Positions 1-44,046 of a stretch of DNA of 44,046 bases are shown here, piece after piece; positions within the stretch are counted from its first letter, which is position 1, and every line of letters begins with the position of its first letter. The DNA lies in NCBI GenBank assembly GCA_964398955.1, contig CAYNOZ010000002.1, forward strand, positions 1,814 to 45,859, given 5' to 3'. The notes beneath the pieces are model-generated. The model saw nothing but the letters and a program-made list of their open reading frames with translations. It did no database searches and had not been told where the DNA came from. The translations under genes and the position numbers were made by a program. Source of the stretch: an uncultured Thermococci archaeon (GTDB lineage Archaea > Methanobacteriota_B > Thermococci > Thermococcales > CAYNOZ01).

Positions 1-64
1 ACGTATCAGGAATAATAAGAGACAAATTCCTAGACTCAATGGGAATAAAAAGAGAGTGAATTGA

Positions 65-140
65 CCTTTCCCTAAAGGGAGAGGTCTTACCCAACCACGA
101 AAAGATAAAAATCATAAAAGAAAACACAAAACAAAATTCA
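65..140 (-). repeat. Copy 1 of a repeated module: T/G-rich leader, TTGGGTAAGACC, then an 8-bp hairpin (read on the minus strand)
   Basis: The reverse complement of 65-140 aligns with 8705-8776 (plus). Shared parts are ttttgtt..gtgtttt, tatcttt, (g/a)gttgggtaagacc, and an 8-bp hairpin (65-84 here). Hairpin positions differ by paired changes that keep base pairing. Confidence 0.6.
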
Positions 141-279
141 TTCTTTCTATCGATAACTAGAAATTAAATCATCAAATAAAAAATAAATCACTATATTAAA
201 TTAGACAAGGATTTAGATCATTTAAAATATATCATTTAAAATATAATTACTACAATCTATATTGCTCTTCAGAATTAAG

Positions 280-356
280 TGGTGGGGCCGCTGAGATTTG
301 AACTCAGGTTACCAGCTCCCAAAGCTGGGGGGATAGCCAAACTACCCTACGGCCCC
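280..356 (-). tRNA. tRNA-Pro (anticodon UGG), CCA encoded
   Basis: Manual cloverleaf. Acceptor GGGGCCG/CGGCCCC; anticodon stem CCAGC/GCTGG with loop TTTGGGA; T arm CTGAG-TTCAAAT-CTCAG; discriminator A followed by CCA. Confidence 0.9.
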
Positions 357-465
357 AGAATCATCCGACGAAATGGTTATCTTATAGTTATTTAAATGTT
401 TCGAATTTCTTGAAGGGGATCTAAAAAATTGTTCATAAGCCTTCTCAATGATTATCTAATTCAGT

Positions 466-1167
466 TCAGATGAGGATCATGAATATAATAATTCCTGCGA
501 CTGATCCGGATAAAACTGCTAGGAAATTGGTACCATTATTACCTATTACTCCTTTTCTTTCAGCTACTGCTCCTATTACGCTATCAAAGTTTGATCCTAT
601 GAAACCAGCTAATAGACTGGACAATGCCACTATAAAAGCTAAGTTGCTTAGGAAAAATAGTGGGATAATACTAATAATTATAGCTCCTCCGAGAGCGGAT
701 AATTCACCTAATATTGTTATTGCCCCGTTTGTACCAGGTTCTACTTTTTTCAGGTTGGTTATTAGTCTCGGTTTTTTGTTGGATAACATGCCAATTTCAC
801 TTGCTAAGGTATCTGCGTTTGCTGTTGCGATTGATCCGAAGAATCCTGCAAGGTATACATGTTTTTGTGTATAAATTTCTATTAATATGAATAAGAATGG
901 TATTAATCCATTTCCTAATACATTTCCTAGTCCTCTAGTTACTTGGATGACTCCCTCTTCTTTCTTTGTTTTGGTTCTAAATTTTGATGCGATAGAACCG
1001 ATTGTCATGAACATTAGGAATGCTATGAAATACATTAGTCCAGAGTAAAGGCTAACCCATCCTATTATGAAGGATGCTATAGACCCTTTAAGATCTAGAA
1101 GTTCTTTTTTCCATGCAATTATGTTCAACCCACCAACAATCAGCGTTATTATTATTTCACTCAGCAT
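466..1167 (-). CDS. DUF92 / TMEM19-VTE6-like integral membrane protein (possible polyprenyl-phosphate kinase family)
   Basis: 233-aa polytopic membrane ORF. Gly-rich motifs GLGNVLGNGL, NADTLASEIG and GTNGAITILG are as I recall for DUF92 (COG1836). Confidence 0.7.
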   Translation of the reverse strand: MLSEIIITLIVGGLNIIAWKKELLDLKGSIASFIIGWVSLYSGLMYFIAFLMFMTIGSIASKFRTKTKKEEGVIQVTRGLGNVLGNGLIPFLFILIEIYTQKHVYLAGFFGSIATANADTLASEIGMLSNKKPRLITNLKKVEPGTNGAITILGELSALGGAIIISIIPLFFLSNLAFIVALSSLLAGFIGSNFDSVIGAVAERKGVIGNNGTNFLAVLSGSVAGIIIFMILI

Positions 1168-1217
1168 TGTATCAAAATCTCCTCTTTTTTATTTAAAGGT
1201 TTTCTTTTTGTTTGTAT

Positions 1218-1859
1218 TTACTGAATCTCATTTATGAGTTTTACTAGATCCTGTCTTTCGAACACTTTGTTTCCATGCCCGGGTAATATCTTTTCAAAGT
1301 CATATTCTAAAAGTTTACTTAAATTGTTTCTTGCCTTTTCGTAATTATCGCAGTACCCTTCATATGGTAGATTTAATTTATTTCTTAATCCTATTACTGT
1401 ATCTCCAGATATTAAAACTCCTTGATCTCTGTATTCTCCTTTTACCGCTAAAATACTTAGATTTCCCTCTGTATGTCCTGGGATCTTTATTGATTTAAGA
1501 TCCAGGGGTAATTCTTCATTATCTCTGATTTCATGATCAGGTTCACATGTTTTGTAGTTAAAGTATTTTTTATTGTTTACTTGAACGTCTCTTTTTGGAA
1601 CTCTATTTTCTTTTAAAGCATATGAATCGTTTTTGTGTATGTATATGGGGGCTTCATATTTTTCGCTTAATTCGCAAGCATTTCCTATATGGTCCACGTG
1701 ACCATGTGTTAGAATTATGTGTGAGATATCTGGAAGGTTGAAGAGTTTATCTGATTGGTCTTTGAAACCTGTATCTACTAGCACTGATTCTTCTTTATGT
1801 TTGAGATAGAATGAGTTGGGATATGATAAATCTATTATTTTTATGTCTTCTATTTTCAA
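1218..1859 (-). CDS. MBL-fold metallo-hydrolase
   Basis: HGHVDHIG (HxHxDH) motif near the N-terminus, with later PGHT and HG motifs. Confidence 0.85.
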   Translation of the reverse strand: MKIEDIKIIDLSYPNSFYLKHKEESVLVDTGFKDQSDKLFNLPDISHIILTHGHVDHIGNACELSEKYEAPIYIHKNDSYALKENRVPKRDVQVNNKKYFNYKTCEPDHEIRDNEELPLDLKSIKIPGHTEGNLSILAVKGEYRDQGVLISGDTVIGLRNKLNLPYEGYCDNYEKARNNLSKLLEYDFEKILPGHGNKVFERQDLVKLINEIQ

Positions 1860-1871
1860 TTATTTTACCTC

Positions 1872-2714
1872 TTATTCAAATATTTTCTTTATCTCCGGAT
1901 ATATTGACACATTTGTCTCTTTATGCGGTATTGTATTAGTTGCAACTATTTCTTTTGCTCCGGCTTCTTTAATTTTCTTTGATGCATCCTCCATTAGAAA
2001 AGCGTGGGTACAGGTTGCATGTATAGAATCAGCTCCCTGTTCTTCCAGTAATTTAACAGCTTCCGACATTGTACCTCCTGTACTGATGATATCATCGAAA
2101 ATTATTACTTCATTACCGGAAACATTCATTTCATGTACAGACATTTCAACCTCAGTTGGGGAGATCCTATGCTTGTCTAAATAGTCATATTCAGCATTTA
2201 ATTGGTTAGCTAATTTCTCAGCTCTTTTTATCGCTCCCTTATCAGGAGCTATTATTAAAGGATCATTTAAATCATTGAAATAATTTGACAGAGATTTTAT
2301 TGGAATAAGATTTTCAGCATCATTAAAGAACCTCGTAGTTTTCGGGTTATGAAGATCAAAGAAATAATATTCATCAAAATAATTATTTAACATATTAGCA
2401 ACAGCACGAATACTAACCGGCTCTCCCTCCTCAACTACTCTATCCTGCCTTGAATAAGCCATATAAGGAATAATAGCATTTAATTTCTCTACGCCCTTCT
2501 CTTTTAGAGCATCACCAAATAACAATAATTCTATCAATTTCTCATCCTGAGGACTATAAGAAGATTGAACAACAGTAACCTCATCACCTACATCATCTAA
2601 AATTCTAACATACTTATCCCCATCCGGAAACTTATCTATCTCCAAATCAACTAACTCATCTTCCTCAAAATCATCCTCAAACGGTTCAGAACCTGATCCT
2701 AACACAAAATCCAT
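1872..2714 (-). CDS. prs: Ribose-phosphate pyrophosphokinase (PRPP synthetase)
   Basis: PRPP-binding loop VIIFDDIISTGGT, plus RQDR and DLH motifs. The N-terminus is unusually acidic. Confidence 0.9.
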   Translation of the reverse strand: MDFVLGSGSEPFEDDFEEDELVDLEIDKFPDGDKYVRILDDVGDEVTVVQSSYSPQDEKLIELLLFGDALKEKGVEKLNAIIPYMAYSRQDRVVEEGEPVSIRAVANMLNNYFDEYYFFDLHNPKTTRFFNDAENLIPIKSLSNYFNDLNDPLIIAPDKGAIKRAEKLANQLNAEYDYLDKHRISPTEVEMSVHEMNVSGNEVIIFDDIISTGGTMSEAVKLLEEQGADSIHATCTHAFLMEDASKKIKEAGAKEIVATNTIPHKETNVSIYPEIKKIFE

Positions 2715-3144
2715 AATACCACCTAAAAAATATAATCTTATTACTTAAATAAACTGATCTCATGCAAATAAAATAAATTCAAAACAAAGTCAACAACGAC
2801 TTACACCTCAAAGCAAACCTCTACCTTAACATCCTACCCAATACTTAAAAAGTATACCTCCACAAGAAGAATCATAAAAACTAAAGACCAACATCAAAAA
2901 ACTTACTACCACATAAAATAGGTATTCTAAACAATTTTCAAAATCTAATATAACCTAAAAACAAAAAATACAAAATAAAATACAAAATAATATATTAAAA
3001 ATCAATGAAAAAGTTATTTAATATCTATAAAATATTAAAAAACCTATAAAGATGAAAAACCATCTTATTTTAACATATATTAACCCTACTACGACTAGGA
3101 AAAAGGCTTTTATAACATGGAAATAAAAGAACACAGGTGACAAT

Positions 3145-3759
3145 ATGAGTGGAGAAGAAAGTAGAAAAACGGGAACCACCACGGTCGGAATAAGAATAAA
3201 TGATGGTGTGGTTCTAGCGGCTGATACTCAAGCTTCATTAGGAAATATGGTTTCCAGCAAAGACATAGAAAAAGTCCTTAAAATCACTGACAGAATCGGA
3301 ATAACCACCGCAGGATCAGTTGGAGACGCTCAATATTTAGTCAGAATCATCAAGGCACAAACTAAGATGTACAAATATGAAGAGAAAAGAAACATCACCA
3401 TAAAATCACTCGCAACCTTACTCTCAAACATCTTACAAAGAAACAAAGTGCCAATACCATTCATGAACCAACTAATCCTAGGCGGATACGACGAAGAAGG
3501 ACCAAAAATAGGAACCCTAGATCCTCTAGGCGGACTAATATTTGAAGAAAAATTCACAGCAACAGGATCAGGATCACCAATGGCCTACGGACTACTAGAA
3601 GACGAATACAATGCAGACATGACCATAGAAGAAGCTAAAGACCTTGGAAAAAGAACAGTAAAAGCAGCCTCACAAAGAGACATCTACACCGGAGAAAAAA
3701 AGGTACAAATAGTAAGCATAACAGAAGAAGGCTACGAAAGCAACTTCATCGAACAATAA
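3145..3759 (+). CDS. psmB: Proteasome subunit beta
   Basis: Short propeptide followed by the GTTTVGI processing site (active-site Thr). Ntn-hydrolase beta-subunit pattern throughout. Confidence 0.95.
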   Translation: MSGEESRKTGTTTVGIRINDGVVLAADTQASLGNMVSSKDIEKVLKITDRIGITTAGSVGDAQYLVRIIKAQTKMYKYEEKRNITIKSLATLLSNILQRNKVPIPFMNQLILGGYDEEGPKIGTLDPLGGLIFEEKFTATGSGSPMAYGLLEDEYNADMTIEEAKDLGKRTVKAASQRDIYTGEKKVQIVSITEEGYESNFIEQ

Positions 3760-3848
3760 TCTCTATCTTTTTTATTTTCTATAAAACCTAAAAAACTAAA
3801 ACCAAAAAACTTTTAAGTAGAATGTTTGCACATAATACAGGAATCTCA

Positions 3849-3926
3849 GCCCCGGTAGTGTAGTTCGGCCAATCATGTTGGCCTTTCGAGCCGATGACTC
3901 GGGTTCAAATCCCGACCGGGGCACCA
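3849..3926 (+). tRNA. tRNA-Glu (anticodon UUC), CCA encoded
   Basis: Acceptor GCCCCGG/CCGGGGC; anticodon stem TTGGC/GCCGA with loop CTTTCGA; T arm TCGGG-TTCAAAT-CCCGA; then ACCA. Confidence 0.88.
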
Positions 3927-3960
3927 AAAAACCATTATATAAAGAATAAATTCTTCTCAT

Positions 3961-4035
3961 GCCCTGGTAGCTTAGTGGTAAAGCGCGTCCTTGGTAAGGA
4001 CGAGAGCGCGGGTTCAATCCCCGCCCAGGGCTCCA
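3961..4035 (+). tRNA. tRNA-Thr (anticodon GGU), CCA encoded
   Basis: Acceptor GCCCTGG/CCAGGGC; D arm GCTT-AGTGGTA-AAGC; anticodon stem CGTCC/GGACG with loop TTGGTAA; T arm GCGGG-TTCAATC-CCCGC; then TCCA. Confidence 0.88.
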
Positions 4036-4157
4036 TATTGCTTAGTAAAATGCCAGCCTGCGGGTTCGCCTGTTCTAAGAACTGAATACTGCCTTAAGGC
4101 AGTTTCGATGCTGTTCCGCTTCAAAATTTTAAGTATCTGTCGAACCATTCTATAATT

Positions 4158-4565
4158 ATGCAGAGCCTAGAACAACCTGAAGGCGAGGATGAAAACCCTG
4201 AGAAAGAAATAGATCAGCTATCAGAAGGCCAGTTCTCAGAAGACCTGTATGAAGAACTTTCCAATGATAGCGAGTACAGCGATCTGGCCGAAGAACTGAT
4301 GGCAGGAGTTCCAGAAGAAGCAAGAACGAACGACGGAGTCACCTACGAAGTGAAGGGTTTCGAAGATACAGAAGATGGGATGGTCATGGCCAAGGTCTCC
4401 AACAGCAGCGAAGAGGAAGAGCTGGCGGAGAATTTGCTACAGATCTACGTTGCTATGGAGCAGTTCAAGTACGAATTGGGTCCAGAAGAAGCAGAAACTT
4501 ATGATGAGGAGATTTTGGAGCCGTTTAGACAAAGTATTGCAGGAGAGTACGTTAGAAATGCATAA
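4158..4565 (+). CDS. Hyper-acidic small protein, unknown function
   Basis: 135 aa. By my count it has 41 Asp+Glu versus 7 Lys+Arg. The coding region looks clearly GC-richer than its neighbours. Confidence 0.6.
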   Translation: MQSLEQPEGEDENPEKEIDQLSEGQFSEDLYEELSNDSEYSDLAEELMAGVPEEARTNDGVTYEVKGFEDTEDGMVMAKVSNSSEEEELAENLLQIYVAMEQFKYELGPEEAETYDEEILEPFRQSIAGEYVRNA

Positions 4566-4568
4566 GTA

Positions 4569-5075
4569 TTAATCGTTTGCAATACTTCTAAGCATTGATT
4601 TATGGTTTTCAGGAAGGTAGGTTCCCGCTTCTTTAGCTTCTTTTATTAATTTATCGGCTTTTCTGAAACTAATTTTTTCTCTTTCAATTAATTTTCCTAA
4701 AATGCCTAAAGTTCCCTTCAGATTTAAGCCAATTTTTTCACACGCCTCACGTGCTCTCCCATCGTCAAGACAGCAGAAATATTCTTTATTCTTATTATCA
4801 AATTTTTCTCCAAGTGTTAATACTGCTAATTCGCCATCTCCTAAACGAAAATATCTATTAGATAATTCCTCATGTCGATTTTTATCACACTTTATAATCT
4901 TAGAATTATTTAGAATATCTTCTGTTATAGAATTATTCGTATCTACCTCTTCGATGACATTTTGTGGTATGACTATTTCATATTCTGCTTCCAATAGTTT
5001 GTTGAAGATGATGGGTTTTTCAAGTTCCTCTATCCAACTAATAAGAATTGAAGCATCAAGAATAAGTTTAGTCAT
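4569..5075 (-). CDS. PIN-domain toxin (VapC-like; the PIN family that pairs with UPF0175-type antitoxins)
   Basis: N-terminal LILDASILI (first acidic residue). C-terminal CLDDGRAREACEKIGLNLKGTLGILGKL signature. Its ATG overlaps the stop codon of the upstream ORF by 8 nt. Confidence 0.8.
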   Translation of the reverse strand: MTKLILDASILISWIEELEKPIIFNKLLEAEYEIVIPQNVIEEVDTNNSITEDILNNSKIIKCDKNRHEELSNRYFRLGDGELAVLTLGEKFDNKNKEYFCCLDDGRAREACEKIGLNLKGTLGILGKLIEREKISFRKADKLIKEAKEAGTYLPENHKSMLRSIAND

Positions 5076-5667
5076 TTAGTCCACTCTTGAAACTTGATAC
5101 GGATAATCCTGCTAGTTCAGAAGCCTTTTCCAGACTAATTTTCTCCTTTCGATACATATTCTTAGCTAATTTAACTCGATCTTCCTCTATATCCTCCTTC
5201 AAAACTGATTGAGCAGTCATTTCTGGATAAGTCTCATAAATGTACAAAAGAAGTTCATTCTTAGTTAAATCGTTCATAAATCTCTTTATGTCTTCTATTA
5301 AATCAAGAAGATCTTCGTCAGCAATTTCATATATCTTATTTACTATCTCTTTCCCTCTGTGAGTTATTTTAATTTTCGAATTTTCTTTTTTCACGTACCC
5401 CTTAAACTGTAGGTTATCAAGAATATTTTCAACAGTCTCACTGTAAGGGCCTTTGTTATAAGGTTGGAAGTTAAAATAGTCTTCTAATTTCTTTAAATTC
5501 TTTGCTATCATGAAGATTTCTTTCTGAAGCCATAAGTTACTTGGAATTGCTTCCCCGCCATCTGCCTCTAGGAGAATAAGGAATACCTTTTCTACGTCAT
5601 CAATGTCATTGAGGTTATTTTTCTTATTCTCTGAAGTTGAATCCTTGCTTTCCAATACAATCCCCAA
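5068..5667 (-). CDS. Putative antitoxin: N-terminal wHTH-like domain plus C-terminal UPF0175-like HTH
   Basis: The C-terminal KISLEKASELAGLSVSSF resembles the UPF0175 HTH. The ORF is translationally coupled to the PIN gene (overlap AATGACTAA). Confidence 0.6.
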   Translation of the reverse strand: MGIVLESKDSTSENKKNNLNDIDDVEKVFLILLEADGGEAIPSNLWLQKEIFMIAKNLKKLEDYFNFQPYNKGPYSETVENILDNLQFKGYVKKENSKIKITHRGKEIVNKIYEIADEDLLDLIEDIKRFMNDLTKNELLLYIYETYPEMTAQSVLKEDIEEDRVKLAKNMYRKEKISLEKASELAGLSVSSFKSGLND

Positions 5668-5699
5668 TGCTTAAGTAGAACTGTGACTACTTAAAAGGT

Positions 5700-6899
5700 A
5701 TGGCGAGTCTCAAGGTAAAACTTCGATCTTTAGATGATGAAACACCCTTCTCTCATAAAAAAATTAAAGTTGGTTCAAAGAGTATAGAAACACCCGCTAA
5801 ATCACTAGATATTGGGAAAACCACAAAAAAGGATCCCGTGTCAGAAGATTCAAGAGGAATAAATGAGATATACTTCAAGATTACACCTAAAAAGCTCAAA
5901 GAAGGTAGAGAAGGAAAACACCCTCACTTCAAAAAGAAGATAGGAGGATCACTTAACAAAGCAGAAAAGGATGAATTCAACATAATTTTTCCTGCTTATG
6001 ATTCTCAAACTGAATTTAATGATGATAATTTATTCCTTTTAGTTGATACAGTTTATTCTACTTCTGATTTCGTGACTATTCCGCTAATGCCCAGTTTGGT
6101 CGATGCAATAAGAAAAGACGAGGGGAAAGGAACCGATTCTAAATTCTTTCAAATGTATAAGAACAATATAAAGAGATATATTAAAGCAGTTAGACAGATT
6201 GATGGTAAACCAATAATTGGAACTCTCCCAGCAATTTCTTGGAACTTCACAAAAGAGATAGTAGATTTATATTTAGACAAAGGCATTAGAGGTTTTTGTT
6301 TCGATTTTCTTGGAAGAACTATAACGGCCGAAAGACAGCTTTCTGATGTCGTTACACCGCTCATGAGAAAAGTATTTCAAAGAGATCTCCAAGAAGATAT
6401 ATTCTTATATGCAATGAACGCACACAAAGGTAGAAGTACCGGTAACTTTACACCAGCCAGAGATTTTCTAGGACTCGGATTTGGTTTCGATATTTTGGGA
6501 GATAAACATATTCAGAGAACAATGACTGAAGAAGTAGCTAAGAAATTAAATAGCGGAAAAGATACATTTTTCCTCTTTAATAAAAATGACTACATTTACA
6601 ACTCCTATGAATACGAAAAACTTCAAGAAAATTTACCAAGCGACACAGGATTAAATGAACAAAGAATCACAAACAAAAAGAGTCAAAAATACAAATTTCA
6701 AGCCTTAATCAACGCTGAGCAACAATCCAAAGAGTGTAAAGATCTCAAAACAAGTATAGATGAAAACAGAGTAACGGAATACGTATCTCCAAAGAAAGGT
6801 GCAAAAAGCGAAAGAATTATCAAAGAAATGAAAAGCTCAAAAAAGAAATTTAAGGAAAAGAACTCCACTCAGGTATCCTTAAGTGCTTTTAAAGACTGA
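5700..6899 (+). CDS. Hypothetical protein; weak motif resemblance to the TGT / DpdA-type TIM-barrel superfamily (unverified)
   Basis: Clean 399-aa ORF. Motifs KVGSKSIETPAKSL (compare G..ieTPaFmpv), AYDSQTEF (compare DSGGFQ) and GLGFGFDILGD (compare GvDmFD) occur in TGT order. The Lys-rich C-terminal tail is unrelated to TGT. Confidence 0.7.
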   Translation: MASLKVKLRSLDDETPFSHKKIKVGSKSIETPAKSLDIGKTTKKDPVSEDSRGINEIYFKITPKKLKEGREGKHPHFKKKIGGSLNKAEKDEFNIIFPAYDSQTEFNDDNLFLLVDTVYSTSDFVTIPLMPSLVDAIRKDEGKGTDSKFFQMYKNNIKRYIKAVRQIDGKPIIGTLPAISWNFTKEIVDLYLDKGIRGFCFDFLGRTITAERQLSDVVTPLMRKVFQRDLQEDIFLYAMNAHKGRSTGNFTPARDFLGLGFGFDILGDKHIQRTMTEEVAKKLNSGKDTFFLFNKNDYIYNSYEYEKLQENLPSDTGLNEQRITNKKSQKYKFQALINAEQQSKECKDLKTSIDENRVTEYVSPKKGAKSERIIKEMKSSKKKFKEKNSTQVSLSAFKD

Positions 6900-6912
6900 T
6901 AAAAAATCGGGG

Positions 6913-7332
6913 TTATCTTCCTACTACTGCCCATGCTTGTATATCTGCGTTTACTTCACTTTTCTTTTTTAATGTAGTCTGATGTTCTGGAGATTCATCT
7001 ATATATTCATCTAAGAAGTCCTCAAGTTCATCTAAAAGATCATCTATCTCCCAGTCGGATAGGGCCCTTCCTTTAATAAGTTCTCTTAAAGCTCTGCCTT
7101 CTTCAGTATTCTTGATGGCAATGTTCTTGAATTTCTTAAGAATCTTTTCCGCTCTTTCAGAGTACTTTTCATGTTCAGGAATTATGACCTGTTGAAGGTA
7201 TGCGATTACCATTTCTTGCTGTTTACTTTGTTTCTTTCCCTGTTTATAAACTCCAATAGATTGGTATCTCTCTTTTCTTGCTTTTACTTTTCCTGAATCG
7301 GATCTTTGCCCCAGTTTTTCTGAAGGTAACAT
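6913..7332 (-). CDS. Hypothetical acidic helical protein
   Basis: 139-aa ORF. Its 5' end overlaps the integrase fragment in another frame. An internal ATG at 7212 would remove the overlap. No recognisable motifs. Confidence 0.45.
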   Translation of the reverse strand: MLPSEKLGQRSDSGKVKARKERYQSIGVYKQGKKQSKQQEMVIAYLQQVIIPEHEKYSERAEKILKKFKNIAIKNTEEGRALRELIKGRALSDWEIDDLLDELEDFLDEYIDESPEHQTTLKKKSEVNADIQAWAVVGR

Positions 7333-7873
7333 CTTCCCATTTTACATTAAGAATCTCCCCGATTCTGCCCCCAGTATCCCAAGTAAAAAATATCATCAAT
7401 CTGTCTCTAAACAAGTCCCTGGAATTCATCAGTTTCTTAACTTCGCTTGGTCCTGGTAGTTCTTCCGGTGACGTCATAGGCTTTTTTGATCTTTTGACAT
7501 TGGTAGAGATGAAATCAACGATCTCTGGTTCTTCTTCCCCAGTAAGAAATGAGTAAAATTTTCTTATAGCTTTCTTGAATTCTTTGATGGTCCATACGCT
7601 GTAGTCCTTTTCATTTATTTCGCTGTTATTTATCTTTCCGACTAACTTCTTTAATTCCATTTTATCCGGGTCCAGAAGTGAGAAATCTATGCTTGGGGCC
7701 AGAGTAATGAATGAATACAGATATCTCTGAACAGCTTTCCTTCCAACACCCTCAGCTCTCAAATGCTCCTTGAATTCCAATATTTTTTCCAATTCTTCTC
7801 GAGAATAGTCCGACTCTTTTAGCCGGGAGATAGACTTTTTAAGCCTTCTTTCCATGTTATGTATGTCTGACAT
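7244..7873 (-). pseudogene. Tyrosine recombinase / integrase, truncated after the first catalytic Arg region
   Basis: It has an N-terminal SAM-like core-binding domain, then DTGGRIGEIL (Arg I) and the beta-hairpin KSKSKKREIPI, followed by a stop. None of the three downstream frames shows an HxxR or catalytic Tyr segment. The likely start is the ATG at 7873 (MSDIHNMERRL). Confidence 0.7.
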
Positions 7874-8463
7874 CTTGGACCTCCTTAAGGCGGCCCGCAG
7901 ATCCTTTCTCGGCAACTTAACAAACCAGAGCTTGTTCTCCCAGGGCTCCAATAAAATCTTAAGGAATAAAAATATAACAAAAACCAAAATAAAGAAAAAT
8001 ATTCTTCTAAATTACCTTTAAAACTTTAATGAAACCTCTTAACTGAAAAATATTAATAATACCAACTTAAAACAAGACCTTTAAGAATAGAATAAAAAAA
8101 TCCCAACTAACCTAAAGAACAATAAAAAATGAGGAATTAAAAGAACTAACCAATGCCACGAGTTGGAACCATACAAATCAACAAAAAGCCACAGAAATCA
8201 TCTCACCGAGTTAAAAAAAATTTAATGTTTAATATTTCCCAATTTGTTTGAAATATAAGAATTATAAAATAGATTAATTAATAACATGTTAAATCTCCAT
8301 TTATAAGATAAAATACAAATAAAGAGTCAAAACAAGTAAATCTCGATAAAACTACTTCTCAAATATTTAAAAATTATTTAATATCACATGTGTTTAAAAC
8401 ATATTTTTTAAACATATTCTTTCGAATCATAAATTGTTTAAGGATCTTAATTGATAATTAACT

Positions 8464-8636
8464 GCCGTGGTACTGTAGTAAGTAGTAAGATGACAATGTG
8501 ATCATGGATAGGGAATCATCAGGAAACCATGATGTGAACTCGTGGTGAAAGTTACGGGGGCGCATGATGTTAAAGTTGTGATGTAAAACTATCCATGGCT
8601 TGAACCTGTCATTGGCGAAAACTATGGCGCCACGGC
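8464..8636 (+). ncRNA. Candidate structured small RNA, family unknown
   Basis: Three nested helices: 8464-8470/8630-8636 (GCCGTGG/CCACGGC), 8490-8495/8607-8612 and 8503-8509/8591-8597. Three RTGATGT motifs sit at 8529, 8564 and 8578. A T6 run follows at 8639-8644. There is no ORF, and the segment is GC-rich relative to its flanks. Confidence 0.5.
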
Positions 8637-8704
8637 TATTTTTTGTTATTTAAACATTTCTCATTAAAATTTTATTTTATATTGGTTTTAAATTTGTAAT
8701 TCTA

Positions 8705-8786
8705 TTTAGTTTTTTGTTGTGTTTTTAGTTTTGTTATCTTTCATAGTTGGGTAAGACCTCGTCCCTTAGGGCGAGGATACACCCAA
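8705..8786 (+). repeat. Copy 2 of the leader + TTGGGTAAGACC + hairpin module
   Basis: See copy 1. Here the hairpin is at 8757-8776 and is enclosed by an outer helix TTGGGT(8747-8752)/ACCCAA(8781-8786). Confidence 0.6.
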
Positions 8787-9340
8787 GCTAACCTAACAAT
8801 TTTAAAGTTTAAAATCTTATATCTCGGTAATCTTTTAGAGATGGTCTCTCTATCATGGCTGGTCTAAATTGGCAGTAGGTGTCTGCCTTACCAAAAGCAA
8901 GCATGGACCACTTAAAGATAACTCAGAGCCCTGAGAGGGATATGGGTAACGGTTGCGTGGCACAACCATCAACCTACCTGTTCGATAGGACGGCTGGCAC
9001 CTTCCATCCAAAAGAACAGATAAGTTGCAAACCTTAAAAGACCAACCGAGAAGCCCCGACCCTCAGGACGGGGAGGATGTCAACTTCTTCCTCATGGAGG
9101 CTCCGCCCTTTAGGTCGGAGAGGAAATGAGGCAAAAATATTTATACTTTCCGTGAAATTAAATAGTCAAGTTTGGCTATATTTCAGACTGTTTGGAGGCT
9201 CTGCTGGCGGAGCTGTAAGCAATCCGAGTCTGAAAAGAACCTCTGCAATGCAAGTTCTAAGTATCGGAAGTGCAACCTATAAAGTTCCTGTGTCAGGAAC
9301 CCTCTTCCTCTAGGGAGAGGAGGACGTCAGATGTTAATTG
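8746..9340. ncRNA. Large GC-rich structured noncoding region (one or several ncRNAs), family unknown
   Basis: About 600 nt with no credible ORF, in a genome where intergenic DNA is otherwise very AT-rich. Many local helices are visible: 8757-8776, GGCAG/CTGCC 8871-8887, GGTTG/CAACC 8951-8967, CCCCG/CGGGG 9054-9073, CCTCAT/ATGAGG 9090-9131 (enclosing hairpin 9101-9120), TCAGACT/AGTCTGA 9183-9233, GTTCCTG/CAGGAAC 9284-9300, and hairpin 9301-9323. Confidence 0.5.
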
Positions 9341-9385
9341 CCTTTTATAGGGCTGATTTTGAGTGAGTTGGGTGGGGAAGGTGTT

Positions 9386-10036
9386 TTAGTAGCCTAGTTT
9401 TTCTTTTATGATTATTATTGTTGTGTCTGTTCTGGTTGGTTTTCTGTGTTGTATTGTTGTGATTTTACATATTCTATCTTCTGATTTGCAGTTGCTGCAT
9501 TTTCCTGTTTGGGCGCATGGTACGTTTTTATTGAGTCTTTTAGCGTTTTTTGGTGCTGCAACATTTCTTACTCTTTCTATTCCCTTATCCACGTTTTCCA
9601 CGATCTTATTTATTCCTGCGACTATTATTACTTGATCTGGTCCGAATATCATGGAAGCTACTCTTTGTCCTGTGCTATCAATGTTTATTAATTCCCCTGT
9701 CTCAGTTAGGGCATTTGTGCTGGAGATGAAAACATCTGATGTTAGCTGGTTCTTCCTTACTTGGTTCATTTCTTCGCCTTTGAGACCGCTCATCTTTGCT
9801 TTTCTATTATCCGCCACCTCATATCCTTCATCGATTAGAATATCGGATAAACCAATATCTTCTACTGTTACTGAATCCCCAATCCCAATTCTAGCCTTAT
9901 CCGGAATTAAATCCATTATTTTAGAGACCGATTCTTCTTTATTAGAAACAGAAAAGGCTTTAAAATCATTTTTACGAAAACTTTCCACTGCTCTACCTAC
10001 CTTAGTATCTGAATACCATCTTTCCTCATCCCTCAA
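9386..10036 (-). CDS. LUD (DUF162, LutC/YkgG-like) domain protein
   Basis: VIIVAGINKIVENVDKGIERVRNVAAPKNAKRLN and a Cys-rich C-terminus (CAQTGKCSNCKSEDRIC). The start is uncertain: TTG at 10036 (MRDEERWY) fits the family N-terminus, but the open frame extends to 10144. Confidence 0.75.
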   Translation of the reverse strand: MRDEERWYSDTKVGRAVESFRKNDFKAFSVSNKEESVSKIMDLIPDKARIGIGDSVTVEDIGLSDILIDEGYEVADNRKAKMSGLKGEEMNQVRKNQLTSDVFISSTNALTETGELINIDSTGQRVASMIFGPDQVIIVAGINKIVENVDKGIERVRNVAAPKNAKRLNKNVPCAQTGKCSNCKSEDRICKITTIQHRKPTRTDTTIIIIKEKLGY

Positions 10037-10453
10037 AAACCAACACCACCCAAAATAATTAATAAATAAGAATAAGTTTTTCGGATCCCATGACACATTA
10101 ACGCTAAACTTGAAATAGAAAAAATTAGAATCAACTATTAACAATTATTGATAGATAAGTAATTCAATAATTTTGAGTTTAAACAATTATTATGTGTTTA
10201 ATTTAAATTGATTTGATGTGATTGTTCAAGAATATAATTTAATGTTTATTATAGTTCAGGTTATTCTCTAAAAACTAAAAATAATAATTTTAATTACTAA
10301 TAAATATGGTGGTTGACTGAGGCAAGTTTTATAAGGTACTTATCCTTATATAAGACAGATGTACAAAGATCAATTAAAACAGAATCAATCAAATTTCATA
10401 AAAATTTATTCTAAAAACCTAAAATCCACAATTAAAAAAGATTGGGGATTCCA

Positions 10454-12040
10454 ATGAAAATCCGAAAATTGAGGAACCAAGAACGAGGAGTAAGTGTAAT
10501 ACTAGGAGCAATTCTACTAATGGGAATACTAATACTAACCTTCCCAATAATCTACCACCAACACGTAAAAAGCAACATGATAGACAACGAAGAAGCACAA
10601 ATGGAAAACGTAAAAGAACAATTCCTCGAACTCCAATCAAAAATAAGCTACATGGAAGGACCAAACGACAACGGACAAACCAAAATACCCATGAGCGCAG
10701 AATCAGTACCACTATTCCCAGGACAAAGCCCAGCAGGAACAATAACAACAATCAAAGGTAACGGAATACCAACAGATATAGGTGGAGACCCTAATACAAA
10801 AGTTTACAAAATCAATACAGGATCAATTAAATTTCAAGGAAGAAACCTATTCTACCCAGATCAGAATTACATCCTCGAGGCAGGTCACGTAATCCTAGAA
10901 CAAGACGGAAAAAGCATAATGATATCACCAAACGAAGATCTAATAACATACTCAAACAATTCAAACGAAAACAAATTAGAAATAAAATACCCATACCTAA
11001 ACAAAACAAAGTCAATCTCCTCAACCAGCACAGAAACAATAACCCTAAAATGGGGAGGAAGAAAACGATACCCACAAAACAAAGAACTAATAAAAACCAA
11101 TCAAACCCTTAAATTCACCTTCATAACAGACCACATAAAAGCATGGGAAACCTATCTACAAGCAAAAGATGACAATATCACCAACATAGACTTTGAAGTA
11201 AATAAAACTGCTGACAGAGTTTACATCCAAACACCAGATGACGCAAACTTCACATACTATGCCTCATCCACCGAACTAGGAGGAGAAGTAAAAGAACCAA
11301 TCGTAGAAACCAAAGGATTTGATGAAGAGAAAGTGAACTATAACTCCGCTGTCCTAAACATGAGTTATAACTTCAAAGACTATAGTGAAGGAGAAATCAG
11401 ATTCCAATACAGAGAAATACCAAATGGAACTTGGGGTTCAAGTGGATGGGAAACACAATATGGAACTAATTCCACTTATTCTAGACTAATTTCAGGCCTT
11501 AAACCAGATACAGAATATATATACAGAGCTCAAATAAAATACAACTCCAAAACCAAAAAAGGAGAAATTAAAGGCCCATTCGAAACAGAAACAATACCTG
11601 AATATGGAATAGGGAATGAAACCGGAAACGGAACCGCAGACACCATAATAATGCCAACAAGACAAGATGTTGTCTATCTACAAGATTCCAATTGGGATGA
11701 ACCTACATTAAAGTTGACTCTGAATAATACTTATGAAAGCTCTGTAAATATTACTAAGTCGAGGGTAGCTTTCTATTCATTAGCATCCCCCGGAGGTGAT
11801 AGTATAGAATCAAAATGGGGTAGCAATATTACCAACTCTAGTGGAACAGATCTACAACATAAAATTGGAGGGGATTTTCAACCGACGGAGAATGATGGAG
11901 AGATTCTGCCTGATGAAAACACAAAAATTGAAATATACCTAGATGCTGATAACAACAACTACAATGCATGGATTATGTATCAATTCAAGATTGATCCAGG
12001 AGGATATTATTCATTATTCGTAAGCTTCACCGATAAATAA
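10454..12040 (+). CDS. Large archaeal type IV pilin-like protein (class III signal peptide, Pilin_N type) with a possible beta-sandwich/FN3-like module
   Basis: The N-terminus is MKIRKLRNQERG|VSVILGAILLMGILILTF: a basic stretch, Gly, then a hydrophobic helix. The middle segment TEYIYRAQIKYNSKTKKGEIKGPFETET looks FN3-like. The ATG at 10454 is preferred over the TTG at 10442. Confidence 0.75.
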   Translation: MKIRKLRNQERGVSVILGAILLMGILILTFPIIYHQHVKSNMIDNEEAQMENVKEQFLELQSKISYMEGPNDNGQTKIPMSAESVPLFPGQSPAGTITTIKGNGIPTDIGGDPNTKVYKINTGSIKFQGRNLFYPDQNYILEAGHVILEQDGKSIMISPNEDLITYSNNSNENKLEIKYPYLNKTKSISSTSTETITLKWGGRKRYPQNKELIKTNQTLKFTFITDHIKAWETYLQAKDDNITNIDFEVNKTADRVYIQTPDDANFTYYASSTELGGEVKEPIVETKGFDEEKVNYNSAVLNMSYNFKDYSEGEIRFQYREIPNGTWGSSGWETQYGTNSTYSRLISGLKPDTEYIYRAQIKYNSKTKKGEIKGPFETETIPEYGIGNETGNGTADTIIMPTRQDVVYLQDSNWDEPTLKLTLNNTYESSVNITKSRVAFYSLASPGGDSIESKWGSNITNSSGTDLQHKIGGDFQPTENDGEILPDENTKIEIYLDADNNNYNAWIMYQFKIDPGGYYSLFVSFTDK

Positions 12041-12148
12041 GGAGAAGGGTAACAATCCTCCAGGCCAATTCAGTAATGATTAACGATAAAATTTGATTCT
12101 GAAATTTTTGAGTTAATCATTCTTACCAAGTACAATTAAATAGAATGA

Positions 12149-12215
12149 GGTTATCTTACCAAACAATTCATCTTATTTTTAGGTATATTTGTTAGGTAAG
12201 ATCTTTTTTTCTCTT
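12149..12215 (+). terminator. Long hairpin followed by a T-run, downstream of the pilin-like gene
   Basis: 12153-12165 pairs with 12190-12202 (12 bp, one mismatch, built from TCTTACC/GGTAAGA arms). It is followed by tttttttctcttttt. Confidence 0.45.
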
Positions 12216-12506
12216 TTTGGAACTATGATCCCTGGTATTCATTGAAAAATTAATCCACCCTATTATAATCAGAGGTGTTACTCAATTACAATAGAATTAA
12301 ATTAGAACCAAATTTTTTTAATACTAAATACTTTGATAGCCTTTTGTTTGATTTTTGGTTTAAAGGAGACAAACAACTCATAAAAACAAAAGTTAGTTCT
12401 AACCTACTATGTTTCTGAACATGGTCTTAAATAGACGAGTTGAATAACATTACTTGAAGAATTTTTGCCGAAAACCTTTAAGTTTTTTCATGATAGATTT
12501 AGATAT

Positions 12507-13271
12507 ATGCTGGTTTCAGATATTTTCATGATGATTGTTTTATTAACTGGAATTTTAATTGCTTTATATACTGATTTATCAGATTTGAAGGGGGGTTTTA
12601 TTCCTGATAAGTTAACTTATACTTTGATCTTTTTTGGTGTAATTTTTCATTTGTTGTTAAGCGTATTTTTGGGGGCTTTTGATCCTGTTTTGTTTAGTGT
12701 GTCTGGAGCAGTTCTTGGGTTTTTGTTGGGGTTTGTTCTTTACTTTGTTGGGTTGGTTGGAGGTGGTGATTTGAAGTTATTGATTGCAATTGGAGCTTTG
12801 ATGCCTAACTCACCTACTCCTATTGTTGATGGGTTGGTTCCTTTATCTAGTTATCCTTTTTCGGTTGTTGTGGTTCTTTTGAATGGTATTTTGTTGGAGG
12901 CTCCTTTTGTGCTTGTTTTTGTTGTTTATTGTTTGGTTAGTGGTAAGAGTATTTTTTCTAGGGAGGTTTTGATTTCTGATTTGGAGGGTTTGGAGATTCC
13001 TGATGAGGCGGTTTATAAAAAGAATGGGGTTGTTAGTGTTGGTGATGATCTTCCTGATGATGTTGATGAGGTTTTTGCTGATCCTTCTGATTTGGGTGGG
13101 TTGTGTGAGGATGATATTGTGAAATTAGAGGAGTTGAGGGATTGTGGTGATATTGGTTCTAGTATTAGGGTTAAGAGGTCTTATCCTTTTGTTCCTGTTA
13201 TTGCTGCTGGTGTTTTTTCTATGGTTTTGTTCGGGAATTTGTATTGGAATTTTTTGATGTTATTTTTGTAA
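12507..13271 (+). CDS. Archaeal prepilin/preflagellin peptidase (A24 family, FlaK/PibD-like)
   Basis: Polytopic membrane protein with two catalytic Asp contexts: YTDLSDLKGGFIPD and GGGDLKLLIAIGA. The ATG at 12507 is preferred over the upstream TTG at 12465. Confidence 0.8.
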   Translation: MLVSDIFMMIVLLTGILIALYTDLSDLKGGFIPDKLTYTLIFFGVIFHLLLSVFLGAFDPVLFSVSGAVLGFLLGFVLYFVGLVGGGDLKLLIAIGALMPNSPTPIVDGLVPLSSYPFSVVVVLLNGILLEAPFVLVFVVYCLVSGKSIFSREVLISDLEGLEIPDEAVYKKNGVVSVGDDLPDDVDEVFADPSDLGGLCEDDIVKLEELRDCGDIGSSIRVKRSYPFVPVIAAGVFSMVLFGNLYWNFLMLFL

Positions 13272-13382
13272 AAATTGTTTTGGTTTTATTTGGGTTTTTT
13301 ATGTAATTTGATTTATTGTTATTTGTGGTTTTTTTTAGTGTTTTTGGTTGTTTTTTGGTTATTGTTTTCTTTTTTTGTTTGG

Positions 13383-13577
13383 TTATTGGTTTTGTTCCAT
13401 TTTTATTTTTCCTAGTGTTTTGTGGAATATCCAGACTCCTACTAGGAATGAGAGGCTTGATAGGGATGCTGATATTTCGTCTCCTGTCATTGCCCATGTT
13501 ATTGTGTAGTATAGGATTGGTGATAGTATTGTCACTGTCATGATGTATAGTATTAGTATTTTTATGAAGACGTTCAT
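13383..13577 (-). CDS. Possible small two-TM membrane protein
   Basis: 64-aa ORF, 54 nt downstream of the MinD-like gene on the same strand, with the same A/C-ending codon style. It competes with a low-complexity plus-strand ORF (13316-13543). Confidence 0.3.
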   Translation of the reverse strand: MNVFIKILILYIMTVTILSPILYYTITWAMTGDEISASLSSLSFLVGVWIFHKTLGKIKMEQNQ

Positions 13578-13631
13578 TTTGATCCCTTTCTTTTTTGTTG
13601 TTTTTTGTTTATGGGTTGCTGGGTGTTGTTT

Positions 13632-14408
13632 TTATTCTTTGTTTTGGTTTTTTTCTTCTTGTTTTTCTGGTTCTTTGGTTTTGGTTGTTATTTGTTCTGT
13701 TATGTTTTTTATTGCTTTGGTTGCTTTTGATCCTTCTTTGTATTGGATGAGAGGTTTTTGTAGTTCTGTGCTTTTTCTTACGTTTTTGTCGTGTGGTATT
13801 TTTCCTAGGTTGTTTGTTCCTAGTCTTCCTTGTATTTCTTTTTCGCTCATTTGGGTTTCTTCTCCGAATATTCTTGAGAAGAATCCTTTTTCTTTCCATT
13901 TGTTTAGTATGTATCCTTTTAGTTCTTTTTCAAGTACGTTTCCTACTCTTTGTGTGTTTTCGGCTGATGATACTGATGCTTCGTCTGGTGTTGTTACTAT
14001 TATTAATTGGTCTGATATTTCTATTGGTGTTATTGAGTTTTTGCTTATTCCGGGTGGTGTATCCATTATGATGTAGTCATATTCTTTGTCTAAGTCATTT
14101 ATTACGTTTTGAATTTTTTTTGTATCTATTTTTAGAAATTTCCTTAGTGAGCTTTCTGCTGGTAATATATCAACGTTTTTTGAGTAATTTTTTTTAACGT
14201 TTTCTATTGTTTCTTTTCCTGATAGTAATTCCATTAAAGTTGGATTAGAGTTTTTCATACCTAGGTATTGGCCAAGATTGCCTGATGAAAGATCAGTATC
14301 AACAATACAAACCTTTTTATCTTTTTTTGCTAGAGCTATGCCTAAATTGGCGGAAATGAAGGTTTTACCAACTCCTCCTTTCCCAGATACGACCGATATT
14401 TTTGTAAT
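13632..14408 (-). CDS. MinD/ParA-family P-loop ATPase (N-terminus lacks a canonical start codon)
   Basis: The ORF-track call starts at 14258, but the in-frame upstream sequence encodes ITKISVVSGKGGVGKTFISANLGIALAKKDKKVCIVDTDL, a deviant Walker A. There is no ATG, GTG or TTG between the upstream stop (14438) and the Walker A. See the finding for details. Confidence 0.8.
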   Translation of the reverse strand: MTKISVVSGKGGVGKTFISANLGIALAKKDKKVCIVDTDLSSGNLGQYLGMKNSNPTLMELLSGKETIENVKKNYSKNVDILPAESSLRKFLKIDTKKIQNVINDLDKEYDYIIMDTPPGISKNSITPIEISDQLIIVTTPDEASVSSAENTQRVGNVLEKELKGYILNKWKEKGFFSRIFGEETQMSEKEIQGRLGTNNLGKIPHDKNVRKSTELQKPLIQYKEGSKATKAIKNITEQITTKTKEPEKQEEKNQNKE

Positions 14409-14649
14409 GTTTAAACCCCCAAATGATTTTTTTAATCATGCTTATTTTATTTTGAATTTATTAATAGAACCAAGTTTTATTTCTAGTTTCTTTAATATGA
14501 TCTTATAGTATAATTTAAAGTTAATTTTTAAATATTTAATGTATTATTATTAAGTTTTCTATTATTTTCTAAATTTTCAGTAATTTGATTTTTTATTTTA
14601 GCCATTTCTCGGTTTGTTCTTTTTTGTTTTGGTTTTTTTGGTTTATTTT

Positions 14650-16491
14650 TTAGAATCCTAGGAATGTGAAGAAGGCCCATGCTATGGTTAGCATTATTAG
14701 GGAAAATTTTAATCCTGCGTATGGTGTTCCTCTTTTCATCATTCCGGCAAGTATTCCTGAAAAGAATCCTTGTATTAGTGATGCTCGGAAGAAGACTGTT
14801 TCGATTAGTGCTGGTTCTATTCCTCCTATTTGTCCTAATGCTTGTCCGCCTGATGCTGTTTGTGATTCTGACATGCGTGACATTAAGGGTACTAGTGAGT
14901 TTGCTATGTTGTATGCTGTTAGTAGGAAGATTCCGAATGTTAGGAAGACTATTATTGCATAGGTAGTTGTTACGTTATTTCTTTCTATTTGTAGGTTTCT
15001 TTCTGTTTCCACGTCTCTTGCTAGGACTTCTAGTATTTCGCTTGTTTCTGATGCTACTTCTGATGTTTTTTTGATTAGTGACATTACTCTGCTTATCATT
15101 CTTATTTCTATTCTATTTGCTGATCTTTGAAAGGCTTCTGTGACTGAGTTTCCCCATTCAATGTCTTTTCTTATGTTTTGTATTTCTTTTCCTAGTATTC
15201 CGTATTTTTCTGGTTTCATTATTGTTAGGGCTTTGAAAGGGGATAATCCTGACTTTAGTAGGTCGGAGAAGGAGTATAAGAAGTCAGGTGCTAAATTAAT
15301 CATTTCTCCTTCTCTTCTGCTCTTTATTTCAAATAGGATTGATACAGGTGTTAAAGATACTATGGCAAAGGCTGTGATCAATGTTTCGATTCTTAAAGTT
15401 AAAAATTGGAATAATAGTAAAGTTATTATAGAAGCTATTGGTAATGATATCCAGAGTGAGTGTGGTGGGCTCATTATCAAGCTTTCTACGCTGCCTAGTT
15501 TTTCCATTGATTCTGTCACATTTTCTTGGACTGCTTGTTGGAAGGATTTATTTTCTTCAGGAGTTGGTTCGTTCTCTCCAAATTCCGTTCTTGACTGCAT
15601 ATCTAAGATTACTATGAATATACCTGTTCCAAATGGTATTCCAACGTAAACTATTAGGTAAAGTATATTTGTTCTAAATGGCCCCATCATTCCGAATAAT
15701 ATGAGCATTATTACTCCGAATATAGGTCCTAATCCTAGGCTGGTTACGTATACTTCTGAGAGTATTCCTAAAAATTCAAGATTTCTTTCTTGTTTTTCTT
15801 TTGCTTCATCGTAATATTCGTTTGATCTTCTACGCAGAAATTCGCTTTTATTAGTACCTGTCTCTATAACGGAGGCGAAAGATGTTAAAAAGTCTTCAAA
15901 TTCTTCTGATGGTGTCGTTTCGGCTACATCTTCCATCGCGTCTGTTGGACTATACCCTAAAACCTTAGAATTTCTTGCTATTGCTCCAGCTTCTCTTGAT
16001 ATTTCTCCGTACTCAGTTTGTTCGCTGAGAGAATCGAAGATCTCTATAGGTTCGAATCCTCCTTTACTTAAAGCAAGCATATAAGCTGTTGCATGCGGTA
16101 ACATGTCCTCAATTCCCTTTTCACGATTAGAAGCGCTGATTTGAGGGTAGAACATGAATACTAGATACATTGCAGAACCTAAAATAGTACCAATAATTAT
16201 TGCAGCTATTATATACAGAAATTCAACCATGCCCTTACTTAGATAACCAATGCCCAAATTTATTGGCAATTTTACATAATCTAACATAGCAGGTCCTACA
16301 AAAAAGTATAAAAGTAGGAATGATACTGGAACCATTACAAAGGCTAAAACTAATGAATAAAAAATTGCTTTAGCAGCGTATTTATGAGGGGATCGGGAAA
16401 CTCTCATACTACGTAGATTTGTTTCAAGCTCAGAATATTCTCTATCCTGAATTTTTTTTCTTATAAACTCGATTGGATCCATTCTTAACAC
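14650..16491 (-). CDS. flaJ: FlaJ/ArlJ (TadC/PilC-like) polytopic membrane platform protein
   Basis: 613 aa with two T2SSF-like repeats and multiple TM segments, directly downstream of FlaI. Start is GTG at 16491 or ATG at 16482. Confidence 0.85.
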   Translation of the reverse strand: MLRMDPIEFIRKKIQDREYSELETNLRSMRVSRSPHKYAAKAIFYSLVLAFVMVPVSFLLLYFFVGPAMLDYVKLPINLGIGYLSKGMVEFLYIIAAIIIGTILGSAMYLVFMFYPQISASNREKGIEDMLPHATAYMLALSKGGFEPIEIFDSLSEQTEYGEISREAGAIARNSKVLGYSPTDAMEDVAETTPSEEFEDFLTSFASVIETGTNKSEFLRRRSNEYYDEAKEKQERNLEFLGILSEVYVTSLGLGPIFGVIMLILFGMMGPFRTNILYLIVYVGIPFGTGIFIVILDMQSRTEFGENEPTPEENKSFQQAVQENVTESMEKLGSVESLIMSPPHSLWISLPIASIITLLLFQFLTLRIETLITAFAIVSLTPVSILFEIKSRREGEMINLAPDFLYSFSDLLKSGLSPFKALTIMKPEKYGILGKEIQNIRKDIEWGNSVTEAFQRSANRIEIRMISRVMSLIKKTSEVASETSEILEVLARDVETERNLQIERNNVTTTYAIIVFLTFGIFLLTAYNIANSLVPLMSRMSESQTASGGQALGQIGGIEPALIETVFFRASLIQGFFSGILAGMMKRGTPYAGLKFSLIMLTIAWAFFTFLGF

Positions 16492-18213
16492 TTACTCATC
16501 TGAAACTTTCTCCAAAGCTTTTTCAGGATCAAAATAATATTGTCTGATTAAGGAAGCTACCTCTCCGTATGAAATGAGAGATTTTTCAGCCATTTTTCTT
16601 AGTAATTTGCTTCTTCTTTCCACTTCACGTTTCATTTCAGGCATACTCATTCCTTGGTCTTCTCTTATCTGCCTTAATATTTCAGATTCTTCTCTTTTAG
16701 TGAATGAATCATCCGCTCTATCCCATTTGTAGGTTTCAATTATCTTCAATCCTTTTGATTCAGATTCTAATCCTAGAAATTCTACGGTTTGATAGTTTCT
16801 TCTAACTTTTTTATCTTCTCTATTGGTAAGTAATTGAAGACATAACATATCTAGTTCCGCTAACATTGGTTTTGGCAGGTTTATAGGTTCTCCAACTAGT
16901 CTATTTACGGCATCTTGTATAGATCCAGAGTGCATAGTAGAGAATCCTGTGTGCCCTGTACTTATAGCCTGGAACATAGCTAATGCTTCTTTACCTCTTA
17001 CTTCTCCAACTAGTATTGCTTCCGGCCTTTGTCTTAATGCCTTCCTCACTAATTCATGCATATCCAATTTTTCCCCTTCTCCAGTTTCTCTAGTTAAATT
17101 TGGTAGCCAATTATCTTGATAAAGAGATAATTCACGAGTATCTTCTATAGACACAATCTTAGCATCCGGAGGAATAAAAAAGCCAAAAGCATTTAGGGTT
17201 GAAGTTTTACCTGATGCAGTACCCCCCACCACCATTATTGATCTTCCATTTTCAACAGCAATCCAAATATTTGCTAACATTTCCGGAGCAAAGGTTCCGT
17301 ATTTTATTAGATCAACTGGTGTGAAACTTCCTCCACCAAACTTTCTAATTGTGAATGAACTACCTCTTGTAGTAACCTCTGATCCTAAAGCCGCTTGGAG
17401 TCTGGATCTATCAGGTAAAGTTGCTTCTACTACAGGATCAGCATAAGAAACGTGAGATCCGCTTTTTTCAGCTAACTTTCTAACGAAAGAATTTAATACC
17501 TCTTCTCCGATCTCCAAATTGGTTTTAAGGTTGTAGAAGTCTCTATGGAAAAGATATATCGGTATGTTCACTCCATCACATGAAATATCTTCTATTGCTT
17601 CATCACGCATTAACCCATCTATTGGTCCATATTCTAAATTATCTCTAACCAGATGATATAATATCCTATGTATCTTTCTAGGGCTACTTATGCCTCGATC
17701 ATCTAAAATTTCTTTAAATCTTTTTCCAAGGAGTTTTTCCTTGTTTTCTTTAATTTTTGTATATGGGAGCCTGTTTTTTAATTCTTCCCAAATAATTTCC
17801 ATTTCTCTTTCCTCTTCCTCCGGCAGTTCTGGTTCCAGTAACTTGTATCTATATTCTCCTGTGTCTGTTTCTTTAACTATCTTCACTTTAGTGTAGGGTT
17901 TTTCAACCCAATAATCTTCTACTACTTTTTCTCCTTCTTTTACTTCTTCATCTATAAGTGACCCATATTTTAGAAAATCATATGGACCCATTCCACCTTT
18001 CTCATTTAATGGTTTTTCTCCCACAAATTCTTCAAGTTTAGACTGAATCTCCCCGATTTTCTCATCAGATTCCATCAATTCAGAAATATCTGGCTTAAAT
18101 TCTTTCCAATCAGTAGTAAGTTCCCTTAACCCATCTAATCCATCATCTGACTCTTTTAATGACTCCAACATAGATCCAATCTCTTCATCATCTACATTTT
18201 CTTTGTCGTTCAT
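16492..18213 (-). CDS. flaI: FlaI/ArlI-type secretion ATPase (GspE/VirB11 superfamily)
   Basis: Walker A GGTASGKTS, Walker B/Asp box IVSIEDTRE, and His box region GHTGFSTMH. Confidence 0.95.
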   Translation of the reverse strand: MNDKENVDDEEIGSMLESLKESDDGLDGLRELTTDWKEFKPDISELMESDEKIGEIQSKLEEFVGEKPLNEKGGMGPYDFLKYGSLIDEEVKEGEKVVEDYWVEKPYTKVKIVKETDTGEYRYKLLEPELPEEEEREMEIIWEELKNRLPYTKIKENKEKLLGKRFKEILDDRGISSPRKIHRILYHLVRDNLEYGPIDGLMRDEAIEDISCDGVNIPIYLFHRDFYNLKTNLEIGEEVLNSFVRKLAEKSGSHVSYADPVVEATLPDRSRLQAALGSEVTTRGSSFTIRKFGGGSFTPVDLIKYGTFAPEMLANIWIAVENGRSIMVVGGTASGKTSTLNAFGFFIPPDAKIVSIEDTRELSLYQDNWLPNLTRETGEGEKLDMHELVRKALRQRPEAILVGEVRGKEALAMFQAISTGHTGFSTMHSGSIQDAVNRLVGEPINLPKPMLAELDMLCLQLLTNREDKKVRRNYQTVEFLGLESESKGLKIIETYKWDRADDSFTKREESEILRQIREDQGMSMPEMKREVERRSKLLRKMAEKSLISYGEVASLIRQYYFDPEKALEKVSDE

Positions 18214-18344
18214 TATGGATTATCCCCAAAACTAACCTTAAAAACATTACCTTTTTCCGAACAACTAACTAATACTAAACACACATGTTAAAAAATGTTT
18301 TTATCTTTAAAACAAATTAAAAATAAATTTTATAAACTATTAGT

Positions 18345-19193
18345 TTAGGTATCTAACAAAAAGGTTCTCTTAGCCTCTAACCCTGAATTAGTAACATCAA
18401 ACTCAAATGTCGAATTAAGCAAGTCACTAGAAGTCACTCCAGAAAATTTATCACAATTCATCTTCCTAGTCCTACTCCCACCACTCGTAGTAGATCTAAA
18501 CTTAAAAACCCCATCAGATAACGAAAGAATAGAATTCTCAACATTCTCAGGGAAAATACCATCAGACAAACGAGTAAAAATCAACGACCTCCAATCCTCC
18601 CTATTCTTAGACCTAATAGTTCTCAAAGAAGTAAGCAAATCCCTCTCCTCACCACTTGGAAAAGCCCTAATCAAATCATCTAAAGACTCAATAAAAATCA
18701 AACTATTCCTACCATTATTATCAATATAATCAATAACAGACCTAACAATCTCAATAGCTTCCTCCTCCTCACCATCCTCCAAAGCCTCATCAGGAGATTC
18801 CAAAGAAGACAAAGTAGAAGAATAATAATCAGACATTAAATCCTCAAACTCTACAACTTCCCTAAAAGACTCTACCAAATCATCAGAATACGCAACTGAA
18901 ACATCTCTAATAATATCATTCTTAGTTTTTGAAAGAAGAACATAAAGAATATTATCAGGCAAAAAAACATCCTCACCATCTGACACATTAAGAATACCCT
19001 CCTTCCTAGCCGCATTCATAAAAGCAGACGTATGAATAAAAGCCTCACGACCAGAACCAGTCCTACCAAAAAGAACTACAAGAGACCCTGAAGGAAGCCC
19101 ACCAGAAACAGCTAAATCAATAGATCCAACTCCAGTAGGTATCCTCGCCTCACCATTCTCAAAAGCATCTTCTCTTCTAGACATATTTTTCAT
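18345..19193 (-). CDS. flaH: FlaH/ArlH-like KaiC/RecA-fold protein with a degenerate P-loop
   Basis: IPTGVGSIDLAVSGGLPSGSLVVLFGRTGSGREAF shows the KaiC/RadA-type N-terminal pattern. The Walker A reads GRTGSGRE instead of GxxGxGK[ST]. Confidence 0.7.
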   Translation of the reverse strand: MKNMSRREDAFENGEARIPTGVGSIDLAVSGGLPSGSLVVLFGRTGSGREAFIHTSAFMNAARKEGILNVSDGEDVFLPDNILYVLLSKTKNDIIRDVSVAYSDDLVESFREVVEFEDLMSDYYSSTLSSLESPDEALEDGEEEEAIEIVRSVIDYIDNNGRNSLIFIESLDDLIRAFPSGEERDLLTSLRTIRSKNREDWRSLIFTRLSDGIFPENVENSILSLSDGVFKFRSTTSGGSRTRKMNCDKFSGVTSSDLLNSTFEFDVTNSGLEAKRTFLLDT

Positions 19194-19948
19194 CCTTACA
19201 ACTACAAAAAATAAACAAACTCAATCCAAACAATCTCAACTTACTCACAAATAACCTAGAAACCCAAATAAAGATCCATTCAACGATCAAGAAAATCTAA
19301 ATTAATTTTAAGTATTCCCTTCTTATTAAAAGAATTAATATTAATAAAGTTTACGAAAATTATTACAAATCCACAACACAACTAATAACTTACTAGCTAA
19401 ATTCCATAAAATCATTGTCTACTTGATCAGAAAATCCACCACACATCAAAAATTTAATTATCAATTTTGATTCATGGAGAAAGGAGTTAGATTTTAGTTG
19501 TGGAGCTCTTGATATTAATTTTCAAGACTTTATGTATTAGTTAATTTTGTGAGAGTTTTACTTTCATGCTAAAAGGTGATAGTAATTTACTTAATTTGTT
19601 TTTTTCATTAGATATTTCATATGTACATTAAGGAAAATTCTCTTTTTTTGATAAAAAAATGTAATCTTTATTCTTTTATATAAGTAATAAATAAATCGGA
19701 ACATTTATAAGTTTTGTAATCATTATTTTGTTTAGTGATCAAGGATTTAGATGATTCCTAACTTACTATCGTATGTGCACGTAAGGTTTTTAATTTATTA
19801 GGCATAATGTAGGATTTTAAGTTGTATTAATTAATTTGGTTACTGTTTAAATGATTTTGAAGCAGTTTAAGCTTTTTAATATTAGTTTGATTGAATTCCT
19901 TATTACTTAAATATCTGAGTTACTAATTAAATCCTCTGGAGGATTAAT

Positions 19949-20605
19949 ATGCAAGAAGTTATGATAATTGACGATGAGGAAGATCTAAGAGAGTTAATTG
20001 AAACGATGTTAGTGAAAGAAGGCTATGATGTTCTGAAGGCTGAAAATGGTGAAAAAGCACTTGATATTCTCGAAGATAAGACTCCTAACTTGATATTGCT
20101 TGATATTCATATGCCAGGACTTGATGGATGGGAAACACTTGAAGAGATGGAAAGGAGAGGTATTACCGAAGATTCCCCAGTAATAATGTTTACAGTAGAA
20201 GAATTGACGTTCGTGAAAATGCTAAGAAAAGATATAGAAGGATTAGTTGGATACATAGAAAAACCATTTGAAAGAAAAAAACTACTTAAAATTATAAAAG
20301 AATACATAGAAAAAACAGAACAAATAAGAGACCTAAGAAAAAAAATAGAAAAAAACCCAGAAGGCGGAGACTACATGGCAGAGGCCTATGAAGCATGGTC
20401 AAGATCTCAAATGATACATGAAAGATTCTTAGAAAAACTAAAGGAACTTGAAGATAAATATAACGACAAAGAAAAACTAGCAAGAATCAAAAACATGAAA
20501 AAAGGAGAAAAAAATACTATAGAAAACTTAGAACATAAAAAAGAAGAACTAATCCAGACAACCAACTTAAAACTTGATGAAAAATTCGATAAACCAAAAA
20601 TCTGA
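19949..20605 (+). CDS. CheY-like response-regulator receiver domain with a C-terminal coiled-coil/charged extension
   Basis: DDEED acidic pocket, phospho-acceptor context LILLDIHMPGLDG, VIMFT, and EKPF (conserved Lys). The roughly 95-aa K/E-rich tail has no DNA-binding motif. Confidence 0.85.
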   Translation: MQEVMIIDDEEDLRELIETMLVKEGYDVLKAENGEKALDILEDKTPNLILLDIHMPGLDGWETLEEMERRGITEDSPVIMFTVEELTFVKMLRKDIEGLVGYIEKPFERKKLLKIIKEYIEKTEQIRDLRKKIEKNPEGGDYMAEAYEAWSRSQMIHERFLEKLKELEDKYNDKEKLARIKNMKKGEKNTIENLEHKKEELIQTTNLKLDEKFDKPKI

Positions 20606-20690
20606 AACTTAAATCTAAAGAACAAAATTAGAATCAAAAAAGCTAGAATAGCTCATAAGGTTAAAAAATAAATGATGGAGGACTTAACAT

Positions 20691-20912
20691 ATGAGTGAAG
20701 AAAACAATGATGAAGATTATGAGAAAATGATCAGACACGACTTGAAAAACAAAATGCAAATAACAAGAGGATATTTAGAACTTATGGAGGATTATGAACT
20801 ACCAGAAGGATCAAAAGATTTATTAAAAAAAGCTATGAACTCAACAAAAGAAAGTCAAGAACTCCTAGACAAATGGAAACTTAAACAAGACCAAAAAGAA
20901 GGAAAAAGTTAA
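20691..20912 (+). CDS. HisKA/DHp-only fragment (H-box), probably the remnant of a sensor histidine kinase
   Basis: MIRHDLKNKMQITRGYLELM is a typical H-box. The ORF stops after 73 aa and has no HATPase_c domain. Confidence 0.5.
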   Translation: MSEENNDEDYEKMIRHDLKNKMQITRGYLELMEDYELPEGSKDLLKKAMNSTKESQELLDKWKLKQDQKEGKS

Positions 20913-21173
20913 AGATATAATCAAAATTATGGAATCTATCTTAACGCTTATTTATTTTTAAATTTTCTCCAGCCGAAAGCCACAATTAAGATTACTACAA
21001 GAGGAAACTCGAACAATTTCATTCTTATTAGAAAACCTGAGATCGTTAAGATTTCATTGAAAAAAATGGAACCAAAAATGTTGGTAAAGATTCCGTAATT
21101 AGTGATGAATGGAAAAAGTTTGAAAAATCTTTAATACTTATATTCCTTAATTATTGTGAGTGTGTGAGATAAG

Positions 21174-21590
21174 ATGTCTGAAAGGTCAGTTTATAAGACT
21201 CAAGTTTCAGAACTTTTATTCGGTTCAGGACTAGTTAAAGAGCAGGAATTCAAAGAAAAAGCTGATATAAATTTTATGAAGGCTCTTGAAGAATTGGAAG
21301 AGGAAAATGAAGCAATTGAAATAGAAGTTAATGAAACAAAATATTTAACTAAGATCATAAATCCAGTTCTGAAAAATAATCTTAATTCTGATGAAAAACT
21401 TTCAAATTTACTAGAAGAAAAGGCTAAATACTTTCTTATTGAAAATAGGGAAGATAAAAAAGTAATTTTAATTTTTGATAAGGATTACAATCTAATTCCA
21501 ATTAAAACTGAGGAGAACATAATAAATAATTTCTTGGAACACTCAGAAAAAAAGGAAAAAATATGTAATCAAAATCTAGAAGAACTATGA
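21174..21590 (+). CDS. Hypothetical protein
   Basis: 138-aa ORF with normal local codon style. No recognisable motif. Confidence 0.5.
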   Translation: MSERSVYKTQVSELLFGSGLVKEQEFKEKADINFMKALEELEEENEAIEIEVNETKYLTKIINPVLKNNLNSDEKLSNLLEEKAKYFLIENREDKKVILIFDKDYNLIPIKTEENIINNFLEHSEKKEKICNQNLEEL

Positions 21591-21688
21591 ATTCTTCAAT
21601 ACCATCAATTAAGAATTAAAGAGTTAAGATATCAAAAAGAAAGTAAGTTAAATTTAGATTAATATTAAATTTTAGGTAGTGAATAAAG

Positions 21689-22354
21689 ATGATTGATATA
21701 ATATTTACCTTATTACCGATCATATTTTTGATTGCAGTAATAATTAACAAAATAATGGCTAAGAAGAGATCAGAAAGTGGGATATCGAATGAACAGAGGG
21801 GAAAACCAAGTGACTACAGTTCAAATGATGATGAAAGTACACAAACAATTTTCGATCAAATAAACAATTTCAAAAATGAGGCGTACGATAACGTTAAATC
21901 ACAAAAAAACGTAAATAGGAATAGTAATACTCCAATAGAATCAGAAAACACTAAAAATTTTAATTCATCCACACTTCAAGGATTTAAACTATTTTTACTG
22001 CATTTGATTTGGTACAAATCGAATGGAAAAAAAGAAATAACCACCTCAGAGATATTCTCTGTCAAATACTTTGAAGGTATGAATTACCAACCTCTGTACT
22101 CACAACTAAAAACATTAGCAAAATTAGGATATTTAAGCACTAACGGTAAGATACCGAACATAAAAATTAAAATCACTGAAAAGGGTAATGAAGAAATAAC
22201 AAGCTATTTTACAGAAGAAGAACTAGAAGAAAAGAATAGACAAAACCTAATGGTAAATTCTATTGAAAATATACTAACATACAATCAGGTAGATAGCAAA
22301 ACAAAAGAACTCTACTCTAAACTATTAAATGATTTAAAGAATCCTAAAAAGTAA
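21689..22354 (+). CDS. Hypothetical membrane-anchored protein with a possible C-terminal winged-helix domain
   Basis: N-terminal TM helix (IIFTLLPIIFLIAVIINKI). The segment ITTSEIF...LYSQLKTLAKLGYLSTNGK looks wHTH-like. Confidence 0.55.
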   Translation: MIDIIFTLLPIIFLIAVIINKIMAKKRSESGISNEQRGKPSDYSSNDDESTQTIFDQINNFKNEAYDNVKSQKNVNRNSNTPIESENTKNFNSSTLQGFKLFLLHLIWYKSNGKKEITTSEIFSVKYFEGMNYQPLYSQLKTLAKLGYLSTNGKIPNIKIKITEKGNEEITSYFTEEELEEKNRQNLMVNSIENILTYNQVDSKTKELYSKLLNDLKNPKK

Positions 22355-22596
22355 TATTTGCTGATTAAAAGCATAGAATAAGGTATATAATAAATTTATA
22401 CTGTTAAGAGGTTACTATACCTTTTAATATGTTACTAAAAATTAACATAAACTAAGAATAGATGTTTTCATGTTATTTTTATTTAATTATATGGGTATTT
22501 TAAGATTAGTTATGATTTTCTTAGATTTAATTCTTTTTTAGACAGATAAATACTCTTTTATTGATTAGAGGTGCTTTCAGAGTTATTAGATAATGT

Positions 22597-22614
22597 GTTA
22601 GGTTTTTACCTAAC
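22597..22614. promoter_or_regulatory. Perfect 7-bp inverted repeat, candidate operator of the ArsR-family gene
   Basis: GTTAGGT-TTTT-ACCTAAC, about 50 nt upstream of the ATG at 22665. Confidence 0.4.
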
Positions 22615-22664
22615 AAAAGCGAAAAACTAATACACTTATATACCTAATCTATCATGATGGAAAT

Positions 22665-23195
22665 ATGGAGAAAATTGAACTTGATAGAACATCTTTTAAG
22701 GCATTAGCCTCTGATACGAGGATAAGAATTATTAAAAAGCTTCATGAAAAAGATAAAAGAATTACTGATTTATCTAAAGATTTAGATCTAACTAAACCTA
22801 CAATATCAGAACATTTAAAGAAACTAGAAGCCTCAAACCTTGTACAAAGAAAATCAGAACAGAAAGCTAGAAAAAGAGTGTACTATGGATTAACAGAAAA
22901 AAGCAAATCACTACTAGAACCAAAATTTACTAGAAACGTAAAAATACTACTAGGATTATCAATAATATCATTTATAGGAGGATTAACCAAATTTTATCAA
23001 TCAATTAACACTAAAACTGGAGGAGATTCACAAATAGGAGTAATGAACACCCCTGAATACTCCACAGCCTCTACCATAGACAAACTCATACAAAACCCAC
23101 CATGGCTAGGAATAATCCTACTAATAACAACATTAACATTCATCACAGTAACCGCCTGGTACTATAAAAATAAAACACCAACAATCCGAAAATAA
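22665..23195 (+). CDS. ArsR-family wHTH regulator with C-terminal transmembrane segments
   Basis: FKALASDTRIRIIKKLHEKDKRITDLSKDLDLTKPTISEHLKKLEASNLV is an ArsR HTH. The C-terminal half has two hydrophobic helices. Confidence 0.8.
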   Translation: MEKIELDRTSFKALASDTRIRIIKKLHEKDKRITDLSKDLDLTKPTISEHLKKLEASNLVQRKSEQKARKRVYYGLTEKSKSLLEPKFTRNVKILLGLSIISFIGGLTKFYQSINTKTGGDSQIGVMNTPEYSTASTIDKLIQNPPWLGIILLITTLTFITVTAWYYKNKTPTIRK

Positions 23196-23350
23196 CAAAT
23201 AAACAAACAAAAATAATAAAAAACTATTTTCCTTAAACAAATAATTAGATTTATTCCCTAAAAATTCAATAAACCAACTTAAAGTATTTTTATGAAAATA
23301 AATAACCAAAAAAGACATAAAGAGATAAAAACATACTTAAAAGATTAACT

Positions 23351-24577
23351 ATGAACTTTGATCATGAAATCGATAGAACTGGGACTAATTCGCTGAAGTG
23401 GGACTTCAGAGAAGAATACTTAGGAAGAGATGATGTCCTCCCAATGTGGGTCGCAGATTCTGACTGGAAAACAGCAAAACCTATTCTCAAATCAATAAAG
23501 AAAAGGATTGATCATGGAATCCTCGGTTATACAAAAGCTGGGAAAAAACATGATGAAGCCGTCATAAATTGGGTTAAAAGAAAATATGGATGGAATATTA
23601 ATTCAGAGTGGATAGTTTACACTAGTGGAATTGTACCATCGCTGAGCGTTTCAGTTAGAGCATTCACAAATTCTGGAGACGGAGTTTTAATTCAAACCCC
23701 TGTTTATTATCCATTTTTTTCCGTAATCAAGAATAATGGCGCTCATATAGTTAACAACCAGCTAATTTATGATAGATCTAATAATGAGTATGATATCAAC
23801 TTTGAAGACTTAAAAAGTAAATTAGAACCTGATCAAAATTTAATTGGTACTAAATCAAGAGTCAAGATGATGATTCTCTGTAATCCTCACAACCCTGTCG
23901 GTAAGGTTTGGAGCAAGAAAAAACTTAGAAAAATTGGAAAGATGGCTTTAGAAAACGATGTATTAGTAGTTTCAGATGAAATACATTCTGATATTATCTT
24001 TAATGGTGAACATACACCTTTTTCCTCTATTTCAGAAAAAATAGCTGAAAATTCCATAACGATGATTTCCCCAAGTAAGACTTTCAATATTGCAGGTCTC
24101 CATATAGGGATAGCTATAATTCCAAATCCTAGGATAAGGAAGATTTTTGAAGAAAATAGAGAACATCTTCTGAAGGAAGGAAACGTATTGGGTTTAACTG
24201 CTCTCAAAGCAGCTTACAAACACGGCGATGAATGGTTAAATAAACAAATATCATATCTTCAGGGAAATAGAGATTTTGCAACTGAATATGTGAAGAAAAA
24301 TATTCCTAAAGTTGAACCTATTCAACCTGAGGGAACTTTTCTACTTTGGTTGGATTTTCATGATTTTGATGTAGAATCTGAAAAACTTAATGAGTTTATT
24401 GTTGAAGAGGCAGGTGTAGGGTTAGATGATGGTTTGTGGTTTGGACCTGGGGGTGAAGGTTTTTTAAGACTAAATTTTGCTTGTCCTAGATCTACTTTAG
24501 AAAAAGGTTTGAAATCAATTGAAGAAGCAATTAAGAAGAAATATTCTTCTGTTGATCCGAGTTTTTTGGAGAGCTAA
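23351..24577 (+). CDS. PLP-dependent aminotransferase class I/II, PatB/MalY-type cystathionine beta-lyase
   Basis: ISPSKTFNIAG (PLP lysine), CNPHNPVG, and DEIHSD. Confidence 0.88.
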   Translation: MNFDHEIDRTGTNSLKWDFREEYLGRDDVLPMWVADSDWKTAKPILKSIKKRIDHGILGYTKAGKKHDEAVINWVKRKYGWNINSEWIVYTSGIVPSLSVSVRAFTNSGDGVLIQTPVYYPFFSVIKNNGAHIVNNQLIYDRSNNEYDINFEDLKSKLEPDQNLIGTKSRVKMMILCNPHNPVGKVWSKKKLRKIGKMALENDVLVVSDEIHSDIIFNGEHTPFSSISEKIAENSITMISPSKTFNIAGLHIGIAIIPNPRIRKIFEENREHLLKEGNVLGLTALKAAYKHGDEWLNKQISYLQGNRDFATEYVKKNIPKVEPIQPEGTFLLWLDFHDFDVESEKLNEFIVEEAGVGLDDGLWFGPGGEGFLRLNFACPRSTLEKGLKSIEEAIKKKYSSVDPSFLES

Positions 24578-24582
24578 GTGTT

Positions 24583-25254
24583 TTAGCTTTCCTTGCCTGT
24601 GAAAACTTTAGTGATTTCTTTTGTTGCTCCTTTTTGAGAGAATACTGTTATTAAATCTCCTTCTTTAATTTCTGTATCTCCTTTTGGTGTGATTAGATTA
24701 TGATCTCTATCTATTGCTAGTACTATAGTTTTTTGATCTATTAATCCTTTATTTGCTGATTCTTCTAATGTTTTATCAATTAAAGGTGATTCAGAAGTAA
24801 CTGTTATTTCAAATACTTCTGCTCCTTTTGTCAGTTTCATATAATTCTTAATAGAAGGTTTTTTCATAGCTCTATACAGATATTCTGCGATAAGTTCATC
24901 TGGATCACCTATTACATTAACTCCAAGTTCTCTGAAATATCTAACATGACTAGTATGATTAACAAGACTTATTAAGGAAGGTATCTCAAAATCTTTTGCA
25001 TTAAGCATAACCATAATATTTGCTGAGTCATCAGAAGTAGTTGAAATTATTGCATCTGCATTATCAGCACCAGCATCCTTTAAGGTATCTCTTATCGTTG
25101 CATCACCCTTTATAAAAACAGAATCATATCTGGATGAAGCTCTATTAATTTTTTCTTCATCCTCATCTATAACCACGACATCATGATGATCCTTTAAAGC
25201 AAATTCAAGAGTCTTCAAACCAATATCCCCCGCTCCAACTATGATCATATACAT
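24583..25254 (-). CDS. trkA: TrkA-type K+ transport regulatory protein (RCK: TrkA-N + TrkA-C)
   Basis: N-terminal Rossmann motif IIVGAGDIG. C-terminal TrkA-C pattern (GDLITVF). Confidence 0.88.
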   Translation of the reverse strand: MYMIIVGAGDIGLKTLEFALKDHHDVVVIDEDEEKINRASSRYDSVFIKGDATIRDTLKDAGADNADAIISTTSDDSANIMVMLNAKDFEIPSLISLVNHTSHVRYFRELGVNVIGDPDELIAEYLYRAMKKPSIKNYMKLTKGAEVFEITVTSESPLIDKTLEESANKGLIDQKTIVLAIDRDHNLITPKGDTEIKEGDLITVFSQKGATKEITKVFTGKES

Positions 25255-25340
25255 TAAGAATACCTCTTAAATTTGCATATAGATTAAGTTATTTTAAAGT
25301 TATGTTTCCAGAATGTGACATCTCATCCAACTTGAAGGTT

Positions 25341-25652
25341 AGAGCTTCCAATAGTCAAACAATTCCAATCAAAGGTTGAGATGTTACCGTGGAAGTGGTG
25401 AAAATTTAAGGGCCACAGACTCTTCATAGTCATCATTGATCCTTCTCCACTCTATAAATTACACCCAGAATAGGGAAAGAGTCGTAACGTAGCCTAAGAG
25501 TTCAAGGGTACTGCCATTTTTACTGTTCATAGGTAAAGAGGGATTTATTCCTCGAAACTCCTAACCCCTCCAAAATTGGCAGCATAAACTTGAAGAGGGG
25601 TTTACAAGAGGCCTGTAACGACCTAATTATCCATTGGAATTATTGGAACTTA
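25341..25652 (+). ncRNA. Candidate structured RNA, tentatively RNase P RNA-like
   Basis: Located in an 814-bp divergent intergenic region, with an ORF-free core of higher GC. AGGGAAAG-A-GUCGU (25472-25485) can pair with ACGACCU (25618-25624), leaving one bulged base as in P4. AGGUAAAGAGGGA and GAAACUCC...CCAAAAU resemble the CR-II and CR-III regions as I remember them. Nested terminal helices: 25346-25352/25642-25648 and 25361-25369/25633-25641. The ACAGAA part of CR-V is not matched. Confidence 0.35.
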
Positions 25653-26068
25653 GTATAAGGTTTGGAATATCTTCTCCTAAAGAAAAAAGTCTTTTGATCC
25701 TTTGTTTAAAGTTTTAATTTTAATAAATTTTGTTAAAAAATCTTAAAAATTGATTATTTATTATTTAGGTTAAAGAAAAGCTACCTCTATAAAGGAAAAT
25801 TCTAAAGGTTTTAAATCCAGCCGTTGGGAATTAAGATTCCTTGATACTCGAACCCAAAAAATCTAAAAACTTTTGATAAATTCTTTTATAATAAGACTTT
25901 GATATTTTCCTTAAATTCATATTTGCATAAAATTCGTCTCATCCCTTGGTCTCTTCAAAATCTTAAATATGGAAAAATAAAAATAATGTCTTAGTTGAAA
26001 CCTTGGATTAATTAAATGTTTTTAAGTAAGACATTAATGATTTTAATATTGAATCGAGGAATTTTAAT

Positions 26069-26575
26069 ATGAAAAATGTGGATTTAAAGTCTAATAAAAG
26101 GCGAAGAAAATATGATAAAATTGTAACAGCTGGAACTTTCGATAGGCTTCATTTAGGTCATTTATACCTACTTACAAAAGCTTTTAAACTTTCTGAATAT
26201 GTTTACATAGGTATAACTGATGATCAAATGATAAAAGATAAGGAAAAGTCTAATGAAATATGGGATTACAAGAAAAGATTTGCAGAGATACTTAATTTTC
26301 TTAAGGATCAAAGAAACTACAGATTGTTTAGAATTAACAATCCATATGGATTTACGCTTAAATTTAAAGACTTAGATGCAATATTAGTTAGTAAAGAAAC
26401 GGAAAATACTGGAAAAAAGATTAACAAAAGAAGAAAAGAAAAAGGATTTCCAAAACTTAAAATAGAAACCATAGAAATGATAAAATCTGAAAAAGGAAAC
26501 AGAATAAGTTCAACCAAAATAAGAAAAAACAAAATAGACAGAGAAGGAAAACTAAAACTAAAAAGATTCATGTAA
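26069..26575 (+). CDS. Archaeal-type phosphopantetheine adenylyltransferase (cytidylyltransferase fold)
   Basis: AGTFDRLHLGHLYLL (HxGH), ILVSKETENTGKKIN, and ISSTKIR. Confidence 0.8.
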   Translation: MKNVDLKSNKRRRKYDKIVTAGTFDRLHLGHLYLLTKAFKLSEYVYIGITDDQMIKDKEKSNEIWDYKKRFAEILNFLKDQRNYRLFRINNPYGFTLKFKDLDAILVSKETENTGKKINKRRKEKGFPKLKIETIEMIKSEKGNRISSTKIRKNKIDREGKLKLKRFM

Positions 26576-26661
26576 AACCAAAAACAAAAAATCTCTCAAA
26601 ATCTTAAAAAAGAGAACAAGAAAATAAAAAAATATATTAATCAGAAAGAATAATTCAAGAC

Positions 26662-26715
26662 GTGATGACCCTGGCTCGACCGACCGTAAGGGATGACGAA
26701 GATTTCGAGTTCTGA
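26662..26715 (+). ncRNA. C/D-box sRNA (2'-O-methylation guide)
   Basis: C box GTGATGA (26662-26668); 12-nt guide; degenerate D' (CGAC/CCGA); C' ATGACGA (26693-26699); exactly 12 nt (agatttcgagtt); D box CTGA (26712-26715). It is intergenic between convergent genes. Confidence 0.7.
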
Positions 26716-26782
26716 AACCTTTAAATTCTATCTATTTTTTAATAAGAAAGAAAATATAGTTAATAAAGATTATATTGTTTTT

Positions 26783-27958
26783 TTAAGTTTCTAAATCCTC
26801 AGGTAAGGCTTTTTCCCACTGTTCTTTAGCCAATTTTCCGTTGTATTTGAATTGATCGATTTGATCCTTTGCTTTTTCCTTTTTCTTCTGATGATCTTCC
26901 AAGAAATCATTGATCTTATCAATCAATTGTGCTTTACATTCTCCACATAAGATATCTCCATTTTTGCAGTCCATAAACCTTTGCTCTAGATCTTCGTCAC
27001 TCTCTTCGAACAAAATCTTGAACCATTTAAAGACCACACAGACTTCTGGTTTTCCTCCTTTTTTTCTCTGTTCTTTTGCGGTAGTTCTTCCCCCAGTATA
27101 AGCATTTTTATTTATTTTTTCCTTTACCTCTTCTTCGGTATCGCTAAGATATACAGCGGTTTTCTTCTTGCTTGAACTCATTTTCCCTGACATACCTGTT
27201 AAACTTGGGAAAAACTTTGAATGTACTGCAGCTACTTTATGATACCCTAAACTTTCCGCATAATCTCTTTGAATTCTCCAGTATGGATCTTGATCAATCG
27301 CAGCAGGTATTAAACATCTTTTCTTTTCAAAAAAGGTAGGAGCTGCTTGAACTGCTGGATAATATAAGGAACCTAAATTTGTTTGTCTATCAAAACCGAA
27401 AACAGCATTAGCCTCAGAAAAATTAACTTTTTTAGATATTTCTAATGCCATCTCATATATTTGACTAAATTCAGAATCCTGAAAAATGAAAGTTTTATCC
27501 GGATCAAATCCAACGGCTATAATATCCAGAATATTATCCAAAGCCCATTTTTTGGTTTCTTCTAAAGATAAATCCTTAACTAAAAACTTTTCATCATCTG
27601 TAATCTGGATATATAGATTCACATCGAATTTATCTTGAAGCCATTTAGTTACTACGAAGGATGAAATATGGCCAATATGCATTGGACCTGATGGACCTCT
27701 CCCAGTATATAAAAAGAAATCATCTCCATTTTCATAATCATCTAAAACTTTATCAAAATCCCGGTGAGAGAAAAAGAAATCCCTCTTGAAAAAGTTGTGC
27801 AATTCTCCAGTATGTTTCTCCATCCTATTCTTAATTTTTTTATCTAATCTATTAGTGCCAAATTTTTTGATTAATTTATTATAATCCACTTTTCCCTTAA
27901 CATCCCAGGGAGATACCTCAAATCCTTCATCTTCTCCATTTGCATCTGTATCCATCAA
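26783..27958 (-). CDS. trpS: Tryptophan--tRNA ligase (archaeal/eukaryotic type)
   Basis: Class I motifs GPMHIGH and KMSSS. AAIDQDPYWR is typical of TrpRS. Confidence 0.85.
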   Translation of the reverse strand: MMDTDANGEDEGFEVSPWDVKGKVDYNKLIKKFGTNRLDKKIKNRMEKHTGELHNFFKRDFFFSHRDFDKVLDDYENGDDFFLYTGRGPSGPMHIGHISSFVVTKWLQDKFDVNLYIQITDDEKFLVKDLSLEETKKWALDNILDIIAVGFDPDKTFIFQDSEFSQIYEMALEISKKVNFSEANAVFGFDRQTNLGSLYYPAVQAAPTFFEKKRCLIPAAIDQDPYWRIQRDYAESLGYHKVAAVHSKFFPSLTGMSGKMSSSKKKTAVYLSDTEEEVKEKINKNAYTGGRTTAKEQRKKGGKPEVCVVFKWFKILFEESDEDLEQRFMDCKNGDILCGECKAQLIDKINDFLEDHQKKKEKAKDQIDQFKYNGKLAKEQWEKALPEDLET

Positions 27959-28638
27959 TAAAGCCTCCTAGAAAAGTTTTTATAACATTTAAGAATTCTC
28001 TTGTAGAAAATCAAGAATAACATATAGTATGGGTTAATCAGATCAGTAGTTTCACTAGTTTCTTTGCCAAAATCGACCACCGGCAATATTCAACACCATA
28101 TTAATACCGGGAGTTTTTGTAATCCTGAATATTTAAAACTTTCTGTCATACCTTTTCAAGAAAATTAATAATATTTCAATTCAAAGTAAAAATCAACAAA
28201 GCTTATAAATTCTCTATAAATGAGATTAGAAATACAAAGAAAGTCGATGAGATAATGATCAATTCATATTAACCATGAAACAAGCATTAAAAACATTAGA
28301 AAAGCTATTATTCCTATAACGAAAAAGTAACCCTCCCAAATCTCAAAAATTATGTTTGAGATACCCGACATTCAATCCCTTTACATATAGGAAATTGATG
28401 GTAATAAGACTTTCCCAAATGAAAAATTATATTTAAAAAAGATTCAGTATTTTTATAAATAGTTAAGATAAGTAATTTTAAATCAAATTTAAAAGTCTAA
28501 AAAATTTTTATTAAAAAAATCAAAGCTTTTAATTATAAAATTTAAAAAATTAAGAAATTTATGTACTCTCAATGATCTCCTTTATAATTAAATTACTTTT
28601 CACCAAAATCATAGACAGAATCAAATCTAAGGACTCTT

Positions 28639-29679
28639 TTAAACGTTAATTTTAGTTTCTTTTGTTATCTCTTTGCTTTTTGCTGTTTCAGATAATCTTT
28701 CGAAGAATTCATTGCTTTTTATGCTGTTAGGAACATGTTCTAGGATCGCGAAAACTTCATTCCTAGATATTTTAATTGAACCTGGTTTCAGAATTTTTGA
28801 TTTGTTATCTTTTACTTCTCGTAGTGTGCTTACTGCTAACATGTAAGGTATTATAGTGAATTCTCTTGCATCCTTTGCTTTAGTGGGAATAAATTTTATG
28901 TATTGTTTCGCTTTTTTTAATTTAGTTGTTGCATGTTCGTTAAGTTCGTCTATAGCTTCTAGGACTGATTTTTCATCTTTAAAAATTTTTCCTTGTGTAG
29001 TTCCATGTTTCTGAAGTAGCTTTTGTGGTATGAAAATGCTGTTTTCTTCGTGATAATCTGCATATATGTCTTTAATTATATTGACTGTCTGAAGGGCTTC
29101 TCCAAATTCTTTTGAATTTTTACTCATCTTGGTTACTGTGTTTCCCTCTAAATCATGATAATATGAAAATATCTCAGTTAATAGATTCCCTACTGTACCT
29201 GCAACGTAATAACAGTACTCGCTAAATTCATCCATGGTTTTTATTCTAATTGTTCCATTATAACGGTCTATAATATCTTTCATTCCCTCTATCATTTCAG
29301 TTATGTGGGGTCTAACTGATCCTTTAATTTTATCAGGAAATGTTTCGAATAATCTTAAAACTCTATCAGAGTTTTTAACTAAATCCCAATAAGCTATATC
29401 TTTATGAAAATCTTCAGTTTCTTGAATAAAAGATTTTACATCAGATTTAGATCTATTAGGATTGTTAAATATCTTATTATACTTATTTAGTAGTTCTTTC
29501 TTCTTTTCTAACGGTATATTAGGATCATCCTCTATAGTATCCGGTATCCTGCACAACAAGTAACTAACACAAATAAAATCACTTAAAGGATCGCTAACCC
29601 TCTCTATACCAATAGCGAAGGTTCTAGATACATCCTGAATTACATTATGACAGTACTCGGAATCTGTTTGGCTTTTCAT
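28639..29679 (-). CDS. Squalene/phytoene synthase family (trans-isoprenyl diphosphate synthase, head-to-head)
   Basis: SRTFAIGI, first Asp-rich motif DTIEDD, YCYYVAGTVG, and second motif NIIKDIYADYHE. Confidence 0.8.
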   Translation of the reverse strand: MKSQTDSEYCHNVIQDVSRTFAIGIERVSDPLSDFICVSYLLCRIPDTIEDDPNIPLEKKKELLNKYNKIFNNPNRSKSDVKSFIQETEDFHKDIAYWDLVKNSDRVLRLFETFPDKIKGSVRPHITEMIEGMKDIIDRYNGTIRIKTMDEFSEYCYYVAGTVGNLLTEIFSYYHDLEGNTVTKMSKNSKEFGEALQTVNIIKDIYADYHEENSIFIPQKLLQKHGTTQGKIFKDEKSVLEAIDELNEHATTKLKKAKQYIKFIPTKAKDAREFTIIPYMLAVSTLREVKDNKSKILKPGSIKISRNEVFAILEHVPNSIKSNEFFERLSETAKSKEITKETKINV

Positions 29680-29778
29680 AGTTAGTTTAGTATACCAGGG
29701 ATGACTTAAATATTAATTGGTTCTTACCCAAAAGATAGTTAGGAGATACAGAACCGATTTAGAAGAAAGATAGTGTAA

Positions 29779-29856
29779 TGGTGGGGCCGCTGAGATTTGA
29801 ACTCAGGTATCTAGCGCCCCATGCTAGGAGGATAGTCCAAGCTACCCTACGGCCCC
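29779..29856 (-). tRNA. tRNA-Pro (anticodon GGG), CCA encoded
   Basis: Acceptor GGGGCCG/CGGCCCC; anticodon stem CTAGC/GCTAG with loop ATGGGGC. The T arm and 3' end are identical to tRNA-Pro(UGG) at 280-356. Confidence 0.88.
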
Positions 29857-30037
29857 CCTGGAGACAGAAAAAATTTTATAGAATATAAACTTTTTGATCA
29901 TAAGAATTTAGATTTAAATTTTTTGCATACTTTATTGAATTCGAATAGAAATACTTATAAGATTACTAATCAAATAAATTCCATTTTTAATTTATTGAAG
30001 TTTTCTAAAACTTTATAGATTGCGATGAAGGTGGCTG

Positions 30038-31246
30038 CTATTTAAATAAGTTGAAAAGATTGACTTGTACTTCTTGATTTTTTTCTACGTAATCAATATT
30101 TTTTGGTATTTCTATGTATCCTTCAGCTTTTGTGAACGAAGTTAGAGCGAAACTTCCTTTAAAAGTTGGTATTACTTTTTTATCATCTAAGTATACTGGT
30201 AGTAAGAATTTTCTGCCTTTAGGACATTTGACTTTCTCTGTTAATTTTCCTTTTTCTTTTTTGACTGGATATGAGGTTCCTAACATTTTTTCTATTATTG
30301 GTTTGACGATTTTATGTAATTGAATTAGGCTTGATGTGGGATTGCCTGGTAGACCTATTACTGGGGTTTTTCCTATCTTGGCTATTATTAGTGGTTTACC
30401 CGGTTTTACAGCTACTCCATGGATTAATATTTGTCCTAAATTCTCTAAAACTTTGATAGTGTAATCTTTTTCCCCGACTGATGCTCCTCCAGATATTATT
30501 ATTAGTTCATTCTGTGTGTTTCTTTTTATTTTTTCTTTAAGATCTTCTTTTTTGTCTTTTCCTATTCCTAAGAATTTGGATTTGGCTCCCATCTGTTTTA
30601 ATGCATCAGTTATTGTTCTACCGTTTATATCATAAATTTTTCCATTACTAAGATCTTCTCCTGGTAAGATTACTTCATCTCCGGTTGATATTACAGATAT
30701 GGATGGTTTTTGAAAGACTTTGAATTCATCTATGCCTAATGAAGAGATCAACCCGGTATCTTTGTATGTTAATTTTTTCCCTTTATTAAGAATTTTTTGT
30801 CCTTTTTTTATGTCTTCACCTTTTACTACAGTATTAAAGCTTGGATGAACACTGTTTCTTACAATAATTTGATTTTCAGACTCTTCCACATTTTCTATCA
30901 TAAGAACTGCATTAGCTCCTTCTGGTAAAGGCGCTCCAGTTGCTATCTCCATACACTCGTTTTCATTTAATTTACCAGTTTTTTGTCCAGCTCTAATTTC
31001 TCCTACCTTTTCAAGTTTTACCGAATTGGCTTCACTTGCTTTATATGTATCCTTAGCCTTTACTGCATAACCATCATACATAGATTTTTTAAAACTAGGC
31101 ACATTTATAGGAGCAACAATATCTTCAGCCAATATCCTGTTCAATGATTTTTCTATAGGAATAGATTCTGTTTTAGGACCTTTTTTGCTAATTATTTCAT
31201 TATTAATAATCTTCTGTACTTCTTCAAGATCTTTAACATTTAACAT
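30038..31246 (-). CDS. moeA: Molybdopterin molybdenumtransferase MoeA
   Basis: 402 aa with MoeA domain order: SVISTGDEV, IIISGGASVGEKDY, and GLPGNPTSS. Confidence 0.9.
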   Translation of the reverse strand: MLNVKDLEEVQKIINNEIISKKGPKTESIPIEKSLNRILAEDIVAPINVPSFKKSMYDGYAVKAKDTYKASEANSVKLEKVGEIRAGQKTGKLNENECMEIATGAPLPEGANAVLMIENVEESENQIIVRNSVHPSFNTVVKGEDIKKGQKILNKGKKLTYKDTGLISSLGIDEFKVFQKPSISVISTGDEVILPGEDLSNGKIYDINGRTITDALKQMGAKSKFLGIGKDKKEDLKEKIKRNTQNELIIISGGASVGEKDYTIKVLENLGQILIHGVAVKPGKPLIIAKIGKTPVIGLPGNPTSSLIQLHKIVKPIIEKMLGTSYPVKKEKGKLTEKVKCPKGRKFLLPVYLDDKKVIPTFKGSFALTSFTKAEGYIEIPKNIDYVEKNQEVQVNLFNLFK

Positions 31247-31873
31247 TTAATCGCCTTTTTCTCCAAATATTTGATCTACTTCTCCATTAGGACTTTTTTC
31301 GGCGAATACTATACCTGAAAATTTCTTTACAGTGATACTGTTATCCTTCCAACAATCAGTTCTTAGTCCTGCTTTCTTACAGGTCTGTTCTAGAAATTCT
31401 CTTTCATCCCAATTATGTTCTATAGGCACAGTAGGTAATAATAAGCCACTACCCATTGAGCTTTCCATTAGTAATCCATTTTTCCCGACTTTAATCTGAT
31501 TAGGTAATTTTTTTCTATCATCAACCTCAATTTTTTCAGGCTGTGAAAGTACAGATACTTCAATCACTATTTCTTCCAATTCATCTAAACTTAATTCCGG
31601 AAATCTAGGATCCTTAGTGCTGCTGTTAATTGATGAATCTATAACAGCTTTAATTAATGACTTTCTTGGTAAAGGAATCCCCATACAACCTCTTAATCTT
31701 TTTTCACCAGATTTATCATATTTTTTTAAAGTAACAAAGGCGCCCATATCTTTTTTCAACTTTTCAGATACTTTAGGAGTGGAAATCCTTTTACCATCTT
31801 CTAAATAGGTTTTAATCGATTTTCTTGCAATATTAATTAAATTTTGCCCATCTTTTAGATTGATTTCTTCCAA
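31247..31873 (-). CDS. AMMECR1-domain protein
   Basis: LRGCMGIP and DPRFPEL motifs. Length about 208 aa. Confidence 0.88.
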   Translation of the reverse strand: MEEINLKDGQNLINIARKSIKTYLEDGKRISTPKVSEKLKKDMGAFVTLKKYDKSGEKRLRGCMGIPLPRKSLIKAVIDSSINSSTKDPRFPELSLDELEEIVIEVSVLSQPEKIEVDDRKKLPNQIKVGKNGLLMESSMGSGLLLPTVPIEHNWDEREFLEQTCKKAGLRTDCWKDNSITVKKFSGIVFAEKSPNGEVDQIFGEKGD

Positions 31874-31874
31874 T

Positions 31875-32291
31875 TTATCCCCTCAAATTATTAATAATAT
31901 TTTTCATTGTTTCCCAATGCTTTCCTTTCCAGTATAATTGATTACAATTCTTACAAATCCATACTCTTTTCACATAATCAGAATTTATTTCATCTTTATT
32001 TTTAATTTCCTCGTAAGTTGCTTCCCTAAGTTCACCATTACATTTTGAACATCTAGAATTTTTAGGATCGAGATTTATTTCTATCAAATCTAGATTTGAA
32101 AGATTTTCTAATTGAACTGCTAAATCATCGCTCTTAATTAGTACTGATTTTTCTACTTTTTTCGATAATTCTTTATCTCTTGTAAGTAGTATCCTTTCAT
32201 CCATAAGTTGTATTAATTTTTTATCATCTTGAATTTTGTATTCGGTATCGTATCCTAGTATTCTTAACCATCTGCTAAGCTTTCCAAGCAT
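31875..32291 (-). CDS. Mut7-C (DUF82) PIN-like RNase domain protein with Zn ribbon
   Basis: MLGKLSRWLRILGYDT N-terminus, with CSKCNG...CKNCNQLYWKGKHW at the C-terminus. Confidence 0.88.
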   Translation of the reverse strand: MLGKLSRWLRILGYDTEYKIQDDKKLIQLMDERILLTRDKELSKKVEKSVLIKSDDLAVQLENLSNLDLIEINLDPKNSRCSKCNGELREATYEEIKNKDEINSDYVKRVWICKNCNQLYWKGKHWETMKNIINNLRG

Positions 32292-32348
32292 TGCATCTGC
32301 TATGAATTTTTCTTTTTTTGTAGTTTTATTCGTTTTTATCGTTTTTAA

Positions 32349-32888
32349 TCACATCTCCGGTATTTTCATAGGATTCTCAAGATCTGAATCAATCTTTCTT
32401 AGTCTTTCAGGACCATTTATCTCTTTAATATATCCTGACACTGGTTCAGGAACAAGTTCTTCCCAATCCTTATCATTTAACATCCTTTTTCTTATTTCCG
32501 TGGCTGAATATTCGTTTTTATCGAACATTGGGAGATGATTGACATCGTATCCTTCTTCCTCAAAAAGTCTTGAGACTAAACTATTGCCCGTATAAACACT
32601 TGAAAACTCAGGTATCATAGATTCCACGTAATTTACCCATATTGAATTGAAATTAATATCCGGTAAAGGATTTATCATGAAACAATTTCTTTTTAGTTCA
32701 CTTTCCTTTAAGGCTCTGAGAAGCATTTCAATTCTTTCACCCGCTTTAAATGGATTATCCTTCGTATGACTAGACTGAGCACTACCTATCCCAATAATTA
32801 AATCATCTACATCATCTAAAATATGTTTAACTACTCTAATATGTCCTTTATGCGGTGGTTGAAACCTTCCAATATATAAACCTCTCAT
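32349..32888 (-). CDS. Nicotinamide-nucleotide adenylyltransferase (archaeal NadM type)
   Basis: RGLYIGRFQPPHKGH (HxGH class). Confidence 0.9.
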   Translation of the reverse strand: MRGLYIGRFQPPHKGHIRVVKHILDDVDDLIIGIGSAQSSHTKDNPFKAGERIEMLLRALKESELKRNCFMINPLPDINFNSIWVNYVESMIPEFSSVYTGNSLVSRLFEEEGYDVNHLPMFDKNEYSATEIRKRMLNDKDWEELVPEPVSGYIKEINGPERLRKIDSDLENPMKIPEM

Positions 32889-32899
32889 AATAACACCAC

Positions 32900-33661
32900 T
32901 TACAAAAACTCTACTATAACATCATCACCTGTATTAACATCTAAAACTTTGGAAGCATTTCCTTGATTTATAGAAATTTCTAAAAATCCATGACTTCCCC
33001 TTAGACTCATTAGTCCACTAACATCAACATCTGAATAAGTTTTCATAAATCTTAATTTTCTTTCTTCTCCTTCTTCAGGTTTGAAGATGATTTCAGAAGG
33101 TTCATCAAACTCTTTAATATTAGTAATTATATTTCCAAAGTCATCAACAAAAATAACCTTAGCCTGAATTTCCTTCCCATCTTTTTCTGGTTTTAAATCT
33201 AGTTTTTTAAATTGATCAGTAGGAGAGCTAAATTTATTCGGATCATAACCTATCTCAAGAAAAGCTCCAACTGGGGCGAATACATCTCTCCCGTGAAAAG
33301 TATGGCTTATTTCACGGCCTAATATTTTTTTTAAATCTTTCTCATTAACTTCATAAATCTTATCAGGATCAAAAAGACTGAAAACTCCATTATCTGGTCC
33401 AACAAAATATTGTTCACCGTCTTTTACAATTAAAGCATTTCTACCAGAACCAACACCTGGATCAACAACACAAACGTGAACAGAAGTGGGGAACCATTTT
33501 TTAACCTCGTTCATAACAAATGAAGCTTCAAAAATATTATGTCTACTTACTTCATGTGTTACATCTACAATATCTATATTAGGATTTATCTGATAAATCG
33601 AACCTTTCATTTCAGCAACGTAAGGAGCTTTAGTTCCAAAATCTGTTGTGAGAGTTAACAT
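32900..33661 (-). CDS. SAM hydroxide adenosyltransferase / DUF62 (fluorinase-chlorinase superfamily)
   Basis: LTLTTDFGTKAPYVAEMKG N-terminus, and VVDPGVGS. Confidence 0.85.
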   Translation of the reverse strand: MLTLTTDFGTKAPYVAEMKGSIYQINPNIDIVDVTHEVSRHNIFEASFVMNEVKKWFPTSVHVCVVDPGVGSGRNALIVKDGEQYFVGPDNGVFSLFDPDKIYEVNEKDLKKILGREISHTFHGRDVFAPVGAFLEIGYDPNKFSSPTDQFKKLDLKPEKDGKEIQAKVIFVDDFGNIITNIKEFDEPSEIIFKPEEGEERKLRFMKTYSDVDVSGLMSLRGSHGFLEISINQGNASKVLDVNTGDDVIVEFL

Positions 33662-33744
33662 CAGATGACTTAAATATAAAGATCCTTATTAAATTTGTGG
33701 ATAATTAATTGATTTCAGTTTTTGAGTTTAGGTTTAGTGATAGG

Positions 33745-34266
33745 ATGTTAGGAGTTTTGAGACTTGGGCATAGACCTGGTAGAGACGATAGAATAACTAC
33801 TCATGTAGCTTTAACAGCTCGTGCTTTTGGTGCTGATAAATTTATATTAGTTTCAGAGGATAAAAGACCAATTAATACTGTTAAAGACGTAACAGAAAGA
33901 TGGGGTGGGGATTTCAGAGCAGTAAACAATGAAAACTGGAAAGAATCAATAAAAAGTTGGAAGAAAAAAGATTCAGTTGTGATACACCTAACTATGTATG
34001 GGGAACCTATAGAAAAAAAAATTAATAAGATAAAAGATTTGAATAACAACGTTCTAATAGTCTTAGGAGCTGAGAAGGTTCCTTCAGAGATTTACAGTAT
34101 AGCAGATTACAACCTCGCAATTGGAAATCAGCCACACTCAGAAGTCGCCGCATTAGGAGTTTTCCTAGACAGATACAATAACCAAAAATCTTTACAAAAA
34201 GATTATAAAGATGCTAATATAAAAGTAATACCGCAAAAAGAAGGTAAGAAAACAATCAATAAATAA
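33745..34266 (+). CDS. tRNA (cytidine56-2'-O)-methyltransferase Trm56
   Basis: LRLGHRPGRDDRITTHVALTARAFGA, with a SPOUT-type C-terminus. The ATG at 33745 is preferred to the upstream TTG. Confidence 0.88.
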   Translation: MLGVLRLGHRPGRDDRITTHVALTARAFGADKFILVSEDKRPINTVKDVTERWGGDFRAVNNENWKESIKSWKKKDSVVIHLTMYGEPIEKKINKIKDLNNNVLIVLGAEKVPSEIYSIADYNLAIGNQPHSEVAALGVFLDRYNNQKSLQKDYKDANIKVIPQKEGKKTINK

Positions 34267-34540
34267 TAAAAATTCTTGGGATCCCCTAAATATTTATAAA
34301 GATTTAATTATTACCTAAAAACCCATTCTTAGAGAATTTCGATATTAAAATGACATTCTATAAATTAAAGATCATATAAATTGTCTAAAATAAGATTAGC
34401 TTATAGAAAAAACTATTTAAATTATTCTTAACCCAAAGGAACTTTGACTAAAAGAGTATTTCACCGAATCTTTAATAATATGCTTTCAAGATGAAAAGTT
34501 TTATATAAATAAAGCTACCTATAATTGATTGGGTGTTTTC

Positions 34541-35053
34541 ATGGTTACAGAGAACGAAGTAAGAGATTTTATTTCCAGTATAGTTGATGAAGAGGGTATG
34601 CAAGTATTTGAGTATTTAAAAGATAAAGAAGAAGTTTCAGATGAGAAAATAGCTGAAAACTTAGATATAGATGAAAAAAAAGTTAGAAGCACCCTCTATA
34701 ACTTTTACGATCATGGAATAGCCAACTATAGAAGGATTCAAGATAAAGAAACAAAATGGTACACTTACTTCTGGCAAATTAATAACTATAATAAAATTCA
34801 AACCGTTATGGCAGAAGAAATAAAAAATAGAATAGAAGAACTTAGTGAAGCAATAGAGAACCAGGAAGAAGAATACTACTCATGTGGAAAACCAAGCCAT
34901 CCTAAACTCACCTTCGACGGTGCCATGGACCTTGAATTTAAATGTCCCAAATGTGGAGACATGTTAGAACCACAGGAAAACGAGAACCTCAAAGCAATGA
35001 AAGATGAATTAAACAGTCTAAGAAACAAACTTTCGAGAATAAAAGAAAACTAA
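34541..35053 (+). CDS. tfe: Transcription factor E (TFE, TFIIE-alpha homolog)
   Basis: N-terminal winged helix, then the Zn-ribbon region CGKPSHPKLTF...FKCPKCG. Confidence 0.85.
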   Translation: MVTENEVRDFISSIVDEEGMQVFEYLKDKEEVSDEKIAENLDIDEKKVRSTLYNFYDHGIANYRRIQDKETKWYTYFWQINNYNKIQTVMAEEIKNRIEELSEAIENQEEEYYSCGKPSHPKLTFDGAMDLEFKCPKCGDMLEPQENENLKAMKDELNSLRNKLSRIKEN

Positions 35054-35069
35054 CAGGAGAAATGAAAAA

Positions 35070-35801
35070 ATGAGCATTTCTGTAAACAAATATCTACAAG
35101 AAAACTTCGAAGATGGACCTTCCATATTCGTACTAGTCGATCCCGATGATGTAACTCCAGAAAATGCCGTAAAAGTATCAAAAAAATCTGAAGAACTTGG
35201 CGTAGACTCACTAATGCTAGGAGGATCATTAGGTGCTCAAGGTGCACTAGTAGAAAAGATATCCACATCACTAAAAGAAGGATCAGATCTACCTGTTATT
35301 TTATTCCCAGGAAGCTCTGGAGGGGTTTCTAAGAAAGCAGATGCAATCTTCTTTATGAGCCTTCTAAATTCACGGAATCCACATTACATTATAGGATCAC
35401 AAGCACAAGGAGCTCCTATAATAAAAAAGTACGGAATAGAAACTTTACCTATGGGGTACCTAGTCGTAGAACCGGGAAAAGCCGTCGGTTGGGTGGGTGA
35501 TGTAAATCCTTTCCCAAGAGATAAACCAGAAATAATATCTGCTTATGCATTAGCAGCACAATATCTAGGAATGGAGTATATTTATTTAGAAGCAGGATCA
35601 GGAGCAGAAAACCCAGTACCAAGTAAGATTGTGAAAGCAGTAAGAAAAGCAGTTGAAATTCCAATCATAGTAGGAGGAGGAATTAAAACTGGTGAACAAG
35701 CAAAGAAATTAGTGAAATCTGGTGCAAATGCAATAGTAACAGGAACCGCAGTAGAAGAGGATTTAAACAATATAAAAAGACTTAAAGAAGCTATAAAATA
35801 A
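35070..35801 (+). CDS. Geranylgeranylglyceryl phosphate synthase (PcrB/GGGPS family)
   Basis: LVDPD, ILFPG, YLEAGSGA, and IIVGGGIKT motifs. Confidence 0.9.
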   Translation: MSISVNKYLQENFEDGPSIFVLVDPDDVTPENAVKVSKKSEELGVDSLMLGGSLGAQGALVEKISTSLKEGSDLPVILFPGSSGGVSKKADAIFFMSLLNSRNPHYIIGSQAQGAPIIKKYGIETLPMGYLVVEPGKAVGWVGDVNPFPRDKPEIISAYALAAQYLGMEYIYLEAGSGAENPVPSKIVKAVRKAVEIPIIVGGGIKTGEQAKKLVKSGANAIVTGTAVEEDLNNIKRLKEAIK

Positions 35802-35810
35802 ATAATTAAC

Positions 35811-36785
35811 TCAATTTTTTTCTTCAATTTTATCCAATATTCTATCTAATACATGATCTATATCAGTTCCAGAAACCTGAATACCCGCAGCTCTACGATG
35901 ACCACCACCACTAGCTTCAAAACCATTCTCAGTCAAATCATTAGAAACATCTTCCAATAATTTACTTAAATTTATATTAGCATTTAACCTGGATCTAGTA
36001 CTAAAAACTACCTTTCCATCCTTTTCAGATCCTACTATAGCAATATCGGCTCCCATGGAAATCAGATAGTTACATAGAAGAGACTGATGTGCTCCAACTT
36101 TTGAAGTAACCACTAATTTGTTTTTGAATTCTAGAATATTAATCCTCTTAGATCCCTTTAATAATGCCATTTTCTGAGATTTAGTTTTATCAGAACCTTC
36201 TAATGCTTGATAAATAGTTTCTAATTCAATTTCAGATTTACTTAAAATTTTATAAACTGTAGAAAAGGTTTGAGTATTTGCATATCTAAACTTGGACGTA
36301 TCACCAACTATACCTACTAATAAAGCTCTATAGATTTTATTTAAATACTTAGATTTTTCAGAACTTAAATCGAATTCCTCAATTAGTTTAAAAATTAATT
36401 CAGAAGTTGAAGTAGAATCAGGATCAATAATACTAATATCTGTTGGATTTTGAACTTCGTGATGATCTATAAAAACAATTTTTCCTAAATCCTCAAATTC
36501 AAACCTATCCTCATTAGGAGTGTCCAAAATAATTGTTATATCGGGAGAATATAATGGTTTGGAACTAATTTTAGGATCTCCTATAAAATCAGCAATACTA
36601 TAAATATCTGAGTTCTTCCCAATTCCTCCTGGAACGCATATATCATTTTCTATATTTATTAAATCTAGAAATAGAGATAATCCAATACTACTTCCAATAG
36701 AATCTGGATCTGGAGAAGGATGTGATAATAATAAGAATTTCTTTTTAGAATTCTTATTTAAAAAGTTTTTAAATTTATCATACAT
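35811..36785 (-). CDS. DHH/DHHA1 phosphoesterase (NrnA-like)
   Basis: HPSPDPDSIGS, FIDHHE and GGGHRRAAG. Confidence 0.85.
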   Translation of the reverse strand: MYDKFKNFLNKNSKKKFLLLSHPSPDPDSIGSSIGLSLFLDLINIENDICVPGGIGKNSDIYSIADFIGDPKISSKPLYSPDITIILDTPNEDRFEFEDLGKIVFIDHHEVQNPTDISIIDPDSTSTSELIFKLIEEFDLSSEKSKYLNKIYRALLVGIVGDTSKFRYANTQTFSTVYKILSKSEIELETIYQALEGSDKTKSQKMALLKGSKRINILEFKNKLVVTSKVGAHQSLLCNYLISMGADIAIVGSEKDGKVVFSTRSRLNANINLSKLLEDVSNDLTENGFEASGGGHRRAAGIQVSGTDIDHVLDRILDKIEEKN

Positions 36786-36816
36786 ATTTTCAAATAAAAA
36801 ATTAAAGAGGTAGGGA

Positions 36817-37173
36817 TTAACCGGCTTGTCCGCCGCCCATACCTTGCAGTTTGCCCTGTATTTCTTCCTGTAATTTTTCTAATCTTTCCTTTAACTGTTT
36901 TTCCTTCTTTTTGTGCCTGTCTAATTTAACTTCTAATGTATCTAATCTGTCCTCTATTTCTTTCATTGCTTTTTCTTTATTTGACTTCATAAAGAATGAT
37001 CCAACTGATTTGTATACTTCTTCGTCATCTAAATTATTGATTTCCTTCTTAGCTACTTTCATTTCTTCTAATTCGTTTTCGAACTGGTTTTTTGCTTGTA
37101 CTATTTGTTCAAGTTGGTTTCTATAATTTTCGATTTGTTGAATTTTTTGTCTAGTTTGTTCTGGAACTTGCAT
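36817..37173 (-). CDS. pfdB: Prefoldin subunit beta
   Basis: 118-aa coiled coil-hairpin-coiled coil protein (VYKSVGSFFMK in the beta hairpin), at the conserved superoperon position. Confidence 0.85.
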   Translation of the reverse strand: MQVPEQTRQKIQQIENYRNQLEQIVQAKNQFENELEEMKVAKKEINNLDDEEVYKSVGSFFMKSNKEKAMKEIEDRLDTLEVKLDRHKKKEKQLKERLEKLQEEIQGKLQGMGGGQAG

Positions 37174-37198
37174 AATAATACCTCCTATAATTTTATAT

Positions 37199-37435
37199 TC
37201 ATTTTATCAATTTTCTTGAAGTCGAGATCCATCGCAGGTAAGACGATACCGTTCCTCTTAGTGCGGATAGATCTTCAGCTTCTATGACCAGTTTCAGTTT
37301 ACTTCCTTCCCTATTAAATGTTACCTTGCTTCTTTCATAAGGAACTGTTTCATGATCTGGTAGGACTCCGTCAAAAATAGACTTCGAAACATTCTCATCC
37401 ATCAAATCAAGTTCGATATTTACTGAGTAATCCAT
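37199..37435 (-). CDS. KEOPS complex subunit Pcc1
   Basis: 78 aa. LVIEAEDLSALRGTVSSYLRWIS matches the Pcc1/CTAG signature as I recall it, and the synteny fits. Confidence 0.75.
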   Translation of the reverse strand: MDYSVNIELDLMDENVSKSIFDGVLPDHETVPYERSKVTFNREGSKLKLVIEAEDLSALRGTVSSYLRWISTSRKLIK

Positions 37436-37447
37436 TTTGACACTCTT

Positions 37448-37921
37448 CTACAAGTCTTCCCATTCTTCAACATTTAATATTGAAGCTAATTCTCTATCAA
37501 TAAAAATTCTAATTTCAGGATCTCTAACTGTCATGTAATTTCCTTCTCTGACTTCTTCTTCAAGTGTTTTTAGCCCTAAGTATTTGGAAATACTTTTTTC
37601 TAAGTCAGTTTGATTAGACTCAACTATTTTTAGATCTGGATTTAGTTCATTCACTTCATTCACTAATTTAATTGATTTTAATCGAATTCTACCACTAGTT
37701 TGATATCGTCCTGGTGGGTTTACAGTGTATATAACCAAATCTGATGGTTCAACTACTTTTATAAATCCTTTGAATCCGTTATGATAGGTCATTTCAGAGA
37801 GATCCTTCAAAGATTTTCTTCCTCTTCTAACAAATTGAGAAAAAGGGAAAGTTGATTCTAACTTTAAGCTTAGTTCCTTAAGATCTGGATCAGAATTCCT
37901 ACTGGTCGTTATGAGAAACAT
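37448..37921 (-). CDS. Brix-domain (Imp4-like) ribosome biogenesis protein
   Basis: MFLITTSRN N-terminus, about 157 aa, and synteny. Confidence 0.8.
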   Translation of the reverse strand: MFLITTSRNSDPDLKELSLKLESTFPFSQFVRRGRKSLKDLSEMTYHNGFKGFIKVVEPSDLVIYTVNPPGRYQTSGRIRLKSIKLVNEVNELNPDLKIVESNQTDLEKSISKYLGLKTLEEEVREGNYMTVRDPEIRIFIDRELASILNVEEWEDL

Positions 37922-37922
37922 T

Positions 37923-38093
37923 TTATTCTGCCTTTACTTTTTTACCTACATTAGGTCGTATCTTGTATACTACTTTACCCTTGCAATTAGGGCAGGATAT
38001 ACCTCTTACTTCAGGGTCAGGGACGAATTCTTCTCCACATTCGTAACAGATGTACTTTACTCCTTCTTTATCGTTTTCTTGTTCTTCAGCCAT
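37923..38093 (-). CDS. rpo12: DNA-directed RNA polymerase subunit Rpo12 (RpoP)
   Basis: Absent from the ORF track because it is under 60 aa. My translation: MAEEQENDKEGVKYICYECGEEFVPDPEVRGISCPNCKGKVVYKIRPNVGKKVKAE. This is the CxxC...CxxC Zn ribbon with the YKxR tail typical of RpoP. Confidence 0.8.
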   Translation of the reverse strand: MAEEQENDKEGVKYICYECGEEFVPDPEVRGISCPNCKGKVVYKIRPNVGKKVKAE

Positions 38094-38118
38094 TTTTTCA
38101 CCTATATTAATGATTTCT

Positions 38119-38952
38119 TCAGACTCTTTTTTCAGGTTCCTCTTCCACTCCTTTCTCTATGGATCTTACTACCTCATCTACGTACTGATCCCCTTCTTTT
38201 GCTGCTTTAAGTACATCACTAACCATTAAAGTTCCGGATCCTCCTTTTTGAATTGAGTTTATATTTCCTTCATCGTTGTAGGAAATTGTAATTCGGGATT
38301 CCATTGCTCTGTCTTCATCTAAGTTAGGGTCTAGTATTAGTTCATCATCGATCTTTGCAAAGGTTACGGGTATTGGTGAATCGGTTATTGGAAGATTTAC
38401 TTCTTTATCTAATTCAACTTGTTCTCCAGTTTCTTCATTGTAATCTATTTTCTGGTAAGTAGTATTTTTCAGTGCTGCTAGTACGGCAAATCCTATAGCA
38501 TCTAATAGATTTCCGTTATAGTCTAAAACGTGTACATCTGCGTGTACGATTCTTACTAGTTCTCCTTCTTTGATTACTAATGATTCAAGATCTATAGTTT
38601 CTGATTCTCTTATACCTCTATCAACGACCCTCGCAAGTTCTACAGCATCTTCTCTTGGGGGTCCGGATTCAAACTCGGGAGAAGCCATTGGCAATAATTC
38701 TACATTAGTTGTGAATACTCCTTTATTTGGAGTGTCTGGAAATGGGGTGCCTGTTTCAACTTTTATACCTGCTAAAACTTTGGTATCCCCTAATTCAACT
38801 CTTGCTGATCCTTCAGCCTTGTCAATTACATCAGTTTCTACTTTTATGTTTCTTCTTTCATTAAGTTCTCTGTCATCGGATCTTTCACCTTCCTCAACGA
38901 GGTCTCTAACATAATCTTCCATTATTGTGGATACTACTTCATCATCACTCAT
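38119..38952 (-). CDS. rrp42: Exosome complex component Rrp42
   Basis: RNase PH-like fold ([17 protein letters not shown]). The start at 38952 (MSDDEV) overlaps the Rrp41 stop by 8 nt. A longer frame extends to 39009. Confidence 0.88.
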
Positions 38953-39673
38953 CTTTCTCACTCTCCTGATCTTCGTATTTAGATCTAATTGCCTCTTTCT
39001 GAATTTCATAAATTTCTCTTATCGCGTTGGTTCCTATTTTCATTAATTCTTCCAATTCATTTTTTGTAATTTCTCCGTCCATCTGCAATAAACTTATTTC
39101 GTTATTTCTTGGAAGCATAGCTATTGGAATGTCTGCTTGTCCTTCTTTATCCTCTTCTTCATTAAGATCAACCACTAATTCTCCATCTACTTTACCAACG
39201 GCACAAGCTGTGACTAGATCTCTCATTGGAATACCTGCATCTGCTAGAGCTACTGAAGCAGCGGTAATTCCAGCTACTCTTGTACCAGCAGCAGCTTCTA
39301 ATATTTCTACGGATATGTCAATACCTGTTCTTGGAAATTCTTGAAGCATTACTGCAGGTTCTAGAGCCCATCTAGTCACCATAGAAATTTCCATAGACCT
39401 TCTATCCGGTCCAGGACTTTTTCTACCTCCTACAGAGAAAGGAGCCATATTATACCTAGGTCTAAGAATTGCTTTATCAGATTTTTGTAAATGACTTGGA
39501 TGAACTTCCCTGGGTCCATAAATCGCGGCAATTACTTTATTTCCGCCCCATTCAAGCTGAGCAGATCCATCAGCTCTTTTAAGGATCCCAGGTTCAATAT
39601 TTAGTTCTCGCAATTCATGAAGTTCTCTTCCATCTAATCTTTTTCCATTTTCTAATAATTCATTTTCTGACAT
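38945..39673 (-). CDS. rrp41: Exosome complex exonuclease Rrp41
   Basis: [24 protein letters not shown], and the active-site region TACAVG..DL. Confidence 0.92.
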
Positions 39674-39698
39674 TTAATCACTCCTACTAATATTTGAT

Positions 39699-40394
39699 TC
39701 ACATACACTCTTTTTCTTCATCTATCATCTTTTTTATTTTCTCAGTTAGCCCAGAAACATGGGATTTATTCTCAACCATTTCTACCGCTTTTCTAGCCAA
39801 TTTCTCATAATCGGGATCATTACCTTTAATCCAGACCCATCCATTTTGTCCAACTATGATTTTGCAATTAGTTTCCTTTTTTATCATATCAATCATTGAA
39901 CCTTTTTTTCCTATGAGTCTTGGAACCTTAACTGATGATATAGTTGTTAGTAATCCACCTTGTAAAGATTTACCACTATGAGGAACTCCTTTAGTTGTTA
40001 AAATTGTTTTTCCTACTTCATTTACTTTGCTTACCTTTACATATATGACATCACCGACATCAAAGACCTCCTCTAGATTTTTTTCTCTAGAATTGCCTTC
40101 TATTACATCTCCTCCTCGTAATAATCCTTTGTAAGGTGATCCCATATCAATTTCCCAGTGGGATCTATGAACATCAGAAACAATTCCTATTGGAGTGTCT
40201 CCTTCTTTTGGAATATATTTACCTTCTAATGGTATCACTCCAATATAATTATTTTTAACTGAGCTTAACCCTAATCTAGAAGCGTAAATCTTATCTCCTT
40301 TTTTATATACGGCGTCTCCAGTCTTAAAGCTACCTTGAGCCATTAAAGTACCAGGAACTACTATCTTTCTTTTCTCAATAAATTTTTCTCCCAT
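39699..40394 (-). CDS. rrp4: Exosome RNA-binding subunit Rrp4 (S1 + KH)
   Basis: S1 domain followed by a KH motif (LIGKKGSMIDMI). Confidence 0.9.
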   Translation of the reverse strand: MGEKFIEKRKIVVPGTLMAQGSFKTGDAVYKKGDKIYASRLGLSSVKNNYIGVIPLEGKYIPKEGDTPIGIVSDVHRSHWEIDMGSPYKGLLRGGDVIEGNSREKNLEEVFDVGDVIYVKVSKVNEVGKTILTTKGVPHSGKSLQGGLLTTISSVKVPRLIGKKGSMIDMIKKETNCKIIVGQNGWVWIKGNDPDYEKLARKAVEMVENKSHVSGLTEKIKKMIDEEKECM

Positions 40395-40415
40395 AATATC
40401 ACATCTTATTAATTC

Positions 40416-41111
40416 TCACTGATCCTCTACTATCTTAGTTTCAACATTACCTTCAGTTAATTTATTCAATTTTTCATAAAATTTTTCTTCCATTCCACCT
40501 GGGATTTCCATTTTAAAAATCCAAGAACCATCTTGACCCCATTCTTCTTCCAATAGATCTCCAAAATCCCTAATTTCCGACTGAGCCTTACCACTATATT
40601 CCGGAGGTACTTTGACAGCTATAGTTTTCGTCTGAAAGCTTAACGGTATTTTAGGTCTTAACTTTTTAACAACTTCATCTAAATGGTCTTCAGCACTTTT
40701 AAAGGGATCAATATTAAAATGAATATCATCCATTACATTAAGAATTCTTTTAGGTGGATGAGGGTTTCCAGATCTTGGATTTATAGCTCTTCTAGAAATT
40801 AAATTTGCAATTTCCTTTCTTCTTTGTTCCCGCATTTTTCTCTTCTGTTCAGTTGTAAGTTGTATTTTTCCTTCCTTTATAATTTTTTCAGCTACATCAA
40901 AATGATCATCAGTTCCAAAAAGCTCTTTCATCCTTTCTTTAGATGCTTTCTTCCCTGCATCTGCATCCTTGAAGACATAGTAAGTTGCTAAAACACTTCT
41001 TATATCTTCGTCATCTGTGTAATCTCTGGCCTTTTCTGGGTCAACTAAGATTTCAAAGTGAGATCCTTCTTTATCTATCCAGGCCTTAACGGCGTCATCA
41101 ATGGAAACCAT
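40416..41111 (-). CDS. SBDS-family ribosome maturation protein (Sdo1)
   Basis: FEILVDPEKA N-terminal FYSH-domain pattern, plus synteny. The ATG at 41111 (MVSIDDAV) is preferred over 41153. Confidence 0.85.
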   Translation of the reverse strand: MVSIDDAVKAWIDKEGSHFEILVDPEKARDYTDDEDIRSVLATYYVFKDADAGKKASKERMKELFGTDDHFDVAEKIIKEGKIQLTTEQKRKMREQRRKEIANLISRRAINPRSGNPHPPKRILNVMDDIHFNIDPFKSAEDHLDEVVKKLRPKIPLSFQTKTIAVKVPPEYSGKAQSEIRDFGDLLEEEWGQDGSWIFKMEIPGGMEEKFYEKLNKLTEGNVETKIVEDQ

Positions 41112-41139
41112 GGTATCCCAAAATAGAAAATTAAAAAGA

Positions 41140-41862
41140 TTATTCAGAATCAAGACTCTCTATGTGGTCTTGAAGCTTTTCCGGAGTTAACCTTTCAAAT
41201 AACTTAGTCTCTAGAGGTATTTTTGCTACCTCAACATTTTTTGAGGTAATTTCCTCATTCATTACTTTTCTTAAAGCTTTTAATGCTAGGTCTATGCTAT
41301 CGCTAAGCCCTTCTACTGAATCGTAATTTTCTTCAAGAACATTATTAGCTTTATCTTTTCCTGAACCTATTGCAGCAGCTTTCCACTTATAATATGCTCC
41401 ACTAGGATCTGTTTTGTATAGATGAGGTTCGTCATTTATCCCTCCGATCAAGAGTGAAACTCCGAATGGTCTTACTCCTCCATACTGAGTAAATTGCTGT
41501 TTATGATCTGCTACCCTTTTCACTAATATTGGGGTATGCATTGCTTCTCCATATGTGACTCGGTGAGATTGTGCTGATTCTCTTGCTTCATCTATGAGAG
41601 CTCTAGAATCTGCTACCATTCCAGATGAAGCAGCCGCAATATGTTCATCTATTTGGTATATTTTTTCGTAGCTTTCTGGTTCTACTAGTTCACTTTCTGT
41701 TCTTCTTTCTACTGCTAACACTACTCCTTCTTTAGATTTAACTCCTACAGCCGATGAACCTTTCTTCACGGCTTCACGAGCATATTGAACTTGATATAAT
41801 TTTCCTTCAGGACTGAATACTGTTATAGCCCTATCATATTGTGATTGTTGTGAAGACATCAT
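41140..41862 (-). CDS. psmA: Proteasome subunit alpha
   Basis: YDRAITVFSPEGKLYQVQYA alpha-subunit signature. Confidence 0.95.
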   Translation of the reverse strand: MMSSQQSQYDRAITVFSPEGKLYQVQYAREAVKKGSSAVGVKSKEGVVLAVERRTESELVEPESYEKIYQIDEHIAAASSGMVADSRALIDEARESAQSHRVTYGEAMHTPILVKRVADHKQQFTQYGGVRPFGVSLLIGGINDEPHLYKTDPSGAYYKWKAAAIGSGKDKANNVLEENYDSVEGLSDSIDLALKALRKVMNEEITSKNVEVAKIPLETKLFERLTPEKLQDHIESLDSE

Positions 41863-41911
41863 ATATTATTCCTCCTTAATTTTTGTTCTTATTCATTATT
41901 ACTATATGTTT

Positions 41912-42229
41912 TTAATTAAAATATTTATCTTTCAAATTTCGTATTATTCCTGAAGACTTTAGGGATTTAAAAATAACTCTTTCCCCATTTAAGTCTTTTA
42001 TTGAAGCTAAAACAAACCTTAATTCTTCTAGATAATCATTTGATACCTTGAATATTCCTATTGACTTCTCTTCATCGTAATCAATAAGCCAAAACTTCGA
42101 CTTCGCCGTATTTAATTCCCCTAAAATCTCCAACGATTGATCCCAAATTTCCCTAATAACATTCTTCTTATTAAAGTTTTCGTCAGATATTATCTCAAAA
42201 GCCAAATATCTTTTCTTTTCCTTTTTCAT
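41912..42229 (-). CDS. RNase P protein component 2 (Pop5/Rnp2)
   Basis: RYLAFEI N-terminus, about 105 aa, at the superoperon position. Confidence 0.75.
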   Translation of the reverse strand: MKKEKKRYLAFEIISDENFNKKNVIREIWDQSLEILGELNTAKSKFWLIDYDEEKSIGIFKVSNDYLEELRFVLASIKDLNGERVIFKSLKSSGIIRNLKDKYFN

Positions 42230-42273
42230 CCTTTTCTCCTAAGATTATGAAGATTATTTCAGCGTAAAATCAA

Positions 42274-42918
42274 TTACTCTAAAATGTTTAAAGGTTTAGA
42301 TGTTAAGGCACTTTTTGCTTCCATCAGAGTCATGCCTAAAACGTATCCAAAAGACATTAATTCCCTCGGAGATCTTAAATTCCAATAAGAATTCGCACCA
42401 GATGTAATCACTATTGAAACTCCGCACTCTTTAAGTTTATTGACTTCATCACTCATTCTCCGGATGATTTGAGACCTAATATAACCCTCTTGTTCTATAA
42501 TAGGTTTAAAAGGAATCAAAACAGGAATATTGGTTTGAGATAATAAGCTAACCATTCCCTCAGATATAACCGAATCTCGATTCTCAAAAGACAAATAAAG
42601 CCCATCAATCAGCTCTTCATTTATTAAAGGTTTAGCCAAATCCTCTCTATCCGATTGTAATAAAATAAAATCTCTGGTATCTTTTAAACCACGTATAAAC
42701 TTTTTTTGATTTGAAATAGGCTCATGATCACCTATCACCTTAATCCCTTTGAACACTTCTATATCAGAACTAAACTTGCCTAAAACCGAATCCTCTAATT
42801 CTTTTCCTGTTCTCACTGTTTTTAAATGCCCTACTATAGAGTAATCGAAATCCTCTAATCTATCTAAACTTCTTTCATTTAGAAATTCTAAGCCTAAATC
42901 GACAAATTCTCTTCTCAT
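42274..42918 (-). CDS. RNase P protein component 3 (Rpp30/Rnp3)
   Basis: 214-aa protein with a TIM-barrel-like pattern, adjacent to Pop5 in the conserved order. The sequence motifs are weak, so the call rests mainly on synteny. Confidence 0.65.
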   Translation of the reverse strand: MRREFVDLGLEFLNERSLDRLEDFDYSIVGHLKTVRTGKELEDSVLGKFSSDIEVFKGIKVIGDHEPISNQKKFIRGLKDTRDFILLQSDREDLAKPLINEELIDGLYLSFENRDSVISEGMVSLLSQTNIPVLIPFKPIIEQEGYIRSQIIRRMSDEVNKLKECGVSIVITSGANSYWNLRSPRELMSFGYVLGMTLMEAKSALTSKPLNILE

Positions 42919-42931
42919 CTTCTATCGCCGA

Positions 42932-43474
42932 TCACCTAACTTTCTCCGCACCTTTGCCTTTCTTATTCAGGCCTCTAGCTTTCTTACCTGCACTTGTTTT
43001 TCCTTTGTAAACTCTACCTGATTGGCTTTCATCGCAAATCCAATTTATATCTTCATCACTCTTAATCTGAGGATGATGAGGATCAACTAATATCACTTCA
43101 AACCATTTTCTCTTACCATCCCTAGCTACCCAATAAGAATTCAATACTTCAAGATTTGGGAACTTCCGATTAGTTCTTTCTTCTGCTATCCATCTAAGAT
43201 TCTTACCTGGATTAATCCTATTAACACCCATTCTCTTAGGTCTTCGACCCTTCTTAGGTCTGGATTTCCTTAAAGAACCAGATCTTACCTTTGTTCTAAC
43301 TACAACAAAACCTTGTTTAGCTTTATACCCTAAAGATCTAGCTCTATCTAATCTTGTAGGTCTTTCTATTCTATGAACAGTGGATTGCTTTCTCCACTTC
43401 TTTAAACGTTCCATTCTTAATTCATCTGACATTCCATCTTTCCAAGCTTCTCTTATATGCTGATACATTCCCAT
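42932..43474 (-). CDS. rpl15e: Large-subunit ribosomal protein L15e
   Basis: [13 protein letters not shown]-terminus and a highly basic sequence. The frame is open to 43510, but the family N-terminus fits the ATG at 43474. Confidence 0.92.
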
Positions 43475-43959
43475 TGTAAACACCTCAGTTTTTGGTTCGG
43501 CTCTCGCCACATACCGCGGATCCCTCCGCCTCTAACAAACTAAAAAACATTCAAAGCCATTATAAAGGAATCTTGTTGAAAAAATCCAAGAAACCTAACA
43601 CATATCAATGACTACATAACTTTCACAAAACTTCTCTTTTATATCTTATCTTCATAGTATAGTAAAACCCCCTCCTTAAAGAAGATTTACCCAAAACTTA
43701 AGTCATTCCAAAATCTGTTATAAATGAAAAACTCAAACCAAGTTTCTAACTACTCAACTCTTCAAATCTAAACCAATAGTATCGAGGTCCTAAGAACTCG
43801 AAGAACCAATCACCATAATGCTAAGAAATAATTGTCATACAGAAATCCTATAACCCTTAGAGAATACTAAAAAATTCAATAGCTTAACAAAAGTTTTAAG
43901 AATAGTAATAACATTTAAAATAATCTATAAATACCTTACTCTAAAAAATCTTACCAATG

Positions 43960-44046
43960 GGTGACTTCCTCCCCTTATCTTACTCACGTTCGTTCGTGAG
44001 GAAAATTTAGGGGCTTCCAGAGCAACTTCCCTTCAAGTTACCATCG
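43960..44046. other. GC-rich structured segment truncated by the window edge
   Basis: Hairpin CTCACG-TTCGTT-CGTGAG flanked by CCCC/GGGG. The composition shifts abruptly from the A/C-rich spacer at 43510-43960. Confidence 0.25.

What the first reader, a model, noticed from the sequence alone, without database searches (positions are those of the whole stretch)
2300..19450. Kb-scale mosaic of extreme amino/keto (A+C versus G+T) strand skew that ignores gene boundaries and orientation
Several patches have a plus strand almost devoid of G and rich in A and C:
- About 2300-3830
- 7990-8230
- 10380-11300
- 18214-19450
- 20270-20640
- 22900-23340
- 26440-26640
- 43510-43960

Other patches are the mirror image, rich in G and T with almost no C or A: 8640-8745, 9386-9700 and 12465-14650. 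My own counts for two 60-nt lines are C15/G4 for 2761-2820 and A3/C1/G12/T44 for 13321-13380.

The skew runs through coding sequence and changes synonymous codon choice.
- In A/C-skewed DNA, sense-strand genes use almost only A- or C-ending codons (gga tca cca tac gac cta). Examples are the psmB 3' half, the first half of the pilin-like gene, and the MinD-like gene.
- Genes on the opposite strand of such patches use T- or G-ending codons (gtt ttg ggt gag aag). Examples are the prepilin peptidase, the FlaH-like gene and the prs 5' half.
- The style switches inside single genes, at about 3330 in psmB, about 11300 in the pilin-like gene and about 2300 in prs.

Neither gene orientation nor position within a gene explains the pattern. 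It looks like local strand-specific transition pressure (C->T plus A->G on one strand). Possible sources are ssDNA deamination, a patchy repair or recombination history, or local inversions in a strongly skewed replichore.
Basis: seen in the sequence. Interest (0 to 1): 0.6.

Follow-up and report, generated by a model that had tools for sequence, protein, structure and literature searches.

The report
Patchy one-strand G/T skew in archaeon
In this uncultured sediment and brine archaeon about a sixth of the genome lies in 0.1-2.5 kb patches where one DNA strand is nearly stripped of A and C at every freely variable position; the pattern is real, confined to this genus among those sampled, tied on average to the ends of transcription units, and matches a published but unexplained kind of skew (GRINS), here in single-copy DNA.

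Summary

- **Scale.** The pattern is genome-wide: 558 patches cover 16% of a 1.48 Mb MAG.
- **Distribution.** It is weaker in the one congeneric MAG. It was not seen in 19 genomes sampled from five other families of the class.
- **Not an assembly artefact.** Logan's separate assemblies of sediment and brine runs from three studies carry the same patches at about 97-99.8% identity.
- **Acts on DNA.** Intergenic DNA and fourfold sites shift alike, and amino-acid composition follows at 13% of the silent-site shift.
- **Mostly lineage-specific.** Ortholog correlation is r = 0.17-0.20.

First, the shift is not transitions only. A<->T and C<->G ratios move as much as the transition ratios, so one keto-versus-amino parameter of about 8-fold fits. 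Second, orientation and position do matter on average. The sense strand is the A/C-rich one in 3 of 4 coding patch bases, and this rises towards the 3' ends of transcription units.

My best reading is repeated exposure or resynthesis of one strand, with repair by EndoMS/NucS, which does not cut A/C-type mismatches. The mechanism is inferred, not shown. The closest published case is GRINS, whose repeat criterion is not met here. The scan has noted the same pattern in at least ten other genomes.

The parts
2300..3830 (.). A/C-rich patch on the + strand (HMM core 2568-3012). It spans the 5' half of prs (- strand, 1875-2714), the divergent spacer 2715-3144 and psmB (+ strand, 3145-3756).
   Evidence: Keto skew is -0.28 over the whole stretch. 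psmB k3 by thirds is -0.32, -0.68, -0.82. Pfam gives Pribosyltran_N and Proteasome. Logan's contigs of runs from sediment and brine studies cover it with 6-15 differences.
7965..8220 (.). A/C-rich intergenic patch at the right edge of the tRNA-flanked island.
   Evidence: HMM. Keto skew is -0.35 for 7990-8230. Brine-run contigs join 4023 to 7939.
8670..8752 (.). Short G/T-rich patch in non-coding DNA.
   Evidence: HMM. Keto skew is +0.43 for 8640-8745.
9343..9558 (.). G/T-rich patch over the 3' end of the LUD-domain gene (- strand, 9389-10144). The sense strand is the A/C-rich one.
   Evidence: HMM. + strand k3 by thirds is 0.69, 0.19, -0.33. Pfam LUD_dom.
10380..11300 (.). A/C-rich patch over the first half of the 532-aa gene with no Pfam family (+ strand, 10442-12037). 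It lies left of a stretch where the brine-run contigs skip parts (about 11305-12505).
   Evidence: Keto skew is -0.37. k3 by thirds is -0.66, -0.55, -0.17. Contig joints at 11305, 11562 and 12140, with low depth over 11340-12006.
12465..14650 (.). The largest G/T-rich patch (HMM core 12623-14217). It covers the prepilin peptidase gene (+ strand, sense strand G/T-rich), the convergent spacer, and the ParA/MinD-like gene (- strand, sense strand A/C-rich). It fades into the T2SSF-like gene 14653-16491.
   Evidence: Keto skew is +0.42. + strand k3 is 0.53/0.82/0.89, then 0.97/0.91/0.51, then 0.79/0.46/0.04. Pfam gives Peptidase_A24, ParA and T2SSF. A brine-run contig covers 12505-14809 with 71 differences.
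18214..19450 (.). A/C-rich patch (HMM core 18498-19301) over the KaiC/FlaH-like first gene of the - strand operon. The sense strand is G/T-rich, and the patch runs into the divergent spacer.
   Evidence: Keto skew is -0.32. + strand k3 is -0.70, -0.79, -0.72. The G001 ortholog region is neutral at +0.10 and +0.03.
20253..20641 (.). A/C-rich patch at the 3' end of the response-regulator gene (+ strand, 19949-20602).
   Evidence: HMM. k3 by thirds is 0.19, -0.62, -0.53. Pfam Response_reg.
23046..23342 (.). A/C-rich patch at the 3' end of the + strand gene 22665-23192.
   Evidence: HMM. k3 by thirds is -0.03, -0.59, -0.69.
26393..26632 (.). A/C-rich patch at the 3' end of the + strand gene 26069-26572.
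   Evidence: HMM. k3 by thirds is 0.11, 0.04, -0.64.
43510..43960 (.). A/C-rich spacer at the right end of the window.
   Evidence: Keto skew is -0.29, with A193 C97 G38 T123. It was not called by the stringent HMM.

Best explanation
The patches are the footprint of a pressure, specific to this genus among those sampled, that replaces amino bases (A, C) by keto bases (G, T) on one DNA strand over tracts of 0.1-2.5 kb.

**Shown**
- It acts on the DNA itself, coding or not.
- It has persisted long enough to saturate silent sites and to drag amino-acid composition along.
- It turns over faster than the two species of the genus have diverged.

**Inferred mechanism**
- In these tracts one strand is repeatedly left single-stranded or resynthesised, while its partner is not.
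- The likely occasion is replication or recombination forks meeting transcription units. The template strand is the G/T-rich one towards 3' ends (head-on meetings). The sense strand is weakly G/T-rich at 5' ends (co-directional meetings).
- The amino-versus-keto axis then arises for two reasons. A and C are the bases lost from exposed DNA. The organism's mismatch endonuclease EndoMS/NucS cuts G/T, G/G and T/T mismatches but not A/C, A/A or C/C. All four amino<->keto substitution classes are therefore corrected asymmetrically between the two strands.
For: **Real and confined to the genus among those sampled**
- Keto-skew sd in 300-nt windows is 0.20 in G000 and 0.148 in congeneric G001. It is 0.06-0.084 in 19 genomes of five other families, with essentially no window beyond 0.3 in size (one genome 1%, the rest none).
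- Logan's contigs of sediment and brine runs from three studies carry the same patches.

**A DNA-level pressure**
- Fourfold sites go from A.42 C.11 G.10 T.375 to A.08 C.024 G.147 T.75, with the mirror image on the other polarity. Intergenic patch DNA shifts the same way.
- The shift in first and second codon positions is 0.13 times the shift in third positions (r = 0.56). It is not predicted by the ortholog's composition.

**One parameter**
- ln(T/A), ln(G/C), ln(T/C) and ln(G/A) move together by 4.0-5.2 units across bins. ln(A/C) and ln(T/G) move by at most 0.8. G001 shows the same.

**Anchoring to transcription units**
- 72% of genes have a negative slope.
- Junctions of 30 nt or less show no jump (0.009). 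Real gaps show +0.17 to +0.25, convergent gaps up to +0.63, divergent gaps about 0.
- Sense k3 from the unit's end runs -0.43, -0.41, -0.31 ... to 0 over about 800 codons. From the unit's start it is +0.14. First, middle and last genes of operons average 0.005, -0.061 and -0.263.

**EndoMS/NucS**
- Its specificity is published (PMC4838380, read).
- The G000 gene is intact, and the sequence blocks it shares with Thermococcaceae homologues align unchanged.

**Turnover**
- Ortholog k3 correlation is only 0.17-0.20. Of pieces beyond 0.6 in size, 67-71% are neutral in G001.
Against: - No direct evidence exists for fork direction, transcription or single-strandedness in this uncultured organism.
- tRNA flanks have the opposite sign to the conflict model: upstream -0.06 to -0.16, downstream +0.02 to +0.07, n = 27.
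- 19% of patch bases have a G/T-rich sense strand. The 10442-12037 gene is A/C-rich at its 5' end.
- Patches are symmetric in shape and carry no boundary motif.
- Thermococcaceae also have NucS, UDG and RNase HII and show no patches. The cause specific to this lineage is therefore unidentified.
- Equilibrium composition cannot separate a mutation bias from a fixation bias.
- My hand calculation shows that a damage model with depurination can also fit the composition, so NucS is not required.
Confidence: 0.4

Rival explanations
1. NucS-filtered, strand-polar biased gene conversion. At recombination hot spots such as intergenic gaps, tRNA genes and strain-variable cassettes, a 3' single-stranded tail invades a diverged homologue. 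Keto-keto mismatches are cut and the tail is recopied from the donor. Amino-amino mismatches pass. The strand that points 3' towards the hot spot therefore ratchets towards A/C. This is a fixation bias, not a mutation bias.
For: - It explains the single amino/keto parameter, transversions included, through the published EndoMS specificity.
- Patch lengths resemble conversion tracts.
- By my derivation the predicted polarity, A/C on the left and G/T on the right of a hot spot, matches four observations:
  - tRNA flanks.
  - Contig ends: the strand that leaves the end is G/T-rich by +0.08 to +0.10, p = 4e-8 to 4e-15, fading by about 3 kb.
  - The stretch 11305-12505, where brine-run contigs skip parts, and the indel-rich spacer near 19540-19615.
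  - Junctions whose content differs from G001: jump 0.277 against 0.048, p = 1.7e-5.
- Earlier notes of this scan proposed the same on other genomes. They are leads, not support.
Against: - After control for intergenic distance the variable-junction effect is not significant (t = 1.66). It is absent in G001.
- Divergent gaps show no jump.
- The convergent gap at 13269-13634 is G/T-rich on both sides.
- A/C-then-G/T and G/T-then-A/C patch neighbours are equally common, 59 against 55.
- Thermococcaceae have NucS without patches.
- A simple model of conversion among genome copies gave no net bias (my derivation).
Confidence: 0.22
2. Selection at the RNA or transcription level. An A/C-rich sense strand near the ends of transcription units gives an unstructured mRNA free of T-runs. 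It also makes the antisense strand T-rich, full of oligo-T terminators that would stop antisense transcription entering from downstream.
For: - Sense bias is 3:1, anchored at the 3' ends of transcription units, with almost no effect at 5' ends.
- The G/T-rich strand carries 19 runs of five or more T per kb.
- T is the dominant base, 75% at fourfold sites.
Against: - G over C shifts as strongly as T over A, which terminators do not require.
- A fifth of patch bases put the T-rich strand in the sense direction. The prepilin peptidase gene has k3 of +0.75.
- Intergenic patches occur in both polarities.
- Orthologs agree only at r = 0.17-0.20.
- The pattern was not seen in any of the 19 genomes sampled from five other families of the class.
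Confidence: 0.12
3. Translational selection for A- and C-ending codons, which pair by Watson-Crick with G34 and U34 tRNAs, rising along genes.
For: The third-position axis is exactly A/C against G/T. Mean sense k3 is -0.11 and falls from 5' to 3'.
Against: - The gradient follows transcription units, not ORFs. There is no reset at operon-internal stops (0.009).
- Intergenic DNA and first and second codon positions shift as well.
- Genes with k3 up to +0.9 exist.
- Conservation between orthologs is weak.
Confidence: 0.04
4. Artefact, or a mosaic made by mis-assembly, strain mixing or local inversions in a strongly skewed replichore.
For: The genome is a 114-contig MAG. Patches are somewhat commoner near contig ends (0.217 against 0.154).
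Against: - Long contigs from four runs of three studies reproduce the patches with 0-3% differences.
- Reading frames stay open, and proteins stay about 70% identical to G001.
- The skew respects codon position.
- 84% of the genome is neutral, so there is no skewed replichore to invert.
Confidence: 0.02

Closest known systems
[quoted passage not shown]
   Same: - Intense, positively correlated GC and TA skews (G+T against C+A) that change abruptly within 1 kb.
- Strongest at third codon positions.
- Amino-acid usage shifts: Gly, Val, Cys and Trp against Pro, Thr, His and Gln.
- The proteins stay functional.
- The mechanism is unknown.
- Inside the patches here r(GC skew, TA skew) is 0.68, against 0.70 in GRINS.
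   Different: - GRINS are defined as duplicated regions over 500 bp with over 80% identity to another copy, and are tied to gene conversion between repeats. Only 0.7% of patch bases here lie in such repeats.
- Here the skew is genome-wide (16% of the genome) in single-copy housekeeping DNA of an archaeon.
- Here it is statistically anchored to the ends of transcription units, which the GRINS paper does not report.
Strand asymmetry of vertebrate mitochondrial DNA, where the displaced heavy strand is deaminated while single-stranded (from my own knowledge)
   Same: One strand is G/T-rich and the other A/C-rich. G is almost absent at silent sites of genes whose sense strand is the A/C-rich one. 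The usual explanation is C>T and A>G on the strand that spends time single-stranded.
   Different: - There the asymmetry is genome-wide with one polarity, and it is driven by transitions.
- Here there are hundreds of short patches of both polarities.
- Here A<->T and C<->G ratios shift as much as the transition ratios.
Replication-associated GC/AT skew of bacterial chromosomes, with a G/T-rich leading strand
   Same: The axis is the same (keto against amino). The sign is the same if each gap between transcription units is read as an origin.
   Different: - The scale is 0.1-2.5 kb instead of a replichore.
- Silent-site skew reaches about 0.9.
- Polarity is random beyond about 1 kb.
- Switches occur inside genes.
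Transcription-associated strand asymmetry and mutagenesis, with deamination of the non-transcribed strand (from my own knowledge)
   Same: The skew is organised by transcription units. A weak G/T excess lies on the sense strand at 5' ends.
   Different: The dominant signal has the opposite sign, since the template strand is G/T-rich. It grows towards 3' ends. Many patches lie in spacers or cross convergent gene pairs.
EndoMS/NucS non-canonical mismatch repair (Ishino et al. 2016, PMC4838380; Takemoto et al. 2018, PMC6159521)
   Same: The enzyme's split between cut mismatches (G/T, G/G, T/T) and uncut ones (A/C, A/A, C/C) is exactly the amino/keto axis seen here. Takemoto et al. report strand-asymmetric transition rates.
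   Different: No local patches of skew have been attributed to NucS in the papers read. NucS is also present in the patch-free Thermococcaceae.

Membership tests
GRINS (Nivina et al. 2021) | Mean absolute GC and TA skews above 0.15 in 150-nt windows, positively correlated | tested here: met
   Inside patches the mean absolute GC skew is 0.30, the mean absolute TA skew is 0.50 and r = 0.68. The sampled relatives give r = -0.43 to -0.46.
GRINS (Nivina et al. 2021) | Length above 500 bp | tested here: inconclusive
   162 of 558 HMM patches exceed 500 bp. The median is about 270 nt and the maximum 2566 nt.
GRINS (Nivina et al. 2021) | Duplicated: over 80% DNA identity to another region of the same cluster or genome | tested here: not met
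   Only 0.7% of patch bases lie in repeats of at least 500 bp at 80% identity or more. Such repeats make up 0.22% of the genome.
GRINS (Nivina et al. 2021) | Skew strongest at third codon positions, with a matching shift of amino-acid usage | tested here: met
   Gene k3 has sd 0.36 and k12 has sd 0.12. F, V, G and L rise, or K, N, T and Q rise, according to polarity.
Replication-associated strand skew | Polarity constant over a replichore and switching only at origin and terminus | tested here: not met
   Neighbouring patches share polarity in 64% of cases at gaps under 300 nt and in about 45-50% beyond 1 kb. Contigs carry both polarities.
Single-strand deamination skew of the mitochondrial type | Asymmetry carried by the transitions C>T and A>G only | tested here: not met
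   T/A and G/C ratios shift as much as T/C and G/A. The pyrimidine share at fourfold sites is 77%. Changes that differ between orthologs include a large net T>A class.
Transcription-associated strand asymmetry | The sign follows gene orientation, with the non-transcribed strand enriched in G and T | tested here: not met
   The sense strand is the A/C-rich one in 76% of coding patch bases. Only the first few hundred codons or so of long transcription units show a weak G/T excess on the sense strand.
Transcription-associated strand asymmetry | The pattern is organised by transcription units | tested here: met
   There is no jump at junctions of 30 nt or less, and a jump of +0.17 to +0.25 at real gaps. 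The gradient runs over whole operons. The units were inferred from gene spacing, not from RNA.
Codon bias from translational selection | Confined to coding sequence, set gene by gene, conserved between orthologs | tested here: not met
   Intergenic patches are 19% of patch bases. There is no reset at operon-internal stops. Ortholog r is 0.17-0.20.
Enzymatic deaminase clusters (kataegis type) | Clusters of C>T or C>G on one strand, in a sequence context, caused by a DNA deaminase | tested here: inconclusive
   A is depleted as strongly as C. Only one housekeeping-type CDA-fold gene was found, as in the relatives. Sequence context was not analysed.

The most novel reading that the evidence does not exclude
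The failure of EndoMS/NucS to cut A/C, A/A and C/C mismatches creates a general force in NucS-bearing prokaryotes that nobody has described. Wherever one strand is preferentially resynthesised or preferentially invades during recombination, silent sites are driven towards all-keto on one strand and all-amino on the other. This would explain both these archaeal patches and the unexplained bacterial GRINS. The skew map would then be a readable record of where and in which direction repair synthesis or recombination starts in organisms that cannot be cultured.
Probability: 0.25. Interest if true: 0.85.

Novelty: new variant of a known kind. Interest (0 to 1): 0.68.

Why it matters
- **Size of the effect.** Silent sites in a sixth of this genome are about 90% determined by which strand they lie on. 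Few known strand asymmetries are this strong, and this one reshapes protein composition.
- **State of the literature.** The only published description of this kind of skew that I found (GRINS) ties it to repeats in bacterial polyketide genes and leaves the mechanism open.
- **What this case adds.** The skew occurs in single-copy housekeeping DNA of an archaeon. It follows a single amino/keto parameter that matches the specificity of the organism's mismatch endonuclease. It is organised by transcription units.
- **Use.** These three clues make the mechanism testable with population metagenomes and with genetics in Thermococcus kodakarensis.
- **Practical warning.** Such patches break the assumptions of codon-usage, horizontal-transfer and origin-prediction tools. 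They also create spurious long ORFs on both strands.

Tried and rejected
DNA of the strain variants found by the listing of cluster members could not be fetched.
- **The one metagenome-contig scan** gave only relatives at 37-44% identity.
- **Reads.** Read laying printed only 40 of 629 differing places, so no patch-specific SNP spectrum was possible. No RNA holder was listed.
- **Protein variants among strains** were too few and unpolarised.
- **Paralogous repeats** were too old to give a mutation spectrum.
- **Gene-content leads with nothing decisive**:
  - No reverse transcriptase was found in G000.
  - No Y-family polymerase.
  - RNase HII, UDG and NucS are present, as in the relatives.
  - One ordinary CDA-fold deaminase.
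  - EndoV was not found in G000, which is 91% complete, but is present in G001, which also has patches.
- **Sawtooth, origin-like or break-centred geometry** was rejected. Patch shape is symmetric, increment skewness is about 0.1, and A/C-then-G/T against G/T-then-A/C neighbours are 59 to 55.
- **No motif at patch borders**.
- **Amino-acid composition as the cause of polarity** was rejected.
- **Nearest-neighbour context as the cause** is judged unlikely by the same result.
- **My first estimate of ortholog correlation** (r = 0.06) came from best hits in a small sample. Reciprocal best hits with synteny replace it with r = 0.17-0.20.
- **Variable junctions.** The link to junctions that differ from G001 (p = 1.7e-5) shrank to t = 1.66 after control for intergenic distance. 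It did not replicate in G001.
- **Inside spacers** polarity is weak.
- **Rfam** found only three tRNAs in 1-20000.
- **Literature searches** for keto-skew patches in archaea found nothing direct.

Full report
**What the window is.** The window is G000:C2:1814-45859 of a MAG of 1.48 Mb in 114 contigs with about 34% G+C. Its order holds about 39 complete genomes of 1.7-2.4 Mb that look like Thermococcales (my inference from sizes and G+C). The MAG belongs to a separate family with one other species, G001, at about 70% nucleotide identity.
- prs and psmB
- a LUD-domain gene
- a 532-aa gene with no Pfam family
- an A24 prepilin peptidase
- an operon of KaiC/FlaH-like, T2SSE, T2SSF and ParA/MinD-like genes
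- a response regulator

**Observation.** Every listed stretch has a + strand keto skew, (G+T-A-C)/N, of -0.28 to -0.46 or +0.32 to +0.43. No 300-nt window of 200 shuffles exceeded 0.29 in size. A 3-state HMM recovered nearly the same intervals. Third-position skew (k3) reaches +0.97 and -0.82 and changes inside intact genes.

**Scale and distribution.**
- Genome-wide, the sd of keto skew in 300-nt windows is 0.20, against a binomial 0.058. Fourteen percent of windows exceed 0.3 in size.
- Gene-level sense k3 spans -0.9 to +0.9, with sd 0.36.
- The HMM finds 279 A/C and 279 G/T patches. They cover 16% of the genome, with a median length of about 270 nt and a maximum of 2.5 kb.
- G001 shows the same pattern more weakly, with sd 0.148.
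- Three Thermococcaceae and 16 genomes of four other families, several equally low in G+C, have sd 0.06-0.084. They have essentially no window beyond 0.3 in size: one has 1%, the rest none.
- In those relatives GC skew and TA skew are negatively correlated, r = -0.43 to -0.46. In G000 the value is 0.02 overall and +0.68 inside patches.

**Not an artefact.** Logan's contigs from sediment runs of one study match the first 20 kb with 0-6 differences per piece. Contigs from brine runs of two other studies match with about 1-6%, patches included. One example covers 12505-14809 with 71 differences. The patches therefore predate strain divergence.

**Nature of the pressure.**
- Fourfold sites are A.42 C.11 G.10 T.375 in neutral DNA. 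They are A.08 C.024 G.147 T.75 where the sense strand is G/T-rich, with the mirror image where it is A/C-rich.
- Intergenic patch DNA shifts the same way.
- T/A, G/C, T/C and G/A all change 7- to 11-fold, while A/C and T/G hardly move. Across nine bins of local skew, and in both species, the four amino/keto log-ratios move together.
- The shift is therefore not transitions only. The G/T-rich strand is 77% pyrimidine, which asymmetric C>T plus A>G cannot produce unless A<->T changes are equally asymmetric. This is my calculation, using the transversion counts.
- Differences between orthologs show large net T>A, T>C and G>A classes where the sense strand is A/C-rich.
- First and second codon positions follow at 13% of the silent-site shift (r = 0.56). 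The ortholog's composition does not predict polarity (r = 0.06 overall, 0.015 where G001 is neutral). Amino-acid change is therefore a consequence, not a cause.
- Protein identity to G001 falls only from 0.73 to 0.70 in the most skewed pieces.

**Conservation.** With 406 reciprocal best hits, 363 of them syntenic, k3 correlates at r = 0.17-0.20 between the species. Of G000 pieces beyond 0.6 in size, 67-71% are neutral in G001, 19-23% share the sign and 10% are opposite. In the window, the patch at the 3' end of the MinD-like gene is shared and the FlaH-like patch is not.

**Relation to genes.** Individual patches cross gene borders and include spacers. Nineteen percent of patch bases are intergenic, equal to the intergenic share of the genome. 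The statistics are not neutral, however.
- The sense strand is the A/C-rich one for 62% of patch bases and the G/T-rich one for 19%. The former class concentrates at 3' ends and the latter at 5' ends.
- 72% of genes have a negative slope of k3: 33% significantly negative against 4.5% significantly positive.
- The unit is the transcription unit as inferred from spacing. Junctions of 30 nt or less show no jump (0.009, n = 439). Real gaps show +0.17 to +0.25, convergent gaps +0.25 to +0.63 and divergent gaps about 0.
- In long units, sense k3 is -0.43 in the last 100 codons and returns to 0 about 800 codons upstream. It is +0.14 in the first 100 codons. First, middle and last genes of operons average 0.005, -0.061 and -0.263.
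- Polarity is otherwise random beyond about 1 kb. Patch shape is symmetric. No border motif was found.

**Further polarity tests.**
- Upstream of 27 tRNA genes the sense strand is A/C-rich (-0.06 to -0.16). Downstream it is slightly G/T-rich.
- At 228 contig ends, the strand that runs into the contig is G/T-rich by +0.08 to +0.10 (p = 4e-8 to 4e-15). This fades by about 3 kb.
- Junctions whose content differs from G001 show a larger jump, 0.277 against 0.048 (p = 1.7e-5). After control for intergenic distance this is t = 1.66, and G001 does not show it.

**Mechanism.**
- Selection on proteins or codons, mis-assembly and inversions are rejected or unlikely. The reasons are given under the rival explanations.
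- The amino/keto axis has two known molecular correlates. A and C are the bases that deaminate. EndoMS/NucS cuts G/T, G/G and T/T mismatches but not A/C, A/A or C/C (PMC4838380). The G000 gene is intact and aligns with the Thermococcaceae homologues over the shared sequence blocks.
- I favour, at 0.4, a local asymmetry in which strand is exposed or resynthesised. The likely occasion is forks meeting transcription units, and repair by NucS then sets the axis.
- At 0.22 I hold the related idea that NucS filters heteroduplexes during recombination.
- By my derivation both give the observed sign. Deamination of resected 3' tails gives the opposite sign.
- What changed in this lineage is unknown. 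Two leads exist. One is a second family B polymerase (NF004418, 895 bits) in which pattern searches find no FDIE (ExoI) or YxDTD motif. Thermococcaceae lack it. The other is that endonuclease V was not found in G000.

**Comparison.** The nearest published case is GRINS (PMC8256042). The skew criteria are met and the repeat criterion is not. Earlier notes of this scan describe the same pattern in at least ten other genomes, mostly archaeal, and some proposed the NucS filter. The GRINS reference and the hot-spot tests came from those notes. I reached the NucS link before reading them.

Noticed in passing
window 4024-7938: Contigs of the brine runs join 4023 directly to 7939. The island next to tRNA genes at 3849-3923 and 3961-4032 is therefore missing in those strains and is probably an integrated element.
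   Followed up: partly
window 11305-12505: The 3' half of the 532-aa gene with no Pfam family, together with the spacer behind it, is not matched at 90% identity by the brine-run contigs. Several joints and low depth mark it as a strain-variable segment. It lies between an A/C patch on its left and the big G/T patch on its right.
   Followed up: partly
G000:C13:11106-13190 (locus L106): A second family B DNA polymerase (NCBIfam NF004418, 895 bits). Its N-terminal part has no clear match to the exonuclease domain, no FDIE motif was found, and motif C reads GIIDS instead of YxDTD. G001 has a split copy. No such gene was found in 30 Thermococcaceae searched.
   Followed up: partly
whole G000 assembly: Endonuclease V (PF04493) was not found by profile search or by tblastn with the G001 protein. 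The MAG is 91% complete, so absence is not shown.
   Followed up: partly
window 8672-9338: A G+C-richer non-coding stretch (0.42-0.45) has 4-8 times the word depth of its surroundings in all four runs. Short matches to it occur elsewhere in the window (65-110) and in G001:C37. It is probably a multi-copy structured module. No Rfam family matched.
   Followed up: no
G000:C5:19060-20876: A tandem duplication of 893 nt at 99.8% identity lies inside one - strand gene. It has keto skew +0.35 (TA skew 0.56, GC skew 0.09). It is the only repeat here that comes near the GRINS definition.
   Followed up: partly
window 10419-10751 and 13540-14076: Patches lack stop codons on both strands. Long ORFs that are probably spurious therefore overlap the real genes there, which is a trap for gene callers.
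   Followed up: no
G000, several contig ends (for example C64:2-405, C75:41-393, C40:193-586): A repeat family of about 360-420 nt at 70-86% identity sits at or near many contig ends. It probably breaks the assembly.
   Followed up: no

Follow-up and report, generated by a model that had tools for sequence, protein, structure and literature searches.

Positions 8464-8636 of the window, by which term we denote the whole stretch of 44,046 nucleotides that was analysed, are best explained, on the plus strand, as a species-specific gene for a stable small RNA, probably bound by L7Ae and of mobile-element origin; an explanation that we offer tentatively and hold at somewhat less than an even chance. 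What the analysis demonstrates are the fold statistics, the specificity of the fold for RNA and for one strand, the matches to structural motifs, and the finding that the element is a member of no family. The sequence itself bears strong marks of an RNA on which selection has acted, namely a stability particular to the plus strand and to RNA, an excess of G.U pairs, a GNRA cap, a putative kink-turn, and clean ends at a terminator.

Fold of the 173-nt element

When folded as RNA, the plus strand of 8464-8636 gave one unbranched hairpin of 56-59 pairs with a minimum free energy (MFE) of -69.5 kcal/mol; the 200 shuffles averaged -42.5 (z -7.14), and not one of them was as stable. The minus strand reached -43.2 kcal/mol (z -3.9), which value is 26 kcal/mol weaker; and as single-stranded DNA, under DNA parameters, the two strands had z values of -2.3 and -2.05. 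Since each half taken alone was unstructured under DNA parameters (z about 0), the fold signal must reside in the pairing of one arm with the other. In the stems of the RNA we counted 11-13 G.U pairs versus a single A.C mismatch, the imbalance having, at 10 against 1, a binomial p of 0.006. A neutral or decaying palindrome in DNA would be expected to contain G.U and A.C in equal numbers, so that this excess of G.U points to RNA. The weakness of the minus strand and of the single-stranded DNA folds, together with the G.U excess, means that the shape is specific to RNA and to the plus strand.

In a sliding fold of 173-nt segments across all the ORF-free DNA of the genome with a GC content of at least 0.33, the element ranked about 27th among 3548 combinations of segment and strand at only 45% GC, and the segments that outranked it—the 23S, 16S, and SRP RNAs, the tRNA clusters, and, at one end of contig C105, a single island that is unassigned—had in every instance a GC content of at least 0.53. 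The region constitutes an island of 39-44% GC in a spacer of 18% GC; the closing helix begins where the GC content rises and stops 2 nt short of a T6 run.

From its base upwards, the rod starts with a stem of 15 bp composed of helix H1 (8464-8471 with 8629-8636) and helix H2 (8473-8479 with 8621-8627) and interrupted by the mismatch of A8472 with C8628, all of which elements were common to the MFE and the centroid structures. There follow an internal loop of 9+7 nt (8480-8488 and 8614-8620), partly closed by two weak pairs; helix H3 (8489-8495 with 8607-8613); the predicted kink-turn; and helix H4 (8502-8511 with 8589-8598), whose 10 bp would be the C-stem of that kink-turn. Beyond a 5x5 loop, helix H5 (8517-8521 with 8579-8583) opens the apical domain (8517-8583), within which two CAUGAUG words pair with one another around a G.G mismatch (8528-8536 with 8561-8569), and a 2x2 loop of AA facing GG leads to helix H8 (8539-8545 with 8552-8558) and to a GAAA tetraloop (8547-8550; 8546-8551 with its closing pair U8546.G8551). 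The T6 run at 8639-8644, located 2 nt past the last pair, is a plausible archaeal terminator that, T runs being common in this spacer, is suggestive only.

The initial annotation, which had described at this place a compact RNA candidate with three nested helices and an oligo-T stop, is borne out in part: there is a compact, RNA-shaped element of the plus strand, and it ends at the T6 run. The motifs that it quoted are all present at the positions given—GCCGTGG (8464-8470) and CCACGGC (8630-8636), ATGACA (8490-8495) and TGTCAT (8607-8612), CATGGAT (8503-8509) and ATCCATG (8591-8597), and the T6 run itself—and its three helices are the outer H1, H3, and part of H4 of one single rod. The words ATGATGT (at 8529 and 8564) and GTGATGT (at 8578) are likewise there; the role of kink-turn ingredients suggested for them, in contrast, we had to abandon: the ATGATGT of 8529 pairs with that of 8564, and GTGATGT pairs with CATCA (8517-8521), so that these RUGAUGU words, being paired within the rod, are strands of helices and neither C boxes nor parts of a kink-turn.

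Further strongly folding islands were observed elsewhere in the genome. Two that are GC-rich and single-copy lie on contig C105 (3150-3389, and 600-880 on the minus strand) and had no Rfam match at E up to 0.001; the latter contains GGAGGAAAGACC, which is reminiscent of the CR-I of RNase P, an RNA otherwise undetected in the assembly. Three GC islands (C14:20-260, C47:7380-7680, and C67:300-580) are multi-copy, with 6, 10, and 4 matches, respectively, and are probably further relic families of the IS200/IS605 type. A locus on the minus strand of contig C16 (22780-23040) resembles a tRNA gene, possibly for tRNA-Trp, whose long intron contains a box C/D sRNA; the locus gave a weak Rfam match to sR3 (29.8 bits, below gathering) and has a tRNA 3' half that ends in CCA.

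Predicted kink-turn

With a descriptor consisting of a C-stem, a 3-nt bulge, GA on both strands, and an NC stem, we obtained two matches in 8464-8636 at the level of sequence, both making use of the GA at 8500-8501. One sets this GA against the GA at 8536-8537 with a C-stem of only 6 bp, in a register that competes with the rod; the other, which fits the rod, joins element positions 37-38 to positions 139-140, with a C-stem of 10 bp and an NC stem of 2 bp. In the latter match the predicted non-bulged strand is GUGA (8498-8501), where G8498 and U8499 belong to the NC stem and G8500 and A8501 to the sheared pairs. The bulged strand (8599-8605) begins with CUU (8599-8601), a 3-nt bulge situated 5' of the GA and flanked by the 10-bp C-stem; G8602 and A8603 would then face A8501 and G8500 as the tandem sheared G.A/A.G pairs, and A8604 and C8605 would pair with U8499 and G8498. 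The -1 pair is an unusual G.U, C-G being usual at that position. The structure compatible with the kink-turn had -69.1 kcal/mol versus the -69.5 of the MFE, so that forcing the geometry costs no nearest-neighbour energy. The 3' strand carries the bulge, and the NC stem points towards the base of the rod, an orientation that is also that of archaeal H/ACA kink-turns. Judged by these motifs, the RNA of 8464-8636 is a predicted carrier of a kink-turn and a likely ligand of L7Ae.

Known RNA families

Among the covariance models of Rfam 15, which database the initial annotation had named as a check, none matched 8464-8636 at its gathering score, and lax filters applied to 201 nt yielded only noise at E values of 3.6-3.8. 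The models for the TnpB omega RNA, HgcC, and sot0042 (RF00062, RF02656) gave no match with the candidate at E up to 10 on the 201 nt; the sot0042 and HgcC models matched the adjoining 8916-9343, which interval comprises two IS200/IS605 relics lacking tnpB. An omega RNA was accordingly rejected, RF00062 and RF02656 matching those neighbouring relics and not the candidate.

A box C/D sRNA was rejected as well: the 173 nt contain no CUGA at all—the initial annotation had rightly denied a canonical C/D sRNA on account of the missing CTGA—and the RUGAUGU words are internal and base-paired. Nor did we retain a box H/ACA sRNA, inasmuch as the position 14-16 nt from the pocket is occupied by C-G-C inside a helix and the 3' tail, UAUUUU, contains no ACA or ANA; a bipartite scan of the whole genome with the pocket strands for rRNA targets returned matches to U-rich low-complexity DNA only, with none in the rRNA contigs. 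An IS110 bridge RNA was discarded because no PF01548 match above the cut-off occurs in the genome, and the SRP RNA because it is located elsewhere in the genome. The RNase P RNA (RF00373) was not found in the organism's own assembly, which is 91% complete; the sister genome, however, has a canonical copy (197 bits) and no candidate, so that the candidate is not a substitute in the form of a reduced RNase P RNA.

Genomic surroundings

The candidate occupies a variable region, with a truncated integrase on one side and the two tnpB-less relics on the other. The integrase, whose Pfam match extends over only the first 71 of the 172 positions of the catalytic domain, is encoded on the minus strand; it is the neighbouring gene upstream, the candidate being about 480 bp beyond its start, and no plus-strand gene precedes the candidate. 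We found no fragment of the integrase C-terminus elsewhere in the assembly, and a split 'suicidal' integrase is therefore not supported, its C-terminal half being missing there. No direct repeat was common to the candidate and the tRNA-Thr end of the island, or to the candidate and any other part of 3800-9400, and ARAGORN recognized no tRNA-like fold in the candidate; the former integration target that the initial annotation had suspected here consequently receives no support. A Pfam scan of the neighbouring ORFs revealed no Rep gene, and no target-site duplication was seen at the candidate.

A separate contig of 10 kb (C57), with 50% GC in a genome of 34% GC, encodes two full-length tyrosine recombinases that are 29-35% identical to the truncated one; the contig could represent either a mobile element or an error of binning. 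In the spacer that precedes one of these two integrases we saw no analogous hairpin.

Transcription signals

We derived a promoter matrix, with a consensus near CGAAAGCTTTAAATAG, from the BRE/TATA sites that precede the tRNA genes of this genome, and it detected no site above background within the 60 nt upstream of 8464; the best upstream scores, 7.4 at -105 and 6.9 at -95, are ordinary for AT-rich DNA in this genome. A second T6 run stands upstream of the candidate, at 8405-8410. A processing stem, formed by an A/C-rich left flank with a G/T-rich right flank, was no better than in shuffles (p 0.21).

None of the metagenome runs listed as containing the stretch is on record as RNA. Two runs are labelled metatranscriptomic and flagged 'probably DNA'; their contigs cover 8003-8191, 9169-9264, and 9329-9400, and not 8464-8636, so that they are uninformative with respect to its expression. 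The first of these intervals, which likely starts at about 7918, is A/C-rich and G-poor, lies just upstream of the dead integrase, and is represented by short contigs of high depth that terminate in adapter; an abundant small transcript, of either strand, may be its source, although the runs are those flagged 'probably DNA'. The second is part of the second IS200/IS605 relic scaffold, where the reads may stem from other copies, and the third is the stretch just past the stop of the LUD gene.

Distribution and strain variant

Within its own genome the candidate is single-copy, both blastn and a covariance model made from the sequence plus the fold having recovered the locus alone. BLAST and the covariance model, at E up to 10, found no homolog in the sister species G001 (89% complete), nor did blastn and the single-sequence covariance model find any in 132 other Thermococci genomes, the class-level and the phylum-level searches having covered the same 133 genomes, sister included. 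Synteny with G001 is fragmentary: the proteasome ortholog lies at a contig end, no LUD ortholog is present, and the contig with the pilin-like gene has upstream a spacer of about 650 bp and an unrelated gene of 525 aa; in those partly syntenic loci that could be examined, the covariance model with its filters off gave no match. The collections of phage, plasmid, and viral sequences, JGI metagenomes, and GTDB genomes produced no true match; the viral, JGI metagenome, and GTDB contigs were scanned with transition-tolerant R/Y patterns and with a kink-turn gap pattern, and the 16 resulting matches were all due to chance, none being supported by the covariance model. The source organism occurs in metagenomes of sediment, brine, and hypersaline-lake origin. 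The relatives of the neighbouring LUD protein have 90-99% identity and the next ones 57% and below, which drop indicates that the lineage is thinly sampled.

The one relative uncovered by the homolog search that the initial annotation had recommended is a strain variant, the only other copy of the candidate: in two brine runs there are contigs that correspond to 8360-8968 with an identity of about 95%. The variant differs from the window inside the candidate at 7 positions, all of them transitions. G8489>A turns a G.U pair of H3 into A-U, A8508>G and C8593>T convert an A-U and a G-C pair of H4 into G-U, and T8546>C improves the tetraloop-closing U.G to C-G; T8533>C costs the MFE register a U-A pair; and G8522>A and A8585>G are both in loops. 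The kink-turn motif is untouched by all seven. As to the covariation that the initial annotation had proposed as a test, pairing was thus retained in 4 of the 5 stem substitutions; the fold as a whole, in contrast, was kept no better than with random sets of 7 transitions (p 0.42). Both strains keep the fold, at -69.5 kcal/mol for the copy in the window and -63.3 for the variant, and the candidate has 7 substitutions in 173 nt versus 2 in 212 nt of the flanks (Fisher p 0.085). The strain comparison accordingly provides no evidence for or against selection on the structure. As no homolog beyond this variant was found, and as no run on record as RNA contains the stretch, the RNA-gene claim is not established by the standards of the initial annotation itself, which had named a missing transcript and missing homologs among its grounds for refutation.

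The variant contigs break at 8265-8360; one of 1806 nt, containing the candidate, continues about 1.2 kb leftwards in a sequence unlike that of the window, and its depth is twice that of the contig on the integrase side. A strain without the integrase island may exist.

Alternative explanations

Five other explanations were weighed against the RNA gene, of which the principal one considers the element a fossil: an RNA-shaped remnant of a mobile element that, beside a dead integrase and IS200/IS605 relics, is no longer transcribed or useful and drifts neutrally. Such an origin would agree with the absence of the candidate from the sister species and from all the other Thermococci searched, with its location in a variable region, flanked by a truncated integrase and tnpB-less relics, with a strain comparison in which the structure gave no sign of selection and the element had changed more than its flanks, and with the lack of a tRNA-type promoter; a drifting remnant would nevertheless hardly be expected to have remained a GC island and a near-perfect rod, undecayed although the spacers are at 18% GC, to have kept its fold in both of the strains sampled, and to possess a T6 run exactly at its 3' end. 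We consequently regard the fossil as unlikely, if nonetheless the main rival. If, alternatively, the rod were the structured 3' end of a longer plus-strand transcript, as a stabilizer or terminator hairpin with no promoter of its own, then the want of a good promoter just upstream, the weak TATA-like sites at -95 and -105, and the T6 run directly after the stem would all be accounted for. This possibility we hold to be improbable: there is no plus-strand gene upstream from which such a transcript could come, that neighbour being the minus-strand integrase; the T6 run at 8405-8410 would stop most transcripts arriving from there; and a rod of 173 nt with a putative kink-turn far exceeds the needs of a terminator, archaeal termination moreover requiring oligo-T and not a hairpin.

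An element acting as DNA, be it the single-strand replication origin of a rolling-circle plasmid that has integrated, a site of recombination, or an isolated MITE or palindrome, is suggested by the terminal inverted repeats GCCGTGG/CCACGGC and by the adjoining integrase and IS relics, and is, in our estimation, more improbable still in view of the poor folds as single-stranded DNA, the single copy in the genome, the lack of a Rep gene among the Pfam-scanned neighbouring ORFs and of a visible target-site duplication, and the G.U excess, which feature argues for RNA. That the candidate was the old integration target of the integrase island, as an att site or a tRNA-like gene, we think very improbable, the one argument for it being proximity, at about 480 bp beyond the integrase start, as opposed to the missing direct repeat with the tRNA-Thr end and within 3800-9400, the lack of resemblance to a tRNA, and the absence of an integrase C-terminal fragment from the rest of the assembly. 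Finally, an atypical modification guide RNA, of either the C/D or the H/ACA type, might be imagined from the C-box-like words and from a predicted kink-turn placed above a 9+7-nt internal loop in the orientation familiar from H/ACA RNAs; we deem this scarcely credible, however, in that the C-like words are base-paired and no CUGA D box accompanies them, no ACA or ANA follows the lower stem, which is moreover 15 bp long, the pocket strands match low-complexity U-rich DNA only and not rRNA, and no guide family of Rfam is matched.

Proposed mode of action

According to the RNA-gene explanation, 8464-8636 would be a small stand-alone gene for a rod-shaped noncoding RNA of about 175 nt, an accessory gene probably brought in by a mobile element; its transcription, its binding of L7Ae, and any downstream role we infer. 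Transcription of the plus strand would stop at the T6 run, and the transcript would fold into one long hairpin with a 15-bp basal stem and a GAAA cap. L7Ae would bind the predicted kink-turn one third of the way up the rod (GA 8500-8501 against CUU-GA 8599-8603), and this binding could bend the rod and so produce a nuclease-resistant RNP; an RNA of this sort would resemble the L7Ae-binding sRkB/sRkC of P. abyssi. An action in trans is conceivable for the internal loops, which are rich in purines, but no target was found for them. We may go farther and suppose that with this element a class of RNAs not described before makes its first appearance, namely rods bound by L7Ae that archaeal integrative elements carry, in which the kink-turn would fold an arm of roughly 35 layers back onto the basal stem and the RNP would act in trans, perhaps as a decoy or a regulator that benefits the element and not the host; a supposition that we put forward as speculation, with little expectation of its being correct.

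Should the RNA be expressed, a halophilic branch of the Thermococci from which few samples exist would gain, in its accessory genome, a stable RNA that bears a kink-turn and belongs to no family, and the observation made in P. abyssi, that mobile-element neighbourhoods seed species-specific L7Ae-binding RNAs, would be extended. We accordingly present 8464-8636 as a clean candidate, not yet a discovery.

Comparison with known systems

As in the archaeal box H/ACA hairpin, the lower stem of the rod leads through an internal loop to an upper stem of about 10 layers, above which comes a kink-turn (here predicted) with its bulge on the 3' strand; the rod differs from that hairpin in the lack of an ACA box, in the 15-bp lower stem, in an apical extension of 90 nt, and in the absence of complementarity to rRNA. 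With the archaeal box C/D sRNAs it has in common the RUGAUGU words and the putative kink-turn; it possesses, in contrast, no D box, is three times the usual size, has its C-like words paired together, and does not exhibit a guide architecture. The Hgc RNAs, GC-rich ncRNA genes which Klein, Misulovin and Eddy are said to have found in 2002 by composition screens in AT-rich archaea, are similar in being strongly folding GC islands in AT-rich intergenic DNA, although the candidate matches none of the Hgc families in Rfam.

The closest parallels that we considered are sRkB and sRkC of Pyrococcus abyssi, which are structured intergenic RNAs of about 210 nt, absent from sister species, whose kink-turns were shown to bind L7Ae and whose genomic setting is of the IS200/IS605 (OrfB) kind (Phok et al., 2011; PMC3124441). 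For the RNA-gene explanation they supply a documented precedent from the same class of archaea. Those RNAs come from a repeat family with six copies, akin to the 3' end of an OrfB gene, and are multi-stem structures with two kink-turns (PMC3124441). The candidate resembles them as a species-specific, structured RNA of the Thermococcales with a kink-turn, in its case a predicted one, and an IS200/IS605 neighbourhood, and departs from them in being single-copy, in consisting of one unbranched rod, and in resembling neither the neighbouring relics nor the models HgcC and sot0042. The candidate is outside every described family, and it is, at the same time, of a kind already known, that of the orphan GC-rich kink-turn sRNA candidates of AT-rich archaea.

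Follow-up and report, generated by a model that had tools for sequence, protein, structure and literature searches.

The GC-rich block at positions 8746–9340 of the window (the whole stretch of 44,046 nucleotides that was analyzed) is very probably formed by two abutting gene-less derivatives of IS200/IS605 transposons of the IS1341 group, TnpB-type, which resemble the mini-elements called PATEs (Table 1). Elements of this kind are already known and fairly frequent in archaea, and the block is not a new large RNA. Its parts are homologous, one by one, to parts of tnpB-bearing elements, one of which belongs to the same MAG, and the tnpB gene has been lost. The scaffold helices covary within their family, and the same gene-less architecture recurs elsewhere. 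Between the ends of either unit there are only open reading frames of at most 78 aa, none with a Pfam match, and a tnpB remnant of 40 codons. The 44 kb window contains no further trace of tnpB or tnpA.

Table 1. Features of the two units and of the second copy of the left-end module (window coordinates).
Feature	Position	Strand	Remarks
TTAT, candidate transposon-adjacent motif (TAM)	8734–8737	+	directly 5' of unit 1 left end
Left end (LE) of unit 1	8738–8800	+	nested hairpin 8747–8786, inner hairpin 8757–8776
Filler without detectable homolog	8801–8912	+	AT-rich TATA-like stretch 8800–8823; local hairpin 8871–8887
Omega-RNA (sotRNA) scaffold and right end (RE) of unit 1	8913–9082	+	Rfam, tblastn, identity to L250
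Last 40 codons of tnpB and stop	8915–9037	+	within unit 1 scaffold
RE hairpin of unit 1	9054–9073	+	
Terminal AGGATGTCA of unit 1	9074–9082	+	
Left-end-type hairpin module of unit 2	9083–9131	+	outer helix 9090–9131, inner hairpin 9101–9120, then AGGAAATGA
gcaaaaatatttatac, BRE/TATA-like stretch	9131–9146	+	directly after unit 2 left hairpin
HgcC-like omega-RNA-type scaffold and right end of unit 2	9183–9329	+	Rfam HgcC, model R1
Long-range helix of unit 2	9183–9233	+	
Hairpin of unit 2	9284–9300	+	
RE hairpin of unit 2	9301–9320	+	
Terminal AGGACGTCA of unit 2	9321–9329	+	right-end hairpin ends GGAGGACGTCA
RE flank of unit 2, putative guide position	9330–9346	+	by position only; T-run 9343–9346
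Second copy of left-end module	55–108	−	TTAT 108–105, hairpin 84–65; ~143 nt downstream of tRNA-Pro

The first-pass annotation described the block as GC-rich, helix-dense, and devoid of credible genes, and these observations hold. The GC content is 45.9% across 8746–9340, against 15–22% in the adjoining non-coding spacers (21.9% at 7990–8460, 14.7% at 8637–8745, and 20.2% at 10145–10441) and 32.8% for the whole window, and it reaches 51.2% in the core of unit 1 and 49.7% in that of unit 2. No open reading frame of at least 80 aa is located within the block. The 78-aa frame at 9077–9313 was rejected as a gene, since it has no Pfam match and spans the junction of the two units (9082/9083), running from the right-end tail of unit 1 into the right-end hairpin of unit 2. 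Every helix listed previously forms as described when folded alone. The fold of the whole block, compared with dinucleotide shuffles, has z-scores of −3.2 on the plus strand and −5.0 on the minus strand, and none of 100 shuffles equaled it on either strand. Because the hairpins form on both strands, the density of helices alone is no proof of an RNA. Both the GC-richness and the helix density are accounted for by scaffolds and end hairpins placed in an otherwise AT-rich host genome. The hairpins are of the type of single-strand DNA hairpin borne by the ends of IS200/IS605 elements.

A search of the whole window at the gathering thresholds of Rfam identifies three tRNAs and nothing else. In E-value mode, significant matches appear below the gathering scores, which are 88 bits for sot0042 (RF02656) and 50 bits for HgcC (RF00062). 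The sot0042 model matches 8916–9074 with 62.0 bits (E 3.9e-15), and HgcC matches 9058–9143 with 34.5 bits (E 6.6e-06) and 9194–9343 with 34.1 bits (E 8.8e-06). These three matches contradict the earlier statement that the block fits no RNA family. The first-pass annotation saw no hallmarks of RNase P, SRP, group II introns, or rRNA, and no covariance model of RNase P, SRP, group I or II introns, or rRNA matched even at an E-value of 10 at 8200–9600 on both strands. Genuine tnpB-linked 3' ends also remain below threshold, with 78.6–79.9 bits for sot0042 and 38.8–44.3 bits for HgcC. Intact tnpB-linked relatives from the same clade miss the sot0042 cut-off (78.6 and 79.9 bits), indicating that it reflects the haloarchaeal seed of the model. 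The alignment of unit 1 covers the whole sot0042 model, positions 1–174. That of unit 2 (9194–9343) covers the full HgcC model, positions 1–130, and includes the complete HgcC architecture of a 5' hairpin, a variable region, two adjoining 3' hairpins, and a AGGAGGUCAG tail. The covariance model R1, which was built from metagenomic sequences only, with the window excluded, ranks unit 2 first in the whole window (9190–9329, 29.2 bits, E 2e-4, model positions 1–120) ahead of unit 1 (26.3 bits, E 9e-4), which comes second.

Unit 1 (8738–9082) begins with a left end that aligns upstream of intact tnpB genes in the same-MAG element L250 and in the loci L053 and L251. The shared pattern is TTATCTT..GGGyTAAGACCTC, a hairpin, and GATACAsCC; on its own, the hairpin of unit 1 matches model R1 at 13 bits. 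The tetranucleotide TTAT is positioned 18–27 nt ahead of the foot of the left-end hairpin in five copies (unit 1, window positions 108–105 on the minus strand, L250, L053, and L251), and the sequence upstream of it is not conserved among them. Judging from these five sequences, TTAT may be the TAM, and the exact left boundaries are likewise provisional. Neither blastn nor nhmmer, run on about 245 fetched loci, matched the filler behind the left end (query 8787–8912), and a tblastn search with TnpB did not match it either. Its AT-rich stretch is a putative promoter.

The remainder of unit 1 is derived from the 3' end of a tnpB element. Residues 386–425 of the TnpB of L053 match window positions 8915–9034 with 87.5% identity (tblastn, E 2e-18), and the 52-aa frame at 8879–9037 is a remnant of tnpB from the C-terminal end of the protein. 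The remnant has the same frame and the same stop position (+89) as L053, and the gene is deleted upstream of codon 386. A protein-coding frame, which the first-pass annotation had named as a result that would refute its idea, is present, but only as a 40-codon tnpB relic that overlaps the omega-RNA scaffold. A word-index protein search with the 40-aa remnant returned no match. Between the tnpB-derived part of unit 1 and the 3' end of intact L250, 153 of 169 positions are identical (90.5%), and all relatives terminate at GGAGGATGTCA.

The motif GTAACGGN5TGGCACANCCATC, taken from unit 1, matches more than 120 genome loci, 84 of which have enough upstream sequence to be judged. The motif is positioned within the 3' end of an open reading frame of at least 350 codons in 67 of the 84 loci, and the stop codon lies exactly 83 or 89 nt downstream of it in 66. 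Two of the motif-bearing reading frames have OrfB_IS605 and Cas12f1-like TNB domains. The genome-wide scan is dominated by haloarchaea, with L053 as the only close relative among the matches listed, and the motif has no match in the scan of viral contigs. In an alignment of 41 relatives, 95.6% of cells pair, compared with 39–47% in slid controls, and 14 of the 32 pairs display compensatory changes. None of 500 shuffles reached the covariation score of the alignment. A conserved structure of the scaffold helices is therefore supported in the unit 1 family. The right-end terminus GGAGGAyGTCA is near-invariant across 41 + 32 sequences. The copy of the scaffold in the window retains 27 of the 32 consensus pairs; the five broken pairs, among them a C-A mismatch at 8977/9020, indicate that the scaffold of unit 1 may be decaying.

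Unit 2 (9083–9329) probably belongs to a second subfamily, as judged from its architecture, its right end, and the scores of covariance models. Its scaffold (9183–9329) has a fold z-score of −2.96. The body of the unit (query 9132–9300) has no blastn or nhmmer match among all fetched loci, and neither viral contigs nor metagenomes yielded a match in scans specific for its right end. The left hairpin module has a local match to model R1 (12.9 bits) and resembles the hairpin (GGAAGCTCCGAGCTTTAGCTCGGAGAGGAATTAGGGG) located 168 nt before the right end of a gene-less element in locus L169. It is equally possible that the hairpin at 9101–9120 is not the left end of unit 2 but a degenerate right end standing alone. 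The stretch gcaaaaatatttatac, a putative promoter, is placed where metagenomic mini-elements have AAAGCTTATAA after their left hairpin.

Right ends of the HgcC type, which that of unit 2 matches, occur both with and without tnpB. In a tnpA-tnpB element (L123), such a right end is located at the tnpB stop codon. Of the 75 metagenomic copies that could be assessed, 27 are located at the end of a tnpB-size open reading frame, which enters the HgcC-type hairpin with its stop codon in the loop; the remaining copies are orphans. A left-type hairpin is present upstream of 18 of 65 orphan right ends, at a spacing of 143–293 nt in 17 of these mini-elements and 401 nt in one, and a AAAGCTTATAA-like stretch usually comes next after it. 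The left hairpin of unit 2 precedes its right end by 194 nt, which is inside the 143–293 nt range. The tnpB-linked scaffolds of the HgcC type belong to at least five subfamilies that have the right end alone in common. Because the subfamilies cannot be aligned with each other, there is no single covariance model for HgcC-type 3' regions.

The opening module of the block was correctly recognized as repeated elsewhere in the window. Positions 8704–8776 are 74% complementary to 65–137 on the opposite strand and, together with the second left-end copy, constitute inverted repeat I1; the hairpin at 65–84 on the minus strand matches model R1 with 12.4 bits. These modules were considered as integrase attachment sites and rejected, since they are inverted and not direct repeats and match the left ends of tnpB elements. 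The tRNA-Pro segments at 280 and 29779 were similarly dismissed as attachment-site duplicates, as they belong to two different tRNA-Pro genes. The integrase remnant reported next to the block is real (Phage_integrase, residues 181–243 only); it adjoins the block without a demonstrated link to it. The spacer that holds the block is bordered by this remnant and by a LUD-domain gene. The neighboring rod-like RNA has no match in the viral-contig scan.

The MAG GCA_905333395.1 holds contigs that are 99.8–99.99% identical to the window. It also contains contig CAJOUM010000218, which encodes an intact 417-aa TnpB (P0123). The left end of the intact element of this MAG, L250, aligns to 8734–8800. The conclusion that the contig with the intact tnpB comes from the same organism as the window relies on metagenomic binning. 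The short-read contigs of the MAG break at 9211 and 9281, inside the block, contig L125 departs from the window at position 55, and the L250 contig breaks 1 nt past its right end. Such breaks at 9211, at 9281, and just past the L250 element are what repeats would produce, and they suggest that further copies exist in the genome. No tnpA was detected in the window by tblastn with TnpA or beside the related tnpB genes; mobility would therefore need a transposase from elsewhere.

In this very probable reading, unit 1 consists of a left-end hairpin, about 110 nt of unrelated filler, and the last 170 nt of its parent element, a segment that encodes the scaffold of the TnpB guide RNA and closes with the right-end hairpin and GGAGGATGTCA. 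Unit 2 repeats this layout in another subfamily, with a left-type hairpin, a TATA-like stretch, an HgcC-like scaffold, a right-end hairpin, and GGAGGACGTCA. From the biology of IS200/IS605 elements, we infer that the end hairpins may be single-strand DNA sites for a Y1 TnpA acting in trans. The AT-rich stretch behind each left hairpin may drive transcription of an omega-type RNA, the 3' flank of which (from 9083 in unit 1 and from 9330 in unit 2) would guide a TnpB supplied in trans. The intact 417-aa protein encoded on CAJOUM010000218 is a candidate for this TnpB. Both expression of the RNAs and their use by TnpB in trans are thus predictions. The right-end flank of unit 2 has no second match within the window, and the three right-end flanks considered as candidate guides have only chance-level second sites there.

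The leading idea of the first-pass annotation, a single structured RNA of about 600 nt that would represent a new class with a ribozyme-like or scaffold role, has next to no chance of being correct. The block is indeed GC-rich, ORF-free, and helix-dense, folds with a z-score of −3.2 on the plus strand, and matches no Rfam family at its gathering score. But each module is separately homologous to IS200/IS605 ends, and two Rfam families cover the block below their thresholds. It is neither one large RNA nor a new class. The boundaries of the elements at 9082 and 9329 are sharp, the parts are found independently in other genomes, beside tnpB or alone, and assemblies break within the block. The even better fold of the minus strand (z −5.0) fits palindromic DNA hairpins, and the absence of RNase P, SRP, intron, and rRNA families extends to an E-value of 10. 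The two other options offered at the time, a cluster of small RNAs and a mobile-element RNA, are favored in combination: two RNA modules derived from mobile elements are clustered together with the hairpins of their transposon ends. It is improbable that the units are domesticated host small RNAs, i.e., HgcC-type genes that work without TnpB, for example as regulators, and for which the transposon ancestry is only historical. HgcC RNAs have been found as stand-alone expressed GC-rich genes in AT-rich hyperthermophiles, each unit has a TATA-like stretch of its own, and overexpression of sotRNA and PATE RNA improved the growth of Halobacterium salinarum. Orthologous, syntenic conservation of the units is not in evidence, however, and the terminus of each unit coincides exactly with a transposon right end, with unit 1 also keeping the transposon left end. 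They appear to be multi-copy, an intact cognate TnpB is present in the same MAG, and the flanking sequences have no candidate target within the window.

It is possible, if somewhat doubtful, that both units are inert debris: old, decaying insertions that are untranscribed, immobile, and without present function. The 40 remaining tnpB codons, the five broken consensus pairs out of 32, the ~10% divergence between unit 1 and the intact same-MAG copy, the replacement of the gene by an unrelated 110-nt filler, the lack of a detected tnpA, and the truncated integrase in the neighborhood are consistent with such decay. However, unit 1 is not a random fragment, as it retains the whole scaffold (sot0042 positions 1–174) and both ends. 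The same architecture in 18 metagenomic mini-elements argues for a selected or propagating form, and the contig breaks suggest additional genomic copies. Furthermore, a PATE-derived RNA of H. salinarum is expressed, and its overexpression alters growth (PMC4615843).

Among known systems, unit 1 is closest to the omega RNAs of TnpB. The sot0042 RNA is a transcript of H. salinarum that overlaps the 3' end of an IS1341-type tnpB (PMC4615843), and the authors of that study now treat it as an omega RNA (PMC12558985). Unit 1 shares with VNG_sot0042 the GGyUG-N7-CArCC hairpin, the long-range helix, the right-end hairpin, and the terminal GGAGGATGTCA, and the last 40 tnpB codons lie within it in the frame of intact genes. 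In contrast to the sotRNA loci, the upstream part of tnpB is deleted in unit 1 and a left end and filler are present instead, and the score of 62 bits falls short of the gathering threshold (88 bits). Nor is the host a haloarchaeon: it is AT-rich, and its nearest named TrpRS relatives are from Thermococcus (64–68% identity), while a related genome encodes a TrpRS with 83% identity (P0002).

HgcC RNAs are encoded by GC-rich genes of AT-rich hyperthermophiles, including Methanocaldococcus and Pyrococcus, and their function is listed as unknown. Unit 2 is likewise a stand-alone GC-rich island in AT-rich DNA, and it matches all 130 positions of the family: the 5' hairpin, the variable middle, and the GGAAC hairpin, followed by a CCnnnnCC-UnUA-GGnnnnGG hairpin and AGGAnGUCAG. 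It differs in its score (34 bits vs the gathering score of 50) and in its middle part, which is unlike any fetched sequence. In Archaeoglobus fulgidus 7324, hgcC has been reported in an inserted, tRNA-flanked region, and unit 2 similarly has a tRNA gene and an integrase remnant in its vicinity. In the papers searched, the link between HgcC and IS200/IS605 is stated for the tetraloop hairpin only (PMC4615843), and no other paper among them mentions both HgcC and TnpB. The tnpB-linked and orphan right ends described here concretely support the view that the HgcC family, long without an explanation, is the right-end and omega-RNA part of TnpB-type IS200/IS605 elements and of their gene-less mini-derivatives.

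In PATEs of haloarchaea and Geobacillus stearothermophilus, the left and right ends of IS200/IS605 elements are joined without a protein gene, as they are in the block. PATEs carry an omega RNA that would need TnpB in trans (PMC10055086), and the units resemble them in carrying an omega-type RNA module while a cognate tnpB element is present in the same genome. The block differs from PATEs in the tandem arrangement of two different units, 0–8 nt apart, and in the ~110 nt of unrelated filler in unit 1.

CRISPR arrays and TldR systems have repeated modules that are each followed by a unique guide-like flank, with the nuclease encoded elsewhere. The block is similar in that its hairpin-bearing right-end modules are followed by short unique flanks, the would-be guides. 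It contains just two or three non-identical units, however, without adaptation machinery, and targets of the flanks in the window are at chance level only. That the tandem, with its putative promoters, is a maintained two-guide locus and not debris, in which the flanks from 9083 and 9330 would guide a TnpB encoded elsewhere or a nuclease-dead derivative, is a long shot. If true, the locus would stand naturally midway between the right end of a transposon and either a regulator guided by RNA or an array like those of CRISPR.

Screens for new RNA genes classically look for islands in AT-rich archaeal genomes that are GC-rich and dense in helices. In this case, exactly this signature arises from IS200/IS605 ends and omega-RNA scaffolds, which remain under the curated cut-offs of Rfam. 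The main value of the finding is in annotation and method, and it opens no new RNA class. Because the uncultured archaeon has both an intact 417-aa TnpB and two orphan scaffolds, the pair may be of some interest for the mining of compact RNA-guided nucleases.

The block at positions 8746-9340 of the window is formed by two abutting units, 8738-9082 and 9083-9329, which are PATE-like (palindrome-associated transposable element), orphan omega-RNA/HgcC-type elements, a kind already known. The block has a GC content of 45.9%, compared to 14.7-21.9% in the adjoining non-coding DNA and 32.8% in the whole window. It contains no ORF of at least 80 aa, and its 78-aa frame has no Pfam match, in agreement with its description in the first-pass annotation as GC-rich, ORF-free, and helix-dense. 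Each of the helices listed there forms on folding alone. On either strand the fold of the block is better than that of dinucleotide shuffles (z -3.2 on plus, -5.0 on minus), an early sign that many of the helices may be palindromic hairpins of DNA no less than RNA helices.

The block had been placed outside any RNA family. This holds at the Rfam gathering thresholds, where three tRNAs are the only matches in the window and nothing is found in the block, but in E-value mode the region 8200-9600 has significant sub-threshold matches to sot0042 and HgcC (Table). The sot0042 RNA is a sense-overlapping transcript from the 3' end of an IS1341-type tnpB of Halobacterium salinarum, and its right-end-like tetraloop hairpin is also present in HgcC RNAs (PMC4615843). 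Such transcripts are now regarded as TnpB omega RNAs by the describers of sot0042 (PMC12558985). The 3' ends linked to tnpB that served as calibrators score 38.8-44.3 bits with HgcC and 78.6-79.9 bits with sot0042. The gathering scores are missed by all of these too, which puts the sub-threshold scores of the window in the range of true members. Of the readings proposed previously, a cluster of small, mobile-element RNAs stands, whereas a large RNA of a new class is unsupported; parts of the block match known tnpB-element ends and Rfam families.

Features of the block and matches to it (window positions unless a contig is named)
Feature	Position	Score	Remark
sot0042 (RF02656)	8916-9074	62 bits, E 3.9e-15	whole model; below gathering threshold
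HgcC (RF00062)	9058-9143	34.5 bits	below gathering threshold
HgcC (RF00062)	9194-9343	34.1 bits	below gathering threshold
Unit 1 left end	8738-8800		aligns to region upstream of intact tnpB
Unit 1 filler, ~110 nt	between left end and scaffold		no homologue detected
Unit 1 putative omega-RNA scaffold and right end	8913-9082		tnpB-element 3' end homology
Covariance model, rank 1	unit 2, 9190-9329	29.2 bits, E 2e-4	full length
Covariance model, rank 2	unit 1	26.3 bits, E 9e-4	
Covariance model, bare hairpins	8757, 9087, 65 (-)	~13 bits	
L125 segment at the window-55 departure	L125 1412-1652		

The motif GTAACGGN5TGGCACANCCATC, common to the window and the sot0042 consensus, was found in a genome scan at more than 120 loci, nearly all of them haloarchaeal. 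Of the listed matches, 84 have enough upstream sequence; in 67 of these the motif falls within the 3' end of an ORF of 350 codons or more, and in 66 of the 67 ORFs the stop codon follows the motif at exactly 83 or 89 nt. OrfB_IS605 and Cas12f1-like TNB domains were found in two motif-bearing ORFs. The 52-aa frame of the window has its stop at +89, as does the tnpB of L053, a Thermoplasmata MAG locus and the only non-halophile among the motif matches listed. In a tblastn search of the whole window with the L053 TnpB, the only matching segment was 8915-9034, which encodes the last 40 TnpB residues (87.5% identity, E 2e-18). The DNA of 8913-9082 aligns with L053 and the haloarchaeal elements, all of which terminate at GGAGGATGTCA; similarity is lost past GGAGGATGTCA, which is thus the right end of unit 1. 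Judged by these alignments, unit 1 is a left end, a filler, and a predicted omega-RNA scaffold with right end, from which the tnpB gene is gone. In five copies of the left end, TTAT is located 18-27 nt 5' of the foot of the hairpin; it is a candidate transposon-adjacent motif.

Searched against protein sequences, the L053 TnpB matched a 417-aa protein (P0123, 82% identity), the gene of which is on L250 (CAJOUM010000218), a separate contig of the MAG assembly GCA_905333395.1. Contigs L001, L125, and L127 of this assembly are 99.8-99.99% identical to the window. Window positions 8913-9082 are identical to the 3' end and right end of the L250 element at 153 of 169 positions, and the contig terminates 1 nt past that right end. 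The region upstream of the L250 tnpB aligns to 8734-8800 (TTATCTT..GGGyTAAGACCTC, hairpin, GATACAsCC), and a left-end module of this type is also positioned 5' of tnpB in L053 and another locus, L251. The intact L250 tnpB belongs to the organism of the window, with binning as the one caveat.

The scaffold of unit 1 was aligned with that of L053 and with 39 haloarchaeal copies, among which no two of similar length had a similarity ratio above 0.93. For these 41 sequences RNAalifold predicted 32 pairs, with 95.6% of cells paired. The covariation sought by the first-pass annotation is present as compensatory changes in 14 of the 32 pairs; the score was equalled by none of 500 column shuffles, and pairing falls to 39-47% when the partners are slid by 1-3 columns. 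Covariation occurs at 7/13 pairs of the long-range helix 8970-8983/9014-9027 and at 6/8 pairs of the right-end hairpin 9054-9073. The window copy retains 27 of the 32 pairs. The previously listed helix 8951-8967 is a nearly invariant hairpin of the family. The pairing 9048-9053/9084-9089 spans the element boundary and is without comparative support.

The pattern GGAACCN5CCTNTAGGN5GAGGANGTCAG, based on both the right end of unit 2 and the HgcC consensus, matched a complete tnpA-tnpB element (L123) in viral contigs, the tnpB ORF of which enters the right-end hairpin, and at least 120 metagenome loci. Of the listed copies, 75 have 1400 nt or more of upstream sequence; 27 of these terminate an ORF of 300 codons or longer, and the other 48 lack such an ORF. 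In tnpB-linked HgcC-type copies the stop is usually the TAG of the right-end hairpin loop. Since tnpB reads into this hairpin, coding sequence, guide-RNA scaffold, and transposase site overlap. In most HgcC-type elements (e.g. L123, L134, L149, L200) the TAG in the loop (CCCTTTAGGG) is 20 nt before the element end. The tnpB-linked scaffolds with this type of right end form at least five unalignable subfamilies.

Of the 65 listed orphans, 18 carry a left-type hairpin upstream; its distance to the right end is 143-293 nt in 17 of them and 401 nt in the remaining one. Among the loci shown, this hairpin commonly has TTAC(A)AC-TGAAAG on its 5' side and a BRE/TATA-like sequence, for example AAAGCTTATAA, on its 3' side. 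These 18 copies are complete gene-less mini-elements. Such elements, 200-330 nt long, are a common sight in JGI metagenomes (L128, L136, L139, L167, L197, L202, L244, and others), with the layout TTAC(A)AC-TGAAAG, left hairpin, AAAGCTTATAA, GATGATGA motif, scaffold, and HgcC-type right end. Unit 2 has the mini-element order of hairpin (9101-9120, similar to that of L169), gcaaaaatatttatac, scaffold, right-end hairpin (9301-9320), and end (9329), with a hairpin-to-right-end spacing of 194 nt. A covariance model built from 32 sequences, all from outside the window, was run on the whole window with filters off and recovered both units (Table). In the blastn and nhmmer comparisons with the fetched loci, no homologue was found for the filler of unit 1. 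No sequence-level relative was found for the middle of unit 2, which makes the assignment of unit 2 weaker than that of unit 1.

Sequence comparison establishes the ancestry and architecture of the units. By analogy to IS200/IS605 biology, TnpA would recognize the end hairpins in single-stranded DNA. The scaffolds may be transcribed into omega RNAs with the 3' flank as guide, as in TnpB biology, and the orphan copies would rely on TnpB in trans. PATEs, elements that "often encode omega RNAs", have been proposed to rely on TnpB in this way (PMC10055086). The window contains neither tnpA nor an intact tnpB, and no second match to the right-end flanks, the candidate guides.

The module that opens the block was said to be repeated in the window, and a second copy of this left end is indeed located at 55-108 (-), ~143 nt downstream of tRNA-Pro(TGG); the body of that element, if any, would extend past the window start. 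Short-read contigs end inside unit 2 (L001 at 9281, L127 at 9211, with an overlap of 71 nt). L125 is 99.8% identical to the window as far as position 55, a little beyond the hairpin of the second left end; past it the two are unrelated, owing either to a difference between strains or to a join made at a repeat during assembly. The breaks at 55, 9211, and 9281 are those expected of multi-copy sequences. Tandem right ends occur in L144 (1551-1659, two hairpins 74 nt apart), and in L122 (~2650-2700, -) a right end is followed ~45 nt on by a left-type module, GGGCTAAAGAG..CCTTGTCCTTTAGGGCGAGG. These tandems resemble that of the window and suggest repeated insertion beside resident ends.

The tryptophanyl-tRNA synthetase of the window shares 64-68% identity with Thermococcus proteins and 83% with a MAG protein, pointing to an uncultured, AT-rich archaeal host whose nearest named relatives for this protein are in Thermococcus. 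The smaller RNA candidate at 8464-8636 (+) is a rod-like structure of ~175 nt followed by a T-run; the stem GCCGUGG/CCACGGC closes its end, and several internal motifs are of the UGAUG/GAUGA type. Its predicted folding energy is -70.7 kcal/mol (z -6.5) on the plus strand and only -44.7 on the minus strand; the asymmetry points to G-U pairs, and hence to a probable RNA on the plus strand. It has no Rfam match even at E 10, and none in the fetched loci or viral contigs.

The integrase had been called a remnant, and the Phage_integrase profile is matched only at positions 6-71 of 172. Its ORF (7244-7987, -) overlaps the next one (6913-7332, -), and from the partial match and the overlap it is truncated. 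Region 7950-8550 has only ~24% GC. Together with tRNA-Pro 280-356, these features may be traces of an element integrated long ago; a search for attachment-site repeats found none. The two tRNA-Pro genes, 280-356 (-) TGG and 29779-29856 (-) GGG, are 84% identical over 62 nt; ARAGORN lists both, and Rfam at the gathering score only 280-356, where MAG contigs also break (278 and 295). Adjacent small genes at 4569-5667 (-) carry UPF0175 and DUF3368, the latter a PIN-like domain, and look like a toxin-antitoxin pair, which would fit a neighbourhood rich in mobile DNA.
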